From Candidatus Hydrogenedentota bacterium (GTDB lineage: Bacteria; Hydrogenedentota; Hydrogenedentia; Hydrogenedentales; SLHB01), in assembly GCA_963668025.2 (NCBI GenBank), contig CAXXTH010000008.1:76229-140228 (forward strand): a stretch of DNA of 64,000 nucleotides, written 5' to 3'. A program made the position numbers and the translations under genes. Positions 1-64,000 of this stretch are shown here, piece after piece (positions within the stretch are counted from its first letter, which is position 1; the number at the start of each line of letters is the position of its first letter). A model generated the notes under the pieces. The model was not told the DNA's origin, did not search any database, and saw only the letters and a program-made list of their open reading frames with translations.

Positions 1-1
1 C

Positions 2-373
2 CATGTCCAATCGGTTGAGATTCGTGACGTGCTCATTCCCGCGGCGCTGGAAGATGCCATGTCGATGCAAGCTCAGGCCGAACGTGAGCGGCAAGCCCGA
101 GTCATCCTAGGAGATTCCGAACGCCAAGTCGCTGAGAAGTTTGAAGAGGCTTCCCGGACCTATGTCAACAATCCCACCGCATTACATCTCCGGGCGATGA
201 ATATGCTATACGAAGGGCTTAAACAAAATTCTACGTTAGTTATAGTACCAAGCAGCGTCGTGGACACAATGCAACTAGGAAATCTGGCTGGCATGACCGC
301 TTTGGCTATGGAGCTGAGCCGGAAAAACGAACAGAAACCATGTTCGCAGGAAGAGAACCAAGACGCCACATGA
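2..373 (+). CDS. SPFH/band-7 (stomatin/QmcA-like) protein, C-terminal part; the 5' end lies outside the window
   Basis: The frame is open from the window edge (..VEIRDVLIPAALEDAMSMQAQAERERQARVILGDSERQ..NPTALHLRAMNML..STLVIVPSS). This is the typical SPFH C-terminal block. Confidence 0.75.
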   Translation, partial: HVQSVEIRDVLIPAALEDAMSMQAQAERERQARVILGDSERQVAEKFEEASRTYVNNPTALHLRAMNMLYEGLKQNSTLVIVPSSVVDTMQLGNLAGMTALAMELSRKNEQKPCSQEENQDAT

Positions 374-411
374 GTACCCTAAATGCAGTAACTTGTAGAA
401 GGTTAAATAAA

Positions 412-621
412 ATGCATTACTACATTATTATAGACCGAAAAACTTCTGAGCAAGCCGGACCCGATGCGACTTTCCAGGTGGTCTCCATCGAAGACGATGA
501 AGGCAACAACTATACGGAGTCCATAGGAATTGATCAGCGCGTACACTATCATTCCTTAGAAGAACTCGCGGAAGAAATTGAGCGGTTAACTGGTGAGCCC
601 GCGGAACTTGATGAATTGTAG
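412..621 (+). CDS. small acidic hypothetical protein (~69 aa)
   Basis: ATG at 412 inside ORF 340..621 (MHYYIIIDRKTSEQ..). No recognisable family. Confidence 0.3.
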   Translation: MHYYIIIDRKTSEQAGPDATFQVVSIEDDEGNNYTESIGIDQRVHYHSLEELAEEIERLTGEPAELDEL

Positions 622-800
622 CGTTCCTGCACTCTCCTATATGGCGCACGACCCCAAATTGGCAGGCGCACATGGAAAATGCCGATTACCAAAGCTTTGC
701 CTAACCTTTGCCTAAACTTCATCTCGGACAGGTACGCTTAGGGCGTAAAAAAGTAAAAGTGTATTGCGAGCGCCACTTTTTGACAGATGGAGGAACGTTC

Positions 801-1253
801 ATGTTGAACGATGAGCCAGTAGATATTTTGGTAGTGGAAGATAACGACAGCGAACGGGCCTCCATTGTCGAGTCATTGCAATCGGCTATTAAAGATGTGC
901 AAGTAGTCGCAGTTCACAATGGTACAGAGGCGCTGGACTTTCTTTTTGCTCGGGGCGGCTGGACGAATCGCGCTGGGGCGGATGCCCCCAAGCTGATTCT
1001 GCTGGACTTGGCGCTACCGGGGTCAGATGGTTTTTCCGTACTTGGACAAATACGTTCGCTCGACGAGGATGACACGCTGACGCTTACCCCCGTCGTCATC
1101 TTTACTGATTCCCAAGCCCCTAGCGACATCACAAAAAGTTATCGCTGCGGGGCAAACAGTTACATCATAAAGCCGATGAGTTTTCCCGATTTCCAGGCCA
1201 TTGTTAAAACGGTCGGCCAATACTGGATGGCCCATAACAGAACATGCCTTTAA
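801..1253 (+). CDS. single-domain response regulator (CheY-like receiver)
   Basis: GGAGGA lies 6 nt upstream of ATG 801. Receiver motifs are present: ILVVEDNDSE, LILLDLALPGSDG, IFTDS, SYIIKP. Confidence 0.85.
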   Translation: MLNDEPVDILVVEDNDSERASIVESLQSAIKDVQVVAVHNGTEALDFLFARGGWTNRAGADAPKLILLDLALPGSDGFSVLGQIRSLDEDDTLTLTPVVIFTDSQAPSDITKSYRCGANSYIIKPMSFPDFQAIVKTVGQYWMAHNRTCL

Positions 1254-1466
1254 ATTGGAGAAAAAGAAAGCATGCATCATGGAAAAACAAGGCCATACAC
1301 TGGAATGGATGTATTGTTATTTGTGTATTCCGATCACGGACCTGAAAAGAACGGCAAAGAAGAAATAGCATAACCATGGCGTTGCACGAGGTGTGCATGC
1401 CGATTCCTTGGAAACTTATCAGGAGAGTATTTTTCGGAACCTCCAACGAGAAAAGGAGAACTTAAC

Positions 1467-1634
1467 ATGCTGTACTATGCGCTGGTGTTTTTTCTTGTCG
1501 CGGTAGTGGCCGCCGTCTTCGGATTTGGCGGTATCACTTCCGCCGCGCTCGGGATTGCCAAAATCCTGTTCTTCATTTTCCTTATAATGTTTGTCATATC
1601 TCTTGTCATGGGCTTGAATAGACGCCGGATATAA
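1467..1634 (+). CDS. DUF1328/UPF0391 small membrane protein (55 aa; below the ORF-track cutoff)
   Basis: My own translation gives [64 protein letters not shown] upstream. The [13 protein letters not shown] pattern is typical of this family. Confidence 0.7.
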
Positions 1635-1772
1635 CCTGTATTCCTAGCATTAATGGCCTTATGAAATGTCAACACTTTGTTGAAATGGGCAAGATTGTGA
1701 AACGTGCTCGATGAGCTAACGCCTGGTGGATACTTCCCCAGGCGAGAGTTCCAACATGAAAGGAACAGGAAA

Positions 1773-1925
1773 ATGAAAGCATATATGCGAGTAGCCGCAG
1801 CTTTGCTGGTGGGCGCACTGATCGGGATTGGCGTGCTCGGATGTAACACCATTCGAGGTGCGGGAAGAGACGTCGAAAAGGGCGGACAGGGCATCCAAGA
1901 TGCCGCCGATGGCGCCCAGAAGTAA
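1773..1925 (+). CDS. entericidin EcnA/B-family small lipoprotein
   Basis: MKAYMRVAAALLVGALIGIGVLGCNTIRGAGRDVEKGGQGIQDAA. Lipobox (LGC) followed by the NT.RG.G.D.E..G motif. Confidence 0.75.
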   Translation: MKAYMRVAAALLVGALIGIGVLGCNTIRGAGRDVEKGGQGIQDAADGAQK

Positions 1926-1992
1926 TAGCCGGGATGCTATCTTTTTCCGATTATTATAGCGAAAAGGCCTAGAATTTCAAGGAGAATGAGTT

Positions 1993-3606
1993 ATGAAAAC
2001 GTACAGGCATATGCGGCCGGTTTTTGTATCCATGGTTGGGATATGTGTTGCGCCACTCCTGCTTTTGGGAGTGGCGCCAGCCGCCCAAGAGCAAGCTACT
2101 GCGGAGGCAGGCGTGCAGGTGTTGACACGCGGCCCCATTCACGAAGCTTTCGCGGAGACGTTTATGACGGGGGCCACGGCTGGAGTCGTGATCACCACAA
2201 GCCCGCCTGACCCAATTGTGGAATTGCCTCCCGATCAGCGCCCTGAAGGGGACAATGTAGCCTGGATTCCGGGATATTGGAGCTGGGATGATGACCGAAG
2301 CGATTTCATATGGGTGAGTGGCGTTTGGCGGGATCTCCCACCTGGCCGCCAATGGGTTCCCGGATACTGGGCTTCCGCCCGAAAAGGCTCGCAATGGATT
2401 TCAGGCTTCTGGGGAGACGTCGCCCAAACCGAAATAACCTACTTGCCAGCGCCACCGAAACTCCTCGAAGCTGGTCCTAGTTCTCCTACGCCAGCACCAG
2501 ATAACATATGGACGCCAGGTTGCTGGGTATGGCAGGAAACCCGCTACGACTGGCAACCCGGATATTGGGTGGCGCAGCAGCCTGACTGGGTCTGGTCCCC
2601 CGCACATTACATATGGACGCCGAGAGGTTATGTTTATGTGCCGGGATACTGGGACCATGACATCGTCCATCGCGGCATGATGTTCGCGCCGGTCTACTAC
2701 GAGCAGCCTGTCTACACCCGTCCCAGTTATTCGTATTCACCAAGCACGGTCATTGACATCACCGTCATTCTTACGAACCTCTTTGTCCAGCCAAGATCGA
2801 ACCACTATTACTATGGAGATTATTATGACCAGCGTTATGAAGAAAGGGGCTACCATCCATGGTACTCGAAGCGCACCAATCAGCATGGCGATGACCCCAT
2901 ATACTCGCACTATCGTTCACAGCAGTTGCGGCAGGACCCCGATTGGGACGTACACGTCAAAGAACAGTACCAATATCGCCGCGAGCATGTAGATGCGCGT
3001 CCACCCCAAACGCTGGCTCTCCAAGTTAACCGCATCAATGACCAGAGAGTAAGCGCCCCAGAGAACGTGATCATCGGCAGAAGTCTAGCCGAAGCATCGC
3101 AAAGCAAGGCGGCTCCCGTGCGCTTCACACCTGTAAATATGGATGAACGCAAGCTGAGCGAATCACGGGGGCGGGAAGTCCATAAACTCCAATCGGAACG
3201 TGCGAAAATAGAGACGCTGCCAAAAGCTGCTAAAAAAGTCCGTAAGGCCGCGCCAGCCAGAGTGCAGTTGCCCGCGTCTCCTGTCGCGGCGAGATCGTTG
3301 GATAATGTAGCCGGTGCGAAATTGCCGCCGTCTATGCCTGACGTGCCGAAACCGCAAGCGGTAAAAGATAGAGGCAGGAAAGAGAAGCCACAGAAGAGCG
3401 AAGGTAGACCCGAAGCAAAGCCGACTAACTCCCCAAAAGCTCAAAGCGGGCCGGGGAAAGTGGAATCTAGCCATGAACAACTAAAGCAGGCTGCGCCAAA
3501 TCCAGAAACCAAAACTCAACCGAATACAGTTAAAAATGGAAAGGGCGATAAGGACAAAGCGCCTGGTTCAGCAGACAAGAAAAACAAAAAAAGCAACGAG
3601 CGATGA
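1993..3606 (+). CDS. secreted YXWGXW/WxxGxW-repeat protein with a Lys/Pro-rich C-terminal tail
   Basis: AAGGAGA RBS and a signal-like N-terminus. Repeats include WIPGYWSW, WVSGVWRD, WVPGYWAS, WISGFWGD, WTPGCWVW, WQPGYWVA and YVPGYWDH. Confidence 0.8.
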   Translation: MKTYRHMRPVFVSMVGICVAPLLLLGVAPAAQEQATAEAGVQVLTRGPIHEAFAETFMTGATAGVVITTSPPDPIVELPPDQRPEGDNVAWIPGYWSWDDDRSDFIWVSGVWRDLPPGRQWVPGYWASARKGSQWISGFWGDVAQTEITYLPAPPKLLEAGPSSPTPAPDNIWTPGCWVWQETRYDWQPGYWVAQQPDWVWSPAHYIWTPRGYVYVPGYWDHDIVHRGMMFAPVYYEQPVYTRPSYSYSPSTVIDITVILTNLFVQPRSNHYYYGDYYDQRYEERGYHPWYSKRTNQHGDDPIYSHYRSQQLRQDPDWDVHVKEQYQYRREHVDARPPQTLALQVNRINDQRVSAPENVIIGRSLAEASQSKAAPVRFTPVNMDERKLSESRGREVHKLQSERAKIETLPKAAKKVRKAAPARVQLPASPVAARSLDNVAGAKLPPSMPDVPKPQAVKDRGRKEKPQKSEGRPEAKPTNSPKAQSGPGKVESSHEQLKQAAPNPETKTQPNTVKNGKGDKDKAPGSADKKNKKSNER

Positions 3607-3686
3607 TGTGATGCGACATTGATGCTCGCTTCTCAATCGATGAATGCGTTGGTCTTCGCCCTACCGTATATTGGGATGGAGTAGAA

Positions 3687-3911
3687 ATGAAAATTTATAC
3701 GATAGTAGCAATCGTTTTGATCGTGGCCGGCATTCTAGGTCTTGTGTATGGCCAGTTCAGCTACAACAAAGAAACGGAAGGCGCCAAGTTAGGCCCAATC
3801 GAACTGACGATAAATGAGAAGAAGACGGTCAACATTCCCGTCTGGGCTGGCGTTGGCTCCATAAGCGTGGGAGCCGCGATGCTCGTTTTTGCACTCATAA
3901 AACACGAGTAA
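3687..3911 (+). CDS. small two-TM membrane protein, hypothetical
   Basis: GGAG upstream. Two hydrophobic helices flank a short polar loop. Confidence 0.55.
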   Translation: MKIYTIVAIVLIVAGILGLVYGQFSYNKETEGAKLGPIELTINEKKTVNIPVWAGVGSISVGAAMLVFALIKHE

Positions 3912-4014
3912 ATCGAGCGTGGCTTTTAGGGTGTGCAGGCAAAACACGCGAAAACCGCGGCGGCTTCTCAAAAAAATATATAAGGACTCAACCATCGCAA
4001 CAGGAGAAACGCAT

Positions 4015-4971
4015 ATGAAAAAGAGAAGTTGTTTCCACGCCAGCGGCGCTGTATGCACCCTTATGCTCGTATGCCTGTCGGCCATGCTGAGCTATGGAGC
4101 CGTTACCGCCGATCCCGCAAAAGTTACTTTTACCTCAGCGCAGCAGGCATTCACCATAAATCTGGCCAAAGATGGAACGCCCATTCTTGCAACGGACATA
4201 CGCGGCTGGCAATTTCTTGCGAGCGGCCACGACTACAAGCACATGCTAAGCGTGGAAAACATGGATGGGGCGATCAAGATTGCGCCAAGCAAGTCTATTG
4301 AAGTGGGCAGTTACGATCTGAATATCGATACCGCGCAAGGTTCCGTGATTGTGCAGGTCTTTGCTCCGCTTAGCGATCAGCCCAATATCGTCGAGAAGAT
4401 GTCGGCCCTTACTGGGATGTCCGAGAAAAAAATCGAGGAGAAACTGGGATTATCGGCCAGCATCGGGCGCAAGGAAATCCAGATCGATTTGCCACCTGTG
4501 TATTATGAAGGCCAGACGCTCGTACTCCCCATAGCAAGCAAGCCTGCTCCCGGAAACACCTGTATGTGGTTCATGAATGGAGATCTTGTGGCGGAGGGGC
4601 CGGAACAGGACACGCTTACGTACACCTTCGAGAAACAGGGCGAGTACGTCCTTACCTACATCGAAGCACGGAAAGAAAATGGAACGATGGCTGTCGTGCT
4701 GAGATCCAGGGCGTACACAAGGGTCGTTGCTGTACCTGGGGTGCCGGTCGAAGTCGCCGTCGATACTGAAATGGAGTTTGCGCCACCCTTCGGATACCAG
4801 AAACATGCCTGGAGTATAGATGGCCAGGAGGTCTCCACGGAACCATCCTTGAAACGTGCGTTCCAAGCCCCGGGCTCCCATACCGTCGAGTGCCTGGCAT
4901 CTGCTCCTAACGAAGGACCAGCGCAAGGCTTCTTGCGTGTCAGGTACAACACGACCGTGATAAAAGATTAA
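4015..4971 (+). CDS. secreted hypothetical protein
   Basis: AGGAGA RBS precedes ATG 4015. The MKKRSCFHASGAVCTLMLVCLSAMLSYGA N-terminus is signal-peptide-like. No family recognised. Confidence 0.6.
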   Translation: MKKRSCFHASGAVCTLMLVCLSAMLSYGAVTADPAKVTFTSAQQAFTINLAKDGTPILATDIRGWQFLASGHDYKHMLSVENMDGAIKIAPSKSIEVGSYDLNIDTAQGSVIVQVFAPLSDQPNIVEKMSALTGMSEKKIEEKLGLSASIGRKEIQIDLPPVYYEGQTLVLPIASKPAPGNTCMWFMNGDLVAEGPEQDTLTYTFEKQGEYVLTYIEARKENGTMAVVLRSRAYTRVVAVPGVPVEVAVDTEMEFAPPFGYQKHAWSIDGQEVSTEPSLKRAFQAPGSHTVECLASAPNEGPAQGFLRVRYNTTVIKD

Positions 4972-5085
4972 CGCGAAATGCATTGAGAAATCTGTGCAAT
5001 ATTAGAGGTGTAGTTTTTCTATTACCGAACTGGGAAGAATGCATCATGCGTACGTGCTGAGAAAATAACGCAAAACCGCCTGCCA

Positions 5086-5283
5086 GTCATCCCCGCGAAA
5101 GCGGGGATCCAGGGCATTTGCACTGGATTCCCGCTTTCGCGGGAATGACAACGAGGTAGTTCACGGTTTTCTATACAACAGATGCTATTAGGCGGTGGGA
5201 CAAATCCACCATGCATGTTGGTTCATCCGCGCGCCCAAGAATGGCTCTAAATAGGTTGCGGCAAGGCGAATGGAGCGGTAATC
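5086..5283. repeat. dispersed ~200-nt repeat, copy A; the core is a ~64-nt palindrome (gtcatccccgcgaaagcggggatccag..ctggattcccgctttcgcgggaatgac)
   Basis: Direct comparison with 38378..38585. The 74-nt core is nearly identical and the flank is recognisably similar (tatacaac.gatg.tatta, caccatgca.gttg, gcgcgcccaagaa, gcgaatgg). Confidence 0.85.
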
Positions 5284-5394
5284 ACAGAACTACACCTGAA
5301 ATTAGGAAAAAAGCGCCAGCTCATCCTGGCGCTTCTCCCTCATTCGGAGAGTTTATATCGAAAAGCGCCAACACTCTAGCTTGCATAAACTATC

Positions 5395-8300
5395 GTGGTA
5401 GGCATTGATTCTTTAACTGGCGGAAAGGTGGCTGCCTTGCTCGACACTCCTCCTGGAATAAAGCATCGGCTGGAACGGCTGATGAACTGGCATAAGACCG
5501 TTGGCGGCGATGGCCAGTTTCCGCCATCGACGGATGAACAACCGCTTCGCGCGGAGCTTTACAGTGTTAACCAGTTGGAGCATCACGCCAAAGTATTGGC
5601 GGGATTGCACGAAATCGCTACGGTGGCCGCGCTCGATCGGCTCATACCGAGATTGGAAGAAAACGAACGGATACTAATCCGCACCTACGACTTGCTCACG
5701 GACGCAGTGAAAACGAGCCGCCGGATTGTGCCTGCGGCGGAATGGATGCTAGACAATTTCTATGTGATTGAAGAACAGATCCGCACCGCACGCCTCCATT
5801 TTCCGCCATCGTATAGCAAAGGCTTGCCCCGGCTGGCAAAAGGCCCTGTAGCGGGATACCCACGGGTGTACAGCATAGCGATGGAGCTGATATCACACGT
5901 GGACGGCAACCTGGATGTCGAGAGCCTCAACGCGTTTACCGCCTCCTACCAGGCTATCAAGCCCTTGACATTGGGTGAGCTTTGGGCTGTTCCCATTATG
6001 CTTAGGTTGGGGCTGCTCGAGAATCTCCGGCGGGTGGCTGTCCGCTTGACGGCGAGCCTGCGCGACCGAGGATTGGCTACCGAATGGGCCGAGCGGATGG
6101 AGAACGTGGTCGAGCAGAATCCATCCGACTTGATTCTCGTATTGGCGGATATGGCGCGTGCGAATCCCCCGTTATCCAGCGCTTTTCTGGCGGAGTTCAC
6201 CCGGCATCTACATGGGCAGAGCCCGCATTTTGCGTTCGCTTTAAGCTGGCTAGAGCACCGCGTCTCCGAACAAGGGCTGAATATCGCTCATCTTGTACAG
6301 ATGGAAAGCCAGGTGCAGGCGGTTGACCAAGTGTCCATCGGCAACACCATTAATAGTCTCCGATTCCTCAGCCTGTCCGACTGGCGGGAGTTCGTCGAAG
6401 GACAGAGCATCGTCGAACAGACGCTACGCAGTGAACCGTCTGGTGTGTATGCCAACATGGATTTTGCCACACGGGACCTATACCGCCACGCGGTGGAAGA
6501 AATCGCTAAACGCAGCAAGCGTCCGGAGAACGAGATTGCGCAGCAGGCCATTGGACTCGCCATGGAGGCATCCACCGGCCCGCACAACAACCGAAAAGAG
6601 CATGTCGGATACTACCTTATCGATAAAGGCCGTAAGACGCTGGAGCAAGCCGCGGGTGTGCGGTGGTCGCCGCGCGGAGTCCTCGGGAAAGGCATTCGCC
6701 GCTATCCGTTATTCTTCTACCTTTCCAGCATCTTTGTATGGACAGCCTGCATTATGGCGGGCTTGATCGCGTGGGCGGATCACGGCGGGCTGCCAGCGTG
6801 GATACTGGCGTTGTTGGTGGCGCCCGTCTTGGTTTCCGTGTCCCAATTCGCCGTCAGCATCGCCAACTGGCTGGTAACAATATACATCGGCCCGCAGCCA
6901 TTGCCTCGGATGGATTTCCGCCACGGCATTCCGCCGGAGCACCGGACAATAGCCGCCGTTCCTACGATGCTCCTCAACGCGGCTGCAACAGACGCTCTGC
7001 TGGAACAACTGGAAATACGGTACCTGGCAAATAGCGCTCCAAACTTGCACTTCGCCCTGCTCACCGATCTCGCCGATGCGCCACAGGCTGTAATGCCAGA
7101 AGATGAGGGACTGGTCCGGCAAGCCCGGGAGGGAATTGCATCCCTGAACCGAAAATATGAGCACGACCGGCCCGATATCTTTTACCTTTTCCACCGCCCG
7201 CGACGATGGAACGAGCCGGACCGGGTGTGGATGGGATACGAACGCAAGAGGGGAAAGTTGAAAGAGTTCAACGCGCTCCTGCGCGGCGGCTCAAAGGATT
7301 GTTTTCAAGAGATTGTCGGCGAATGTAGTGTTTTGCCTCAAGTCCGCTATGTCATAACGCTCGACACGGACACGGAGCTTCCCCGCGACGCGGCGCGCAA
7401 GTTGGTTGAAGCAATTAGCCATCCTCTCAACCGGCCTGTTTTTGACAAGGAGCAGAAGCGGATTATTGATGGCTATGGCATTATACAACCCCGTGTGGGA
7501 ATCAGCTTGCCGAGTGCGTCGCGTTCCTGGTATGTCCGGTTGTTAGCCGCGGATGCCGGCGTGGATCCATACACGCGGGCGGTATCCGATATATACCAGG
7601 ATCTTTTCGGCGAAGGCTCTTTCATCGGGAAGGGAATTTACGATGTTGGCGCACTTCACCAAGCGTGCGCCTGCCTTCCTGACAATGCGATCCTGAGCCA
7701 TGACTTGCTAGAAGGCGCGTACGCACGTTCGGCGTTGCTCAGTGATGTGGAGGTCTACGAAGATCACCCATATCGGTATTTCACGGATGTGAGCCGGAGG
7801 CGGCGTTGGATACGCGGCGACTGGCAGATTGCATGGTGGCTGCTGCCGCGTGTGCCCGGCCAGTACGCCAAGTGGAGCCCAAACCCAATTTCGGCCCTCT
7901 CCAAGTGGAAAATCGCCGACAATCTCCGCCGCAGCCTTGTACCGCCCGCGATGTTGATGCTGCTCGTTTTTGCCTGGCTGCTGCCCTGGCTTTGGTTGTC
8001 GGCAGGGGCGACGCTTTTGGTCATTGCGATCTTGGTTATCCCCACGCTTCTCTCGGCGGCAGGCGGAATCGTACACAAACCGCGAGACTTGCCATGGTGG
8101 ATGCATTTTCACGCTCTTGCACCTGGAATCTTCCGCCAGATGGGGCAAGTTCTTTTCGTACTGGCCCTTGTCCCATATGATGCCTACATCAGTCTTGATT
8201 CGATCACACGTACGCTCGTGCGTGTGCTCTGGAAGCGCCGCAAACTTCTGGAGTGGACGACCTCCAGCGATGCCGCGTTTGCCGTGCGCACCGATCTGCG

Positions 8301-11300
8301 TGGACATTTTCGAGCCATGTGGATGGAGCCTGTCGCCGCTATGATCGTTCTCATCCTTATTATTCTGGTTCGACAGGAGAGCCTCCCTGCCAGCGCACCA
8401 TTCCTAGGTGTATGGCTGGTTTCACCAGCCATAGCCTGGTGGCTAAGCCGCCCCATCCCGGCACGAGAACCAAAACTCTCCGAAGGACAGATTGTCTTTT
8501 TGAGAAAATTGGCGCGCCGAACATGGGAATATTTCGAGGTATTCGTTACGCCGCAAGAAAACTGGCTTCCGCCGGATAATTACCAAGAGCATCCAGTGAT
8601 AAGCATCGCATCGAGGACCAGCCCAACGAACATCGGGATGGCGCTGCTCGCGAACCTATCCGCCTATGATTTCGGATACTGCTCCACAACGCGGATGCTG
8701 GAGCGGACCGAAAATACCCTCGCCACTATGAGCCGCTTGGAAAAATATCGCGGCCACTTCTACAACTGGTACGATACGCATAGTCTCAATATTTTAGCGC
8801 CACGATACATTTCCACGATAGACAGTGGGAACCTCGCAGGGCATCTACTGGTCTTGCGAAGCGGGTTGTTGGAGCTGGTTGATACAAAGATCCTGCCGCC
8901 GCGGATGTTCAACGGAGTACAGGATACGGTTCGAGTGCTCTTCGATGAGGTCAATGATTTTATTGATGGGATGGGTCCAGATTCCAACGTAGCGCCTGCA
9001 AGAGAGGCTTTGCGGAAAATAGAGCAGATAGAGGCAGAATTAAAATCTCGTCCAAGCACGCTCAGGGATTCAATGCTGCTCTTGCAACGTTTATCGGCTC
9101 AGGCAAGCGATCTGGGCCAAATCAACGGCCTGAATGGGGAATCTCAAAAATGGGCTCAGGCGTTAGAACGATGCATAACCGGCCATCTCGGCGACATGGC
9201 CTTTATTGCCCCGTGGGCGCTGCTCCCACTCGCGCCCGAAGAATTCTGGCAAGGCAACTCGCCGGAACGGATTACCGGCATCAATGAGTTGCGGGAGTCA
9301 TTGGAGCGGCTCGAAGAAGTCCCGACTCTCCGCCAGGTGGCCGCGATAAAGCTGTCGTTGCTGCCATTGCTTGATGCGATCTTGGCGGGATTTCATGCAA
9401 CAAATCGTGGTAGCGCAACCCCCCCCAAGGATTTAAAAGCCTGTGCATGGCTTGCCAGCCTTCGCTGCGCATTCGTCGATGCTTCCCAGAACGCCTTGGA
9501 ACGCATTCGGGCGCTGGAAGCCGCTGCGGAACGTTGCCATGAATTATCGGCCATGGACTTCACATTTCTGTTTGATAAATCCCGCGACCTGCTGTCCATT
9601 GGCTACAATGCTGGCGATCACAACCTGGACAAAGGGTATTACGACCTTCTCGCCTCAGAGGCCCGGCTCGCCAGTTTTTACGCGATATCGCAAGGGCAGT
9701 TGGGACAGGAGCATTGGTTCGCACTGGGCCGCCTGCTCACCGCATCCAGAAGCGCAACTGCACTGCTTAGCTGGAGCGGTTCCATCTTCGAATACCTTAT
9801 GCCTCTGCTCGTGATGCCGACCTACGAGAACACCCTTTTAAACCAGACCTACAAAGCGGTCGTGCAACGGCAAATTGAATATGGAAAGCAGCGCGGGACG
9901 CCTTGGGGAATTTCCGAATCCGGATTCAACGCATGGGACGTACACCTGAACTACCAGTATCGGGCCTTCGGCGTGCCGGGGCTGGGATTGAAGCGGGGAC
10001 TGGCCGAGGATCTTGTCGTTGCTCCGTATGCATCGGTCATGGCGCTGATGGTGGAGCCCGAAGCCGCATGCCGAAACCTCGAACGCCTCGTGGCCGAAAA
10101 ACGGCAGGGCCGTTACGGTTTTTACGAGGCGATTGACTACACGACATCCCGCTTGCCGCTCGGAGTCAACAGTGCAACGGTCCGGTCTTTTATGACACAT
10201 CATGAAGGAATGAGCCTTCTATCACTAGAATACCTCCTCCTCGACCGCCCAATGCAACGCCGTTTTCTAGCAGATCCGGCTCTCCAGGCGACGGATCTGC
10301 TGCTGCAAGAACGCATTCCCAAAACAACAGGGCTAATATTTCCCCACGAGATCGAGGCCAGCGCCACACGTATGGCCTCTGCTGAGACGGAAGGCACCGT
10401 GCGTGTCTTCACTGATCCGGGAAGCCCTGTACCGGAAGTGCATCTGCTCTCCAACGGGCGTTATCACGTCATGGTCAGCAGCGCCGGTGGAGGATACAGC
10501 CGCTGGCGTGATCTGGCGCTCACGAGGTGGCGGGAAGATCCGACCCGTGATTGCTGGGGGTCGTTCTGTTATGTGCGTGATTTGTATAGTGGGCGGTTCT
10601 GGTCGATTGGCTACCAGCCCACCCTTCAAGCATCCAAATCGTACGAAGTGATTTTTGCGCAGGGCAAAGCGGAGTTCCGCCGCCGGGATGATGATATCGA
10701 GACCCATACCGAAATCAGCGTTTCACCCGAAGATGACATCGAACTGCGCCGCATCACCATCACCAACCACTCAGACAGGCCACGGATCATCGAACTAACC
10801 AGTTACGCGGAAGTCGTACTGGCTCCGGACGGCCAAGATGTGGCCCATCCAGCGTTTAGCAACCTATTTGTGCAGACCGAACTGGTGCGCGCCCGGCAAG
10901 CGATTCTCTGCACCCGGCGTCCCCGTTCCGCCGAAGAGAAGCCTCCATGGATGGTTCACTTGATGACGCTACAGGGCGAGGCAAGGGGGGAAATATCCTT
11001 CGAGACGGATCGAATGAAATTTGTAGGAAGAGGCCGGGTGCTATCCTGGCCGGCGGCGATGGCCAGCAGTGGGCCATTGTCGAACAGCGTGGGTTCGGTG
11101 CTCGATCCCGTGGCTTCCATCCGGCATACCGTCTCTATTCAACCGAACGAGAAGGCGCGAATAGACTTGGTCACGGGCATCGCCGAAACACGCGAGGCCG
11201 CAATGGCGTTGGTGGATAAATATGACGATCCCCGCCTTGCCGACCGCGTCTTCGAGCTGGCGTGGACACACAGCAACGCCGAACTACAACACCTGAATTC

Positions 11301-14256
11301 CGTAGAGGCTGAGGGGCAAATGTATGGGCGGCTGGCCGGTTCCGTCATTTATGCAACGTCGCGTTATCGGCCAAACTCCGCCATCCTGGTTCGGAATAAG
11401 CGCGGCCAGTCGGGACTCTGGGGCTATGGAATCTCTGGCGATCTTCCCATCGTATTGGTGCGTATTCGTGAGCGGGAGAAGCTTGACCTGGTCCGCCAGG
11501 CTGTCCAGGCGCACGCCTATTGGCGGATGAAGGGGCTGAGTGTAGACCTCGTCATTTGGAATGAAGACAATTCAATTTATCGCGGGGAATTACACGACGC
11601 CATCATGGGCCTTATCGCGGCAAGTTCGGAGGCGGCGATGGTGGACAAGCCCGGCGGGGTGTTTCTGCGCCGGGGAGAACAGATCTCGGAAGAAGATCGG
11701 GTGCTCCTGGAGGCCGTGGCTCGAATCGTACTCGTGGACGATGCCGGGACGCTGCCGGAGCAAGTCGAGCGGCGCGGGCGGGTCCAGGCGCCAATGGCCA
11801 TTCTTAAACCGGCGCGTCGCCGGGCGAAAATGGAACCCGTGGAGACGCCTAAATATGACTTAACCTTCTTTAATGGCCTGGGTGGCTTCACACATGACGG
11901 CCGCGAATATATCACGATCCTGAAACCGGGCGAAAACACCCCCGCGCCTTGGGTTAATGTCATTGCAAACCCACAGTTCGGAACCATCGTGTCGGAGAGC
12001 GGGAGCGTCTACACGTGGGCCGGGAACAGCCATAACTTCCGTTTGACGCCCTGGAGCAATGATCCCGTCAGTGGCAGCGGCAGCGAAGCGATATACATCC
12101 GCGACGAAGAAAGCGGCTACGTCTGGTCTCCTTCTCCCTTGCCTGCCCGCGGGGCCACGGCGTATGTCGTCCGCCATGGTTTTGGCTACAGCATCTTTGA
12201 GTGCCAGGAAGATGGCGCTGCCAGCGAGCTAACCGTATATGTCGATCCGGATGCTCCCGTGAAGTTCGCGCGGCTTAAATTGACAAACCGCTCAGGACGG
12301 CTCCGCCGTTTCTCTGTAACCGCTTATTGGGAATTGGTGTTGGGAGAGTCAAGAGAAAAGACGCTCATGCATGTTGTCACGGAAATTGATCCGATAACGG
12401 GCGCTGTCTTTGCGAGAAATGCGTACAACATGGACTTCAGCGGACGGGTGGTTTTCGCAGCCACAAGCGAAACCACACGAACGATAACAACCGACCGTAC
12501 CGAGTTCCTTGGCCGCAACGGAACGCCTGCCAACCCAGCGGCCCTAAATCGGGTCCGTCTTTCCGGCCGCGTGGGAGCAGGACTCGATCCATGCGCGGCG
12601 ATACAAGCGCCGGTGGAGCTGGATGCCGGACAAGAAAAAGAAATCATTTTTATCTTTGGCGCCGCAGAGTCGGAAGATCAAGCAAGGCAGTTCATTCAAC
12701 AGATTCGGAGCGTCTCGGGAGCGCAACGGGCTCTGGAAGGCGTATGGAATTACTGGGGCCGCACATTGGGCGCGCTGTATGTGGAGACGCCTGATCCCGC
12801 GGTCAACTTCCTGGCCAACGGTTGGCTGATTTATCAAACCCTCTCGTGCCGTATGTGGGCGCGCACGGGATTCTACCAGTCAGGTGGAGCATATGGATTC
12901 CGTGACCAGTTGCAAGACGCCATGGCCCTCCTGTTCGCGGAACCTCTTATGCTGCGCGCGCATTTGCTTCGTGCCGCGGCGAGGCAGTTTCAAGAGGGTG
13001 ACGTCCAGCATTGGTGGCACACGCCATCGGGGCGCGGCGTGCGGACACACTGCTCGGATGACTTTTTATGGCTGCCGTACGCCACCTGCCGGTATGTAGC
13101 CGCCACGGGAGACACCGGCGTGCTGGATGAACCAGCGCCATTCCTCAACGGCCGCCTCCTGCATCCGGAGGAAGACTCCTGTTACGACCTTGCGCAAGTC
13201 TCGGATAAAGTCGAAACGCTCTACGAACACTGTGTGCGGGCAATCAACCACGGCCTGCGTTTCGGGCTCCACGGCCTGCCCCTGATGGGCGGCGGCGATT
13301 GGAACGATGGGATGAACCTCGTCGGAGAACAGGGAAAGGGCGAGAGCGTATGGCTGGGATTTTTCCTGTACGATGTTCTGATACGTTTCGCCGAACAAGC
13401 CCGCCCGCGTGGCGACAGCATGTTTGCGGACAAATGCCTGGCCGAGGCCGGACGCCTGCGCCTTCACATAGAAGATGCCGCCTGGGACGGGCAATGGTAC
13501 CTCCGGGCATTCTTCGACAATGGCGAACCGCTCGGTTCTGCGAAAAACACCGAGTGCCAAATCGACTCGATTCCACAAAGCTGGTCCGTGCTCTCCCGCG
13601 CGGGCGAGCGTGGCCGCACCCAGGCCGCAATGGACAGTGTCGACCGCCGGCTGGTGCGCCGGGACTCACAACTCGTGCAACTTTTTGCTCCTCCATTCGA
13701 TAAGTCGGAACTCAATCCAGGCTATATCAAGGGATATACCCCTGGCGTGCGGGAAAACGGCGGGCAATATACGCATGCCGCAATTTGGGCCGCGATGGCA
13801 TTTGCCGCGATGGGCGATTCCAAACGCGCATGGGAATTATTCTCCCTGCTCAATCCAATTGCCCACGGCGCATCATACGAGCACATGCTACTCTATAGAG
13901 TCGAGCCGTATGTGATGGCGGCTGACATTTATGCCGCGCCCCCTCACACGGGCCGTGGCGGATGGACATGGTACACCGGATCATCTGCTTGGATGTACCG
14001 CCTCATCATAGAATCCCTGCTCGGCTTACAATTACAATCCGATGTCCTTCAGTTTGCCCCTTGCCTCCCATCGGCGTGGCAAACATGCAATATGAACTAC
14101 CGCTACCGCGAGACCTTCTACCACATCACCATCCGTAACGCTGGCGGCGGAAAATCCGTTAAGCGAGTCGTGGTGGATGGTGCGGAACAACTTGAAAGGG
14201 CGGTGCATTTGATTGATGACCGCCATACGCATACAGTAGAAGTGGATGTCGATTGA
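5395..14256 (+). CDS. cyclic beta-1,2-glucan synthase-like protein (NdvB/ChvB/Cgs type: membrane GT84 domain plus C-terminal GH94 phosphorylase-like domain)
   Basis: Single 2953-aa ORF. Hallmark blocks are GYGIIQPRV, RWIRGDWQ, multiple TM segments, and a C-terminal GH94-like region (YQSGGAYGFRDQLQD, GGDWNDGMN, ENGGQYTHAA). The start is uncertain: GTG 5395 or ATG ~5479. Confidence 0.85.
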   Translation: MVGIDSLTGGKVAALLDTPPGIKHRLERLMNWHKTVGGDGQFPPSTDEQPLRAELYSVNQLEHHAKVLAGLHEIATVAALDRLIPRLEENERILIRTYDLLTDAVKTSRRIVPAAEWMLDNFYVIEEQIRTARLHFPPSYSKGLPRLAKGPVAGYPRVYSIAMELISHVDGNLDVESLNAFTASYQAIKPLTLGELWAVPIMLRLGLLENLRRVAVRLTASLRDRGLATEWAERMENVVEQNPSDLILVLADMARANPPLSSAFLAEFTRHLHGQSPHFAFALSWLEHRVSEQGLNIAHLVQMESQVQAVDQVSIGNTINSLRFLSLSDWREFVEGQSIVEQTLRSEPSGVYANMDFATRDLYRHAVEEIAKRSKRPENEIAQQAIGLAMEASTGPHNNRKEHVGYYLIDKGRKTLEQAAGVRWSPRGVLGKGIRRYPLFFYLSSIFVWTACIMAGLIAWADHGGLPAWILALLVAPVLVSVSQFAVSIANWLVTIYIGPQPLPRMDFRHGIPPEHRTIAAVPTMLLNAAATDALLEQLEIRYLANSAPNLHFALLTDLADAPQAVMPEDEGLVRQAREGIASLNRKYEHDRPDIFYLFHRPRRWNEPDRVWMGYERKRGKLKEFNALLRGGSKDCFQEIVGECSVLPQVRYVITLDTDTELPRDAARKLVEAISHPLNRPVFDKEQKRIIDGYGIIQPRVGISLPSASRSWYVRLLAADAGVDPYTRAVSDIYQDLFGEGSFIGKGIYDVGALHQACACLPDNAILSHDLLEGAYARSALLSDVEVYEDHPYRYFTDVSRRRRWIRGDWQIAWWLLPRVPGQYAKWSPNPISALSKWKIADNLRRSLVPPAMLMLLVFAWLLPWLWLSAGATLLVIAILVIPTLLSAAGGIVHKPRDLPWWMHFHALAPGIFRQMGQVLFVLALVPYDAYISLDSITRTLVRVLWKRRKLLEWTTSSDAAFAVRTDLRGHFRAMWMEPVAAMIVLILIILVRQESLPASAPFLGVWLVSPAIAWWLSRPIPAREPKLSEGQIVFLRKLARRTWEYFEVFVTPQENWLPPDNYQEHPVISIASRTSPTNIGMALLANLSAYDFGYCSTTRMLERTENTLATMSRLEKYRGHFYNWYDTHSLNILAPRYISTIDSGNLAGHLLVLRSGLLELVDTKILPPRMFNGVQDTVRVLFDEVNDFIDGMGPDSNVAPAREALRKIEQIEAELKSRPSTLRDSMLLLQRLSAQASDLGQINGLNGESQKWAQALERCITGHLGDMAFIAPWALLPLAPEEFWQGNSPERITGINELRESLERLEEVPTLRQVAAIKLSLLPLLDAILAGFHATNRGSATPPKDLKACAWLASLRCAFVDASQNALERIRALEAAAERCHELSAMDFTFLFDKSRDLLSIGYNAGDHNLDKGYYDLLASEARLASFYAISQGQLGQEHWFALGRLLTASRSATALLSWSGSIFEYLMPLLVMPTYENTLLNQTYKAVVQRQIEYGKQRGTPWGISESGFNAWDVHLNYQYRAFGVPGLGLKRGLAEDLVVAPYASVMALMVEPEAACRNLERLVAEKRQGRYGFYEAIDYTTSRLPLGVNSATVRSFMTHHEGMSLLSLEYLLLDRPMQRRFLADPALQATDLLLQERIPKTTGLIFPHEIEASATRMASAETEGTVRVFTDPGSPVPEVHLLSNGRYHVMVSSAGGGYSRWRDLALTRWREDPTRDCWGSFCYVRDLYSGRFWSIGYQPTLQASKSYEVIFAQGKAEFRRRDDDIETHTEISVSPEDDIELRRITITNHSDRPRIIELTSYAEVVLAPDGQDVAHPAFSNLFVQTELVRARQAILCTRRPRSAEEKPPWMVHLMTLQGEARGEISFETDRMKFVGRGRVLSWPAAMASSGPLSNSVGSVLDPVASIRHTVSIQPNEKARIDLVTGIAETREAAMALVDKYDDPRLADRVFELAWTHSNAELQHLNSVEAEGQMYGRLAGSVIYATSRYRPNSAILVRNKRGQSGLWGYGISGDLPIVLVRIREREKLDLVRQAVQAHAYWRMKGLSVDLVIWNEDNSIYRGELHDAIMGLIAASSEAAMVDKPGGVFLRRGEQISEEDRVLLEAVARIVLVDDAGTLPEQVERRGRVQAPMAILKPARRRAKMEPVETPKYDLTFFNGLGGFTHDGREYITILKPGENTPAPWVNVIANPQFGTIVSESGSVYTWAGNSHNFRLTPWSNDPVSGSGSEAIYIRDEESGYVWSPSPLPARGATAYVVRHGFGYSIFECQEDGAASELTVYVDPDAPVKFARLKLTNRSGRLRRFSVTAYWELVLGESREKTLMHVVTEIDPITGAVFARNAYNMDFSGRVVFAATSETTRTITTDRTEFLGRNGTPANPAALNRVRLSGRVGAGLDPCAAIQAPVELDAGQEKEIIFIFGAAESEDQARQFIQQIRSVSGAQRALEGVWNYWGRTLGALYVETPDPAVNFLANGWLIYQTLSCRMWARTGFYQSGGAYGFRDQLQDAMALLFAEPLMLRAHLLRAAARQFQEGDVQHWWHTPSGRGVRTHCSDDFLWLPYATCRYVAATGDTGVLDEPAPFLNGRLLHPEEDSCYDLAQVSDKVETLYEHCVRAINHGLRFGLHGLPLMGGGDWNDGMNLVGEQGKGESVWLGFFLYDVLIRFAEQARPRGDSMFADKCLAEAGRLRLHIEDAAWDGQWYLRAFFDNGEPLGSAKNTECQIDSIPQSWSVLSRAGERGRTQAAMDSVDRRLVRRDSQLVQLFAPPFDKSELNPGYIKGYTPGVRENGGQYTHAAIWAAMAFAAMGDSKRAWELFSLLNPIAHGASYEHMLLYRVEPYVMAADIYAAPPHTGRGGWTWYTGSSAWMYRLIIESLLGLQLQSDVLQFAPCLPSAWQTCNMNYRYRETFYHITIRNAGGGKSVKRVVVDGAEQLERAVHLIDDRHTHTVEVDVD

Positions 14257-14281
14257 GGGCCATTGCCATCCTTGAGAGTTT

Positions 14282-14406
14282 AGGAGGCGCGTCAAAATAA
14301 CTTGACTATTTTTTCGCATTCAACGCAATTTTCATGGCGATAGGAATTACCGTTTCCTTTCCGAGTGGTGGGAGAAAATCGGTAAGTTATTTTGACGCGA
14401 CTCCTT
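14282..14406. repeat. inverted-repeat pair (arms ~23 nt, 22/23 complementary) flanking ~80 nt
   Basis: aggaggcgcgtcaaaataactt (14282-14303) versus aagttattttgacgcgactcct (14384-14405). Confidence 0.8.
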
Positions 14407-14435
14407 AGCTCAATCAAGCAAGACTGGAGGCGGTT

Positions 14436-16160
14436 ATGGGCATGTGTAAAAGAAACTTTGCGCTGATAAGCATCATGGTTTCCTTGATACTGTTAGTTCA
14501 GTTAGCTGGTTGCATACTCTGGCCGATCTCCAATACTGTTTTTACGACAGCCCAACAGCAGATCCTCCCCATCGGGCTATCGGCAGGCACGCCGCAGATT
14601 AATCCGGCCGACATACCGCTCTACGAGCAATACGGTTACAGCGCTTGGCAGGCAGGGGACGGCCTGCCTTACGAGATGCGGGCTGAACTTGCGCCTGGCT
14701 ATAATGGCGCATCCAATGAGGCGCGTCTTTTATCATTCTTTACCATCACCGATATTCATATCGCCGACAAGGAATCCCCGGCGCAGCCGCTCTATGTCGG
14801 CTGGAGTGCATTGTATGGCGCTCCCACTTCTTGTGGGTCGGCCTATTCACCGGTCATACTCTCAACGACCCACGTCCTTGACGCCGCCATCCAGACGGTC
14901 AATGCGTTACACAAACAATCGCCGTTTGATTTCGGCATCTCTCTCGGCGATGGCATCAACAATAACCAATATAACGAACTGAGATGGTTCATAGATGTCC
15001 TTGACGGAAAGGTCATCACCCCCAGTTCCGGTGCTCATGACGGAGCCTGCGCCATCGATTATCAAAAACCATTCAAGGCCGCCGGGCTCGACAAGGCGAT
15101 CCCCTGGTATCAGGTGCTTGGCAACCATGATCAGTTTTGGATGGGTTCGGCCTATGAGAATATAAAAACCATGCAGGCGCATATCGGGAATACCATTCTC
15201 AATATGAAAAATGCCCAGGATCCATCGGAGGGAGGCGTAAATTCATACGGCGCTTATATGGGCGTAGTCGATGGCTCGACGCCGTACGGGGATGTCATTA
15301 AGGCCGGGCCCGAGGAGAACTTTTCCATACCCCCAACGGTCATTGCCGATCCAAACCGCTACGCCCTTGCGACGAGTGCGTCCACAAGCTTGAATTGGAT
15401 GAAGGAATTCTTCACGACCACCTCGAATCCCGTTGGCCACGGATTCACCCAGGCCAGCCTTGACAACGATTTTGCCTGCTATAGCTTCGAGCCGAAGTCG
15501 GATATGCCAATCAAGGTTATCGTGCTCGACGATACCGTCAAAGGCGCTGGCCAGCCCAATTATGCGCGCGCTGCGCTCGACCAGACCCGGCTCGACTGGC
15601 TCACCGGCGAGCTCCAGATGGGCCAGGACGAAGGCAAGCTCATGATTATCGCGGCGCATATCCCGATCCATCCACAAAAAACCTTCGATCTGAACTCCGG
15701 GAACTATCTTTTATTCTCCAGCACCTCGATCATTGACGATCTTTCGCTGCTTAACATCCTCCACAACTATCCGAATCTGATCTTGTGGATATCGGGACAC
15801 CGTCACGTAAACGTCGTTACCGCCCAGCCGTCATCCGATGCAGCACATCCTGAACAAGGCTTCTGGGAGGTCGAAACGGCATCGCTGCGCGATTTTCCCC
15901 AGCAGTTCCGCACCTTCGACATCCGCCGCAACAGCGATAATACCATTTCAATCATTGTGACCAATGTTGATCCCGCTGTCGCCGAAGGATCGCCCGCCGC
16001 AAAATCGAGGGGATATGCAATCGGCATCTCGCGCATAATTGGCGCTACGCCCGACACCATCGCGGATACCACTTCCCATGCGTACAATGCCGAGCTTGTG
16101 AAACAATTGACCCCCGAAATGCAGGCCGTTATCGCCAATTTCGGATCGCCAATCGAATAG
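14436..16160 (+). CDS. calcineurin-like metallophosphoesterase, probable lipoprotein
   Basis: GGAGG RBS and a LAGC lipobox. Metallophosphoesterase motifs are ITDIHIAD, LGDGINN, VLGNHD, AAHIPI and SGHRHVN. Confidence 0.8.
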   Translation: MGMCKRNFALISIMVSLILLVQLAGCILWPISNTVFTTAQQQILPIGLSAGTPQINPADIPLYEQYGYSAWQAGDGLPYEMRAELAPGYNGASNEARLLSFFTITDIHIADKESPAQPLYVGWSALYGAPTSCGSAYSPVILSTTHVLDAAIQTVNALHKQSPFDFGISLGDGINNNQYNELRWFIDVLDGKVITPSSGAHDGACAIDYQKPFKAAGLDKAIPWYQVLGNHDQFWMGSAYENIKTMQAHIGNTILNMKNAQDPSEGGVNSYGAYMGVVDGSTPYGDVIKAGPEENFSIPPTVIADPNRYALATSASTSLNWMKEFFTTTSNPVGHGFTQASLDNDFACYSFEPKSDMPIKVIVLDDTVKGAGQPNYARAALDQTRLDWLTGELQMGQDEGKLMIIAAHIPIHPQKTFDLNSGNYLLFSSTSIIDDLSLLNILHNYPNLILWISGHRHVNVVTAQPSSDAAHPEQGFWEVETASLRDFPQQFRTFDIRRNSDNTISIIVTNVDPAVAEGSPAAKSRGYAIGISRIIGATPDTIADTTSHAYNAELVKQLTPEMQAVIANFGSPIE

Positions 16161-16306
16161 GCTTTAGACTATCAAGTGTTTGGGACCAGGCGAATAGATA
16201 ATAAAATGGTCAGTGGGCGAACAATAGATAAAAGGAGAGTATTTGCACTGTTTTGAGAGGGGTGAGTGGCTTGTAAGTCGTTTTATACAGACGCTTTGTA
16301 AAATGA

Positions 16307-16382
16307 TGGCAGCCCGTAGGGGAGTCGAACCCCTCTGACAGGACTGAGAATCCTGCATCCTGAACCACTAGATGAACGGGCC
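16307..16382 (-). tRNA. tRNA-Glu (anticodon CUC), CCA encoded
   Basis: Reverse complement is GGCCCGT TC ATC TAGTGGTTCAG GAT G CAGGA TTCTCAG TCCTG TCAG AGGGG TTCGACT CCCCT ACGGGCT G CCA. This folds by hand into a full cloverleaf. Confidence 0.9.
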
Positions 16383-16497
16383 GCATGTATTGCCTGGACG
16401 CAACGTCCAGTGCGGAGATACTATAAAGAACCCTATAGATAAAATCAAGCAACTGAAAATATTTTCTCATAAGACTTCCCGCACGGCAAAACATACA

Positions 16498-16526
16498 TTG
16501 ACAGCAAGTGTCTACCGCGCTATTCT
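16498..16526 (+). promoter_or_regulatory. possible sigma70-type promoter (TTGACA - 17 nt - TATTCT) upstream of the HDOD gene
   Basis: Hexamers and spacing were read directly from the sequence. No other support. Confidence 0.3.
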
Positions 16527-16593
16527 AGCGTTGCACCGTTAATTGCATGCATGGCAAAGCAGGCTATGCTGCCGACGAACAGGAGGTTGTCAT

Positions 16594-17472
16594 ATGCCTA
16601 GGTTTCGAAGGGATACGGTACAAAAGCGAGTGTTGGCGGTAGAAGAATTAGCGACTCTTCCCGCTTCGCTTGCCCGCATTTTAGCTATCACGCAAGACCC
16701 AAATTCGACCTCCTTGGATTTGGCCGCCGAAATCGCGAAAGATCCCGCTCTCACGGCTAAAGTCTTGCGAACCGTTAACTCGAGTTTCTACGGCTTTCAA
16801 CGCCGCATCCAAACAGTCTCCGATTCAGTCGTTTTGCTGGGCTACACCGAAGTCGAGCGCCTTGCCTTGGCCATTTCGGTCATAAATCTGTTTGGCGGCG
16901 AACTGCTCCGTGCTCGATTCCTGCACCAGCTTTGGCGGCATAGTTTCGTGGCCAGCATAGCCGCGGATATCGTCGCGGAGGCCTATATGCCAGGCATTCC
17001 AGAACTCAGCGGCGCGCATGTGGCCGCGCTTTTACATGATATTGGCAAAGCGGTCCTCGCGCAATGCATCCCGGAAGCGGCTCCCGCGATTGCCCAGCTC
17101 ATGGATAATAGCGGGCTTAGCTGTTTGGAGGCGGAAGCCCAGATCTTGGATGGTTTCACCCATTGCGAAGTAGGCGCATGGGTGGCGGAACGCTGGTCAT
17201 TGCCGGTTTCCATCATCGAATGCATATTGCTCCATCACGCGCCAGATCAAGCAACAGAAGAGCATCCTATGCTCCATGCCACGCATGTAGCCAATGCGGT
17301 GTGTTACGAATTGGGCGTTCCCGCGATAACGGAGCTGGCCGAGCCACCAGCCGTATGTCCCCGTTCCTTTGAATACTTGCACGTGGATGGCGCGTTCACG
17401 TCCCGGGTGGAGGAACGTATTCAAAAGCGGCGGGATCTCATTAGCATGATTACGACCGGCGTGGCTATTTAG
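16594..17472 (+). CDS. HDOD domain protein
   Basis: AGGAGG RBS precedes ATG 16594. HDOD-type blocks are LPASLARIL..DPNSTSLDLAAEIAKDPALTAKVLRTVNSSFYG, LLHDIGK and HHAPD. Confidence 0.8.
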   Translation: MPRFRRDTVQKRVLAVEELATLPASLARILAITQDPNSTSLDLAAEIAKDPALTAKVLRTVNSSFYGFQRRIQTVSDSVVLLGYTEVERLALAISVINLFGGELLRARFLHQLWRHSFVASIAADIVAEAYMPGIPELSGAHVAALLHDIGKAVLAQCIPEAAPAIAQLMDNSGLSCLEAEAQILDGFTHCEVGAWVAERWSLPVSIIECILLHHAPDQATEEHPMLHATHVANAVCYELGVPAITELAEPPAVCPRSFEYLHVDGAFTSRVEERIQKRRDLISMITTGVAI

Positions 17473-17594
17473 TGATGCCGCCTATTCTTGCGCTCTAGCC
17501 AATTTGGAAATCCCTGCTTACTTCGGTAAAGTGTAGCTCCGTTGGAGCGCTCATGTGCTGATGTATGGTGGCAACTAGGGATTTGAGAGTTGGC

Positions 17595-18422
17595 ATGAAG
17601 AAAAAACCTGAAAATGAAATAGCTCGCTATGCTCAAAAAGCGTACAATAACCACGAATTCTTGAACAGCCCGGATGCGCGCACCGTACGCGTCCTATGTG
17701 AATTCATCGAACCAGGCTCCCGATTCCGGAAGTTTCACGTATACAATACAATATGCTTCTTCGGCTCCGCCCGCGCCCAGACGCCCCATGTGGCCCGCCA
17801 CGCCTTCGATGTAGCGGAACAGCTCAATGCCGAAAGCCCGTCACCAGAAAACGCCCTCCAGTTGGAACGCGCACGTTATGGCATTCGGCTGGCTAGGTAT
17901 TATCAAGACGCGATGGATTTATCGAAGCGTTTATGCGAATGGTCTATGGCTATCGACAAGCCGCAACGGCGCTTCCATATTTGTTCAGGCGGCGGGCCAG
18001 GCATTATGGAAGCAGCCAATCGGGGGGCGAGCCTAGCTGGTGCGCCCAGCATTGGCCTCAATATCAGCTTGCCCTTCGAACAGAAGCCAAACCCATATCA
18101 AACGCCTGAGCTGGCGCTCGAGTTTCATTATTTCTTTGTACGCAAATTCTGGTTTGTCTATCTTTCCAAAGCTTTAGTGGCCTTTCCCGGCGGTTTTGGC
18201 ACCTTCGATGAATTGTTCGAGCTATTAACGCTTGTTCAGACGAAAAAAGCCGGCAAAACGGTCCCCGTGGTGCTGTATGGCGCGGAGTTTTGGAATGAAG
18301 TAATGAATTTCGAGGCGTTGAAGAAATGGGGCGTCATTAATCCAGCCGATCTCGGGCTGTTCCATGTCTGTGATGATGTGGAGTGCGCATTCCAATTCTT
18401 GACGGAGCATCTGGCGCAATAG
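17595..18422 (+). CDS. LOG-family (TIGR00730-like) Rossmann-fold nucleotide-binding protein
   Basis: Contains GGGPGIMEAANRGA and PGGFGTFDELFE motifs. The start could be 17565 or 17595. Confidence 0.8.
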   Translation: MKKKPENEIARYAQKAYNNHEFLNSPDARTVRVLCEFIEPGSRFRKFHVYNTICFFGSARAQTPHVARHAFDVAEQLNAESPSPENALQLERARYGIRLARYYQDAMDLSKRLCEWSMAIDKPQRRFHICSGGGPGIMEAANRGASLAGAPSIGLNISLPFEQKPNPYQTPELALEFHYFFVRKFWFVYLSKALVAFPGGFGTFDELFELLTLVQTKKAGKTVPVVLYGAEFWNEVMNFEALKKWGVINPADLGLFHVCDDVECAFQFLTEHLAQ

Positions 18423-18523
18423 GAAGCGGCATGGATGGCCTGATTTCGATGACACAGCGGCATCTTTGCTTGGATGCCAGTGGCCCCGGCAATCAAGCAA
18501 GATTTCATCTGTGCCCGCCGCGT

Positions 18524-19462
18524 TTAGTCCCGTTTCACGACCGTGGTTTTTGCCGCGGCGCGCAGTTTGGGGAGGAGCACCTGCTCGATGACTTGGGGCC
18601 CCTTATACAGCGTGAGTTCCTCTTTATCAATGACATCCACCGCGCCCGAGTCCATCACTTTCTGGCGCATGACGCTGCCCCGCTGGGCAATGGTCGAGAC
18701 GATCACTGTGGGGATGGGCTTGTAGCGCATGATTTTTTGCAGGAATGTATGGCCATCCATCTTAGGCATGATGATGTCCAGGCACAGCACATCGGGATCT
18801 AGCTCGAGGATAAGCTCCCGGGCCTGATATGGGTCCGCCGCTTCCCCCAGCACTTCCATGTCTTGGGAGCGCTCGATGCCTTGGCGCAAGACCGCCCGCA
18901 CCGTGCTTGAATCGTCGATGATAAGCACCCCTATCTTGCGCTGCTGGAATTTGGAGATGCGCTGGGCGCGTTCCTGATTGGCGGCCATGGGATTGATGGG
19001 GCGCACCTGGATCTCGTTCGTGGCCGTATTCATGGCGATTTTACGGCCCTTTTGCTCGCCAACCTCCTCCCGCATAATACGAATGCCCATCTTGCCAAGC
19101 TGTTCGCGGGCTACGGCGATATTGCGCGTGCCGACTTGCTGGCCGCCCTCGAGCGACTGCACCGCGGATAAATGGCCGATGACCTGGCCGCCGCCGTAAA
19201 TGCTGGCTACAAGGCTTCCAGGCTGCGAACCTGCTTTCAACGCAAGTTTCACAAGCGTCTGAATGGCGAAATCGCCATATTTACTGGGCGATAGTCCACC
19301 TTCCTTCTTGTACGGCAGCATGTAGTGGTTCATTCCGCCCCATCGTTTATGGATGTCATGCAGGCACACGGCCACGCACGAACCAAGAAGCGTACTGACA
19401 TCGGTTTCTTCTCGTTCAAAAGCATATTCGCCTGGAAGCAAAAAGACTTTACGTTCCGCCAT
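18524..19462 (-). CDS. CheD (receptor glutamine deamidase) fused to a C-terminal CheB-type receiver domain
   Basis: The N-terminal half is LLPGEYAF..TLLGSCVAVCLHD..GGMNHYMLP (CheD). The C-terminal half is IGVLIIDDSSTVRAVL..EVLGEAADPYQAREL..PDVLCLDIIMPKMDGHTFL..PTVIVST (like the CheB REC domain). No methylesterase domain is present. Confidence 0.8.
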   Translation of the reverse strand: MAERKVFLLPGEYAFEREETDVSTLLGSCVAVCLHDIHKRWGGMNHYMLPYKKEGGLSPSKYGDFAIQTLVKLALKAGSQPGSLVASIYGGGQVIGHLSAVQSLEGGQQVGTRNIAVAREQLGKMGIRIMREEVGEQKGRKIAMNTATNEIQVRPINPMAANQERAQRISKFQQRKIGVLIIDDSSTVRAVLRQGIERSQDMEVLGEAADPYQARELILELDPDVLCLDIIMPKMDGHTFLQKIMRYKPIPTVIVSTIAQRGSVMRQKVMDSGAVDVIDKEELTLYKGPQVIEQVLLPKLRAAAKTTVVKRD

Positions 19463-19474
19463 ACAACGCTCCTC

Positions 19475-21601
19475 TCATGCCAGAAGGGGGCTAAGTTTAT
19501 CGACATCAATAATAAGCGCCACCGAGCCATCTCCCAATAGCGCGCCGCCCGTGATCGATTCCGCTCCGGAAGACATGCCCTCCAGGGTGCGTACGACGAT
19601 TTGTTGCACTCCGCGTACGCCATCAACGACAAGCGCGAACTGGCGGCGCTGCGCCTCAGCCGTAACCATAAGCTCATAGGCTGATTCCATATCCCGGTGG
19701 GGAAGGCCGAGTTCTTCCCGCATATCGAGTACAGGCAAAATCATGCCATGGCGTTGAATGCACCGGCCCCGGCCCGTTATGACCGTGATGTCATTATGCT
19801 CAATCTTGACCGTTTCCCGGATCCGATTCATGGCTAACACATAACATTGATTATCTACAATAACAACAAATCCATCCATTATCTGCGTCGTAACGCTCTT
19901 AGGCAGTTGGACCTGGAATACCGAGCCTTCCCCTGCTTTCGTGGAGACGCTAATCTGCCCGCCCGCTTGATCCACCATCCGCATCACCACGTCCATGCCA
20001 ACGCCCCGCCCAGATACATCCGTGACCTTTTGAGCCGTCGAGACGCCCGAAGAGAACAGCAAATTGACAATATCATTTTCAGATAATGGCTGGTCCGCCC
20101 GGACAAGGCCCATGCTTTCAGCCTTCTTCTTTAGCGCTTCCAAATTGATGCCCGCGCCATCATCCCGCACGATTAACGTGATATTCGTGCTGGACTCCTC
20201 CGCGATGATTTGGATGTGGCCTTCACGGGGCTTGCCATGCTGCTGCCGGGCTTCTGGCATCTCGATGCCATGATCCGCGGCATTGCGCACCATATGGGTG
20301 AGCGGGGCGTCTAGGATGTCGATGAGGCTCTTGTCCACTTCGATATGCCCGCCTTCCACGGTCGCCGCGATCTCTTTTCCGGCCACGGTGGCCACATCCC
20401 GAATAATGCGCGGCGCACGTGAAAGCAGCGTGCCTACGGCTACTTTGCGTATGGACATGATGCTTCGCTGCAAATCATGGGACAATACCGTGAAAGTCTC
20501 GTTGATACGCCGGAAATCGTTCACTAAATAGGAATCATGCAATTTGTTCGCCAGTTGCCGTTCCAAATGGCTAAACATGTCGCCTACTACGACCAATTCA
20601 CCGACAAAGGAAAGGAATTTGTCGATATGCGCTTCAGACACGCGCATCGTTTTCGCTGTGGTTTCGACAGGATGCTGCGCGGCGGCCTCTGGTTTGGGCT
20701 TTGAAGGCTCCTCTGCTTGCGCCGGAGCGGGCTCTAGTTCCTTTTTCACCACCGGCCAAGGCTGTATGGCGATGAGTTCCCTGGCCTTTTCCAGAAGCAG
20801 TTCTCGCAGAAGCGAATCGAATCCTACGCTATCCACAAATACCTGGTACGAGTCCAGCATATCCGCTAAAATAGCTTGCGCCAGTTCATTTCCCGCAACC
20901 AATCCCGGCAATTGCCGGAGTGCTGCGCCCACAGCCTCACTTTCCTCCACAGGCAGGCTATCGCCAAACGGCTCGCCGATTTTCTTCATGATGAGCGCCA
21001 TAGGCTCCGGCAAGCCTTCCGCCGCTATATTGGCATTTCCCGTTTCCAATTGGACACCGGGATGCAATTTGCGCAGGCACATCATTGCGGCGTCCAACTC
21101 CGTGATAAGCTGGGCCGCATCTGGCGCAAGCGCTTTACGAAGCGCCTCGAGCCGCGAAAAGGCGTCACACCAGAGATCATCCGCTTCGACCACTTTTGTC
21201 GTGGCCGCGTTTCGAACTTCCTCGACCAAGGCCTCGTAGGCCGCCTGGTCCACTACTTCCGGCCCGCTTAGCCTCGCCCGATCCAGCATAGCCTTCAGTT
21301 CATCCACGGATTTGAGCAACACACTGATCAGCGTCTCGGAGACGGCCAGCGTTTTTTTACGGAGCATATCCAGCAAGCTTTCGGATTCATGGGCGAGAGT
21401 CTTCACTTTCGTGAAACCGAAAAACGCGGAATTTCCCTTGATGGAATGTACGGGCCGGAATATAGCTTGGATAATATCGAGGTTATCGGGCGCTTGCTCG
21501 AGCTGGACGAAGAGGCTGTCCACGGAAGCCAGCATATCTAGGGATTCATCAATAAACTCGGTAAGCAGTGCCGGATCAATAGTCAGGGATGGCTCGCTCA
21601 T
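19475..21601 (-). CDS. cheA: CheA-type histidine kinase (Hpt, dimerisation, HATPase and CheW-like domains)
   Basis: Contains FRPVHSIKGNSAFFGF (Hpt), HMVRNAADHGIE, DDGAGI, GRGVGMDVV, and a C-terminal CheW-like domain. ATG 21601 overlaps the upstream cheY stop as ATGA. Confidence 0.9.
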   Translation of the reverse strand: MSEPSLTIDPALLTEFIDESLDMLASVDSLFVQLEQAPDNLDIIQAIFRPVHSIKGNSAFFGFTKVKTLAHESESLLDMLRKKTLAVSETLISVLLKSVDELKAMLDRARLSGPEVVDQAAYEALVEEVRNAATTKVVEADDLWCDAFSRLEALRKALAPDAAQLITELDAAMMCLRKLHPGVQLETGNANIAAEGLPEPMALIMKKIGEPFGDSLPVEESEAVGAALRQLPGLVAGNELAQAILADMLDSYQVFVDSVGFDSLLRELLLEKARELIAIQPWPVVKKELEPAPAQAEEPSKPKPEAAAQHPVETTAKTMRVSEAHIDKFLSFVGELVVVGDMFSHLERQLANKLHDSYLVNDFRRINETFTVLSHDLQRSIMSIRKVAVGTLLSRAPRIIRDVATVAGKEIAATVEGGHIEVDKSLIDILDAPLTHMVRNAADHGIEMPEARQQHGKPREGHIQIIAEESSTNITLIVRDDGAGINLEALKKKAESMGLVRADQPLSENDIVNLLFSSGVSTAQKVTDVSGRGVGMDVVMRMVDQAGGQISVSTKAGEGSVFQVQLPKSVTTQIMDGFVVIVDNQCYVLAMNRIRETVKIEHNDITVITGRGRCIQRHGMILPVLDMREELGLPHRDMESAYELMVTAEAQRRQFALVVDGVRGVQQIVVRTLEGMSSGAESITGGALLGDGSVALIIDVDKLSPLLA

Positions 21602-22032
21602 CCGATGCTCTCCCGCTGGTGTGATTTCATGACGGTCAGATCGTGGAGAATGCGTATCCAATTCCGCAATTCGGCCACAGCCCGTTCAACGGCGTCTTCG
21701 AGTTCCTTCATATCCTCGATGGGCTTAAATACGCACGTGTCGGCCCCTAGCCGCATGCACGCCAAAGCGTTGTCCAACGTCACCATTCCCGTCATCATGA
21801 TGGTATGCACCATAGGATATTGCGCCCGCACCTGGCGCAGAAAATCAATCCCATTCATGACAGGCATCATGATATCGGAAATGACAATGTCTGTTTTGCG
21901 TTCCTGCATCCGTTCGAGCCCTTCCGCGCCGTTTGCCGCCATGTGGGTCTCATAACCAATCATGCGGAAATGGCGCGCTAGCATCTCACGGAGTTCAACC
22001 TCATCATCAACAATGAGAATGGTGGCATTCAT
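21598..22032 (-). CDS. CheY-like single-domain response regulator
   Basis: AGGAGG lies 6 nt upstream of ATG 22032. Receiver motifs are ILIVDDE, VISDIMMPVMNG, MMTG and VFKP. Confidence 0.85.
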   Translation of the reverse strand: MNATILIVDDEVELREMLARHFRMIGYETHMAANGAEGLERMQERKTDIVISDIMMPVMNGIDFLRQVRAQYPMVHTIMMTGMVTLDNALACMRLGADTCVFKPIEDMKELEDAVERAVAELRNWIRILHDLTVMKSHQRESIG

Positions 22033-22130
22033 TAAAAGCCTCCTATTCATGAAGACCGGGTTAACGGCAAAACCTCTTGGCTTCTATTTCCCAATCCCAC
22101 AGTTCCCGCGCGGGACGCCTTAATGTATGT

Positions 22131-22595
22131 TTAGCCTAACAGACTAGGTATTATAAACCATTGAATGCCCCATTGGCCCGCTTCATTGCGATGCAACGCA
22201 ATAGCGCCACCCTTTTGAAATAATACCAGTTCACGGCCTTCATCGCCAACCAAGAGCAGCGAAGCCAGCCGGGAAAGATGGGGGAGATGCCCCACGATCA
22301 CCAAATCCGCCTCGCGGGCGCGCAATTCATGCGCCATATGGTCGGCTGGATCCTTGGGCTCGAGGCCAGGCCGCAAACAACACTGCCCTCGGGGCGCCAT
22401 AGCGGGGAGCAACAGCTCAGCCGTTTGCAGACTGCGGGCTTTGCTGCTATGCCATATCTCTGGCACGCTTAACGCAAAACGAGAAAGAATGTTCGCCATG
22501 GCCGCCACATCGCGCATGCCGCACGGCGTGAGAGGGCGTTCAGAATTTTCACTCTTCTCATACGCCTCTCCATGCTGGACCAGATAGAGGTTCAT
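22131..22595 (-). CDS. sixA: phosphohistidine phosphatase SixA
   Basis: LYLVQHGEA..RPLTPCG..SSKARSLQTAE..IVGHLPHLS. This is the histidine-phosphatase RHG-type pattern at SixA size (154 aa). Confidence 0.75.
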   Translation of the reverse strand: MNLYLVQHGEAYEKSENSERPLTPCGMRDVAAMANILSRFALSVPEIWHSSKARSLQTAELLLPAMAPRGQCCLRPGLEPKDPADHMAHELRAREADLVIVGHLPHLSRLASLLLVGDEGRELVLFQKGGAIALHRNEAGQWGIQWFIIPSLLG

Positions 22596-22612
22596 GAAGA
22601 CATCCTCCCAGG

Positions 22613-22972
22613 TTATGCAACGGTTTCACCGAGAATCCCGAACTGGACCAGCGCTTCCGCAAGCCTATCCGCGTGAATGCCATAATGAGACGTGTTCCAT
22701 ATCGCGACGCCGTCTCGAACCAATACGATTTGAGGAGATTGATGGGGCACTCCCAAACACATGGCGATCTCAGTGGATACCTGGCGCTCTTCAATAACTC
22801 TTACCATGTATACCTCTGGATGCCCGCTGGCGCCAGCGTCAAACTGAGAAACCCGCTGGAAAGCGTCAGCCGATATAGGGCACTTCGTGCTGTGTTTGAA
22901 TATAAGCACCGCCGATTCAAACGACTGCTCGATGCATGCCCGCAATTCCTCAACGCTTGATAATGTCTTCAT
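22613..22972 (-). CDS. YtxJ-type thioredoxin-like (monothiol, bacillithiol-system-like) protein
   Basis: GGGAGG RBS precedes ATG 22972. Contains LIFKHSTKCPIS and VPHQSPQIVLVRDG..WNTSHYGI motifs. Confidence 0.75.
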   Translation of the reverse strand: MKTLSSVEELRACIEQSFESAVLIFKHSTKCPISADAFQRVSQFDAGASGHPEVYMVRVIEERQVSTEIAMCLGVPHQSPQIVLVRDGVAIWNTSHYGIHADRLAEALVQFGILGETVA

Positions 22973-23261
22973 GGAGACGCCTCCCGTAATGCTGAAAAAA
23001 GTCTCCAGCAACTATTTGCCTGCGGTTATGATAGAGACGCTTCATTGGCGGGTCAAGCATCTATTTAAAATGATGAAAAATCGAGCTTTGCCCAATAAGT
23101 CCATTATTATCTGGCGCCATTCAAATGGTAGAGAATATGATCTTCAAGTTGCGTGTTTTCACGTATTGACAGGCCTAAAAACAGGCTCTAGACTAAGCAT
23201 TGCCCGGCCGTAGGCAGCCAGCGGCGGCATATAGCGGTTATAGAAGGAGGGACAGCTTTCC

Positions 23262-23813
23262 ATGAAACGTGTTCTAGTGCCTTTGGCGGAAGGATGTGAA
23301 GAACTCGAAGCGGTCACGATCATCGACCTGTTGCGGCGTGCGGAATTTGAAGTGGTGTCGGCCAGTTTGGATGGGCGCGCCGTGAAAGCATCGCGTGGGG
23401 TGGTGCTGGTTCCAGATAAATCCCTCGATGAAGCGCTCCAGATGGACTATGATATGGTGGCGCTGCCGGGCGGCATGCCCGGAGCTGTAAATCTGGATAA
23501 TGATGCGCGCATTCATGCGGTGCTGAAAAAGACGGCCGGGAGCGGCAAATTCGTAGCGGCCATCTGCGCGGCGCCCACGGTGCTCGCCCATGCGGGCCTC
23601 CTGAATGGCAAAAAAGCCACCAGTTACCCAGGATTTCTCGACAAAATGAATTTGCCCGAAGTAACGTTCACAGGCTCGCCCGTCGAACGTGATGGGCAGG
23701 TTATAACATCCCGGGGGCCCGGTACGGCCATGGATTTTGCCCTCGAATTGATTGAGGCGTTGGAAGGCCTAGAACGGCGCAAAAAAGTAGAGAATGCGCT
23801 ATTCCGTCCATAA
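23262..23813 (+). CDS. DJ-1/PfpI (YajL/ThiJ-like) family protein
   Basis: GAAGGAGG RBS. Contains MVALPGGMPGA, the AAICAAP nucleophile-elbow cysteine, and ITSRGPGTAMDFAL. Confidence 0.85.
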   Translation: MKRVLVPLAEGCEELEAVTIIDLLRRAEFEVVSASLDGRAVKASRGVVLVPDKSLDEALQMDYDMVALPGGMPGAVNLDNDARIHAVLKKTAGSGKFVAAICAAPTVLAHAGLLNGKKATSYPGFLDKMNLPEVTFTGSPVERDGQVITSRGPGTAMDFALELIEALEGLERRKKVENALFRP

Positions 23814-23834
23814 TGGACATGCGGCTCTAACCAA

Positions 23835-24734
23835 ATGTGCTCTGCACAAAAAAACAGGGGAAATGCAGTGTTCTTCTCAGGCATTGCGGATGAAGCCGGG
23901 CACGCTATCGAGCGGCAAATACAAGCGCATAAAGAGCTAGGCTGGAAGCACATCGAGCTTAGGCTCGTGGATGGCGAAAACCTCACCGCTATTCCGCAAG
24001 CCCGGTTTGAATACGTGTGCGAAAAATTAGCGGAAGCCCGCATCGAGGTGTCTTGCTTCAGTTCGGCCATCGCCAATTGGGCGCGGCCCATCACAGGAGA
24101 TGCCAATATCGACATCCAAGACCTCAAACAGGCTATCCCGCGTATGAAACGCCTGGGAACGCCCTATATCCGGGTGATGAGCTATCCAAACGATCCTCAA
24201 TCTCCATTGACGGAAAAAGAATGGCGCGCCGAGGCTATCCGGCGCATGAAAACACTGGCTCGAATCGCGGAAGATGGGGGGGTGGTCCTGGCTCATGAGA
24301 ATTGCAGCGGCTGGGGCGGTTTGTCTGGCGGGAATGCCAATATCTTGCTGGGGGAAGTGAATAGCTCCGCCCTGAAAGTGCTCTACGATACGGGAAATCC
24401 CGTCAGTTATGGGCAGGACTCCTGGGCGCATTACCAGGCGGTCCTCAAAGATATCGTGTATGTTCACATCAAAGACGCGAAGAAAGAAAACAACACGAGC
24501 GTCTATACCTATTGTGGAGAAGGCGAAGGCCGTGTGCGCGATATTGTGCGCGATCTCTTGTCGCATGGGTACGATGGCGGATTTTCCATCGAGCCCCACG
24601 TAGCGGCGGTCATCCATACAAAACAGGATGATGACAACGACGCCCATCTATACAACACTTATATCGAGTATGGCCGCCGCTTCATAACCATGATGAAAGA
24701 AATCCAAAGCGAAACCGGTCTTCCGCCCGCCTGA
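23835..24734 (+). CDS. sugar phosphate isomerase/epimerase (xylose-isomerase-like TIM barrel)
   Basis: Contains FSGIADEAG..IELR, AHENCSGWG, YDTGN, HIKD and SIEPH. The start could be ATG 23835 or an internal GTG ~23868. Confidence 0.7.
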   Translation: MCSAQKNRGNAVFFSGIADEAGHAIERQIQAHKELGWKHIELRLVDGENLTAIPQARFEYVCEKLAEARIEVSCFSSAIANWARPITGDANIDIQDLKQAIPRMKRLGTPYIRVMSYPNDPQSPLTEKEWRAEAIRRMKTLARIAEDGGVVLAHENCSGWGGLSGGNANILLGEVNSSALKVLYDTGNPVSYGQDSWAHYQAVLKDIVYVHIKDAKKENNTSVYTYCGEGEGRVRDIVRDLLSHGYDGGFSIEPHVAAVIHTKQDDDNDAHLYNTYIEYGRRFITMMKEIQSETGLPPA

Positions 24735-25119
24735 ATAGGTTGCCTGAAAAGAAAAGGCCTTTTTGCTACAATCGGAAGGCGCTTTTCTCCCTGAAAGCCG
24801 GTAAGTTATTAGTTTGAAACAGGTTGGGCGATGCAGCGCCGCATAGAAGTGTAGCGCCTGATTCTCAAATCTACTCTTCTCATGATGCAGCAGGAGATGG
24901 CAACCCATTTTTTCAGTGTTTCATAATCCGTGCAGCAAAACATCGCCCTTGATTCCCTAGGTGCGATATGTGCAAAATACGGCAGATGTGAACTCTTGTA
25001 GAAGGTGTGTTTTATATTTCGCTCCGAGGCCGTGCTTTGCAAATTGGGGATAGTGAAGCAATGCCTTCGGCAAGCGGTTAAAGATAACATGCGAGGGGAA
25101 CCTCGTTGAGGGTGGCCTT

Positions 25120-25896
25120 TTGAGATATGCTTTTATTTCCGACCTTCACGCTAATCTGGAGGCCCTGGAGGCCGTTCTGAGCGCGATTGACGAATCAAGC
25201 ATCGATCAGGCTGTATGTCTGGGCGATGTGGTCGGATACAATGCCAATCCCAATGAATGCATTGCATTCATACGCGAGCGCAATATCCCTACCATCTGCG
25301 GCAATCACGACGCCGTGGCCTGTGGACTTGAAGAGCCATGGGGCTTTAACCCGATTGCCTTGGCCGCGGCGCTATGGACACGGGACCACCTAGAACCCGA
25401 TAATATACAGTGGCTCAAAAAACTGCCGGTTAATCTTTCTTTCGAGCATTTTCTTGCGGCCCATGGCTCTCCCACGGATCGCGATTGTTATATATTCAAT
25501 TGGGAAGACGTGCTTCCGCATTTTCCTTATGTGGCGGAACAGAATCGCACCTTATGCTTCTTTGGCCATACCCACTGCCCCGGGATTTTCTCTTCCGATG
25601 GCATGTACGCGGTGGATGCGCATTCACGGTTTCTGTTTTGTCCAGAAACAGCAAGCCGCGAGGAAAAACAGGCCGTCTTCCATCTGGAAACAGGCCGGAA
25701 AATCTTCTTCATTAATTCAGGTTCAGTAGGCCAGCCAAGAGATGGGGATCCGCGCGCGGCGTTTGGCATTCTAGATACTGAGGCTTGTTCATATGAACTG
25801 GTGCGCGTGTCTTATCCCATACAACAAGCGGCGGAACGGATTATTGCGGCGGGTTTGCCGAGTTTCCTCGCCGAACGGCTTTTCCTCGGCAGATGA
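25120..25896 (+). CDS. metallophosphoesterase family protein (YfcE/MJ0936-like)
   Basis: Contains FISDLHAN, CLGDVVGY, CGNHD, GHTH and NSGSVGQPRDGD. The apparent start codon is TTG. Confidence 0.75.
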   Translation: MRYAFISDLHANLEALEAVLSAIDESSIDQAVCLGDVVGYNANPNECIAFIRERNIPTICGNHDAVACGLEEPWGFNPIALAAALWTRDHLEPDNIQWLKKLPVNLSFEHFLAAHGSPTDRDCYIFNWEDVLPHFPYVAEQNRTLCFFGHTHCPGIFSSDGMYAVDAHSRFLFCPETASREEKQAVFHLETGRKIFFINSGSVGQPRDGDPRAAFGILDTEACSYELVRVSYPIQQAAERIIAAGLPSFLAERLFLGR

Positions 25897-26029
25897 TATA
25901 GGAAGCTCATCCCGCACGGCCAGCAGCATGCAATTATCCAATGCCTCCGTTTTGATGTTCATAGCCAGTATTTTGTTTGTGTAGTAATAGAGAGTAGTAA
26001 TTGTAGTCTGTTTATGTGGAGGGCGCGCC

Positions 26030-26620
26030 ATGCGCACCAGTCAAATACGGCGTGACACCGCCGAAACCCAGATCATGGTTTCGATAAACCTAGATGGAGC
26101 CGGAAAAGCCGATGTGGATACGGGCATTGGCTTCTTCGATCATATGCTCAGCCAAATCGCCCGGCATGGCCTTTTCGATATCACCGTAAAAGCCGCCGGT
26201 GATCTCCATATCGATGCGCACCATACCGTGGAAGATGTCGGAATTGTGCTGGGGAAAGCATTTCTAGAGGCCTTGGGCGGCTGCCAGGGCATTACGCGTT
26301 ACGGCCATGCTGTAATTCCCATGGACGAAGTGCTCGCTGAAGTGGCGGTGGATTTTAGCGGACGTCCCTGCCTCGTGTTCCAGGCCGAATTAGGGCATGG
26401 CGTTTTAAATGGCTTTGATGCGGAGCTGGCCGAAGAATTCTTTCGAGCTTTCGCGGTGAACGCCCGCGGCACGGTGCATGTTATCTTGCGATATGGCGGC
26501 AATCTACACCATTGCATCGAAGGGCTCTTCAAAGCCTTCGCGCGGGCCTTGGATGCGGCTTCACGTATTGACCCGCGCATTTCCGGAGTGCTATCAACAA
26601 AAGGCATGCTCGAAATTTGA
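26030..26620 (+). CDS. hisB: imidazoleglycerol-phosphate dehydratase
   Basis: Contains RDTAETQI, TGIGFFDHML, DAHHTVEDVGIVLG, ITRYGHAVIPMDE and HHCIEGLFKAFARAL. Confidence 0.92.
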   Translation: MRTSQIRRDTAETQIMVSINLDGAGKADVDTGIGFFDHMLSQIARHGLFDITVKAAGDLHIDAHHTVEDVGIVLGKAFLEALGGCQGITRYGHAVIPMDEVLAEVAVDFSGRPCLVFQAELGHGVLNGFDAELAEEFFRAFAVNARGTVHVILRYGGNLHHCIEGLFKAFARALDAASRIDPRISGVLSTKGMLEI

Positions 26621-26648
26621 CAACCAACAACAGGACCAAATCCCAACA

Positions 26649-27521
26649 ATGACTGATATAGCATTAGTGGAAGATGTTGTAGAACGAATTGGTGAACTCC
26701 CCGTGATGTCCGCGGTAGTGGGCGAGTTTGTCATGCGAGCCGATGATCCATCCACTACTATGGATGAGCTTGTGCATGTGATCGAGCGGGATCCGGTCCT
26801 TGCCGCCAAAGTGCTGCGTGTGAGCAATTCCCCCTATTACGGGATGCGCCAGCATGTCGGAACGCTCAAACTGGCTCTAGTCATTCTGGGCAGCCGCGAA
26901 GTCCGGAATCTGGTCTTGGGCCTTTCCGTCACGGACATGGCCGGCATGGAGCATATAGACCCCATATTTGCAAAAGGCTACCGTTTGCATTCCTATCTAG
27001 TGGCCGCTCTTACGCGCAGGCTGGCCAATGAAGTAGCGGGAGTGGATGCTGGCGAAGCATTCGTCGGCGGCCTGCTGCATGACATCGGCAAAATCGTGCT
27101 CGCCCGGCGTTTTGGCGCGGAGTACGCCAAAATACATAACGATAACAAAGCCTTCTCGGAGCAGCTTTGCGCCGCGGAACGCAGCCAGTATGGCTTTTCC
27201 CATGCCGAAGTCTCAGCGGCGCTCTCGATTACATGGAGCTTTCCAGAATCCTTGTCAGACGCCTTATGGCTGCACCACTATGATCCAAAATTCAGCATGG
27301 AACAGGCAAAAAATCGCAAGCTGGCTGCGGTGGTCCGCGTCGCTAACTATTGCGCCCGCAATTCGGAGCCAAATGCCGCGAAGGATATTTGGGAAGAACC
27401 AGATATGGCAGCCGTTTGGCGTTGCCTAGGAATCCTTGAACCGGATGCCTGTCGAGCGCTTCTCCAAAGCATCCACGAAGAGATGATTGCTGAAGCAGAA
27501 ACCCTTGCAGCTATCTTCTAG
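26649..27521 (+). CDS. HDOD domain protein (second paralog in the window)
   Basis: ATG 26649 lies after the hisB stop. Contains LPVMSAVVGEF..DPSTTMDELVHVIERDPVLAAKVLRVSNSPYYG, LLHDIGK and HHYDP. Confidence 0.8.
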   Translation: MTDIALVEDVVERIGELPVMSAVVGEFVMRADDPSTTMDELVHVIERDPVLAAKVLRVSNSPYYGMRQHVGTLKLALVILGSREVRNLVLGLSVTDMAGMEHIDPIFAKGYRLHSYLVAALTRRLANEVAGVDAGEAFVGGLLHDIGKIVLARRFGAEYAKIHNDNKAFSEQLCAAERSQYGFSHAEVSAALSITWSFPESLSDALWLHHYDPKFSMEQAKNRKLAAVVRVANYCARNSEPNAAKDIWEEPDMAAVWRCLGILEPDACRALLQSIHEEMIAEAETLAAIF

Positions 27522-27562
27522 CATTGCAATAACCAAAACAACAATCAAGGTACGCGAATAGC

Positions 27563-27781
27563 ATGGCGAAGAAAGAAAAAATAGAAATCCGCAGGGACGA
27601 AAATCTGTCAGAAATCGACGCGGAGCTAGATGATGCATTAGTCAAGCTCGAAGCCGCCAATTTCCGGATTGGCGAATTGCTGGGTTCGATTGAACCAAAA
27701 TCAGAGAATGCCTCGCCCCCCAGCTCCACGGAGCAGCCGGAAACCAGCGAGACCCCTTCCAGTTCCGAAGAGGCGGGTTAA
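27563..27781 (+). CDS. small acidic/coiled-coil hypothetical protein
   Basis: 72-aa ORF with coding-like composition immediately upstream of the GT4 pair. No family recognised. Confidence 0.4.
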   Translation: MAKKEKIEIRRDENLSEIDAELDDALVKLEAANFRIGELLGSIEPKSENASPPSSTEQPETSETPSSSEEAG

Positions 27782-27844
27782 AAGCGTGTTAAAACTAAAA
27801 TGGAGCGGCCGCCATGGGCGAGGGGAAATGGGGCTTCTTGTCTA

Positions 27845-29002
27845 ATGAAGATTGTGCTTAGCGATCCGCATTCCTGTGGCGGCGGCCAGGTGCGGTATGT
27901 CGCGAATCTGGCGAGTGAGCTGGTGCGCCGGGGGCATGGCGCCGCCATCGCCTGCCGCCCTGACAGCGTCCTCATTCAAACTGCCAGCCAGGCAGGCGCA
28001 GCCTTATGCGGCCCCATGCATTTCCCTCGCGGATTGCGGTTGGCGCGTTGGTGCGCGGACTTGCGGAGCGCCTTGCGGTACATTCAACAAGAGAAACCTT
28101 CCATTATTCATGTGAGCGGTTCGCAAGATCATTGGCTTTTTTCCCTCGCCAATATGTTGGCGGGCTTTCCCGCATGCGTCATACGCACCCGCCACAACAC
28201 CTATCCCGTCCGGAATACCTTCATGAACCGCTTGCTTAACCAGCGCTGGACGGATTTTCAAATCGTCGTATGTGAAGAAGTCCGCGCGGAGCTTGCACGC
28301 CAGCCAGCTTTTGATCCTCAGCGCATGTCCGTTATTCATAACGGAGTGGATGCCGAGGCTTTCAAGCCCGATCCCGATATGCGAAAGGAAGCGCGCGCTG
28401 AATTTGGTTACGCCCCCGGTGACTTCGTGTGCGGCATAGCCGCGCGGTTGGTAAAGGCAAAAGGGCACGCCTACTTGTTTCGCGCCGTTCAACAACTGCT
28501 CCATACAATGCCCCAGTTGCGCATACTCGCATTAGGAACCGGCGTACTAGAGCATCAATTGCGTTCCTTGGTGGATGAACTTGGCATCACGGCCTGCGTG
28601 CATTTTGCCGGATTCCGTGATGACATGGCCCGATGCGTTCACGCCTTTGACATTGGCGTACAACCCTCGATAGACTGCGATACTTCCTCATTTAGCCTCA
28701 AGGAGCAAATGGCGGCAGGCATTCCCGTGGTGGCTTCAAACTACGGAGGCCTTCCAGAGATCATTCAAGACGGTGTGGAAGGCTATATCATTCCCGCTGG
28801 TTCCGTCGAGCCTCTAGCGGACGCCATCGCACGGCTCGCGTCCGCTCCCGGTTCGATGGCGCGCATGGGGGAGGCGGGAAGGCTCCGGGTATTGCGTGAA
28901 TTCACCATCGATAGTTTCGCGTCGAAGACCATCGCGGCATATGAACGCGCCCTGGCCATTCACCAGGAGCGGCGGCCTTCGGGCTCCAGGAAAGTACAGT
29001 GA
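27845..29002 (+). CDS. GT4-family glycosyltransferase
   Basis: Starts MKIVLSDPHSCGGGQVRYV. C-terminal GT-B block is SLKEQMAAGIPVVASNYGGLPEIIQDGVEGYI. The start could be 27800 or 27845. Confidence 0.8.
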   Translation: MKIVLSDPHSCGGGQVRYVANLASELVRRGHGAAIACRPDSVLIQTASQAGAALCGPMHFPRGLRLARWCADLRSALRYIQQEKPSIIHVSGSQDHWLFSLANMLAGFPACVIRTRHNTYPVRNTFMNRLLNQRWTDFQIVVCEEVRAELARQPAFDPQRMSVIHNGVDAEAFKPDPDMRKEARAEFGYAPGDFVCGIAARLVKAKGHAYLFRAVQQLLHTMPQLRILALGTGVLEHQLRSLVDELGITACVHFAGFRDDMARCVHAFDIGVQPSIDCDTSSFSLKEQMAAGIPVVASNYGGLPEIIQDGVEGYIIPAGSVEPLADAIARLASAPGSMARMGEAGRLRVLREFTIDSFASKTIAAYERALAIHQERRPSGSRKVQ

Positions 29003-30096
29003 TATCTCTGCATATCGATGAGCAGTCAGGCTGGCGCGGCGGCGAGCAACAAGCCAGCTATCTCGTCCATGGCCTCGCCGCTCGCGGGCATACCGTCCTT
29101 ATCGCTGGCAGGCCCGGCAGCCCCTTTATGACACATCAACATGAAGCGCCCGGCCTTATCCGGATCAAAGCCCCATTTTTAGGCGAGTTCGATGCGTATA
29201 CCATATGGAAGCTCGCCCGCGCCATTCGCCGTTATAATGTCGATATCATCCACGGCCATACAGGACATGCCCATTTTTACGCCAGCATGGCAAGATTGTT
29301 GGCGCGCAAAGGCTTGGTGATCGCATCGCGCCGGGTGGATTTTGTTCCATCGCAAAACTATATCACGCGCTGGAAATATGCCCAGCCAGACCATTTCATC
29401 GCAGTCTCAGACTGTGTCGCCCAGGTTCTGTTAGCGTATGGAATCGAGCCTTCCCGGGTCACGGTGGTGCATAGCGCACAAGATGCCGTACGGCTCGACA
29501 CGCCGCCTGTTAGCCGGGAATCCATAGGCGTTCCAGAACATGCGCCCCTCCTGGTATGTGTGGCCGCTCTCGTGGGGCACAAAGACCATAAAACACTGAT
29601 ATCCGCTATGCCTGTGTTGTTGCGGGCTTTTCCTGATGCACACCTGGCGCTGGTTGGCGAGGGTGGTTTGCGTCCGGAGATTGAAGCGCAAATCGCCGCA
29701 CTAGGCCTGGCTTCCCACGTGACATTGCTGGGCTATCGCGAGGATGTTATTTCTATCATGCGTGCGGCGGATGTTTTCGTGTTGCCCAGCAAAATGGAAG
29801 GGCTGGGCAGCGCCATCATTGAAGCCATGATGTGCCGGATTCCCGTGGTGGCTTGCGCTTCCGGCGGGATCCCCGAAACCGTCATGCATGAAACCACCGG
29901 GCTGCTCGCTCCACCGGAACAGCCCCAGGCATTGGCCGAAACCTTAATCCGCCTGCTCACCGACCACGCCTTGGCCGGACAGCTTGTCTGCCAGGCCTAT
30001 GATTTTGTCACTCAGCAGCGTAGCGCTGACGCCATGGTAGAGAACACCCTGCGGGTGTATGAGCGCCTGCTGGGCGTTTCCATGCCTTCTCAATAA
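28999..30096 (+). CDS. GT4-family glycosyltransferase
   Basis: The GTG start overlaps the upstream stop (GTGA). Contains GGEQQASYLV and EGLGSAIIEAMMCRIPVVACASGGIPETVMHETTGLL. Confidence 0.8.
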   Translation: MISLHIDEQSGWRGGEQQASYLVHGLAARGHTVLIAGRPGSPFMTHQHEAPGLIRIKAPFLGEFDAYTIWKLARAIRRYNVDIIHGHTGHAHFYASMARLLARKGLVIASRRVDFVPSQNYITRWKYAQPDHFIAVSDCVAQVLLAYGIEPSRVTVVHSAQDAVRLDTPPVSRESIGVPEHAPLLVCVAALVGHKDHKTLISAMPVLLRAFPDAHLALVGEGGLRPEIEAQIAALGLASHVTLLGYREDVISIMRAADVFVLPSKMEGLGSAIIEAMMCRIPVVACASGGIPETVMHETTGLLAPPEQPQALAETLIRLLTDHALAGQLVCQAYDFVTQQRSADAMVENTLRVYERLLGVSMPSQ

Positions 30097-30138
30097 ACAA
30101 GGTGTGGAACCCGCGCCCTCGCCGGCCATCCGTTGCCC

Positions 30139-33100
30139 CTACCAATAAATGTACTTCAAGAAGGTCGAGCGGCTGGCGGCGTCTAACGCCTCGAGATCCT
30201 CGATCTCATACCGGTTGTTATCCACATCGACGATAATATGCCCATTTACGGGGCCTTCAATGACCGAGTTCGTTTCAAAGCGGCGCGTCAGGAACTCCAT
30301 TACCCCCTTGTCCGTCTCGACATTCCAGATAAGGAATCCCATCTCTTCCTTGATATCGTCGATTTTCTTGATATAGTGGATAAAGTAGCGCTTGCTCAGT
30401 TCATGCTCGACCGCCATACGCGAACTAGGCAGCAGCTCCTTCAACCGGCGGATCATCCCCACTTCCTTATGCTCGAGGGCGGAGTCACCCGTCCATAGAG
30501 CGACAAACTCGCTCGGCCGTGTGATGGGGAAGCACCGGTATGCGCGCACATTTTCATAGACATCTTTATGGTATTCGACGCGCATGCCGCCTTCATCCTT
30601 CGAATAAATGCGCATCTCTTTCGGATCAAAATAGCGGATTTTCGGCGCCTCGAGCCGGCGGCGCTGATCACGTTTAGTCTTTACGCCTCTCCGTTCCTTT
30701 TCTACCCGGTTGATCTCCTGGATGGCTTGTAATCCATCGACGGATTCCACATCACTCGTAAGCTGGGTCTGAATCTCCACCAGCCGTTTATAAATGCCAT
30801 CTTGCAGAAGCAATTCCTCGTGGGTGCCCTGTTCTCGAATCGTTCCCTCCTCGAAAACGATGTTGCGGTCGCAGTTGCGCAAGGTCGACAACCGGTGGGC
30901 AATGGCCACCGTCGTGCGGCCCACGCTCAGCGCCTCGAGGGCGTTCTGAATCTCACGTTCCGAGATGGTGTCCACGCTCGAGGTGGCCTCATCGAGAATC
31001 AACACTCGAGGATTGTTCAACAATGCCCGCGCGATGGCCACCCGCTGGCGTTCGCCGCCCGACAAGCCTGAACCGCGTTCGCCCAGCATCGAATCATATC
31101 CATCATGGTTGCGCGTGATGAACATGTGGGCGTTGGCCGCCAATGCTGCGTTCAATATCTGTTGCATCGCCACGCCCGGATTGCCGTATGCGATGTTTTC
31201 CGCTATGGTGCCCCGGAACAGGAAAGGATCCTGGGCCACCATGCCGATCTGCCGGCGCAGGCAATGCTTGCGGATCTTACGCACATCAATGTTATCGACG
31301 CTCACCTCGCCTTCGGTGGCTTCATAATAACGCATGATGAGATTAATAGTGGTGGATTTGCCACAGCCGCTATGGCCCACGATGCCCACCATCTCGCCCG
31401 GTTCTACACTAAAACTCACGTCGTGCAGCACCGGTATGTGGGGATCATATCCAAACGAGACATTCTTAAAGCGGATGCCCCCCTGGATTTCAATATCCAC
31501 CGCCTTGTCATCTTCAGTGACTTCCGGCTCTTCATCCATCACTTCAAACACACGGTGCGCCTGCGTGATGAACTGGGTGAACCACGTGGACATCTGCGTC
31601 AGCGAGTTGATGGGGCCGTAAAACCATCCTAAATACCCCAAAAACATGATCAGCGTGCCGGTGGTCAGGCCTCCCACTTGTTGGGTGAGCCAGTTTCCAA
31701 AGCGCGCATACCAGGGGCCAGAGCTTTGCGGCGCTTGCAGGCTGGCCTCTTCTCCGATAGGGGCAGGCGTGTCCTTTCCTGTAGCGGCTTTGGCTGCCGT
31801 GGCATCCAGGGCTTTTCCATCGACTGTCTGCTGGACGCTTACGCCCGGCGCAACGCTGGTGTTATCTATTGGAGCCGAGTTAAAAGACATGGCCAGCACC
31901 GCCAGCCCGCCCAGCACCCAAATGAAATAACTGCCCAATTGGAATACCCAGCCCATGGTCGGGTAAAACCACGCGTTGGCGTATCCTACATCCAGTCCCG
32001 CATTGCGGAACCGGCCGCTATACCCATCAAAGCGCTGTAATTCACGCGATTCCTGCGCGAACGCCTTCACCACCCGGACCCCGTTCAGCGCCCCATGCAG
32101 CATGTTGGATAGGCTCGACCGGGTCGTCCAGTACCGCCGCCATCTCGGGACGATATAGCGGTAGTAAAACACCGTGCATCCCGAAACAAAGGGCACTGGC
32201 AGTACGGCGATCAAGGTGAGCAACGGATTGATCATGAGCATATAGACCGTCACCACCACCAGCATGATCAACTGATACCCGAAGCCCGCCGTAAGCTGGT
32301 TGATGAATCCCTGAAGCGCCTCGATGTCTTGCGTGCACCGGGTCATGAGCGTGCCCACCGGATGGGTGTCATGATATCGCACCGCCAAATCCTGCATCTT
32401 CGAGAAGACTTCCCGCCGTAGCTCGAAGCCCAAGCGGTTATTGATATACACCGCCATATGCTCGCGCAGCCAGGCAATCACCGCACCAATGGCCGTGGTG
32501 GCGGCCAATATGCCCACTACCAATAGCAGCCACCAGTCTTTATGATAATTCCCATCGGACCGCAAGGTGTCGAAACCAAGATGAGACACCATCATGCGGA
32601 ACCAGCCGTCAGGGGCGATATTACCCAACACATTATCCAGCAACACTTTCGTGAGCTGTTGGGGAACCAGCGTGATCAGGATATGTAACACCACCAAGAC
32701 CATGGCCAGCACGGTAAAAAACCAATATTGTTTCGTGTGCTTGAGGAAGCGTAAAAGCACCGTGCCGCGTTTCAGGCATTTCGGGCATACGCGCATATAC
32801 CGGTCCGGCAGGCGCACCCCGCAGATCTCGCACCGGTCGCTCGGACGCTTCTCCTCCGTCTCGCTCATCACCTGGCGGCCTTCGGCAAGCTGCTTCAGGC
32901 GGATCGCCACCTTCGCGAATTTATCGGCGTTCTTGTTCGAGAAACGTATCAATTCCTCGAAGACGCCTTGCATCTTGATTTCGATGAAGCCCGAACCCAC
33001 CCGCGTATCCGTGCGGGCCGTCTCAATATCCGAAAACGGGATATCTTTCAGCAGCAGCGCTTCATTATCTTCCTCGTCCATGAAGAATACTAAGACCCGC

Positions 33101-33267
33101 TCCGTCGTGGCGATGATCCACGACTCGGCGTATTCTCCAGAGATCTCGAGGTCCGTGTCCGTCGCGACCAATAAATTATCGCTAGACACGCCGCGCTCTT
33201 CGAGGGCTGCTTGGACCAACGGGGGCAGGGGGCGTTTGATTTGTGAGTTATCGTCTGGCTCTAACAT
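30139..33267 (-). CDS. multi-domain ABC exporter: N-terminal PH/GRAM-like module, CxxC..CxxC zinc ribbon, type-I exporter TMD with a large loop insert, NBD, and a C-terminal DUF1854-like domain
   Basis: Contains CEICGVRLPDRYMRVCPKC, 6-TM exporter-like helices, Walker A GHSGCGKST, signature LSGGERQR and Walker B LILDEATS. The ~170-aa tail (RCFPITRP..FIHYIKKI..FLIWNVETD..YEIEDLEALD) resembles DUF1854. Confidence 0.8.
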   Translation of the reverse strand: MLEPDDNSQIKRPLPPLVQAALEERGVSSDNLLVATDTDLEISGEYAESWIIATTERVLVFFMDEEDNEALLLKDIPFSDIETARTDTRVGSGFIEIKMQGVFEELIRFSNKNADKFAKVAIRLKQLAEGRQVMSETEEKRPSDRCEICGVRLPDRYMRVCPKCLKRGTVLLRFLKHTKQYWFFTVLAMVLVVLHILITLVPQQLTKVLLDNVLGNIAPDGWFRMMVSHLGFDTLRSDGNYHKDWWLLLVVGILAATTAIGAVIAWLREHMAVYINNRLGFELRREVFSKMQDLAVRYHDTHPVGTLMTRCTQDIEALQGFINQLTAGFGYQLIMLVVVTVYMLMINPLLTLIAVLPVPFVSGCTVFYYRYIVPRWRRYWTTRSSLSNMLHGALNGVRVVKAFAQESRELQRFDGYSGRFRNAGLDVGYANAWFYPTMGWVFQLGSYFIWVLGGLAVLAMSFNSAPIDNTSVAPGVSVQQTVDGKALDATAAKAATGKDTPAPIGEEASLQAPQSSGPWYARFGNWLTQQVGGLTTGTLIMFLGYLGWFYGPINSLTQMSTWFTQFITQAHRVFEVMDEEPEVTEDDKAVDIEIQGGIRFKNVSFGYDPHIPVLHDVSFSVEPGEMVGIVGHSGCGKSTTINLIMRYYEATEGEVSVDNIDVRKIRKHCLRRQIGMVAQDPFLFRGTIAENIAYGNPGVAMQQILNAALAANAHMFITRNHDGYDSMLGERGSGLSGGERQRVAIARALLNNPRVLILDEATSSVDTISEREIQNALEALSVGRTTVAIAHRLSTLRNCDRNIVFEEGTIREQGTHEELLLQDGIYKRLVEIQTQLTSDVESVDGLQAIQEINRVEKERRGVKTKRDQRRRLEAPKIRYFDPKEMRIYSKDEGGMRVEYHKDVYENVRAYRCFPITRPSEFVALWTGDSALEHKEVGMIRRLKELLPSSRMAVEHELSKRYFIHYIKKIDDIKEEMGFLIWNVETDKGVMEFLTRRFETNSVIEGPVNGHIIVDVDNNRYEIEDLEALDAASRSTFLKYIYW

Positions 33268-33593
33268 TAGTACTGTTCTCGGCTATCGAAGCCCGAGTCA
33301 ATCCTCATTCAGTACCTTCGTCATATTTTTGAAATAAAAGTTTGTGAACTCCGCGAATGCTACTCCCGACAAACTGGAAAGTCAAGACAAAATCACTAAA
33401 AAATACGGTTTTTTTCCATCCAGACAGAAAAAAATGCCGATACGCCATCCTCTACCTATAACTTTTATGCACACCTTGCTTCCCTTTTCACAAATCGCCT
33501 CGCGTATTGCTCTGTGCGGCAGGGCAAGCCCTCCCCTACATATTTTCGTGTATTTCATGTATTTCGTGGTCTCCATTTATTTACTGGCATCCC

Positions 33594-33641
33594 GTAGCAT
33601 GGGCGTCCCGCCCATGCACATGGCCGGGACGGCCATGCTAC
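33594..33641. repeat. 48-nt near-perfect palindrome (REP-like; each arm is itself a small hairpin)
   Basis: gtagcatgggcgtcccgcccatg ca catggccgggacggccatgctac. Arms are 21/23 complementary. Confidence 0.8.
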
Positions 33642-33687
33642 AGCAAGTGATTATCATTTTATAGGCGACTTGGGCGTATATGGCCTC

Positions 33688-33724
33688 TTGACTTTTCACC
33701 TAAATTGTATCATAATATCGATAC
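33688..33724 (+). promoter_or_regulatory. possible promoter (TTGACT - 17 nt - CATAAT) overlapping a short inverted repeat GTATC-N8-GATAC. This is a candidate operator for the GntR regulator.
   Basis: Hexamers, spacing and inverted repeat were read directly. The site lies ~35 nt upstream of the GntR start. Confidence 0.3.
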
Positions 33725-33749
33725 GGTGATACCGACGGAGGACTTATAC

Positions 33750-34157
33750 ATGCTCCACCTCAATTTCAACCAGGGCGACGGCGTTCCTCTCTATCTTCAA
33801 CTCGTCCGCCAAATCAAACACCTCATCGCTACCGGACGCCTCGACCCAGATACGGAACTGCCTCCTGTCCGCCAGCTCGCCCAGCAGCTCGTCATCAATC
33901 CCAATACGGTCGTCCGCGCCTACCGCGAACTCGAAACCGCTGGACTCATCTACAAACGCCGGGGCGCGGGCACATACGTTTCAGACCGGGGGAGCCCATA
34001 CGCCGACGTGGAGCGGAGGCGCTTGCTGGCCGAACGGGCCGATGCACTCCTCGTCGAAGGACGCAATCTGGGATTTGACCTTGAAGAAGTTTTCGAACTC
34101 TTGCGGGAACGTGATCAACAGCTTATCCGGGAACAATCGGAAGAGAAGGGAGTCTGA
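33750..34157 (+). CDS. GntR-family transcriptional regulator, YtrA-like short subfamily
   Basis: GGAGG RBS. Contains PLYLQLVRQIKHLIATGRL..LPPVRQLAQQLVINPNTVVRAYRELE..GLIYKRRGAGTYV. It is ~135 aa with only a short C-terminal helix. Confidence 0.85.
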   Translation: MLHLNFNQGDGVPLYLQLVRQIKHLIATGRLDPDTELPPVRQLAQQLVINPNTVVRAYRELETAGLIYKRRGAGTYVSDRGSPYADVERRRLLAERADALLVEGRNLGFDLEEVFELLRERDQQLIREQSEEKGV

Positions 34158-34160
34158 AGA

Positions 34161-35072
34161 ATGGCATCGATGGAAACTGTAATACAAGTCGAGAATGTGT
34201 CGCGTTGGTTCGGACACAAACAGGCCCTGGACAATGTGAGCCTGTCAGTCCAAAAAGGCCGGGTCTTCGGCCTCGTAGGCGAAAACGGCGCGGGAAAGAC
34301 CACCCTCATCAAACACCTATTGGGTTCCCTCGTGCCCAAGACCGGCGGCGTCCACGTCTTCGGCGTCGATCCCGCGTATGACCCGCCCGCCGTCCTGTCG
34401 CGCATCGGCTATCTGTCCGAAGACCGCGACTTGCCCGGCTGGATGCGCGTGGGCGAGCTGATGCGCTACACCCAGGCCTTCTTCCCCGATTGGGACCAAG
34501 ACTACGCCGAACAATGGCGGCAGCGCCTCGAATTGCCCATCGACGCCAAATTACGCACCCTCTCTCGGGGCGAAAAGGCCAAGGCCGGACTCCTTGCGGC
34601 CTTGGCCCATCGCCCTGAATTACTGCTCCTGGATGAGCCCTCCTCGGGGCTCGACCCTGTGGCCCGGCGCGCGATACTCGAGGCCGTGGTCCGCTCCGTG
34701 GCCGAAGAAGGCCGCACCGTCTTCTTCTCGTCCCACCTCCTCGACGAGATCGAGCGCGTGGCCGACGACGTAGTCATGCTCCACCACGGGCGGGCGATAC
34801 TCGATATGACCATGGAAGAACTTAAATCCAGCCACCACCGCTTCATCATCCGCTTCGAGGACGCCCAAGCGGAATTCCCCCTCGTCCCCGGCGTATTGCA
34901 CGCCGAAGGCGAAAGCCGCGAATGGGCCGTGGTATGCCAGGGCGAGAAAGAAATTCTCGAACAAGCCTTCCGCAACGCAGCCGGACAGATCACCGAATAC
35001 AGCGAGCCATCGCTCGACACCATATTCGTGGCGCATATCCAAAACAACAAATCGCCTTTGCTCAAGCCATAA
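34161..35072 (+). CDS. ABC transporter ATP-binding protein (ABC-2/YtrB-like)
   Basis: Walker A GENGAGKTT, signature LSRGEKAK, Walker B LLLLDEPSSGLD. It starts 3 nt after the GntR stop. Confidence 0.9.
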   Translation: MASMETVIQVENVSRWFGHKQALDNVSLSVQKGRVFGLVGENGAGKTTLIKHLLGSLVPKTGGVHVFGVDPAYDPPAVLSRIGYLSEDRDLPGWMRVGELMRYTQAFFPDWDQDYAEQWRQRLELPIDAKLRTLSRGEKAKAGLLAALAHRPELLLLDEPSSGLDPVARRAILEAVVRSVAEEGRTVFFSSHLLDEIERVADDVVMLHHGRAILDMTMEELKSSHHRFIIRFEDAQAEFPLVPGVLHAEGESREWAVVCQGEKEILEQAFRNAAGQITEYSEPSLDTIFVAHIQNNKSPLLKP

Positions 35073-35100
35073 CAAATGAAAGTTTCTAAGAAGAGGGTCT

Positions 35101-35164
35101 GGGAGAACCCCTCTTAATAAAGAGGGTTTCTCCCAGTGAAGCAGTACAACGGGAGGTTTTCCCC
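35101..35164 (+). promoter_or_regulatory. conserved 5' leader, copy 1: 34-nt hairpin plus an invariant SD-containing segment
   Basis: gggagaacccctcttaataaagagggtttctccc followed by agtgaagcagtacaacgggaggttttcccc ATG. Confidence 0.6.
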
Positions 35165-38100
35165 ATGAACACCAAAGTCCGTGCGCTGATTTGGGAAGAA
35201 TGCCGCGTCTCCGGCGTGCTGGCGATATATAACCTGGCTTTGGGCGCGTTGCTACTAGCGCTCTCCTGGCTGGGCGATTATGGATATGAATGGAATTTCT
35301 ACAGGGGATTCGCGTCGTGTATCGTGCTAGGCATTCCCCTCCTGAGCGTTATGCTCTTCACCCTGGGCGTGAACAACTCCGGCCATCTCACGGCGGGCTT
35401 TCCCCGTCGCATCCTCAATCTTCCCGTGCGGACCAGCGCCGCCGTTTCGATCACACTGACCATGCGTACGCTCTTCTTGCTCCTGCTTGGATTCGGATTG
35501 CTGGGCGTCTGCGCCTTGCGTTTCGGCAGGGCTCCCTGGAGCGCCGCTATTCTGTTCATTGTGTCGCTGTATATATGCGTCCAGATGCTCGACTGGGTGC
35601 GCCAGCCTATATCTGGAATGGCGAGTCTGCTCATTCTGTTCCTGCTGGCCCTGCTCGTTCTAATGCTGGGCAATATGATGGATGTAATACGTTCCTTTAA
35701 ACAAACGGGCTTCTTTTCGGAACTTGATATATCAACTTACTGGGCCTCTGTGCGTCTATGCGTGTTATATGCCGCAGGGCTTGTCATCTCCATTGTTGCT
35801 GTGCGCGCCACCCGGCGCGGCAAGCGCGTCGGCCCGCCCGAACTATGGGAACTGCCCGCTCTATGGTCACAGCACCGCCATGCCCGGCAAGAACCGTTCT
35901 CTTCACCAATGGACGCCGCGGTATGGTTCGAGCGCAAACGCTCGCCACTCGTCATGCCCGGGCTTACGCTGTTGATTTTCTCCATGCTATTTACAGCCAT
36001 ATGGCTCGGTACGGACAGAGTGAAGGACACGAGTGCCAATCCAGACTGGACTATCTACAGCAGCCTGGATTGCGTCCTTCTTGGCTCTTTTCTATTAGCG
36101 GCTATGGGATACGGTTTATATCGTGGAGCTTTCAGGCGGAAGCACATTTCCACACCTCGCATGCTCCCGTACCTCTATCCCGCCACGGCAGCAGAGATAA
36201 CCAGCGCGCGCATCCGGGCAGGCGCGCTCCAGGCTGGCATGGCTCTGCTTCTGATCGGATTGCTTTATCAAGGCAGCTTTCTACTGCGTTATGATGGGTT
36301 AGCGTCGAGCGTGTTCTCAGCCGCCCTACGGGAAGGCTATGTCTCTTGGCGCGAAGTGCTCTGGTCTTTCTTATCGCCCCTTTTCCTCACGGGCCTGGTG
36401 GCTTGGGCGTTTCTGTCGCCCAACTGGCTCTTCTGGATTGCCTATATCTTCTTGCCCATAGGAGCCTCCATTTTAGTGGTTATTTGCGGATTCGAGGATG
36501 TAGATGGCGTCATGAATGCAGCCAATTGCCTGGTGATCATTAGCGCCATCACACTTGCTGCGATTCTGGCATGGCGCAAAGGCCTGATGCAAGGCCGCAC
36601 GCTCGCGGAAGTTTTCGGCGTTTGGCTGCTGCTGGCTTGGCTGCTCTATCCCATGGATGTGATGGCGTCAATTGATTCTAAAGCTATATCAGCATATAAC
36701 ATGCTACAGTTGTTGTTATCAAGCCTGGCGTGGGCCAGCCTCGGGCCCATGCCGTTTATCGGCACCCTCATCTTCTCGAATGCCATGCGGCACAGTGGAC
36801 TCAATTGCCGCCAAGATCCCCGGCAGCACACGCGCCGCCCTTCAGGCCACCGCGTCCGGAACGCCTTGGCGATAGCAGCAGTGATTGCGTTAAGCCTGTG
36901 GTTCAAATGGCCCGTGGAACCCGCCTGGCGCACCTATCTGCATGAAAAAGGTTTCACTACATCCACTCATGAACTCCATGCGCGCCGCGAACCAGTGCCC
37001 GATGATGAAAACTTAGCGCTACGCTACAAAGCCGCAGGAGAAAAATTCGATGCCTGCACAGCAGAATTGGAAGCACGGCTAGATGCGGATCAGACCCACT
37101 ATACAGATTCCTACGGCCAGTCAATCAGCGCGTTTGATCACTTCATGGAACAATTGCCCATCGTTGGTAAAGGGCTTCAGAGTCTCTCAAACCTTCCGAT
37201 ATCGCCGGAGCAAGTGCCAATCACCCGGATCTATTGGGATGCCGTGGGCAAAGAAGTAGCTCCCATGTTGCACGCGGCGGCGGCATCCGGTTTGACGCGC
37301 GGCTATAACCCGGATCCCAGCGAGTATTCGCCATCCGATGACTACATAACCTATCTCAACAAGGCTCGAACACTAGGCCCTCTACTCAACCTGGAAGCGC
37401 TCTGGGCTTGCGTGGAGAACCGCCCGCACGATGCCGTCCAAGCCATTAATGCCATTTACCCGCTTTCATTCGCTCTAAGACAGGATAAACTAATACTGTC
37501 ATATATAAATGCAGACGTTCTAATGCGCATGGGCATCAATGCACTTGAAAGCACACTCCATGGCATTGTCTTGAGTGATTCAGAGCTGGTTTCGCTGGAC
37601 CATTCCCTGCCATCCGCGCAAGCCATGGAACAGGACGACGCACTCCAGCAATTCCTTATAGGCGAATCCATGAAATTCCTCAATCTTTACGCTCACGGCT
37701 GGATTGAAGACGATCTTTTTCAAAATATGACAGACGCCCTTCCCATGCCTTGGAGGCTTGTGAAACCACCACTTTTCGAGGATGCTTTTTTGCTTCATGA
37801 AATTAACAAGAATAGCAACCGGAGTTTCCCGCTGGTTGGCGATAGAAACGAAGAACAAACGGACGAAAACGATTCCACACGCGCCTACATATATAAATGG
37901 ATGCGTGTTTCCGGCTATTTCGGAGTCGAATGGCGCGCCCGAACCTATCTTGACCTTGCCCACATCGGAATAGCAGTCGAGCGCTACCGCCTGGCTACGG
38001 GCCATTTCCCTGAAAAACTGGAGGAACTGGTGCCCACCTATATCAGCACCATTCCTCAAGACCCCTATACCCAAATGGCCGCACCATTGCGGTATCTGCT

Positions 38101-38269
38101 TAAACCAGACGGCTCATGTATCGTCTACAGCGTGTTTGAAGACGGAACAGACGACAACGGCGCTTCTTTTGACAGAGGAACTGAGAAAGGCGATCTGATT
38201 TTCACACTCCTGCCGCCCGAGCAACGCACGACAGTGACGCCTGCAACAAACAATGCGGATGGAGTATGA
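35165..38269 (+). CDS. large polytopic membrane protein, tandem paralog 1 of 4 (1034 aa): two ABC-2-like permease modules plus a ~480-aa C-terminal extracytoplasmic domain ending in a GspG/pseudopilin-like motif
   Basis: MNTKVRALIWEECRVSG and AAVWFERKRSP each precede a block of hydrophobic helices, ~14-15 in total by eye. The C-terminus is GIAVERYRLATGHFPEKLEELVPTYISTIPQDPYTQMAAPLRYLLKPDGSCIVYSVFEDGTDDNGASF. Confidence 0.85.
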   Translation: MNTKVRALIWEECRVSGVLAIYNLALGALLLALSWLGDYGYEWNFYRGFASCIVLGIPLLSVMLFTLGVNNSGHLTAGFPRRILNLPVRTSAAVSITLTMRTLFLLLLGFGLLGVCALRFGRAPWSAAILFIVSLYICVQMLDWVRQPISGMASLLILFLLALLVLMLGNMMDVIRSFKQTGFFSELDISTYWASVRLCVLYAAGLVISIVAVRATRRGKRVGPPELWELPALWSQHRHARQEPFSSPMDAAVWFERKRSPLVMPGLTLLIFSMLFTAIWLGTDRVKDTSANPDWTIYSSLDCVLLGSFLLAAMGYGLYRGAFRRKHISTPRMLPYLYPATAAEITSARIRAGALQAGMALLLIGLLYQGSFLLRYDGLASSVFSAALREGYVSWREVLWSFLSPLFLTGLVAWAFLSPNWLFWIAYIFLPIGASILVVICGFEDVDGVMNAANCLVIISAITLAAILAWRKGLMQGRTLAEVFGVWLLLAWLLYPMDVMASIDSKAISAYNMLQLLLSSLAWASLGPMPFIGTLIFSNAMRHSGLNCRQDPRQHTRRPSGHRVRNALAIAAVIALSLWFKWPVEPAWRTYLHEKGFTTSTHELHARREPVPDDENLALRYKAAGEKFDACTAELEARLDADQTHYTDSYGQSISAFDHFMEQLPIVGKGLQSLSNLPISPEQVPITRIYWDAVGKEVAPMLHAAAASGLTRGYNPDPSEYSPSDDYITYLNKARTLGPLLNLEALWACVENRPHDAVQAINAIYPLSFALRQDKLILSYINADVLMRMGINALESTLHGIVLSDSELVSLDHSLPSAQAMEQDDALQQFLIGESMKFLNLYAHGWIEDDLFQNMTDALPMPWRLVKPPLFEDAFLLHEINKNSNRSFPLVGDRNEEQTDENDSTRAYIYKWMRVSGYFGVEWRARTYLDLAHIGIAVERYRLATGHFPEKLEELVPTYISTIPQDPYTQMAAPLRYLLKPDGSCIVYSVFEDGTDDNGASFDRGTEKGDLIFTLLPPEQRTTVTPATNNADGV

Positions 38270-38377
38270 CCATGCATAATCGATACTTATTGTAAAGGTG
38301 TGTTATTTTATTATTGAAGTGTAAAAATAAATAACTTATACATATATACAGAATAAAAAACACGAAGCCACTAATCT

Positions 38378-38585
38378 GTCATCCCCGCGAAAGCGGGGAT
38401 CCAGGACATTTGCGCTGGATTCCTGCTTTCGCGGGAATGACAACGAGGTAGATTATGGGGTTTTATACAACTGATGTTATTACGCAGTGGAACACGTTCA
38501 CCATGCACGTTGCTTTTTTTAGCGCGCCCAAGAACAGCTCCAATTGAGTTGCATTTATGACTCGTTACGGCGAATGGTGCGTTAG
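38378..38585. repeat. dispersed ~200-nt repeat, copy B (same orientation as copy A)
   Basis: See 5086..5283. The core is gtcatccccgcgaaagcggggatccaggacatttgcgctggattcctgctttcgcgggaatgacaacgaggtag. Confidence 0.85.
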
Positions 38586-38624
38586 CATCCGTATAACTTG
38601 AAAGTGCTTCAACGAAACCAGAGT

Positions 38625-38689
38625 GGGAGAGGCCTTCTTCCAAAAGAAGGTTCTCCCCAGTGGAAGCAGTACAACGGGAGGTTTTCCCC
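38625..38689 (+). promoter_or_regulatory. conserved 5' leader, copy 2
   Basis: gggagaggccttcttccaaaagaaggttctcccc hairpin, then agtggaagcagtacaacgggaggttttcccc ATG. Confidence 0.6.
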
Positions 38690-41600
38690 ATGAACACCAA
38701 AGTGCGCGCATTGATTTGGGAAGAATGCCGTGTCTCCGGCGTGCTGGCCCTGGTTTGCTTCTCCTTGGGCGTCTTGATCCTGGTTGTCTCGATGCTTGGA
38801 GACGATCCCTATACGTGGTGGTACTACAAAGACTACGCCTTACTGGTCGTACTGGGTATTCCTATGGTATGCGCCCTGTTGTTTGTCCTGGGCCTAGATT
38901 ACTCCGGCCATCTCACCGCAGGCTTTCCCCGGCGCATCCTCAACCTGCCTGTACAGACCCATACCACGGTCGCGATTACATTCACTCTTCGCACGTTCTT
39001 TATGTTTCTCCTTGGGCTAGGATTGCTGGGCGCTTGCGCCGTACGTTTCGGACAAGCGCCCTGGCTTTCCAGCATTCTGCTGATCATTACGTTATATTTG
39101 TGTATTCAGGTGCTCGATTGGCTGCGCCAGCCTATCTCCGGCCTGGCAAGCGCAATCATCCTTGCACTGCTGGGGCTATTAGTCCTGGCATTGGGTAACT
39201 TTGAAGTACTCATTAATCACTTTGCCAAACAGAATCTGGGTATCCTTGAGGCTTCCATAGCACTATGTACATTGTATGTGCTTGGACTCGGCGTCTCGAT
39301 TGCCGCCGTAAGCGCCACCCGGCGCGGCAAACGCGTCGGCCCGCCGGAACTCTGGGAACTGCCCGCTTTGTGGACACAAAACCGCCACGCCCGCCAAGAG
39401 CCGTTCGCATCACCCATGGACGCCGCGGTATGGTTCGAGCGCAGCCGTTCACCGTTTGTCATGCCCGGCCTTACGCTGTTAATTTTCACCATGCTATTCG
39501 CGGCGATGTGGCTCGGTACGGACAGAGCAACGGGAACGAGTTTCAATAACGGTTTTCCAGACTGGACTATTTACAGCAGCTTGGATTGCGCCCTTCTTGG
39601 TTCGTTCCTATTAGCGGCCATCGGATACGGCCTGTACCGGGGAGCTTTCTGGTGGAAGCGCGTTTCCACGCCACGCATGATCCCGTTTCTCTATCCCGCC
39701 ACGGCGGGGGAAATCACCCACGCGCACCTGCGCGCAGCCGCGATTCAGGTGGGCACGGTTTTGCTCTTGGTTGGGCTGATTTTCCAAGGCAGTTTTCTGC
39801 TACGTCACGGCGGTTTCACGTCGAGCGTGTTCACGGCCGCCCTGCGAGAAGGCTATGTCTCCTGGCGCGAGTTGATATGGTCCTTTCTTGCACCGATTCT
39901 CCTGACCGGCCTTATGGCGTGGGCTTTTCTATCGCCCAATTGGCTCTGGGGAGCCTATATCTTCTTGCCCATAGGAGCCTCCATTTTACTGGTTATTTGC
40001 GGATTCGATAACGTGGATGGCGTCATGAATGCGGCCATTTGTCTGTCCATCATCGCCGTCATCGCACTTGCAGCGATTCTGGCCTGGCGCAAAGGGCTGA
40101 TGGCTGGCCGCACCCTCGTGGGGCTCTTCGGCATTTGGCTGCTGCTGGCTTGGCTGCTTTTCCCCATGGACCTGGTGGCGACCATCGGGGCGCAAGATGT
40201 CACCAGATACGACCTGCTGCAATTGGGATTGACGAGCCTGGCATGGGCCAGCCTCGGGCCCATGCCATACATTGGCATCCTCATTTTCACCAATAGGCTG
40301 CGCCACGGCAAGAGGAATTACCCGCAAAATCCCAGTCTGCACAAGCGCCGCCCATCAGGCCACCGCGTCCGGAACGCCTTGGCGATAGTAGGAGTGATTG
40401 CGTTAAGCCTGTGGCTCAAATGGCCCATGGAACCCACCTGGCGCATGTATCTCCATCAAAAAGGATTTGCCACCTCTATCCGGGAACTCAACGCACGCTA
40501 TCCGGAAGTGCCGGACGATGAGAATCTGGCGCTGCGTTACCGGACGGCCTGGGAGAAACTCGACGCCTGTGCAGCGGAACTGAAAACGCAACAAAACGCT
40601 GATCACACCCAATATACAGATTCTAATGGAATTCCAAGCGACGCGGCTACGCTCTTTATGCAGCAATTGCCGATCATGGGTTTTGCCGATGTTCGTTCAG
40701 ATGCTCCCATGACGCCGGAGCAAACGCAAGCCATCCGAACCTACTGGGACGCCGTGGGGAAACACGTGGCTCCCATGCTGCACGCGGCGGCGGAATCCGG
40801 CTTGACCCGCAGCTTTTATAGTCCAGTAGATCCTATGGGAGCGGTTGTGTCGGGAGGCCATCTCGCTAGAACTCGAGAATTAGCCCGTTTGCTCAGCCTT
40901 GAAGCGCTGTTAGCGTGTGTGGAGAACCGCCCGCACGACGCCGCCCAAGCTATTTGCGCCATTTACCCATTGTCATTCACGGCGCGGCAAGAACCGCTGA
41001 TTATCTCTCACCTCGTCTCAGTGGCGATCATGAGCATAGGGGCTGGCGCGCTTGAAGACACATGCAAAAGCATTGCCTTGGATGATTCGGCTCTTGCCGC
41101 CTTGGACCATTGTTTGCCATCCGCACGAACCTTGGAACAGAGCTATCAGCTCGAACAAGCCATAGTGGGGGAATCGGCATATTCTCTTAATTACCAATCT
41201 CAACTCTGGTTTGGAGTGAATCACCACTTTTCAACAAAGGATATGTTTTTCCTCACGCTTTTGCAGGTGTTTTGGCAGCCTCATTATGAAGAGATCTTCT
41301 TTATTCATGAGTTTAACGAAAAAAATGGAAGAAAATATCCCGTCATTGAAGCAGGAAATCAAGGACCCGTTGCAAAATGCGATTTGACTCGCGTTTTCTT
41401 CTTCCAATTGCTCAGTAATCTTCGTGTCGTAAACGCTGAATGGCGAATCCGCACCATGATGGATCTTGCCCATGTTGGGATTGCAGTCGAGCGCTATCGA
41501 CTGGCGGCGGGCCACTTCCCCGAAAAACTAGAAGAACTGGTTCCGGCCTATATCAGCGCCGTACCCTTGGATCCCTATACGCAAATGGCCGAACCATTGC

Positions 41601-41794
41601 GATACCTGGCCAAACCAGACGGCTCGTACATCATCTACAGTGTATATGAGGATGGAGAAGATGAGAAAGGTGCGCCCTATAGCTATAACGGAAAGGATAG
41701 AAAAGGCGACCTGTCTTTCACCCTCTTGCCGCCCGAGAAGCGCATGGCGACGGCCTACCTCATGGACCAACCATTAAAAAACGTAGCGCCGTGA
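38690..41794 (+). CDS. large polytopic membrane protein, tandem paralog 2 of 4 (1034 aa)
   Basis: Same architecture and conserved blocks as paralog 1. The start is set at ATG 38690 (MNTKVRALIWEECRVSG). Confidence 0.85.
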   Translation: MNTKVRALIWEECRVSGVLALVCFSLGVLILVVSMLGDDPYTWWYYKDYALLVVLGIPMVCALLFVLGLDYSGHLTAGFPRRILNLPVQTHTTVAITFTLRTFFMFLLGLGLLGACAVRFGQAPWLSSILLIITLYLCIQVLDWLRQPISGLASAIILALLGLLVLALGNFEVLINHFAKQNLGILEASIALCTLYVLGLGVSIAAVSATRRGKRVGPPELWELPALWTQNRHARQEPFASPMDAAVWFERSRSPFVMPGLTLLIFTMLFAAMWLGTDRATGTSFNNGFPDWTIYSSLDCALLGSFLLAAIGYGLYRGAFWWKRVSTPRMIPFLYPATAGEITHAHLRAAAIQVGTVLLLVGLIFQGSFLLRHGGFTSSVFTAALREGYVSWRELIWSFLAPILLTGLMAWAFLSPNWLWGAYIFLPIGASILLVICGFDNVDGVMNAAICLSIIAVIALAAILAWRKGLMAGRTLVGLFGIWLLLAWLLFPMDLVATIGAQDVTRYDLLQLGLTSLAWASLGPMPYIGILIFTNRLRHGKRNYPQNPSLHKRRPSGHRVRNALAIVGVIALSLWLKWPMEPTWRMYLHQKGFATSIRELNARYPEVPDDENLALRYRTAWEKLDACAAELKTQQNADHTQYTDSNGIPSDAATLFMQQLPIMGFADVRSDAPMTPEQTQAIRTYWDAVGKHVAPMLHAAAESGLTRSFYSPVDPMGAVVSGGHLARTRELARLLSLEALLACVENRPHDAAQAICAIYPLSFTARQEPLIISHLVSVAIMSIGAGALEDTCKSIALDDSALAALDHCLPSARTLEQSYQLEQAIVGESAYSLNYQSQLWFGVNHHFSTKDMFFLTLLQVFWQPHYEEIFFIHEFNEKNGRKYPVIEAGNQGPVAKCDLTRVFFFQLLSNLRVVNAEWRIRTMMDLAHVGIAVERYRLAAGHFPEKLEELVPAYISAVPLDPYTQMAEPLRYLAKPDGSYIIYSVYEDGEDEKGAPYSYNGKDRKGDLSFTLLPPEKRMATAYLMDQPLKNVAP

Positions 41795-41913
41795 AGAAGG
41801 CGTTACCGTGGTGAATATCCAGAGAATTCACTACGCAGGACACAGAGATCATAGAGAGCGGGAATGACGGAACTGCATTTCAACACTTGAACGTAAATGA
41901 ACAAAACCAGAGT

Positions 41914-41979
41914 GGGAGAGCCCCTCTTCCAAAAGAAGGTTTCTCCCCAGTGGAAGCAATACAACGGGAGGTTTTCCCC
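41914..41979 (+). promoter_or_regulatory. conserved 5' leader, copy 3
   Basis: gggagagcccctcttccaaaagaaggtttctcccc hairpin, then agtggaagcaatacaacgggaggttttcccc ATG. Confidence 0.6.
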
Positions 41980-44900
41980 ATGAACACCAAAGTGCGCGCA
42001 TTGATATGGGAAGAGTGCCGCGTCTCCGGCGTGCTCGCCCTACATAATCTAGTGCTGGGGGCCTTGCTCTTGGTATTTTCGTTCTACGCATATGAACACG
42101 ATTCGCCTTTATGGGGTGATTATGAAGATGCCGCTTTCTTTATCGTAATTGGATTTCCCCTGATGAGCGCCGTGCTATTCGTCTTGGGCAAAGATAACAC
42201 CGGCCATCTCATCATGGGATTCCCCAAGCGCATTCTCCATCTGCCCGTGCATACCCATACCACCGTTGCGATCACACTTACATTTCGTATGCTCTTTTTA
42301 TTGTTGCTCGGATTCGGATTACAGAGCGTATGCACATTGCGTTTTGGCGTAGCGCCCTGGAACGCCAACATCCTGTTCATTATGTCACTGTATCTACTCA
42401 TACAGGTTTTCGATTGGCTGCGCCAGCTCATATCCGGCCTTGCAAGCGTGCTCGCTATCGCATTGTTAGCCATTCTCGTGTTGGTCTTGGGCAACATGAA
42501 GAACATCATGCAAAGCTTATTACAAGCGGATTTGAATACATTTTGGGCTTTTATTTGCATATGTGCGTTATACGCCGCCGGACTCGGCGTCTCGATTTGG
42601 GCCGTGCGAGCCACCCGGCGCGGCAAACGCTTTGGCCCGCCCGAACTCTGGGAACTGCCCGCCCTGTGGACACAAAATCGCCCCGCCCGGCAAGAGCCGT
42701 TCGCTTCACCCATGGACGCTGCGGTGTGGTTCGAGCGCAAACGCTCCCTCCTTCTGATGCCCACGCTCACGTTACTGTTTTTTAGCCTCCTACTCGCCGT
42801 GATATGGATAGGCACGGATGATGTAAAGCCGCCGCGTATGTGGGATAACTATGACCTCTTTACTTCCGATTGGACTATTTACAGCAGTCTCTATTGCGCC
42901 TTTCTTGGCTCTTTCCTCTTAGCCTCTGCGGGATACGGTATATACCGTGGCGCTTTCTGGCGAAGGCGTGCCGCCTCCACACAGATGATTCCATATCTTT
43001 GTCCCACGACCACGGCGGAGATCACGGCCTCGCGCATGTTTGCGGGAGCGCTCCAGGCTGGAATGGTCCTTTTTGTGATGGGTTTGCTCTACCACGGCGT
43101 CTTTCTGGCGCGGTACGATGGGTTCGCGTTCCGCGTGTTCACCAGTGCTCTTCACGAAGGCTTTCTCTCCTGGCGCGAACTCAGTTGGGCCTTTCTCTCT
43201 CCATTGGTATTAGTGGGCCTTGTCGCATGGGCCTTTTTATGGCCCAGTTGGCTGATATGGCTTTATATCGACGCTGTTATCATCATATATTTCTTCGGTG
43301 CCTCGCATGTGGGCGGCTTGGTCAACATATTGAGCTGTTCCTTTATCATTGTGGGTATCGCATCGGCGGCTGTATACGCTTGGTTTAGAGGACTGATGTC
43401 CAATCGCCATGCCGCCTGGCTATTTGGAGCCTGGCTGTTGCTGGCGTGGCTCGTGTTCCCTGTGGATGCCATGGCATTCTCCGGCCGTGCAGGCTTGTCC
43501 GCTTACGCGTGGCTTCAAATCGGCCTTCTGAGTTTGGCTTTGGCCAGCCTGGGGCCCATGCCCTATATCGGCATGCTCCTGCATACGAACGAGAAGCGTC
43601 ATAGTCAGAAATGTACACAAAATCCTCTCCAGCACAAGAGGCGTCGCTCCGGCCATGGCGCACGAAACCTGGCGGCGGTGGCTGGTGTAGTCGTATTCTG
43701 TCTATGGCTTAGATGGCCCATAGAGCCTACCTGGGAGGCGTATTTGCATCAACGGGGTTTCCCCACCACCATCCAAGAGCTCTACGCCATGTATGGGCCG
43801 ATCCCGGATGACGAGAACCTGGCGTTACCGTACAAGGCGGCCTGGGAAAAATACGATGCCTACGAGAAAAGACTGGCTGCGGAACTAGATACCGGCCCTA
43901 CTCATTATACAAATGAGATCGGCGTCCCGATCAGTGCGTCCCTGTATTTCCGAGATCAGCTTCCCTATCTCGGCAGCGTCGAAGTGGACGACGGCCCGAT
44001 AACAACCGAGCAGGCACAGATTGCACGCCGGTATTGGCAGGAAGTAGGCAAGGAAGTAGCCCCCATGCTGCACACGGCGGCGGAATCGGGCTTGACGCGC
44101 AGTTGTTATTGGGCACCCGCAAACTTCATGGAACAAATATCTCCAAACATCGATCATCATTCAAAAGTTCGCGCGCTGAGCCGCGTGCTTATGTTTGAAG
44201 CATTCATGGCGTGCATGAATCAGGAGCCTCATGAAGCCGCAAAAGCCATCGCCGCCCAGTTCCCGATGGCCTACTCATTAGAACAGGAACCAGGGCTCAT
44301 TTCCTATCTGGTGTCGATTGCAGTGCTGCAAATGGGCGTTGGCTCTCTGGAAGATACACTCAAACACATTTCCCTGCCTGTAAGTGATCTGCAGTACATC
44401 GACAAGTCCCTGCCGGAGCCCGGCGATCTCCAGCATTTGGAACGGGCCGAGTTAGCCGAATCCGTGGATTATCTGCGTTATTTCTACGAAGGCCGATTTT
44501 TCGGAAAATCCATGACCTCGGAATCCGTTGCCCCTTACCTTCTAGTCTGGCAACTGGCGAAGCCTTCCGTGGAAGAGGAAATCTTTCTAATACATCGCTT
44601 CAACCAAGGGAAAGAAAAAAGACAGGAGCCATACTGTGAAGCGCCTCGGGTATTCCTGTCCAAACTCTCGCTCAGCATTCAACTGGATGAAGTCGAACGG
44701 AATCCACGCACCGGTGTTGCGTTCGCCCGCATCGCAATCGCCATCGAGCGGTATCGTCTAGCTACAGGCCATTTTCCGGAACATCTCGAAGAGCTTATTC
44801 CGGCCTACATGAAGGAGGTTCCGGAAGACCCCTTCGCGCAGCCGCCCGCGCCAATGCGATACCTGCTCAAACCGGACGGCTCGTGCGTCATCTACAGTGT

Positions 44901-45030
44901 CTCTATGGACCACAAGGACGATGGAGGCGCGTCTTTTAACGGACAAACTGGAGATCGGGCTTTCACGCTCTTGCCGCCCGAAAAACGCACGGCGGTGGCT
45001 CCAGCAACAAACCATGCGGATGGAGCCTAA
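41980..45030 (+). CDS. large polytopic membrane protein, tandem paralog 3 of 4 (1016 aa)
   Basis: Same architecture. The start is set at ATG 41980. Confidence 0.85.
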   Translation: MNTKVRALIWEECRVSGVLALHNLVLGALLLVFSFYAYEHDSPLWGDYEDAAFFIVIGFPLMSAVLFVLGKDNTGHLIMGFPKRILHLPVHTHTTVAITLTFRMLFLLLLGFGLQSVCTLRFGVAPWNANILFIMSLYLLIQVFDWLRQLISGLASVLAIALLAILVLVLGNMKNIMQSLLQADLNTFWAFICICALYAAGLGVSIWAVRATRRGKRFGPPELWELPALWTQNRPARQEPFASPMDAAVWFERKRSLLLMPTLTLLFFSLLLAVIWIGTDDVKPPRMWDNYDLFTSDWTIYSSLYCAFLGSFLLASAGYGIYRGAFWRRRAASTQMIPYLCPTTTAEITASRMFAGALQAGMVLFVMGLLYHGVFLARYDGFAFRVFTSALHEGFLSWRELSWAFLSPLVLVGLVAWAFLWPSWLIWLYIDAVIIIYFFGASHVGGLVNILSCSFIIVGIASAAVYAWFRGLMSNRHAAWLFGAWLLLAWLVFPVDAMAFSGRAGLSAYAWLQIGLLSLALASLGPMPYIGMLLHTNEKRHSQKCTQNPLQHKRRRSGHGARNLAAVAGVVVFCLWLRWPIEPTWEAYLHQRGFPTTIQELYAMYGPIPDDENLALPYKAAWEKYDAYEKRLAAELDTGPTHYTNEIGVPISASLYFRDQLPYLGSVEVDDGPITTEQAQIARRYWQEVGKEVAPMLHTAAESGLTRSCYWAPANFMEQISPNIDHHSKVRALSRVLMFEAFMACMNQEPHEAAKAIAAQFPMAYSLEQEPGLISYLVSIAVLQMGVGSLEDTLKHISLPVSDLQYIDKSLPEPGDLQHLERAELAESVDYLRYFYEGRFFGKSMTSESVAPYLLVWQLAKPSVEEEIFLIHRFNQGKEKRQEPYCEAPRVFLSKLSLSIQLDEVERNPRTGVAFARIAIAIERYRLATGHFPEHLEELIPAYMKEVPEDPFAQPPAPMRYLLKPDGSCVIYSVSMDHKDDGGASFNGQTGDRAFTLLPPEKRTAVAPATNHADGA

Positions 45031-45280
45031 TAGTTAAGATTTCCAATAACCGAAGCTGGAAAGCCAAAACCAGCAGGAGCCGGTGGTATGCACGAAAAAG
45101 AGAACAATAAAGCGGGAGCAAGCTACCGCATTCCATACGCGCTCCACGTTTTACTTATATGTAAATTTGGAGTGCGGCAGCTTGCTGCCGCTTTGGGCGT
45201 GCGGATTCCGCTGGAATGGCCTTTTTTGACCCAACGGCGGCACAAGAGCCTTTTTTGAAAGACCCCTTTCGCGGGGATAA

Positions 45281-45312
45281 CAGTGGAAGCAGTACAACGG
45301 GAGGTTTTCCCC
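45281..45312 (+). promoter_or_regulatory. conserved 5' leader, copy 4. Only the invariant SD segment is retained; the upstream hairpin is replaced by cccctttcgcgggg.
   Basis: cagtggaagcagtacaacgggaggttttcccc ATG, identical to copy 2. Confidence 0.55.
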
Positions 45313-48300
45313 ATGAACACTAAAGTGCGTGCATTGATATGGGAGGAATGCCGCGTCTCCGGCGTCCTCGCCCTATACAATCTGGCGTTGGGGGCCTTGT
45401 TCTTCGCCCTTTCCTTGTTTGAGGATTCATCTGTCCCGTGGAAAAACGGGAACGATGATTTCGCGTTCTGCATTGTGCTCGGATTTCCACTATTAAGCGC
45501 CCTGTTGTTTGTTTTGGGCATGGATAATTCCGGCCATCTCACCATGGGATATCCCCGGCGCATTCTCAATCTCCCCGTCCACACCCATACGACCGTCACG
45601 GTCACGCTGGCGTTCCGCACCCTCTTTTTACTGCTTCTCGGATTTGGATTGCTGGGCATATGCGCCTTGCGTTTTGGCCAAGCGCCCTGGAGCGCTGCCA
45701 TTCTGTTTGTTGCGTCCCTGTATGTGCTCATACAGTTGTTCGATTGGCTGCGCCAGCCGGTGTCCGGATTGGCTAGCTTGCTCCTGGTGTCTGTACTGGC
45801 CTTGCTTGTGTTGCTGTTGGGCAATATGTACGACGTCATGCTCTCTCTAGTAAAAATGGATTGGAATATCTACTGGGCGCTTCTATGTGTAGGTATCTTG
45901 TTTTCTACAGGACTCGGCATATCGATTCTGTCGGTGAGCGCCACCCGGCGCGGTAAGCGCTTCGGCCCGCCCGAGCTATGGGAATTGCCCGCCCTATGGA
46001 CGCGGAACCGCCATGCCCGGCAAGCATCCTTCAACTCCCCGCTGGACGCCGAGGTCTGGTTTGAGCGCAAACGCTCGCCATTGGTGATGCCCGGCCTCAC
46101 GTTGTTGATTTTCGCACTCCTGTTCTCGGTGGCCTGGATAAGCGGAGGCAAATCCAGCGTGTTGGCCAACCAAGACCTATGGAATATCCACAGTAAATTT
46201 GATCTTTCACTCATGGCCTCGTTCCTGCTTGCCGCCATCGGATACGGCATGTATCGCGGGGCCTTCTGGCGAAAACGCGTTTCCACCCCCCATATGATCC
46301 CGTATCTCTATCCCGCCGCCACGGAGGAGATCACCCGTGCACGCATCGGCGCGGGAGCAATCCAGGCCGGCGCGGCCCTCCTGCTCATGGGCTTGGCCTA
46401 TCAAGGCAGTTTTTTGCTGCGGCTCAACGGATACGCAACTGGCGTGTTCGAGGCCGCTCTAGGTGAAGGCTACGCCACTTGGCGCGAAATGATTTGGTCC
46501 TTCCTTTCGCCCCTGTTTTTAGTCGGCCTTATCAGTTGGGCGTTTTTATGGCCCAACCGGCTATTGGCGTTCTACTTCGTCATTCCCATGGGAGTTACGA
46601 TAGTTGCACTCATATGTGGAAAGGAAAAATACGCCGAATTCATTAGCTGCTTGCTGATCATCCCCATCATCGCCTTCGCCGCGTTCCGCGCTTGGCGCAG
46701 AGGGCTGATGCCGGGGCGCGCCCTCGCTGGCGTGTGCGGAGCCTGGCTGCTCCTAGCCTGGCTCTTGTATCCAATGGACATGCTGGCGTCCTTTGCACAA
46801 GAGGATTTCTCGATATATGAAGGCGTATCGAGCCTGGCATGGGCCAGCCTCGGGCCTATGCCGTACATCGGCATGCTCTTCAGCATCAATCGTAAACGCC
46901 ATGGCCAGCGTGGTCCCCAGAATCCCCTCCAGCATGCGCGGCGCATCTCAGGCTATCGCGTCCGCACTGCACTGGCGATAGCCGGAATCGTCGCATTAAG
47001 CCTGTGGCTCAAATGGCCCGTGGAACCGGCCTGGCATACATATCTACATGAGAAGGGTTTTGCCACATCGCTTCGAGAACTCGATGAACGATATGCGCAA
47101 GTGCCCGATGATGAAAATCTGGCGCTGCGGTATCAAGCGGCTTGGGAAAAGCTAGGCGCTTGTACGGCAAAACTGACAACGAAATTAAGCGCGGATCACA
47201 CCGAGTATAAAGATGCCGATGGAATCCCAATCGGTTCCGTTCAACGTTTTTTTGGTCAATTGCCTATCATGGGTATTGGCGGTAGTTTTTTTGAATCAAT
47301 CTCACCTCAATCATATCTGAATGATCCTGCTTCTGAATCCATCTCTCCCACACAAGCGCAAACTGCGCAAACCTACTGGGATGCAGTCGGAAAAGAAGTC
47401 GCGCCTATGCTCCATGCGGCCGCGGAGTCGGGTCTGACGCGCAGCCGGTACCCAATCGATTTATCACAGATAGAGATAAACAACCCGCCGCATCTCGGTG
47501 AATTGGGCCGGCTTGCCAATCTGCTGCGCCTCGAAGCGCTCATGGCCTGCATGAATGACCGTCCTCACGACGCCGCCGAGGCCATTCGCGCGATGTTTCC
47601 ATTGGCGTCTTCTCTCGAATCAGAACCGTTTCTTCCCTCAAAACGCCAATATTCTTCAATCCGTCTTTTAATCGTCGAAGCGCTTCAACACTCATTGGAC
47701 CATCTTTCTATGGACAATTCGGATCTTGCCGAACTAGACAACTGTCTGGCTACCACCCAATCACTAGAGAATCAGGCCTTACTCTATGAGCAGGCTGCAG
47801 TTGGTCAGGGACTAGATAGCTTGATTCCAAATTCGTACGGATTAGTACGCTATCGAAACACTTTGCGCAAGGCGGATACTCCATTATTTCCATGGCGCTT
47901 AGGAAAGCCGCCTATTCACGAGATGATGTTTTATATACATAACCTGAATAGAATAGAAAATTCATATTCCGAAACTGGCCCAGCTAGGTTACAGAGGACT
48001 GGTTTTTTACGCCAGGAATTTGCGGAACCCACTTACTTTCCACGTGTGTTTTTCTATTCGATATTGGGTATGTATTCACCGGATGCACATAAAGAGATTT
48101 CTAATACCCAAACAAATATCGATCTTGCCCGTGTCGGAATCGCCGTTGAACGCTACCGTCTAGCCGCGGGCCATTTCCCCGAACGCCTGGAGGAACTCGT
48201 CCCTGCTTATATCAAAGCCATCCCGAAGGATTTTTTCGCACCAAGACGCACCGCGCCTCTGCGATACCTGCTCAATTCCGACGGTTCATGTGTTGTCTAC

Positions 48301-48459
48301 AGTGTAGGCATGAATCGACAAGATGACGGCGGTGTGCCTTCTGTATCAAAATACATGAAATGTGACGATATACCCTTCAGCCTTTTGCCACCCGGGAAAC
48401 GCACATCACTGGCCCCGCCGGACAAGGCCGTGGCGCCATCCACATACCTGAATAAATAG
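45313..48459 (+). CDS. large polytopic membrane protein, tandem paralog 4 of 4 (1048 aa)
   Basis: Same architecture. The start is set at ATG 45313. This copy is the most divergent in the C-terminal domain. Confidence 0.85.
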   Translation: MNTKVRALIWEECRVSGVLALYNLALGALFFALSLFEDSSVPWKNGNDDFAFCIVLGFPLLSALLFVLGMDNSGHLTMGYPRRILNLPVHTHTTVTVTLAFRTLFLLLLGFGLLGICALRFGQAPWSAAILFVASLYVLIQLFDWLRQPVSGLASLLLVSVLALLVLLLGNMYDVMLSLVKMDWNIYWALLCVGILFSTGLGISILSVSATRRGKRFGPPELWELPALWTRNRHARQASFNSPLDAEVWFERKRSPLVMPGLTLLIFALLFSVAWISGGKSSVLANQDLWNIHSKFDLSLMASFLLAAIGYGMYRGAFWRKRVSTPHMIPYLYPAATEEITRARIGAGAIQAGAALLLMGLAYQGSFLLRLNGYATGVFEAALGEGYATWREMIWSFLSPLFLVGLISWAFLWPNRLLAFYFVIPMGVTIVALICGKEKYAEFISCLLIIPIIAFAAFRAWRRGLMPGRALAGVCGAWLLLAWLLYPMDMLASFAQEDFSIYEGVSSLAWASLGPMPYIGMLFSINRKRHGQRGPQNPLQHARRISGYRVRTALAIAGIVALSLWLKWPVEPAWHTYLHEKGFATSLRELDERYAQVPDDENLALRYQAAWEKLGACTAKLTTKLSADHTEYKDADGIPIGSVQRFFGQLPIMGIGGSFFESISPQSYLNDPASESISPTQAQTAQTYWDAVGKEVAPMLHAAAESGLTRSRYPIDLSQIEINNPPHLGELGRLANLLRLEALMACMNDRPHDAAEAIRAMFPLASSLESEPFLPSKRQYSSIRLLIVEALQHSLDHLSMDNSDLAELDNCLATTQSLENQALLYEQAAVGQGLDSLIPNSYGLVRYRNTLRKADTPLFPWRLGKPPIHEMMFYIHNLNRIENSYSETGPARLQRTGFLRQEFAEPTYFPRVFFYSILGMYSPDAHKEISNTQTNIDLARVGIAVERYRLAAGHFPERLEELVPAYIKAIPKDFFAPRRTAPLRYLLNSDGSCVVYSVGMNRQDDGGVPSVSKYMKCDDIPFSLLPPGKRTSLAPPDKAVAPSTYLNK

Positions 48460-48536
48460 CTTAACCGTACCAATAAAACATATATGCATTTATAAACTTC
48501 TTGCGCTTTTCCTTAACGTTTGGGGAGAGGATAGCT

Positions 48537-49409
48537 ATGAGAATTAGGGCGGTTTCCATGTCTGTTTTAGTGTTGGCGGCGGTATCGCTGATGGTCAACA
48601 TTTCCGAGGGCGGCGGAATGGGTAAAGTGCGCCACGTGGATATGGGTGGGACCCTGAGCATGGAACTCGTGTGGATCCCGCCCGGCGAATTCATGATGGG
48701 CAGTCCAGAAGACGAATCAGAACACAGAAGAGATGAAGTGCCTCAGCACCGAGTGATCATCACACATGGATTCTGGATGGGGAAATACGAAGTGACCCAG
48801 GCGCAGTGGCGGGTGGTGATGGGGAACAATCCGTCTTGCTTTAGCGGTGATGAGCGGCCGGTGGAACAGGTGTCATGGGATGATTGCCAAGAATTTATCT
48901 CCCGATTGAACGCACGAGTTCTCGAAGGCGGTTTCCGTTTGCCGACAGAGGCGGAATGGGAGTATGCCTGCCGGGCGGGAACCACTTCGGCGTTCCATAT
49001 GGGGGATGCCATCTCCACGAAGCGGGCGAATTTCAACGGAAACGCAGTATATGGCCTAGGAAGCAAGGGGATATATCGCAAGGAGACGACGCCGGTAGGT
49101 AGTTTTTCTGCGAACGATTTGGGATTGTACGATATGCATGGGAATGTTTTTGAATGGTGCCAAGATAAATATTGTATCTACTCGAACGATGCAGCCATCG
49201 ATCCGAAGGGTTCTGAAGCAGGCGTTTTCCGGGTATATCGGGGTGGTAGCTGGAGCCGATGTCCAGGAAACTGCCGGGCTGCGTATCGAGGTGGGAGCAT
49301 GCCGGATACCCGGCGCAGCAACCTGGGTTTTCGTGTCGTGCTATCCCAACTCTCAGAACCGGAGATTGTTGACATGCCTCCAAGCAAAATAGCATCAATA
49401 AAAAGATAG
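48537..49409 (+). CDS. FGE/SUMF1-fold (EgtB/PvdO-like) domain protein with an N-terminal signal/anchor
   Basis: GGAGAGG RBS. Contains FWMGKYEVTQAQW, RPVEQVSWDD, RLPTEAEWEYACRAG, YDMHGNVFEWCQD, RGGSW and LGFRVV. Confidence 0.85.
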   Translation: MRIRAVSMSVLVLAAVSLMVNISEGGGMGKVRHVDMGGTLSMELVWIPPGEFMMGSPEDESEHRRDEVPQHRVIITHGFWMGKYEVTQAQWRVVMGNNPSCFSGDERPVEQVSWDDCQEFISRLNARVLEGGFRLPTEAEWEYACRAGTTSAFHMGDAISTKRANFNGNAVYGLGSKGIYRKETTPVGSFSANDLGLYDMHGNVFEWCQDKYCIYSNDAAIDPKGSEAGVFRVYRGGSWSRCPGNCRAAYRGGSMPDTRRSNLGFRVVLSQLSEPEIVDMPPSKIASIKR

Positions 49410-49559
49410 CTGCATCGGGGCTGTGTCATGAGTACAAATAAGCCTTCTCAAGTAATTTCTTGACTCTACAGTTCAGCTATGGTAGCTTAAACACTTGAGA
49501 GTGGATAACTTGGGATATATCCGCCCTTACAGAATCTGCGGTTTCCGAGGGACGGAGCA

Positions 49560-50498
49560 ATGCGCCTAGTAGAAGAACAACCGCTTGCCGCGCCATGCAC
49601 CACCGCCACACCGGAAATCCTCGTCGTAGGCGGGGGGAAAGGCGGAGTGGGGAAGACCTGCTTTTCCGTCAATATCGCCGTCGAGATCGCCCGCAAAGGC
49701 TGGCGCGTCATCCTGGTCGACGCCGACCTGAGCTGTTCGAATATCGAGACTGTCTTAGGCGCCCGGTGCGACATCAAGCTCGATGATTTCTTCTATCAAA
49801 AAGGCAGCAAGACCCTCGACCGGGTGTTGTGCCCCACGCCCTATGATAATTTGTCGCTTATTCCCGGCACCACCGGCCTGCTCGATGTGGCCAATCCCCG
49901 TTACCAGCAGAAAGTCGCCTTCATCCGGGAACTCAAGCAGCTCGACGCGGACCTGATCATCATCGATCTCGACGCCGGGGCGCACCTCAATACGCTCGAT
50001 TTTTATCTTCTGACCGAGACCAACGGCGTCCTGGTGATCACCCCGGAAAAGACCAGCATCGACAACGCATTCAAGTTTCTCCGCGCCGCCTTGTTCCGGC
50101 GCATCGAGCGGTTCTACCAAAGCCCGGAAGTCGCATTGTTGCTCAAGCGCAACGAAACCCTGACCGAGTTCATCTCATGCGTCCAAAAATCCGAAGTGCT
50201 GGACGAAGTGGCCGTGAAGCAGATCTGCCGCGAATGCGTCTCGCTCGCCAAGGCCATCAAGCCCAAGATCGTCGTCAACCGCGCCACGAACTCCTACGAG
50301 GCACAGATCGCCGCGAATATCCTGGCGAAATACGCCCGCCAGAAACTCATGATCCAGCCCGAAAGCCTCGGCTTCCTATATTTTGATAAGTGTGTTTCCG
50401 ATGCGGTAAACTCCGGCGTGCCCTTCATCATCGGGTATCCGAACCGGAAGATTACGGCCTGTATAGCCGACATTGCCAGTCGGCTTGGATTTTTCTAA
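49560..50498 (+). CDS. MinD/ParA-family P-loop ATPase (FlhG/MinD-like)
   Basis: Deviant Walker A VVGGGKGGVGKT, and VILVDADL. Confidence 0.75.
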   Translation: MRLVEEQPLAAPCTTATPEILVVGGGKGGVGKTCFSVNIAVEIARKGWRVILVDADLSCSNIETVLGARCDIKLDDFFYQKGSKTLDRVLCPTPYDNLSLIPGTTGLLDVANPRYQQKVAFIRELKQLDADLIIIDLDAGAHLNTLDFYLLTETNGVLVITPEKTSIDNAFKFLRAALFRRIERFYQSPEVALLLKRNETLTEFISCVQKSEVLDEVAVKQICRECVSLAKAIKPKIVVNRATNSYEAQIAANILAKYARQKLMIQPESLGFLYFDKCVSDAVNSGVPFIIGYPNRKITACIADIASRLGFF

Positions 50499-50500
50499 TC

Positions 50501-51214
50501 GTGCTAGACAGTAAAGATAGAGAGAGTCTCAAACCTACTCGAGCGTTCAGAACGGATTTTTCCACTTCCGATGAATCGGTTCCCGATACATTCGAGGAAA
50601 TGGAAAAGGCCAAGCACGGTTCGTTGCTCGGGCGCATGAACCAGCGCTTTCAGGATGTGCTCCAGAGTAGCCGGGGTTCTTCCCGTTCACGTGATGCGGC
50701 CCGCGAGAGCGCGGGCGATCCCATGGTCACTGCTGACGACCTCGCGATCCGCCGCGCCCGCAGTATTAAGCCCCAGCGCATGACCGTCCCCGAAGGCGTA
50801 ATTATCGGCGGCTCCTTGACCAGCGGCTCCGAAACCGAGATTGCCGGGCGCGTCGAGGGCGATGTCGTGGTGGACGGCCACCTGATCCTCGAGGCCAGCG
50901 CCCTGATCTCTGGGAATGTGCGGGCCTCTTCCTGCCGCGTCGATGGCTTGGTCGAAGGCAAAGTTGAATGCTCCAACGACCTCGAACTCGGCCCCACGGG
51001 CCGGTTGAACGCCGATGTCGTGGCGGGCAAACGCATGCAAGTGGGCGGCCAAGTCTTTGGCAACATTACCTCGGGCGGCCTAGTCCGTATCGGAGCCACC
51101 GCCCGGGTCAACGGCGACATCCGCGCGCGCGCCATCATCATAGATGAAGGCGGCGTCTTCAACGGCAGATGCACCATGCGCCCTCCCGCACAGCGCAACG
51201 GCATCGCTAAATAG
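50501..51214 (+). CDS. bactofilin (polymer-forming cytoskeletal protein) with a disordered N-terminal extension
   Basis: Repetitive beta-helix pattern: IAGRVEGDVVVDGHLILEASALISGNVRASSCRVDGLVEGKVEC..LELGPTGRLNADVVA..MQVGGQVFGNI..VRIGATARVNGDI..IIIDEGGVFNG. The start is uncertain: GTG 50501 or an internal ATG ~50600. Confidence 0.75.
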   Translation: MLDSKDRESLKPTRAFRTDFSTSDESVPDTFEEMEKAKHGSLLGRMNQRFQDVLQSSRGSSRSRDAARESAGDPMVTADDLAIRRARSIKPQRMTVPEGVIIGGSLTSGSETEIAGRVEGDVVVDGHLILEASALISGNVRASSCRVDGLVEGKVECSNDLELGPTGRLNADVVAGKRMQVGGQVFGNITSGGLVRIGATARVNGDIRARAIIIDEGGVFNGRCTMRPPAQRNGIAK

Positions 51215-51287
51215 CCGGGCTGGCCGTTGTTCCCATTTGCGCCATCGCGCTTGCGTATCATCAACCAGCGCTTCTTGGAGAAACAAG

Positions 51288-52385
51288 GTGTTCAATTCCA
51301 CGGTCATATGGCTGGCCCTATCAGTGGGTTTGGCCGCGCCTCCATCCACTACCATATATCGCATGGAAGGCGCCGCGCCGGGCCTGGGCCGGGAAGCGGG
51401 AACGGCGGCGGTCAACAACGCCGAAACGAACATCATCATCAGTATTCTCGAATCCATGACCGGCTCCAGCGATTTCGCCTTATATGCACCCATCCTGGAT
51501 CGCGCTCCCGAGTATATCCGGTCGGTCCATGTGCTGAGCCGGACGCCCGATGCGGACCAGACTCAGGTCGAGATCGAAGCCTATGTCTATGAAGAGCAGT
51601 TGCGCCGCGATGTGTCCGCGTTGATTCTAACCCGGCTGAATGTGAAACCCTCCGTGCTGCTCGTGCTGCTCGAAGAACCTGCGCCAGGCCAGCCATATAT
51701 AGGGATTCGGGAAAATCCCATATTGGAAGGGGTGAAAAAAACGCTCGAAGACAAATTCTTCACCGTCATGGGGCCGATGTGGGAGCTGTATGATGAACAG
51801 AGCCTTGTCTCCAGGTTGCGCGGAACGCCCGAAGAAGCGGCGCGCGTGGGGCTTGAACATAAAGCTGGCGTCATTCTAGAAGGAGAGATCACCCGCATTT
51901 CCACTCAAGAAGCGCCTAGCTCGAATATCTCCCGCAACGAAATTGCACTCAAACTGCGCGTGATTCTATCCGAGACGGGCACGCTCCTAGACACCATCGA
52001 AATACGCCGGGCGGTATCCAGCACGGAGCCGGAAGAAGGGTATAAACAAGCCGCCACAGATGCCGGGGAGAGCGTTAAAGATCGGGTCTTGACATCCACG
52101 ACCATCGCCGCCGCAGGAGCCAAACCTTCCAGCGATGTCTACATCGACATCGAGCAGCTCGGCGAATCCGCCCGCATGGAGGCGGTTACCAAAGTCTTAA
52201 ATGGCATTGAAGCCGTTCAAGGAGTGGACGTGCTGCTTAGCGCTGCCTCGTTAGGCCGCCTTCGCATCAAATACGAAGGCCCCATGGCGCCTCTAGTTGA
52301 CTTCCTCGTCAATCAAAACTATGCCGGATTTCACCTCGAACGCCGCCGTGTCGTGCAGCGCGAAGCCATCTTGCGTGTTCAATAA
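51288..52385 (+). CDS. secreted hypothetical protein
   Basis: GGAGAAA RBS precedes GTG 51288. The N-terminus is signal-like (VFNSTVIWLALSVGLAAP). No family recognised. Confidence 0.55.
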   Translation: MFNSTVIWLALSVGLAAPPSTTIYRMEGAAPGLGREAGTAAVNNAETNIIISILESMTGSSDFALYAPILDRAPEYIRSVHVLSRTPDADQTQVEIEAYVYEEQLRRDVSALILTRLNVKPSVLLVLLEEPAPGQPYIGIRENPILEGVKKTLEDKFFTVMGPMWELYDEQSLVSRLRGTPEEAARVGLEHKAGVILEGEITRISTQEAPSSNISRNEIALKLRVILSETGTLLDTIEIRRAVSSTEPEEGYKQAATDAGESVKDRVLTSTTIAAAGAKPSSDVYIDIEQLGESARMEAVTKVLNGIEAVQGVDVLLSAASLGRLRIKYEGPMAPLVDFLVNQNYAGFHLERRRVVQREAILRVQ

Positions 52386-52420
52386 AAAAAGCCGGGATGC
52401 CTCGCGGATCCCGGCTTTCA
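52384..52420. terminator. bidirectional intrinsic terminator between convergent genes
   Basis: aaaaaaa GCCGGGAT gcctcgcgg ATCCCGGC tttc. An 8-bp GC-rich stem is flanked by an A-run and a T-run. Confidence 0.7.
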
Positions 52421-52430
52421 ATATTCTTTC

Positions 52431-52691
52431 TTAAACAGCTTTCCGTACTTGGCGCACATGTGGCGCTTTCTGGAATTTCCCTGCTTTGATGTAACGCGCA
52501 CACACCTTAATCGTATGTACCCTGCCATTCTCTTCTATGACGCGAATCTTCTGTAAATTGGGCTTCCAGCGGCGTTTCGATATTCCGGTGACGTTCTGGC
52601 CGATACCGCCCTCGCGCTTGGCTTTACCCCGGCGCACCACTTGTTTGCCCACTTGCGGGCGTTTCCCGCTATAATCGCACACTCTCGACAT
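52431..52691 (-). CDS. rpmB: 50S ribosomal protein L28
   Basis: MSRVCDYSGKRPQVGKQV..KRRWKPNLQKIRV..NGRV..IKVCARYIKAG. GGAGAG RBS. Confidence 0.85.
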   Translation of the reverse strand: MSRVCDYSGKRPQVGKQVVRRGKAKREGGIGQNVTGISKRRWKPNLQKIRVIEENGRVHTIKVCARYIKAGKFQKAPHVRQVRKAV

Positions 52692-52861
52692 GATTCTCTC
52701 CTGGTAACCGCATTTAAAAGCGCGAACTCGTATTGGCTTGAGAACTGCTTCGTGCTATACTTCTCAAAAGCCGCGAAAGTCTACCATATAAAGAGTCAGA
52801 ATTCAAGAAAATGGCCCCCATAGGATTTCTGCTTTTGTTATCCTGAAAGGAATTTCTTTGC

Positions 52862-53635
52862 ATGCATGTGTCCGTTCGTCATTCAGCAAAATACTGGATA
52901 AGCGTACTTGGCGCCATCTGCTTAGCCGGATGCGCAACCCATCGCGCGGCGCAATTAGAACATAAAATCCCGGATGCGGATGCTAAAAAACAAGCGATCC
53001 TGGCGGATATCCAGACAAATGCGGCCCAGCTCCAATCCATGGCGGCCTTGGCGAATTTCACCTTCGTCCAGCGCAAAGACGACACCCGTTCGTTCCAAGG
53101 CTCCGTGATGTTCAAACAGCCCGATAAGCTCTATGTCCGCGGCAACCATTATCCCTCCGGCGCGAAGATTTTCGAGATGGCGAGCAATGGCTCCCAATGG
53201 TACGCCGATTTTGCCATGGACAACCAGTTTTACTCCTCGCGACAAGAGCATGCCGGATTGGCGGTGACGCCTCTCGACATTGCACGGGAACTCTTTTTCC
53301 CGGATGACTGGAAAGACGCCGCCCAAATCATACTCACGAAATACGATACAAATACAGGCCAAGCCGAATTGCTCATCCGTGCAAAAAAGAGCCTTGTGCG
53401 TAAAGTGGCGCTGGCGGGGCCGCCATGGACGGTCGTGGAAAGCGTCATGCTTGACCACCTAGGCCGGGAAGTGGTAAAAACCTCCCGTGGAGCGTATCAC
53501 GAAGAGAATGGCATCCGTTTTCCATTCGATATCCGGGCGGAATTCCCTACCGAAAACGCATCGGTAACCTGCATCATTCGTAAAGCCAAGTTCAACTCTA
53601 CGGATATCCCGGAAGACCTTTTCATAACCCGATGA
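52862..53635 (+). CDS. lipoprotein, possibly LolA/LolB-fold (DUF4292-like)
   Basis: LAGC lipobox. The size and beta-rich pattern are suggestive only. Confidence 0.4.
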   Translation: MHVSVRHSAKYWISVLGAICLAGCATHRAAQLEHKIPDADAKKQAILADIQTNAAQLQSMAALANFTFVQRKDDTRSFQGSVMFKQPDKLYVRGNHYPSGAKIFEMASNGSQWYADFAMDNQFYSSRQEHAGLAVTPLDIARELFFPDDWKDAAQIILTKYDTNTGQAELLIRAKKSLVRKVALAGPPWTVVESVMLDHLGREVVKTSRGAYHEENGIRFPFDIRAEFPTENASVTCIIRKAKFNSTDIPEDLFITR

Positions 53636-53645
53636 CAGGAACCCT

Positions 53646-54719
53646 ATGAGCATTCATCTCGCTGAGCTTATGCCAGAAGAAATTGCATCGAGCCTAGGTT
53701 TGAAAGCATTTCAAGGCCGGCAAATCTTTCATTGGATTCACGCCAAGCAGGCTATCGATTTTGAATCCATGACCGATTTGTCGAAGTCCCTGCGCCAAAC
53801 GCTGTCTGAACAATGCACGGCGTCCGTGCTCGAAAAAATGGCTGCCTCTACGTCTCGCTCGCAAGGCACCCGTAAAGTGCTGTTTCGCCTTCCAGATGGG
53901 GAAACAGTGGAATCGGTTTGGATTCGAGACGATGAGCGCGCCACCATATGCCTCTCTACCCAGGTGGGTTGTGCGGTCAAATGCGCATTCTGTGCAACCG
54001 GCCTTTCTGGCTTTAAGCGTAATCTCTCCCCGGGCGAAATCGTCGAACAAGCATTGCGCATACTTGAAGATGAAAATGATTGGACCGAGCGAAATCCAAA
54101 CATCGTCTATATGGGCATGGGCGAGCCTTTCCGCAACTACGACGCCACCTTGCGGAGCATCCGCTTATTGATGGCTAAAGAAGGCCTTAACATCGGCGCG
54201 CGGAAGATCACCGTGTCAACGGCTGGCGATATCGAGGGCATCCATCGTTTCGCCGCCGAAGGCCTTCAAGTCCGGCTCAGCATCTCGCTGCATGCCGCCG
54301 AGGATGAATTGCGCTCGCGGCTCGTGCCGCTCAACCGTAAATATCCGGTGGATATGCTCCTAAACGCAGTGGCAGATTATATCGCCAGCACAAGTCGGCA
54401 GGTGACATTTGAATACACCCTAATCAGTGATGTCAATGATTCGCTTGAACAAGCCCAACTCCTCGCCAAACGCATACGCCCGCTTAAGTCCACGGTCAAC
54501 CTAATTCCACTCAATCCTGTCGAAGAGACCGGTTTTACACCGCCAAACCGGGAGCGCTGTGAAGCGTTCCAAGCGGTGCTTACCCGCTACGGCATTAAAA
54601 GCACTTTACGCAGAGAGCGGGGACAGGATATTCACGCGGCTTGCGGCCAGCTTCGACGCCAGATAATTGATGCTGAATCTATCTCTAGCGCCGAGGAGTA
54701 TCATGACGGTCTAGCGTAA
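53646..54719 (+). CDS. rlmN: 23S rRNA/tRNA (adenine-C2)-methyltransferase RlmN (radical SAM)
   Basis: Contains FQGRQIFHWIH, CAVKCAFCATG, YMGMGEPFRNYD, and ACGQLR near the C-terminus. Confidence 0.9.
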   Translation: MSIHLAELMPEEIASSLGLKAFQGRQIFHWIHAKQAIDFESMTDLSKSLRQTLSEQCTASVLEKMAASTSRSQGTRKVLFRLPDGETVESVWIRDDERATICLSTQVGCAVKCAFCATGLSGFKRNLSPGEIVEQALRILEDENDWTERNPNIVYMGMGEPFRNYDATLRSIRLLMAKEGLNIGARKITVSTAGDIEGIHRFAAEGLQVRLSISLHAAEDELRSRLVPLNRKYPVDMLLNAVADYIASTSRQVTFEYTLISDVNDSLEQAQLLAKRIRPLKSTVNLIPLNPVEETGFTPPNRERCEAFQAVLTRYGIKSTLRRERGQDIHAACGQLRRQIIDAESISSAEEYHDGLA

Positions 54720-54911
54720 AGAAACACAGGAAGGATGCTGGCGCCCATTCTGTTTCGGGATTACTTGGTATGTTTTAGCTTACATCCAGAAGCAAAAACT
54801 GGGTGAGGGCTTAGCGTACAAGAAGTTCAAAAATGTAATCCTGTTCACAGCAATTTTCCCGCCAAACAACCACTACTTTCATTAATCCCTCGTATTTGCA
54901 AATGAGTTATT

Positions 54912-54935
54912 CGGCCACTCCGTGGCCGTTTATTG
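54912..54935 (+). terminator. possible intrinsic terminator ~190 nt downstream of rlmN
   Basis: CGGCCAC tcc GTGGCCG followed by tttattg. Confidence 0.35.
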
Positions 54936-55810
54936 TATGGAGCGCATATTCGGGAATAGCTCAGCTTAAGAAATTAAGTTCATATAGTGTATGAAGTTGT
55001 TGGATTCGGTGTAATGTATTCTTTACTAGCCGCCCGCACAAAAATGGTACTCATGTCTGCTGCATTGTCTGCTCCTGTGAAATTGTAGTGCCATTCGCAA
55101 GATGACGTTTTCCCGCATTTTGTCGTAGGCAAGATGCGGGAGTGTTGCCTTCCCCATTCATTTCTGTTTCAAGCCACGAGTATGCTGAATACACGAAATA
55201 CACGAAAATTGGTAGGGTGGGGCTTGCCCCACCATTCAACAGATACATCCACCAAAATATGGTTGCCTCTCAAAACAGTATTTACCCCATGATATTATGA
55301 ATAACATCCACAGAAAAAACTTCGTTTCCTTCGTATCTTCGTAGTGAAAAATCCATATCTTTAGTTGCGGCTAAGCTGCTCCGCGTTTATTCGCGTCTAT
55401 TCGCGGTTAAAAAAAAGCAGGTCCTTTGATTACGGGTCATGCCAATTCGGTCAAAAATATAGTGGCCTTAGTTCCGAGCGGTGAATTCACTGCCTGTTTT
55501 TTCGACTGCAACATAGAGAATAATGCGTATTAGTTGTAAAACTTGCCATTCGTGCTAAAATGGAGGTTTAATGTGTGTAGAGAAATCCTATATCAGGCAA
55601 TTTATTGAATTTTTCGAGGGTTTTTACATTTATAAAAGAAGGGCCTGTCTTGTTTTTTAATAGCATGTTTAGATGGTGAGATGCGTTGTGGCTTAATAAA
55701 ACAGGCCATAGCGGAGAGAAGCAAGTTGTTCAAAAATAAAAACGGCTTTTGGCCTCTGTTCAACAGATAAATAGACTTTTGAGAGTCGGTATGTAAAATA
55801 TACTATGCTT

Positions 55811-56695
55811 TTAGCCTCGTTTAATCCGTTCCAAGCCCTTTACCAGTTGCCATACGACGCGGGTGCGGGGCATTTGAAGCCCTGCAAGCTGCCCGCGGCG
55901 CAAGATCTCTCCACTGATGGCATCGATTTCCGTGAGCTTTCCCGCCCGAATATCTTGGAGCATGGAGGAAATATTGTCTCCCGTCAGTTCACAGACTTCC
56001 TCTGCTTTTTCGACGAGGCTATATGGGAAGCGATACCCTTCGGTTGCGGCGACTTTTGCGGCTTCCACAACCAAGTCACGCAACAATTGGCGAACCTCGG
56101 GAGTTTTCAATAATACTCGATTGGGTATATTCAAAAGCGCGGTAAGAGGATTTATTCCTGCATTCAAAGACACTTTTTCCCAGATAACCTGGCCAGGAGC
56201 ATCTGTTCTTTCAACATTAAATCCTCCAGCCGAGAGGGCTTCAAAAGCAGGTTGAATGGGGCAAGAAGTCCAAGCGCCAACTTTGGTCACTCCTGACCCC
56301 GTATGAATGGAGTGGCCTTCGGCATGGAGAATAGCCCCTTCCGAAGTCGTACCGGCGAGCACATTGGCGCTCCCCGCTCTAGTGCAAATGATTTCTACGT
56401 TCCCAAGTCCGTTTTGCAGAGTAAGAACCGGAGTGTCAGGAGGAAATACGAGAGATGAGGTGGCGTTGGATTTCACCAACACGATGATGAGATCCTGGCG
56501 CTCAGATAACGAAGAAACAACAGGCAAGGTATATGATTCTACCGTGTCTCCTGTCTGCAATCGAATACCCGTGCTTTTGAGCCGTTCTATTCGTTCAGCA
56601 TGGTGATCAACCAGTGTGGTGCGAATGCCGCCCTTGGTGAGCCGGACGGCAAACAGACATCCCAGTGCTCCTGGCCCGATAATTGCAACTTTCAT
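55811..56695 (-). CDS. panE: 2-dehydropantoate 2-reductase (PanE/ApbA family)
   Basis: MKVAIIGPGALGCLFAVRL Rossmann N-terminus. The C-terminal block SSMLQDIRAGKLTEIDAISG is typical of ApbA_C. Confidence 0.75.
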   Translation of the reverse strand: MKVAIIGPGALGCLFAVRLTKGGIRTTLVDHHAERIERLKSTGIRLQTGDTVESYTLPVVSSLSERQDLIIVLVKSNATSSLVFPPDTPVLTLQNGLGNVEIICTRAGSANVLAGTTSEGAILHAEGHSIHTGSGVTKVGAWTSCPIQPAFEALSAGGFNVERTDAPGQVIWEKVSLNAGINPLTALLNIPNRVLLKTPEVRQLLRDLVVEAAKVAATEGYRFPYSLVEKAEEVCELTGDNISSMLQDIRAGKLTEIDAISGEILRRGQLAGLQMPRTRVVWQLVKGLERIKRG

Positions 56696-56728
56696 TTTTC
56701 TCTCTCCTCGTCTTCCTTGACGCGTTCA

Positions 56729-57646
56729 TTATTCCGATGTACGCACCCAGCATGCAGAGAAGTCGGGACCAAGCTTCTTTAATTCATCCCGTTTAGCAGT
56801 GGCGGCTTCGCGATTTTGGAAGCTGCCTACGACGATCCGCAGCCATTTGCCATCCGGAGATTCTTTTATTTCTGGCGCAACATCCTTATGCCGGCGTATA
56901 AAATCTTCTGCTTCACCGCGTTTTGCAACAGGAATTGCAGCTATTTGGACGGTGAAGGTCGCAGCGCCAGTTTTCTTGCTTGATGCGGCAGGCGTCGTGG
57001 TGGCGGCTTCTTGAATAGGCGGCCCGGTTGCAGCGGAAGGCGATGCGCTTGTTGGTTCCGCCGCAGGTGTTGTCTTTTCCACTTGCGGGCTGGCGGCGGC
57101 AGGAGGCTCCACGGGTTTTGCTTCGCTTGTCTCCGTGGCGCTGGTGGGGATTTCGAGCGGCTCGAGATCCACGACAGGAGCCGATGATGCGCTGGCGGTT
57201 TGGTTCGGTGCAATCGGCTCTTTTGATGGAGAAGGTGGCAAGGCCGGGGTGTTTCCAGTTGGCGCTGCCGTGGATGTTGGACCCTCCACCGCGGGCGCAG
57301 GCGCTGGAAAGTCTTTGTATGGCTTGTTCGCACCAGTAGTGGATCCAGTAGCTAATTTTTGATTGGGCATAATGCTTGGCACTGGGCTAAGCTGAATGCC
57401 TTGTCCTGCCGGGGAAGGCGTTGTACCCGTAGTAGGTTCCACTGTAGGTGAAAGCGCCGTCGTATCTCCTGGCGTGGCCGCTGTTTTTTTAGACTCGAAC
57501 CGTCCAACTTTTACGGCCACGACAAACAATACGGCGGCAAGGACGAGGAATAACGCGAACACTAATACGAGCTGGCGCGAAGTGAGCGCCAAGACCGGCT
57601 TGCTTTCGCTATCTGAGTACTCCGAATCATTGGGATTGGACATCAT
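56729..57646 (-). CDS. SPOR-domain protein with one TM helix and a Pro/Thr/Ala-rich linker
   Basis: C-terminal block FTVQIAAIPVAKRGEAEDFIRRH..WLRIVVGSFQNREAATAKRDELKK. The start is taken at MMSNP (57646); the ORF extends to 57724. Confidence 0.7.
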   Translation of the reverse strand: MMSNPNDSEYSDSESKPVLALTSRQLVLVFALFLVLAAVLFVVAVKVGRFESKKTAATPGDTTALSPTVEPTTGTTPSPAGQGIQLSPVPSIMPNQKLATGSTTGANKPYKDFPAPAPAVEGPTSTAAPTGNTPALPPSPSKEPIAPNQTASASSAPVVDLEPLEIPTSATETSEAKPVEPPAAASPQVEKTTPAAEPTSASPSAATGPPIQEAATTTPAASSKKTGAATFTVQIAAIPVAKRGEAEDFIRRHKDVAPEIKESPDGKWLRIVVGSFQNREAATAKRDELKKLGPDFSACWVRTSE

Positions 57647-58160
57647 CTTTTTTCTCTTCTTCGCTGCTTTCAAGCGCCTCGAGCTGCGCTTGAAGCTCAA
57701 GTTTGGCCTGTTGCAGTTCACCAAAGGTTAAATTGGGATCGCGAACCTCGATCAATCGATTTCCTACACGATCCACAAATAGGGCCACACTGGCTTCATC
57801 TCCACGTTCTGATTCTTTTATTAATCGAAACGCCTTTTGCCGGCGGAGTAACTGGGCGGCAAGAAACGCTCGAGCCAGGTCCGGCCGTTCTTCAGAAGCT
57901 ACCGCCTCATAAAAAATGGTGCGCAACGGAGAAGCCGCTTCCTGTTCTTGCTCTAGCTCCGCGTTTGGATCATGATACCGCGTGGTCCAAACGGCTACAG
58001 CCCCCTTGCCTAGTTCGTCATTCCAGGCGCTTTGGGCGTAATCCTCTCGAATAAATGCAGTTCCATCACTTTTCACAAGCGATACAACTTCATCGCCATG
58101 TTCAAAAGGCTTTCCCGTGCGCAAACAAATCTTCGCGCTTTTGCCAATCTTGACTTCCAT
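57627..58160 (-). CDS. hypothetical protein with an acidic coiled-coil tail
   Basis: 177-aa ORF in operon-like register with its neighbours. No family recognised. Confidence 0.5.
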   Translation of the reverse strand: MEVKIGKSAKICLRTGKPFEHGDEVVSLVKSDGTAFIREDYAQSAWNDELGKGAVAVWTTRYHDPNAELEQEQEAASPLRTIFYEAVASEERPDLARAFLAAQLLRRQKAFRLIKESERGDEASVALFVDRVGNRLIEVRDPNLTFGELQQAKLELQAQLEALESSEEEKKDDVQSQ

Positions 58161-58196
58161 AATGAAGCGGCAACCCCTTACCTGAGCAATGAGCGC

Positions 58197-61100
58197 TTAC
58201 TCTTGTTTCGGCGCTGGGGCCGTTGTTTTTGGCGCCCCCAAAATTCCACCACCCATTTTAAGCAAATCCACAAGCACTTTTCTAGGGATATCTACAACCT
58301 TGACCGCTTCACTCATCACTTCGAGCCCGCCAGTCACCAGCGTAACACTAAGGGAAGGCGCCTCGGCCAATGTGCTTTGCGGTTTGAGCGTGGGGCCTGA
58401 CAGCCGTAAAGATAACTCGATATCTTGCTGGGCGAGGCGATGGCCCTCCAAATTCAAATACTGTTGCAATACCGGCATCTGCTCCGCAGTGGATGGCGCG
58501 ATAGCCAGCTTTACATTATATGCCATTTCTCCGCCTGGCTGGAATTGCCCGTCGGCCGTGACTTTGACGCCTTCGGATTCCAGATTGATTCGTGGCGTCT
58601 CGATAGCACGGCCATTCAAATTTACGTCGCACGACAATGTCGAAAATCGGAGAGAAGGCGGCAGGGAGGAAGTATCTCCATCCGTTTTTCCCCCGCCAAA
58701 CTCAAAAAGCAAAAAGTCCGCGCTGAATTGGCCCTCCGTGATATCAAAGGAGCCAGAACCTTTCAAGGTGTTTGGGTCATTTTTCTCTTTTTCATACGAA
58801 ACATGGCCAGTTATGTTCCCGCGCAACACTTCTGGCAGGCGAAGGTATTGGATAAAATAATCGCACGGAATATTCTCCCATGTATTGCTGGCGCGCGATG
58901 TCTCCGCTTTCCGCTCTCGGTTGTATTCGCCTTTCATGTGTCCTTTTTCTATATCCACTTCATAAGAAGTAAAACCGGCTTCACGGTCATTCATGTAGGC
59001 TTTTCCTACAAAATTCGCACCTTTCCATGGCGGCAGATCTAGCGAGTCCGTCGTAAGATTATAGGTGTAATCTCGCTTTTCCAAAGGATATTTAGCCAAA
59101 AGCTCAGGAGGTATTTGGTCAGGAACGAAATAAACCGCATCTAAAGGCGGCATCGAACTCTTGCCCGCATGTATGGTGAGGTCCCCTGTGCTTCGCTCCC
59201 CATTGGCCATGGCGCTATCTAGCGTAACATCCTGTAAATGCATGGGATACGTAGCCCCATTCGCCAGGATGCGCATATCATCCATACGGCAATGCCCCTT
59301 GGAATGCCAGAGCATGGAGCCATCAGGCGCTGCTCCCGGATCCCGTATCCATTCATACTGGCAATCGGTGGCGGTTCCGCCGATAATAGTATAAGGCATG
59401 CGCAAGCTTTTACCTACGGTGGCGATATCTAGAGATTCAGCTTTAATGAGCGCATGCATTAATCGCATCATCTTTCCATCATGGACCATGGAAAGCTCGA
59501 TATTGCTCGAGGTGCCTGCGGCGCTCACTTGTGCATCTAGCTTGAATGATTTGCGAAGCTTCAATGTCGCGGTGAGATTGGCGTTGCCCGCCAAGCCCGA
59601 AGGTTTTAAAAACCAGGTCCGATATAATACTTCGGTTTGCCCGGCATTTACGGAGCCGCTAAATTGTATTATTCCCGGCTTGAGCTGGGCCTCAATATCG
59701 CCGGTCACGGAGCCAGACAATTCCGTGTGGCGGATTGCGGTGGCCAGCGCCGTTTTTTCAATGGCCGTAAGGGTGCCGCTGGCGCGGGCTTTTCCCGTTT
59801 TCTTCACCAGATCATACTGCAATGATCCGGAAAATGGACTGCCATTTACAAGCGCCGCCAGTGGCGTGATTTCCAGTTGAGTATTGTTAAGATGGACTGT
59901 TCCCGTCAGATTCGTGGCGGAAAAACCAGATGAGCCCGAATCGATGCTTCCACCTACAAGATTGACAGTCCCGGATATGGTTTTATCTCGATAATTCCAT
60001 GACGCCTCCAAGGGGCCAAAAGCAAGTTCGCCTTTTGGGTATCGTTTGTCTTGCGGAACAAAATGGGCCGCACCCGAATGGCCAGTAAGCCGGGCTGTCA
60101 ATTGAGGCTGGGTTAGTGTGCCTGAAACGAAAAGAGAAACCGGCTCAATCTCAGGAAAGTCCAAACGGAGTTCGCCATACGATTGAATCGGGCCTCCATA
60201 CTTCGCAAACAGGGCATCAAATAGCTCCTGGGAACCGAGTAGCTGGACTTCTGAGGCCAAATCCAGTTCGATTTCGGGGGAGTTCATATCTACTTTGCCT
60301 CGAAATGATGCAGCCGCCAAATCCGTACTGAGTTGGGCGCTTGTAATCGAAAGCATTTTTTCTCCCAGGGCATATCGCGCTTGAACCAGAAGATGGCCTG
60401 ATGGGGGAAGAGGAATATCAGTGGTAACCGTAGTGGCGATTTGCTCGGCTGAAGCATCGAGTTCAATTGCGATAGGTTCGCCTTGCTGCCGTTCCAGGCG
60501 AAGACTGGCTTGAATGGAGCCTTCGGTAATAACCTGTTGAGCAGACGGCAGAAATGGATTAATGTCTTGAGCAGTCAAGCCGGAGCATTGCATACGCACG
60601 AAAAAATCATCCAGAGATGTAACGTAAGCTTTACTTTGTATGCGTTTGTAAGGATCGCCAGCCCAATCTCCGTTGAGTTCTGTTTCTAGTTGGCCGTACC
60701 GAAGGGGGCTGCCCAAACGGAAACCCACATTTTTAAGACGTATTGGAGGATATCCGCTTTCCGGCATCTGGAGTTCTATACTGCATTTTTCCCCGCGAAT
60801 ATCGAAAGGCAACGCATTCAACAGCACCATTGCATCGAAGTGGCTATTCGAAGGCCTAAGACTTCGGATTGGGCTGGGAGGAAGGAGCACTTGCAAGGTG
60901 GCGCCATCTAGATGGATGGTATCCACGGATACTATGCCTGATAATAGGTCAATGAGATGGACTTGCGCTACGGCGAGCGGCAAGTCCAGTTTTACAACAG
61001 CCCCTGAGGCGAATTGTTTGCATATGGAAGGCTCTTCAATCCGAAGCCCCTTCATGCCCACGAGAGAGAGCGATTTGAATGCGACTTGGGTGCCGGTCTG

Positions 61101-61241
61101 GCGTTCCAGTTCACGGATAACGGTCTCTCGGAGCGTATCCAAATTATGGCGCGCCAGCAACGCGCCAGCGGTGCATAAAATCGATAAAACTAAAAACACC
61201 CCTACCCATAGCCGTGCTGCACGGCTGTACGTATTAAGCAT
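58197..61241 (-). CDS. AsmA/TamB/YhdP-like large envelope protein
   Basis: N-terminal TM anchor (LWVGVFLVLSILCTAGALL) followed by ~1000 aa of beta-rich sequence. The start is set at ATG 61241 to avoid overlapping recA; the ORF extends to 61316. Confidence 0.5.
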   Translation of the reverse strand: MLNTYSRAARLWVGVFLVLSILCTAGALLARHNLDTLRETVIRELERQTGTQVAFKSLSLVGMKGLRIEEPSICKQFASGAVVKLDLPLAVAQVHLIDLLSGIVSVDTIHLDGATLQVLLPPSPIRSLRPSNSHFDAMVLLNALPFDIRGEKCSIELQMPESGYPPIRLKNVGFRLGSPLRYGQLETELNGDWAGDPYKRIQSKAYVTSLDDFFVRMQCSGLTAQDINPFLPSAQQVITEGSIQASLRLERQQGEPIAIELDASAEQIATTVTTDIPLPPSGHLLVQARYALGEKMLSITSAQLSTDLAAASFRGKVDMNSPEIELDLASEVQLLGSQELFDALFAKYGGPIQSYGELRLDFPEIEPVSLFVSGTLTQPQLTARLTGHSGAAHFVPQDKRYPKGELAFGPLEASWNYRDKTISGTVNLVGGSIDSGSSGFSATNLTGTVHLNNTQLEITPLAALVNGSPFSGSLQYDLVKKTGKARASGTLTAIEKTALATAIRHTELSGSVTGDIEAQLKPGIIQFSGSVNAGQTEVLYRTWFLKPSGLAGNANLTATLKLRKSFKLDAQVSAAGTSSNIELSMVHDGKMMRLMHALIKAESLDIATVGKSLRMPYTIIGGTATDCQYEWIRDPGAAPDGSMLWHSKGHCRMDDMRILANGATYPMHLQDVTLDSAMANGERSTGDLTIHAGKSSMPPLDAVYFVPDQIPPELLAKYPLEKRDYTYNLTTDSLDLPPWKGANFVGKAYMNDREAGFTSYEVDIEKGHMKGEYNRERKAETSRASNTWENIPCDYFIQYLRLPEVLRGNITGHVSYEKEKNDPNTLKGSGSFDITEGQFSADFLLFEFGGGKTDGDTSSLPPSLRFSTLSCDVNLNGRAIETPRINLESEGVKVTADGQFQPGGEMAYNVKLAIAPSTAEQMPVLQQYLNLEGHRLAQQDIELSLRLSGPTLKPQSTLAEAPSLSVTLVTGGLEVMSEAVKVVDIPRKVLVDLLKMGGGILGAPKTTAPAPKQE

Positions 61242-61263
61242 TTGGCCTGGATGTGTTGTCGTG

Positions 61264-62331
61264 TTAATCGCCGGTCTCGGCCTCCGATGACTCCGCAGCC
61301 TCATCGGATGGTTCATGAATCCAAGGCGCGTGTATGGTCTTCAAAATCTGATCCCGTAATGTCTGGCAGACATCTTGGTGCGCTTTGAGATACTGGCGCG
61401 TAACCTCACGCCCTTGCCCGAGGTTTTCTCCGTTCATGGAAAACCAAGCGCCGCTTTTCTGAATGAGCTTATGTTCAATGGCTAAGTCTAGTATATCGCC
61501 TTCTTTAGAGATCCCTTCATCAAACAAGATGTCAAACTCACCTTGCTTGAAAGGAGGGCTCAGCTTGTTTTTGACTACTTTAGCCCGCACCCGGTTGCCC
61601 ACATTCTCGTCGCGATCTTTAACGCCAGAAACCCGGCGTATATCAATCCGAATGCTCGAGTAAAATTTGAGCGCTCTGCCCCCGGTCGTCGTTTCCGGAC
61701 TGCCAAACATTACACCTATTTTTTCACGAATTTGATTGATGAATATGACGAGCGTTTTCGAGCGGCTTATCGAAGCGGTGAGCTTGCGCAGAGCCTGCGA
61801 CATAAGCCGTGCCTGAAGGCCCATGAAGCTGTCGCCCATATCTCCTTCGACTTCCGCCTTGGGCACCATAGCGGCCACGGAGTCGATCACGACAACATCC
61901 ACCGCATTACTTCGAACAAGGGCTTCACAGATTTCAAGTGCTTGCTCCGATGTGTCCGGCTGCGAAACCAAGAGGTTATCAATATCCACGCCAATCTTCG
62001 CCGCGAAACCGGGATCGAGGGCATGTTCAGCGTCAATGTAGCAAGCCACGCCACCGTTCTGTTGTGCGGTAGCGACCACATGCAAGGCTAGCGTCGTCTT
62101 ACCAGATGACTCTGGACCAAAAATTTCCACGACACGTCCTGCGGGAAGGCCGCCTAAACCGGTGGCAATGTCTAAAGAAAGGCTTCCTGTGGATATGGCG
62201 GGCACATGCTGCTCAAAATGATCATCTCCAAGACGAAGCAAAGTTCCCCGCCCAAATTGTTTTTCCAACTGGGCGACGGCGATGTCAAGAGCTTTTTTCT
62301 TTGAGTTGGCGTCTTCCGCTTTTGTGGCCAT
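61264..62331 (-). CDS. recA: recombinase RecA
   Basis: Contains [64 protein letters not shown] and [22 protein letters not shown]. Confidence 0.95.
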
Positions 62332-62520
62332 TCTGGTGACTCCTTTATGGGAAGCTGAATAAACATTCATGTCTGCCGCATCATGTCACATTCCATCTTT
62401 CTTGTCAAGCTCTTTCGTATTTTCCTATGCCTGGCGCCAAGGCCGTGAGTATTCGGAGCCAGACGCATATACCGGATTAGCTCCTCCTGCTGGGAATGGT
62501 GAGTTTCGCGGGAAAATGAA

Positions 62521-62596
62521 TGGAGCGGGATACGGGGTTCGAACCCGCGACATCCAGCTTGGGAAGCTGGCACTCTACCAACTGAGTTAATCCCGC
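62521..62596 (-). tRNA. tRNA-Gly (anticodon CCC), CCA encoded
   Basis: Reverse complement is GCGGGAT TA ACTC AGTTGGTA GAGT G CCAGC TTCCCAA GCTGG ATGTC GCGGG TTCGAAC CCCGT ATCCCGC T CCA. Confidence 0.9.
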
Positions 62597-63222
62597 TCAT
62601 GTTGACAACGCGCTAAGTCTAGCATCTGTGGTTTCGAATGTCAATAGCGGCCATGGTGGGGGAGAAAGAAGAATTTCTGTAAATCACTGCAATATTCTAT
62701 TTTAAATCAAACAGCTAGGTTAAATATGTTTTACGTGCTTAAAATTGCATATATGGTCATTTCATATTTCAATATAGGTTTTTAATTTTGTGTATAAATA
62801 GAAAATTTCTAAAAAGATTTCGTTTTGAAATAAAGAATTCATAATGGAGCAAATTCATATGCGGTGGTTGGGCTTCTGTAAACCACTGAAAATGCATGAA
62901 TATTGCCGAAGTTTAGTCTCGTTTTTATGTGTGTAAAGTATTTATTTTTAATTAGATGCAGCAATATGTAAATAAAAAATATTAGGTCAATATATGACAT
63001 CACTGGATGAGGATGCAAATAGATAGAAACCGATAGGCAGGCTAAATGCCAGACTTTTGGATGAGGGGATGATATATAAGACATAATATATATTATCGGA
63101 CGTTAAATGCTGCCCTTGAATTCGCCCTCTGTTACATCAAGTTCCCTGCTCTCTAGGGCTGCATGTTGTGTTTGGCTAACGTGTATTTTTCACGATTGGC
63201 TGGACAGGCTACCGGCGGGTAT

Positions 63223-63513
63223 TTAGAGGGATTCAATAATCTGTTGTAATGAGTCAGAAATTCGACTAAGCGCCTTGACCAGCTCTTTAGTTTCCTGGCT
63301 AGTTTGCCGCTTTAGTCCCTCCCACTCGCAGGCAAAATGCATGGCTGCAAGGAGGGCAAATCGGTGGGAGTCGATGCGGGTGCTTTGATTTTCGATTACT
63401 TGTAATCGCTCATTGAGCATGTCTGCGATCTGCAGCGTGGTTTCTTGGTCAATGAAAACGGGAACGGAAATGTTCTGATTGCCGATTCGGACCGATATCG
63501 TTTCGGCGCTCAT
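63223..63513 (-). CDS. zapA: cell division protein ZapA-like
   Basis: ISVRIGNQNISVPV..ETTLQIADMLNERL..IDSHRFALLAAMHFA. The size and its position after pheT fit zapA. Confidence 0.6.
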   Translation of the reverse strand: MSAETISVRIGNQNISVPVFIDQETTLQIADMLNERLQVIENQSTRIDSHRFALLAAMHFACEWEGLKRQTSQETKELVKALSRISDSLQQIIESL

Positions 63514-63806
63514 TCATGGAACTCCATGCCCAGAGCCTTTGTATGCGCCAATATTTTTAAGAGGCGCGCACGCAATTCGGCATGTAACGACTGAAGCTTT
63601 TGATTCTCCGCCAAAAGGCCGTCATATTCTTGGGAAGCATGCTGATGGGTGGATGTTTCTTTCTTTAAGCGCCAATTCTCCTGTAGCAATTGTTCCCGTT
63701 CAGCGTTTCGCCGGTGTCCCTCTTCCTTGATTTCATACAAGGCCGCCTGCAAATCACGCAGGCCTTGCTCGATAAGGCTCACCTGTGTGGCTACCAAAGG
63801 TTTCAA
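63510..63806 (-). CDS. coiled-coil protein (ZapB-like), translationally coupled to pheT
   Basis: 98 aa, heptad-rich. The TTG start overlaps the pheT TGA (TTGA), and its stop overlaps the zapA start. Confidence 0.5.
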   Translation of the reverse strand: MKPLVATQVSLIEQGLRDLQAALYEIKEEGHRRNAEREQLLQENWRLKKETSTHQHASQEYDGLLAENQKLQSLHAELRARLLKILAHTKALGMEFHE

Positions 63807-64000
63807 CGCAGTTCCGCACCAAATCGTTTACGAAGCTCTTCCAAGATGCTGTCACAAGCCTTTTGAGTGACCTTTTCCGTTAATGTATGGTCTTTTGATA
63901 GAAATACTAAGCTTAATGCTACGCTTTTTTTGTTTTCCGCGACTTGTTTGCCCGTATATACATCGAATAAATCCGCCTCGAGCAGGTATTTACCCCCGGC
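63803..64000 (-). CDS. pheT: phenylalanine-tRNA ligase beta subunit, C-terminal FDX-ACB end; the 5' part lies outside the window
   Basis: My own translation of the minus strand gives AGGKYLLEADLFDVYTGKQVAENKKSVALSLVFLSKDHTLTEKVTQKACDSILEELRKRFGAELR*. Confidence 0.85.
   Translation of the reverse strand, partial: AGGKYLLEADLFDVYTGKQVAENKKSVALSLVFLSKDHTLTEKVTQKACDSILEELRKRFGAELR

Follow-up and report, generated by a model that had tools for sequence, protein, structure and literature searches.

A cheY-cheA-cheD::REC module and a ytxJ-sixA pair, probably two independently conserved units, lie side by side in a Hydrogenedentota genome

The question raised by this locus is whether five genes that share a strand and nearly touch one another also share a function. 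On the minus strand of the window, by which we mean the whole 64-kb stretch of DNA that was analysed (C8:76229-140228), five co-oriented, tightly packed open reading frames encode a YtxJ/BrxC-type protein, a SixA-family protein, a CheY-like receiver, a CheA and a CheD-receiver fusion (CheD::REC). The first-pass annotation had listed this same set and had proposed that the five genes are one functional operon, with SixA as a signal terminator that acts on the P1 domain of CheA and replaces CheZ, CheC or CheX. ORF coordinates and profile matches bear out the positions, the shared orientation and the gene identities, and also the spacing that had been noted, namely a 4 nt overlap between the cheY stop and the cheA ATG (21601) and 12 nt between cheA and cheD::REC. 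The gap between ytxJ and sixA is 17 nt, while that between sixA and cheY is 80 nt, or 98 nt with the cheY start at ATG 22032. Two plus-strand genes delimit the cluster, a convergent one of the LOG family (17565-18422) and a divergent DJ-1 gene (23262-23813). A weak promoter-like -35/-10 pair is located upstream of ytxJ (23028..23056, minus strand; TTGACC-17-TATCAT, 10/12 matches), and a promoter and terminator scan of the region gave a number of sites that was not above that of shuffles. With slightly more confidence than doubt, we read the cluster as two neighbouring units, each conserved independently of the other: cheY-cheA-cheD::REC, an accessory chemosensory branch, and ytxJ-sixA, a general-purpose pair.

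The cheA gene (19475..21601, minus strand) encodes a protein of 708 aa, here called CheA-w, with the P1 (Hpt), P3, P4 and P5 domains of the CheA architecture, and all four Pfam domains score above their cut-offs (Hpt 12-108, H-kinase_dim 317-384, HATPase_c 433-568, CheW 577-703). His52, within the motif HSIKGNS, and the N/G1/G2-type kinase boxes are invariant in both alignments in which they were inspected (A3 and A4). The C-terminal CheW-like domain to which the first-pass annotation had drawn attention is present, but it is just P5, a regular part of every CheA. No Pfam match, to a P2 domain or otherwise, was found from residue 109 to 316 at E <= 0.01; a recognisable P2 is absent from many CheAs, so its absence is compatible with membership of this family. 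A conserved VGFD segment occurs in the region of residues 109-316. The adjoining gene (21598..22050, minus strand) encodes a CheY-like single-domain receiver, CheY-w (PF00072, 2.2e-26), with a likely start at ATG 22032, ahead of which there is an AGGAGG box, giving a protein of 144 aa, the same length as its orthologue in the relative G118.

The third member of this unit, cheD::REC (18524..19462, minus strand), encodes a 312-aa protein in which an N-terminal CheD domain is joined to a CheB-type receiver and linker. The CheD domain (PF03975, 1e-21, 77.4 bits vs a cut-off of 25) covers residues 48-154 and the receiver (PF00072, 2e-20) residues 179-281. The receiver and linker together match positions 2-135 of the NCBIfam CheB model PRK00742 (2.5e-35). 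Compared with PDB sequences, the CheB entries 6ymz and 1a2o score about 98 bits, whereas CheY scores at most 51 bits, and the alignment to 1a2o spans its residues 3-135. As the match continues through the CheB linker, this part of the protein is, judged by sequence similarity, the regulatory domain of CheB. The protein as a whole is nevertheless not a CheB, because the 312 residues contain no match to CheB_methylest (PF01339) and it stops about 30 residues past the receiver; its catalytic domain is CheD, which is located N-terminal to the receiver and not C-terminal as in CheB. An AF2 model (pLDDT 88.4, pTM 0.57) was compared with known structures by Foldseek, and its CheD part showed the CheD fold of the Thermotoga maritima/Bacillus subtilis proteins, with 2f9z_C as the match (E 1.9e-14, TMt 0.85), while its receiver part matched the CheB receiver 3t8y (TMt 0.88-0.90). 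In 25 CheD::REC sequences, T24, C29, N45 and H46 of the CheD part and D183, D229, S256 and K280 of the receiver part are invariant. The Thr, Cys and His among these (T24, C29 and H46) are, we assume, equivalents of the catalytic residues of T. maritima CheD.

Such fusions are widespread yet unstudied: the family has 752 database matches, and PF03975 and PF00072 are both present in all 120 of the matches listed. In a gene-order survey of 80 genome loci with either CheD::REC or a cheD-cheB pair, 20 loci had the two-domain CheD::REC, 47 had a separate cheD followed directly by cheB, four had a tri-domain protein of the form CheD-REC-CheB_methylest (in Bdellovibrio and Oligoflexia), and nine had another arrangement. 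Of the 20 two-domain loci, 14 have cheA immediately upstream and two include an MCP. The tri-domain proteins (L022, L028, L029 and L079) have the same order of CheD and CheB-type receiver, and their genes likewise belong to che clusters, where they follow those for CheA and CheW. They differ in keeping the methylesterase domain (~520 aa in all), whereas CheD::REC ends after the linker. The separate cheD-cheB pairs and the tri-domain proteins look like intermediates towards CheD::REC.

We read CheD::REC as a phosphorylation-controlled receptor deamidase. CheA-w would autophosphorylate on His52 of its Hpt domain and would hand the phosphoryl group on to two partners, the single-domain CheY-w and the receiver part of CheD::REC. 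Since that receiver part corresponds to the regulatory domain of CheB, phosphorylation should switch the fused CheD, a receptor glutamine deamidase and possibly also a demethylase. CheD::REC would thus provide feedback in the manner of CheB, but with another catalytic domain; its gene, like that of CheB, adjoins a CheA gene, and the expected logic is the same, with CheA-dependent phosphorylation controlling an enzyme that modifies receptors. It would also represent the loop of CheY-P, CheC and CheD in one polypeptide. CheD of B. subtilis is reported to bind receptors, and to bind CheC under the control of CheY-P (PMC3513319), whereas CheD::REC has its phosphorylation sensor in cis on the same chain, which would make CheC dispensable; family searches detected no CheC or CheX gene in the five-gene module. 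For Halobacterium salinarum, a CheD-CheB interaction has been reported (PMC3579733). Unlike CheB, CheD::REC as modelled does not have its receiver confidently packed against the active site of CheD (pTM 0.57), and a CheB-like inhibition model is thus left without structural support.

It is quite unlikely, in our estimation, that CheD::REC serves mainly to drain phosphate, or to tune receptor-CheA activity by phosphorylation-dependent binding as CheD does in B. subtilis, with the output running via CheY-w to a non-motility target. This explanation agrees with the report that, in B. subtilis, binding of CheD to receptors and CheC matters relative to its enzymatic activity (PMC3513319), and also with relatives where CheA-w is paired not with CheD::REC but with REC-HisKA-HATPase (5 genomes) or REC-HD-GYP (G047), as such partners suggest an output into other signalling. 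However, the invariance of T24, C29 and H46 across 25 diverse fusions argues for retained enzyme activity, and the series from cheD-cheB pair via tri-domain protein to CheD::REC points to receptor modification.

The locus had been described as receptor-less. Whole-genome family searches gave no match to MCPsignal, stand-alone CheW, CheR or CheB_methylest within the window, in agreement with the first-pass annotation. The nearest match, an ORF that fuses CheB and CheR (C8:58.8-60.2 kb), is ~16 kb beyond the window and separate from the five-gene cluster. The term applies to the locus alone, as MCP, CheW, CheR, CheB, CheX and flagellin genes are present elsewhere in the genome (genome-wide matches: MCPsignal 6, CheW domain 11, CheR 7, CheB 6, CheX 4, flagellin 6). 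Receptors and CheW for the accessory branch would be supplied in trans, probably by way of the arrays that belong to the main cluster, which is of flagellar type. This idea of shared receptors is drawn from domain-level similarity and from two relatives: in G118, CheA-w is part of one gene string with the main chemotaxis cluster, and in G038 the CheA-w module adjoins an MCP and a CheW. Compared with the genome studied here (G000), that MCP is closest to orphan MCPs, with 67% identity over the signalling domain, and that CheW is closest to the CheW of the main cluster (55%).

CheA-w orthologues occur in 9 of the 135 phylum genomes. A CheY-like receiver is encoded upstream of CheA-w in G000 and in G118, G040, G047, G113 and G108, for which the upstream flank was fetched, and the same five relatives carry a REC-HisKA-HATPase gene upstream; the G118 receiver is 51% identical to CheY-w over 144 aa. 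No upstream receiver was detected in G038 and G090, and in G109, where the contig breaks off, the position is not informative. CheD::REC is found downstream of CheA-w in three genomes (G000, G038 and G090); as the search for CheD::REC within the phylum covered 60 of the 134 other genomes, the phylum count is a lower bound.

The neighbouring sixA gene (22131..22595, minus strand), with a GGGAGGA box ahead of its ATG, encodes a predicted phosphohistidine phosphatase of the SixA family. The match to TIGR00249 is full-length and passes the equivalog cut-off (79.8 bits vs 74.5), PF00300 is matched with 22.6 bits vs a cut-off of 21.7, and the profile alignment with 1ujb, the SixA of E. coli, is likewise full-length and has an E-value of 9.6e-16. 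The catalytic residues, which the first-pass annotation had left to be checked, are kept in the main: H8, R20, R54 and H103, the counterparts of His8, Arg21, Arg55 and His108 of the E. coli protein, are invariant in alignment A2, and in the comparison with 1ujb, R54 and H103 lie opposite LRAEQT and SHLP. In contrast, Gln (Q7) is aligned with the Arg of the RHG motif; QHG for RHG holds across the clade, and among the 120 nearest homologues 116 share it.

Several observations are consistent with SixA as a terminator of CheA-w signalling. The genes are co-oriented, the 80-98 nt gap between sixA and cheY contains no terminator-like site, and the module has no CheX or CheC gene of its own. Within one family, 11 genomes that represent 8 genera encode SixA <=10 kb from CheA or beside CheB, with at least two gene orders. 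In 7 of 20 other relatives examined, it is encoded within ~2.2 kb of two-component genes, and in L132 its gene overlaps a hybrid kinase gene by 4 nt. E. coli SixA is reported to act on the Hpt domain of ArcB and on NPr (PMC13104625).

Nevertheless, we consider this explanation unlikely. SixA is the sole copy in the genome, and in the co-occurrence sample of 135 phylum genomes it is found without CheA in 28, CheA without SixA in a further 28, and the two together in 41 compared with 35 expected if independent; a dedicated CheA-P1 phosphatase, as had been proposed, is not supported by this distribution. Nor does adjacency of SixA and CheA across genomes support it, as adjacency to che genes is limited to one Hydrogenedentota family, che genes are present at just 1 of 80 metagenome SixA loci, and SixA is found at none of the 80 surveyed CheD::REC or cheD-cheB loci. 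None of the five longer SixA-containing proteins that were found carries an Hpt, REC or kinase domain. In relatives, sixA and cheB face each other in convergent orientation, which rules out co-transcription of sixA with the che genes there. The genome encodes an HPr/NPr homologue, a candidate alternative substrate, and the replacement of the RHG Arg is a further point against this role, albeit one that is shared across the clade. It is possible that SixA acts on P1 in a non-dedicated manner, and the adjacency in 11 genomes with at least two orders, together with the tight placement of sixA before cheY, could mean that there is a real functional link.

We return to the interpretation as two units, where ytxJ and sixA would be general-purpose genes and their position beside che genes an old, family-level synteny. 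The ytxJ/brxC gene (22613..23011, minus strand; TTG start 23011, alternative ATG 22972) encodes a monothiol bacilliredoxin-like protein that resembles BrxC/YtxJ of B. subtilis in its matches to PF11009 (BrxC; 9.1e-31, 106.2 bits vs a cut-off of 24.2) and TIGR04019 (108.7 bits vs 77.25), in its single Cys, within STKCPIS, and in the presence of BshC in the genome. It is the sole BrxC match in the genome. The first-pass annotation's model included this gene in one operon with the che genes and took the thiol protein as a hint of redox input, and one could envisage a redox link, where YtxJ/BrxC keeps the catalytic Cys of CheD reduced by de-bacillithiolation and ytxJ is therefore retained beside CheD-bearing che clusters. 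BrxC is reported to reduce S-bacillithiolated proteins in B. subtilis (PMC8113031), Cys29 of CheD is invariant, and ytxJ, here upstream of CheD::REC, follows cheB in convergent orientation at main clusters that contain CheD, in three families in all. We regard such a link as very unlikely, however: its basis is synteny that is mostly convergent, YtxJ is absent from all 80 surveyed CheD::REC or cheD-cheB loci, which are from other phyla, and the single-copy gene is present in 109 of the 135 phylum genomes, many of them without CheA, which indicates a general role.

A conserved position of ytxJ next to sixA, and next to che clusters, sets it apart from BrxC/YtxJ of B. subtilis, and a literature search found no published description of such an arrangement. 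In two of the three families (f4 and f5), ytxJ is found alone at the position after cheB, without sixA, so that the location of SixA may follow YtxJ. Ten genomes, all from a single Hydrogenedentota family, have ytxJ adjacent to sixA or within 3 kb of it. This pairing also distinguishes the window gene from E. coli sixA, and in one relative (G023) ytxJ and sixA are fused in frame, the NCBI call likewise being one protein of 301 aa.

We read the five-gene cluster at 18524-23011 as a general ytxJ-sixA pair placed next to a chemosensory branch formed by cheY-w, cheA-w and cheD::REC. All five genes are co-oriented on the minus strand and were named by Pfam and NCBIfam profiles: ytxJ (brxC) at 22613-23011 (PF11009, 9e-31; TIGR04019, 108.7 bits vs 77.25), sixA at 22131-22595 (TIGR00249, 79.8 bits vs 74.5), a single-domain receiver gene, cheY-w, at 21598-22050 (PF00072), a complete cheA, cheA-w, at 19475-21601 (Hpt, dimerisation, ATPase and CheW-like P5 domains), and cheD::REC at 18524-19462 (PF03975 and PF00072). 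The identities assigned in the first-pass annotation are thus borne out by ORFs and profiles. By ORF coordinates, 17 nt separate ytxJ from sixA and 12 nt separate cheA-w from cheD::REC, and cheY-w overlaps cheA-w by 4 nt. The gap between sixA and cheY-w is 80 nt from the first start and 98 nt from an ATG at 22032, which appears the more likely start because it is preceded by an AGGAGG box and gives a length that fits the 144-aa orthologue in G118, another genome of the phylum. The cluster is bordered by a LOG-family gene in convergent and a DJ-1 gene in divergent orientation. A scan of the region for promoter-like (5 vs 4.4 in shuffles) and terminator-like sites (6 vs 4.4) was not informative. 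HDOD-domain genes lie on either side, about 1 kb (16543-17472) and 3.5 kb (26478-27521) away; an HDOD gene also occurs in the main, flagellar-type che clusters of this Hydrogenedentota family, between cheD and the receiver gene preceding cheB (loci L138, L115, L124 and others).

The cluster had been called receptor-less, a description that is correct for the locus but not for the genome. Family searches of the whole genome gave no MCP, CheR or CheB match inside the window, and the sole CheW-domain match there is the P5 domain of CheA-w itself. The assembly (6.1 Mb in 24 contigs, the window being C8:76229-140228) nevertheless holds 6 matches to MCPsignal, 11 to the CheW domain, 7 to CheR, 3 to CheD, 6 to CheB_methylest, 4 to CheX, 2 to the CheC motif and 6 to flagellin, and has three other che clusters (on contigs C17, C10 and C18) and four orphan MCPs, among them those at C10:477.6 kb, C19:205.3 kb and C6:21.5 kb. 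CheB_methylest and CheR are combined in two ORFs of about 1000 aa, one at C8:58795-60162 (L139), 16 kb beyond the window edge, and one at C17:160884-162245, just upstream of the orthologue of a REC-HisKA-HATPase gene that accompanies CheA-w in relatives.

The CheD-receiver fusion belongs to a large family, with 752 relatives found in a database search at E 0.001 or below and spread over Planctomycetota, Nitrospinota, Hydrogenedentota, Lentisphaeria and others; both domains are present in 120 of 120 among the matches listed. Both halves look functional, since eight residues are invariant in an alignment of 25 diverse members (T24, C29, N45 and H46 in the CheD half; D183, D229, S256 and K280 in the receiver half). 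Judged by sequence comparison, the receiver is that of CheB: the top NCBIfam match of the entire protein is the CheB model PRK00742 (positions 2-135, 2.5e-35), and the closest solved structures are CheB 6ymz and 1a2o (~98 bits), with a match that extends through the CheB linker, compared with at most 51 bits for CheY structures, so that NCBIfam and PDB scores clearly set CheB-type apart from CheY-type receivers. An AF2 model (pLDDT 88.4) has well-formed domains that superpose on CheD 2f9z_C (TMt 0.85) and on the CheB receiver 3t8y (TMt 0.88-0.90); at a pTM of 0.57, domain packing and hence an inhibited state are not readable from it. We found no description of the fusion in a literature search that largely stayed outside subscription journals, nor any mention in the accessible part of a paper on Geobacter che genes.

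Gene order was surveyed at the 80 genome loci listed for this family, kin among which are not independent. Separate cheD and cheB genes in direct succession were found at 47 loci, the two-domain fusion at 20, a 520-aa CheD-REC-CheB_methylest protein (Bdellovibrio, Oligoflexia) at 4 and other arrangements at 9. This series, from gene pair through tri-domain protein to CheD::REC, makes the 520-aa protein a likely intermediate; arrangements rather than a tree suggest that CheD::REC derived from a cheD-cheB pair and later lost the methylesterase. Tri-domain ORFs are located at L029:9989-11551, L022:1756-3321 and L079:9989-11545. Among the 20 two-domain loci, CheA is directly upstream in 14, CheR is present in 6 and an MCP in only 2; to have no receptor gene alongside is thus the usual state of the module rather than a peculiarity of this genome. 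Within the phylum, one of 60 relatives searched (G038, from another family) has a full-length CheD::REC; G090, found beyond that search, also carries one.

CheA-w, a kinase of 700-740 aa whose dimerisation domain scores weakly, was found in 9 of 135 phylum genomes, and scores of 484-658 bits verified it at 8 loci. It is preceded by the 144-aa receiver in the source genome and in all five relatives with a fetched upstream flank (G118, G040, G047, G113 and G108), in each of which a REC-HisKA-HATPase gene lies upstream of the receiver and CheD::REC is absent from the locus; the G047 locus additionally has a REC-HD-GYP gene and an MCP. No upstream receiver was detected in G038 and G090, and the contig is truncated in G109. 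The orthologue of the REC-kinase gene in the source genome is placed apart, at C17:163.8-165.0 kb (46% identity). In G118, cheA-w lies within the main-cluster string (REC-HK, CheY-w, CheA-w, CheA-main, CheW ... CheB). Immediate neighbours of the module in G038 are an MCP, matched best in the source genome by orphan MCPs (67% identity over the signalling domain), and a CheW, matched best by that of the main cluster (55%). From the G118 gene string and the G038 matches we take CheA-w to be an accessory branch served in trans by receptors, probably those of the main arrays. We found no simple single-rearrangement path from a G118-like order to that of the source genome.

We infer that CheY-w and the CheB-type receiver within CheD::REC would most likely both receive phosphate from CheA-w, which would make CheD::REC a phosphorylation-controlled receptor deamidase. 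Such a mechanism would parallel that of CheB and, as outlined in the accessible part of PMC3513319, the CheY-P/CheC/CheD loop of B. subtilis; a CheD-CheB interaction is reported for H. salinarum in the accessible part of PMC3579733. If true, the CheB receiver would have served at least twice as the base of a receptor adaptation enzyme, with the gene-order series above as a visible link between the two. CheD::REC also lends itself to simple in vitro work on the control of CheD by a receiver.

The role of SixA is a separate matter. The first-pass annotation had proposed a dedicated phosphatase for the Hpt (P1) domain of CheA. An alignment with E. coli SixA (1ujb, 9.6e-16) spans the full length of the protein, which retains His8, Arg20, Arg54 and His103, but the Arg of the RHG motif is replaced by Gln (22131-22595, alignment A2). 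This QHG motif is common to 116 of the 120 nearest homologues, which retain the other active-site residues, and so appears to be a clade trait, not decay; we know of no biochemical data on the variant. The NCBI names of close SixA homologues point to Hydrogenedentota. Adjacency to che genes was found in 11 genomes of 8 genera, all from a single family: SixA is within 10 kb of CheA on the same contig in ten (G000, G029, G032, G008, G005, G122, G118, G010, G004 and G017) and adjoins CheB in G023. The relatives carry SixA at the end of the main cluster, in convergent orientation to cheB.

A dedicated role is not supported by the wider distribution. In the 135-genome phylum sample, SixA and CheA are each found in 69 genomes, together in 41 (35 expected if independent), SixA only in 28, CheA only in 28 and neither in 38, and thus show no phyletic coupling. 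SixA is single-copy in the source genome by whole-genome search, and che genes were present at one of 80 listed metagenome SixA loci, in the same main-cluster layout, only about 39 of these loci being 6 kb or longer and the rest too short for a judgement. No signalling domain was detected in the 5 longer SixA-containing proteins that were found, and our literature search, largely outside subscription journals, returned no SixA-CheA link. Two-component genes lie within about 2.2 kb of SixA at 7 of 20 other relatives' loci examined. Family f13 has SixA behind an HTH_17-receiver gene (L132:586-3863 in G048; L130:7262-8469 in G055); in G048 SixA also comes after a gene for a PAS-ATPase-receiver hybrid kinase, which it overlaps by 4 nt, and this locus looks like a SixA-containing two-component operon. 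In G049 (L136:7094-8556), SixA is immediately followed by a co-oriented flagellin gene.

YtxJ is likewise single-copy in the source genome, which also has BshC. In 10 genomes, of the same family as the SixA-che adjacency, no more than 3 kb separates YtxJ from SixA, and in G023 the two are fused in frame in a 301-aa ORF (L112:7541-8446, contig C37), a single protein in NCBI too (P0242) and, among the 5 longer SixA forms, the only fusion to a partner from the five-gene cluster. In families f4 and f5 (G039, G108, G113), YtxJ occurs without SixA, convergent after cheB; ytxJ is therefore the older neighbour of the che cluster, and the position of SixA may follow that of YtxJ. In genus g6 an NHL-repeat gene stands between ytxJ and sixA (L124:11092-12579 in G005; L120:6406-7737 in G032), with an N-terminal thioredoxin-like domain in G005.

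According to the accessible part of PMC13104625, E. coli SixA acts on the ArcB Hpt domain and on NPr, so targets of either type, an Hpt domain or an HPr-type protein, are plausible in this case; the source genome has one HPr/NPr homologue. That SixA acts on CheA P1, though not as a dedicated terminator, we consider unlikely. It is highly doubtful that, in this one Hydrogenedentota family, QHG SixA and the monothiol bacilliredoxin YtxJ form a redox-gated phosphohistidine phosphatase that would drain P1 beside a CheB analogue built on CheD. If true, this would be signal termination at the level of the kinase, a route of a kind that to our knowledge no chemosensory system has. A SixA-CheA link would matter if true, but the present evidence lowers its odds; the ytxJ-sixA pair, its natural fusion and the QHG variant are in any case cheap leads on the poorly understood bacterial phosphohistidine phosphatases.

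Elsewhere in the window, a 2953-aa ORF (5395-14256) with Glycoamylase, GH94 supersandwich (two stretches) and GH94 catalytic matches encodes a giant GH94-family protein, 30139-33267 encodes an ABC transporter whose membrane and ATPase parts are fused and which carries a C-terminal DUF1854, and at 49560-51214 a gene for a ParA/MinD-like ATPase precedes one for a bactofilin.

Follow-up and report, generated by a model that had tools for sequence, protein, structure and literature searches.

The 64,000-nucleotide stretch of Candidatus Hydrogenedentota DNA analysed here (the window) carries, on one strand, genes for a GntR regulator, one ABC ATPase and four head-to-tail paralogs of a large membrane protein. 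We think it reasonably likely that these genes form an autorepressed ABC machine of an undescribed type, with one ATPase dimer serving four alternative fused permeases. A check of the open reading frames (ORFs) placed the GntR/YtrA-type regulator at 33750..34157 (+; 135 aa from the ATG, in an ORF open from 33705; Pfam GntR, 1.2e-15), the ATPase at 34161..35072 (+; Pfam ABC_tran, 3.5e-25) and the paralogs at 35165..38269 (P1, +, 1034 aa), 38690..41794 (P2, +, 1034 aa), 41980..45030 (P3, +, 1016 aa) and 45313..48459 (P4, +, 1048 aa). An earlier reading of the DNA (the preliminary description) had given the same gene boundaries and paralog lengths, and our analysis reproduced them. It had also described a secreted protein of the FGE/SUMF1 fold downstream of P4. 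This assignment was supported by Pfam (FGE-sulfatase, 6e-51; 48537..49409, +, ORF from 48501) and by an N-terminus that, from the ATG at 48537, resembles a signal peptide. As the related loci described below show no FGE gene next to the regulator, ATPase and membrane protein genes in any case examined, we regard this predicted secreted protein as probably a co-oriented neighbour outside the system.

Two other long ORFs in the window were considered as fifth paralogs and rejected. The 1042-aa ORF at 30139-33267 (-) consists of ABC_membrane, ABC_tran and DUF1854 domains, and the 1039-aa ORF at 58197-61316 (-) aligned with an hhalign probability of 0.4%. A PADLOC search for membership of a defence system gave no match for the large proteins and returned generic ABC-ATPase similarity only.

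We found 36 related loci, mostly in Candidatus Hydrogenedentota MAGs. The order GntR regulator, ATPase, polytopic protein, which had been recognised from the window as an operon form, is kept in every locus with upstream DNA (~30 of the 36); in these loci the permease gene begins ~10-70 nt after the ATPase stop codon, with no other membrane gene between them. The preliminary description had suggested a neighbourhood search, and this revealed that not only the trio but also the arrays recur: five other contigs carry tandem copies, from 2 to at least 5 in number. Its impression that neither the architecture nor the fourfold array was a described system stood for the family, which had no match in Pfam, NCBIfam or the literature and appears in the sources as "hypothetical protein"; the fourfold array is not unique to the window. 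The operon type is undescribed in these sources and, among the related loci, found almost only in Hydrogenedentota genomes. Across these loci the membrane protein is 23-31% identical, compared to 58-72% for the regulator and ATPase together (58-72% for the regulator, 58-65% for the ATPase). That the membrane subunit evolves so much faster than the motor and regulator suggests that it adapts to external ligands or partners that vary.

The four paralogs align over their full length, with P2, P3 and P4 showing 63%, 54% and 55% identity to P1 (54-63% in end-to-end alignment, 52-62% by BLASTP). Their genes repeat as four tandem DNA units, spaced 3.3-3.5 kb apart and 63-88% identical, which is far beyond chance. 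Synonymous sites between paralogs are saturated at 52-63% protein identity. The N-terminal 20 aa, reported earlier as identical in all four, are indeed so, and correspond to a family-wide motif, M-N-x-K-x-R-A-L-x-W-E-E-x-R-V-G-G. Gene conversion was rejected as the sole source of the identical N-terminus, because the whole family shares the motif and synonymous sites vary among the four copies. All conserved motifs listed in the preliminary description were found in the four-paralog alignment, as was the pattern it had proposed, in which divergence is concentrated in the periplasmic domain: identity is 100% in the N-terminus and 84% in the linker, both cytoplasmic, and 57%, 40% and 24% in three periplasmic segments.

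The identity of the copies extends 27 nt upstream of the coding sequence. A nearly invariant 27-nt leader containing a Shine-Dalgarno sequence, GAAGCAGTACAACGGGAGGTTTTCCCC, sits directly 5′ of each paralog ATG (35138-35164, 38663-38689, 41953-41979 and 45286-45312, all +) and is absent from the homologous loci. RNA folding predicted an intercistronic stem-loop before P1 (35099..35136, +) and equivalent hairpins before P2 (~38625-38657, +) and P3 (~41914-41947, +), with energies of -33, -33 and -26 kcal/mol for the 98-nt regions that contain them; no hairpin was found before P4. The stems are not followed by a U-tract, and intrinsic termination was rejected as their role. Comparison of leader and hairpin with RNA families gave chance matches only, far under the gathering scores.

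The ATPase has the complete catalytic motif set of an ABC nucleotide-binding domain (NBD): Walker A (GENGAGKTT), a degenerate signature (LSRGEKAK), Walker B (LLLLDEPS) and an H-loop (SSH). It belongs to the DrrA/PmtA/GldA class, with NCBIfam matches to PmtA (3e-47, the best), GldA (1e-43) and DrrA (1e-40), all under the cut-offs. The partners of PmtA, GldA and DrrA are ABC-2/type V permeases.

We characterised the membrane part in P1, where an AF2 model, hydropathy and charge together predict 15 transmembrane (TM) helices within residues 1-585, arranged 6+6+3. The predicted cytoplasmic loops contain 35 Lys and Arg, versus ~8 in the periplasmic loops, and the model of residues 1-590 has a pLDDT of 88 and a pTM of 0.81. 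(A first AF2 model, built from 9 sequences, was too poor in the membrane part, with a pLDDT of 57.) The preliminary count of about six plus about nine TM helices followed by a soluble region was thus borne out, with a soluble part of ~450 aa. Each half is predicted to have six TM helices with both termini in the cytoplasm and an amphipathic connecting helix (residues 3-36 and 248-259) before TM1 and TM7. Short helices at 81-84 (TM2-3) and 330-337 (TM8-9) lie in conserved cytoplasmic loops with an LPV.T/YPAT motif. Among 46 family members, conservation was 0.73 in the N-terminal amphipathic helix, 0.64 in the TM2-3 loop and 0.69 in the second amphipathic helix, versus 0.31-0.40 in the TM helices. 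These conserved elements are the counterparts of the NBD-contact elements of type V exporters (PMC11406275). The EH-turn-EH re-entrant motif of type V folds was not evident between TM5 and TM6 in the AF2 models; there, the two helices are joined by a loop of 8 residues, or by no more than a single short amphipathic helix (171-180 in the first model). The proposal that each paralog is a complete two-TMD permease gains support from the predicted topology of two 6-TM halves, each with an amphipathic opening helix, but the duplication is statistically undetectable: comparison of TMD1 with TMD2 was not significant with either a shallow or a deep profile (E = 0.03, probability 1.7%).

The membrane part had also been called ABC-2/NosY-like, but homology to these permeases could not be shown. 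Pfam and NCBIfam gave no match for the four paralogs, and the ABC-2 Pfam families (PF01061, PF12679, PF12698, PF12730, PF13346 and others) matched none of the 46 family members even at E<=10. Alignment with hhalign to a genuine ABC-2 double permease family (PF12679/PF12730) gave a probability of <1%, while the positive control reached 92.9%. A family profile searched against PDB sequences found only GspG, apart from a chance rhodopsin match in the TM stretch. In Foldseek searches of the PDB, the pLDDT-88 model had nothing at E<=0.001. The only low-rmsd matches were type V ABC TMDs, none of them significant. The best whole-length match was 8k1p_A (probability 0.51 over 522 columns, TM 0.32-0.36), a weak match without sequence similarity; we take this entry to be Rv1217c, as its accession adjoins 8K1M-8K1O, the Rv1217c-1218c entries. 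NosY (7znq_y) followed at a probability of 0.28 with a TMt of 0.45. ABCG1 had scored 0.89, but with the poor first model.

The predicted topology of TM13-15 puts the C-terminal ~450 aa in the periplasm. In P1 this region comprises a helical domain (586-915) and a GspG-like domain (916-1020; nt 37910-38224). A likeness of the C-terminus to the globular domain of GspG had been noted from its motifs, and profile comparison confirmed it: against the PDB the best match was 2kep_A (E = 0.0029), GspG/EpsG made up 6 of the 7 top matches, and in a stand-alone relative (P0146) the T2SSG family PF08334 scored 22.5 bits against a cut-off of 21. PF08334 was also detected weakly in 10 of the 46 family members (best 5.8e-4), though not in the four window paralogs taken singly, and this weak match of the C-terminal head to T2SSG was the only one of the module in the family libraries. 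With the soluble domain of the first AF2 model, Foldseek gave no significant match. The Pfam N_methyl family did not match, and prepilin leader and polymerisation helix are absent. By these comparisons the domain is remotely but consistently GspG-like, pseudopilin-like in predicted fold only and not itself a pseudopilin; as the end of a polytopic protein, it would not undergo the usual assembly into a pseudopilus.

The periplasmic module also exists as stand-alone, membrane-anchored proteins in thousands of clusters. Its profile matched 35,793 cluster representatives at E<=0.001, a share of which match only the short GspG-like end; when a word index was searched with the profile of the soluble domain, the yield was just 13 proteins, all unnamed. 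The stand-alone proteins have no recurrent neighbours and no adjoining ABC genes, so the function of the module does not need a transporter. This speaks against the reading we favour, and so does the tether of the domain, a lone C-terminal helix that would give little leverage for mechanotransmission. The occurrence of the same module on bona fide double ABC-2 permeases of a Gemmataceae-type family speaks for it.

In the arrangement that we propose, each paralog would be a complete, fused two-half membrane domain: one cytoplasmic amphipathic helix leads into TM1-6 and another into TM7-12, and each half has a conserved loop after its second helix. Each would pair with a homodimer of the ATPase, as Rv1217c does with two copies of Rv1218c, and the four copies probably share the single ATPase. 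TM13-15 would set the 450-residue domain in the periplasm, its helical region leading to a GspG-fold head. ATP hydrolysis could then power one of two things: the export or extraction of an envelope compound, hydrophobic or amphipathic in nature, or else movement of the periplasmic domain. Since what faces the ATPase is conserved among the paralogs and what lies in the periplasm varies, they would offer four specificities on one motor.

That second outcome of hydrolysis can be taken further, to a machine through which no substrate crosses the membrane. MacB, LolCDE, FtsEX and BceAB work by mechanotransduction, and ATP-driven TMD motion could likewise reposition the helical and GspG-like domain so that it acts on a partner in the periplasm or outer membrane, e.g. 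a secretin, an envelope polymer, or a pilus or pseudopilus. The periplasmic domain would suit such a role, being large and conserved, autonomous as a membrane-anchored protein in thousands of clusters and the part that diversifies between paralogs; moreover, the GspG fold normally works, as in the T2SS, through protein-protein contacts. However, Pfam detected no FtsX or MacB_PCD domain, the periplasmic domain sits on one terminal helix rather than being inserted between core helices, and there are no pilus or secretin genes near the operon in the window or the related loci. We consider a purely mechanotransducing machine rather unlikely, though not negligibly so.

The regulator and its presumed target point to how the operon may be controlled. 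A sigma-70-type promoter, TTGACT-17-CATAAT, is predicted at 33688..33716 (+; score 10/12), and its TTGAC -35 box lies at the same distance from the GntR start in 10 homologous loci. The palindrome TGTAT-N10-ATAC(g/a) at 33706..33725 (+) encloses the -10 hexamer and is the presumed binding site of the GntR protein; TGTAT-N10-ATACA is kept around the -10 box in the 10 homologous loci, and the palindrome occurs once within the 64-kb window. The Pfam GntR domain covers residues 29-92 of the 150-aa ORF, and NCBIfam matched PmtR over the full length (2.6e-15) as well as Rv1152, both under the cut-off. The protein has the YtrA traits of an N-terminal GntR winged helix-turn-helix (wHTH), a very short C-terminal part and, in all loci, the first position in an ABC operon; the YtrA assignment rests on this domain layout and gene context rather than on a subfamily-specific model. 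The YtrA-type protein would bind the palindrome enclosing the -10 box of a single promoter, and derepression would yield one transcript for the ATPase and the four alternative membrane subunits.

The same regulator could instead be the receiver of a sensor module, modelled on Bce-type flux sensing, in which the paralogs report an envelope signal to the GntR protein through four input channels. Only ~60 residues remain after the wHTH domain, leaving the regulator without a ligand-binding domain of its own; the regulator and ATPase are far more conserved than the membrane protein (58-72% versus 23-31%), and the window has no operator-like site beyond the operon's own promoter, all of which favours a sensor. 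Yet no interaction domain was identified on the regulator or ATPase, PmtR-type regulators are reported to bind the transported compound directly, and self-regulation alone needs no four paralogs. These points make a sensor quite improbable. That the membrane domain is a non-ABC enzyme or scaffold, adjacent to the ATPase through co-regulation only, is hardly credible. In its favour, the membrane part resembles no ABC TMD in sequence or, to a significant degree, in structure. Against it, the exporter-class ATPase would be left without a partner in the membrane at all ~30 loci, and the two genes lie close together. The strongest conservation, moreover, falls on cytoplasmic residues, the side on which an NBD should make contact, and the same periplasmic module occurs on genuine ABC-2 permeases elsewhere.

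If the shared-ATPase machine that we favour exists, it would add an ABC architecture absent from the family libraries, with one ATPase gene, an array of fused permeases and a variable part in the periplasm. A second outcome is the recognition of a periplasmic module that is widespread and has a pseudopilin-type head. A bolder combination, which we offer as a decidedly unlikely but far-reaching speculation, is an unrecognised ABC membrane-domain class joined to a pseudopilin-mimicking adaptor module, with tandem arrays (2 to at least 5) diversifying the periplasmic interaction; through such an adaptor an ABC motor would couple to envelope machinery, as would the simple membrane anchor of the stand-alone proteins. 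For Hydrogenedentota, a candidate phylum without a genetic system, the result is a conserved, probably inducible envelope operon with a predicted promoter and operator, and this pair is testable in a heterologous host.

Several known systems share parts of this design. Type VII ABC proteins (MacB/FtsX/BceB) have an FtsX domain with an inserted periplasmic domain, and the paralogs have neither. Group II ECF transporters and the MsiK/MsmK systems use one ATPase with several membrane components, as we infer here, but are importers whose membrane components are unrelated to the paralogs. The C-terminal 100 residues of the paralogs align with the globular domain of GspG/EpsG (PF08334), with which they share an amphipathic A.A.E.YR...G.(L/F)P helix, Y(L/I)..VP.DP(W/F)...(Y) and Y S.G.D..D.GG; the prepilin leader, N-methylation motif and hydrophobic polymerisation helix of GspG/EpsG are missing.

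In PmtR-PmtABCD (the Staphylococcus phenol-soluble-modulin exporter), Bacillus subtilis ytrABCDEF and Listeria timABR, a short GntR repressor gene likewise comes first and a DrrA-class ATPase follows. Operons of the PmtR-PmtABCD type have a palindromic operator at the promoter, where the window has its operator-like palindrome. Unlike the window operon, which belongs to a diderm candidate phylum, these are Firmicutes systems with separate ~250-aa permeases that are recognisable as ABC-2 and lack periplasmic domains. In the Gemmataceae-type fused double ABC-2 permeases (the P0010 family, likewise uncharacterised and annotated as NosY-like by homology only), a double permease with 12-13 TM helices and ~1150-1200 aa ends in the same periplasmic module (profile E = 4e-51, residues 842-1170, helical and GspG-like portions both included). 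Their membrane halves are recognisable ABC-2 (PF12679, PF12730), sequence-unrelated to those of the paralogs (hhalign <1%), and, in the one locus examined, no GntR or ATPase gene adjoins, unlike in the window.

The arrangement proposed here is that of the Mycobacterium tuberculosis type V exporter Rv1217c-Rv1218c (8K1M-8K1O; PMC11406275). Rv1217c differs from the paralogs in having 12 TM helices, EH-turn-EH motifs and no large periplasmic domain, and its system has one permease gene where the window has a four-gene array. Its fused TMDs work with a homodimer of a separately encoded NBD, the pairing that we propose for the paralogs. As predicted for the paralogs, amphipathic connecting helices precede TM1 and TM7 of Rv1217c, and its coupling elements at TM2-3 and TM8-9 may have counterparts in the conserved cytoplasmic loops of the paralogs.

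All open reading frames (ORFs) that the preliminary description had listed for this region are present in the window. On the plus strand, a 135-aa GntR-family regulator (33750-34157) and an ABC ATPase (34161-35072) precede four large ORFs, P1 (35165-38269), P2 (38690-41794), P3 (41980-45030) and P4 (45313-48459), and an FGE-sulfatase-fold protein with a signal-peptide-like start (48501/48537-49409) follows. Pfam recognized the regulator, ATPase and FGE protein, while no Pfam or NCBIfam model matched any of P1-P4. P2-P4 are 54-63% identical to P1 over their whole length, end-to-end alignment recovered every previously quoted motif in all four, and their DNA forms a four-unit tandem repeat with a period of 3.3-3.5 kb.

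Two further ORFs of ~1,040 aa, both on the minus strand, were rejected as paralogs. One (30139-33267), read divergently from the GntR gene with ~480 nt between the two starts, encodes a 1042-aa single chain made up of a ~180-aa N-terminal extension, ABC_membrane, ABC_tran and DUF1854. The other (58197-61316) adjoins recA (61264-62370); its 1039-aa product carries one hydrophobic segment at the N terminus, matches nothing in Pfam and bears no relation to the paralog family. Directly 3′ of the FGE gene, 49560-51214 (plus strand) encodes a ParA/MinD-like ATPase and then a bactofilin-domain protein. The stretches 16543-21661 and 26478-27521 hold minus-strand genes of a chemotaxis-type cluster, CheA (19475-21661) and a CheD-receiver fusion (18524-19462), and also two HDOD-domain proteins encoded on the plus strand.

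An exhaustive profile search revealed that the large proteins belong to a real family of ~100 full-length cluster representatives. Their topology was predicted from hydropathy, charge counts and an AF2 model of residues 1-590 (pLDDT 88.1, pTM 0.81) built on 101 family members. Lys plus Arg totaled 35 in the predicted cytoplasmic loops versus ~8 in the periplasmic loops. In the model, the N-terminal amphipathic helix continues into TM1, and model and charge distribution together place both ends of TM1-6 in the cytoplasm. TM6 is followed by a predicted basic cytoplasmic linker of 48 residues containing a second amphipathic helix (248-259), then by TM7-12, an extra hairpin (TM13-14), a basic loop and TM15, which would carry the remaining 450 residues outward. 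This 6+6+3 layout matches the earlier count of about six and nine helices before a soluble region. The soluble part is predicted to be helical at 586-915 and to end in a long helix and small β-sheet (916-1020).

The membrane part had been taken for an ABC-2 permease, an identity that was unsupported by Pfam, profile-profile comparison and Foldseek; homology could not be demonstrated. None of the ABC-2 families matched the 46 family members compared, even at E ≤ 10, and profile-profile probabilities against a genuine family of fused double ABC-2 permeases were <1%. As a positive control, the two halves of that genuine family recognized each other at 92.9%. TMD1 and TMD2 of the large protein showed no significant mutual recognition (E = 0.03); though insignificant, their best alignment was colinear, with RALIWEECRV opposite DAAVWFERKRS in the two amphipathic helices and LPVRT opposite YPAT in the two loop motifs. 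With the good AF2 model, Foldseek returned no match at E ≤ 0.001, and the only matches with moderate probability and rmsd <14 Å were type V ABC membrane domains. The match to 8k1p_A, described as "mycobacterial efflux pump, ADP+vanadate bound state", had a probability of 0.51 over 522 columns, and that to NosY a TMt of 0.45; ABCG1 was matched with the first, poorer AF2 model. As accession 8k1p_A follows the Rv1217c-1218c entries 8K1M-8K1O, we infer from adjacency that it is Rv1217c, an M. tuberculosis protein whose membrane domain is double and fused, as in the large protein here. Type V hallmarks are connecting helices, coupling loops and an EH-turn-EH re-entrant motif (PMC11406275). In the predicted membrane part, connecting helices are present and coupling-loop positions are plausible; the re-entrant motif is not evident in the model.

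The proposed GspG-like C terminus was borne out by PDB profile matches and Pfam T2SSG. Type II secretion major pseudopilins (GspG/EpsG) account for six of the seven best PDB matches of the C-terminal profile, and the best, 2kep_A (E = 0.0029), aligned with helix and β region in register. T2SSG exceeded its gathering score in one stand-alone relative and was weakly present in 10 of 46 family members. The likeness is to the globular domain of GspG/EpsG: the prepilin leader and polymerization helix of GspG are both absent, and the domain is a pseudopilin-type head and not a pseudopilin.

The whole periplasmic module, comprising the helical region and GspG-like end, extends beyond the family. At E ≤ 0.001 the full-length profile matched 35,793 cluster representatives, a number that fell to 18,979 at E ≤ 1e-10 and to 1,991 at E ≤ 1e-30, although some share of the weaker matches fits the short GspG-like end only. 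Many better matches are ~450-aa proteins in which a single N-terminal anchor helix precedes the entire module. These stand-alone proteins are unnamed or "hypothetical", with no Pfam family on record for any, and three examples had no conserved neighbors.

As previously suggested, the paralogs differ mainly in their periplasmic part. Identity among them is 100% in the first 20 residues, 84% in the cytoplasmic linker, 57-59% in the membrane halves, 57%, 40% and 24% in periplasmic segments 586-720, 721-830 and 831-915, respectively, and 58% in the GspG-like end. Gene conversion alone was rejected as the cause of the N-terminal identity, as the motif is shared across the family and synonymous sites vary among the four copies.

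Scans of one-genome-per-species and metagenome collections yielded 34 loci, with most of the named ones in Candidatus Hydrogenedentota MAGs. Most are single-copy, but L012, L030 and L034 carry two copies, L031 at least three, and L025 (ERZ869909 NODE-268, 1-13048) at least five, namely four complete copies and the end of a fifth, the array start lying outside the fetched DNA. The L025 copies alternate between two N-terminal extension types (MSSAATATRIPFA... and MSSD.TATGF.FRR...), which suggests duplication of a two-gene unit. Since such arrays recur, several fused permeases on one ATPase gene evolved repeatedly.

In the window, a nearly invariant 27-nt leader with a Shine-Dalgarno sequence precedes each of P1-P4, and a stable stem-loop lacking a U-tract precedes P1-P3. 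Both are absent from single-copy loci and are thus part of the duplicated unit; one might guess that they affect how individual mRNA segments are processed or stabilized. Two full copies of a REP-like palindrome (28-nt arms, TGTCATCCCCGCGAAAGCGGGGATCCAG / CTGGATTCCTGCTTTCGCGGGAATGACA) lie in the P1-P2 spacer (38377-38442) and at 5092-5143, and a half copy just 5′ of P4 (45263-45283) replaces the hairpin. A giant plus-strand ORF (5395-14256, 2953 aa) has the architecture of cyclic β-1,2-glucan synthases: two supersandwich domains and one catalytic domain, all of GH94 type, and a glucoamylase-like domain.

Of promoter-like sites in the region, TTGACT-17-CATAAT (33688-33716) is the best. Alignment of regions upstream of related GntR genes revealed a conserved TTGAC −35 box and, in 10 of the loci aligned, a TGTAT-N10-ATACA palindrome enclosing the −10 hexamer; the window copy (33706-33725) is the only one in the 64 kb. 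The conserved block, TTGAC-N14-17-(T/G)TGTAT.A.A.T.TCGATACA, lies ~30-70 nt upstream of the GntR start (L001, L004-L006, L008-L011, L013, L014, L019 and L020). In L016 and L018 the upstream sequence differs and contains TTGTAT/ACACA repeats. The palindrome's position would make this a classic autorepressor arrangement, in keeping with GntR operators of the GT..AC type. Since no such site lies upstream of P2-P4, the four paralogs would most simply be expressed together from the GntR promoter.

The neighborhood of regulator, ATPase and large protein, whose recurrence had been proposed as a check, was found in related loci, its order kept wherever upstream DNA was present. In loci outside the window, ~10-70 nt separate the ATPase stop codon from the permease start, and annotated loci contain no other membrane protein between or beside the three genes. 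The ATPase has intact catalytic motifs, and its closest named families are PmtA, GldA and DrrA, a class of nucleotide-binding domains (NBDs) that works with ABC-2/type V permeases. Between loci, ATPase and regulator are 58-72% identical versus 23-31% for the large protein, in which family-wide conservation peaks in predicted cytoplasmic elements: the N-terminal helix (0.73), second amphipathic helix (0.69), end of TM4 (0.68) and TM2-3 loop (0.64), with TM helices at 0.31-0.40. The periplasmic module also occurs C-terminal to bona fide double ABC-2 permeases of a Gemmataceae-type family (E = 4e-51), an independent fusion that ties it to ABC double permeases. Because of the kept order, short spacing and lack of another membrane gene, the intact, exporter-type NBD, the conserved cytoplasmic elements and the Gemmataceae-type fusion, we read the large protein as the membrane partner of the ATPase.

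The most likely reading, which we consider probable, is an autorepressed ABC machine in which every paralog would supply both membrane halves and bind a dimer of the single ATPase, and the paralogs would differ in periplasmic specificity. Its work would be either to export a hydrophobic or amphipathic compound or to move the periplasmic domain. The closest named NBD/regulator pairs serve export; mechanotransmission, in which the ATP-driven machine moves the periplasmic domain, is a distinctly less probable account. A mainly sensory role seems unlikely. That the membrane part, for which ABC-2 homology could not be demonstrated, acts without any ABC pairing is very improbable given the conserved gene trio.

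The architecture and array had not been recognized as a described system, and our searches of Pfam, NCBIfam, PADLOC and the literature likewise found no description of this operon type. The closest named NBD/regulator pairs are PmtR-PmtABCD and YtrA-type operons. Each component belongs to a known type: a YtrA-type repressor, an exporter-class NBD, an Rv1217c-like fused double membrane domain and a GspG-fold domain. What is new is the membrane-domain family, which may also represent a new fold class, together with the periplasmic module and the recurrent arrays of several permeases on one ATPase.
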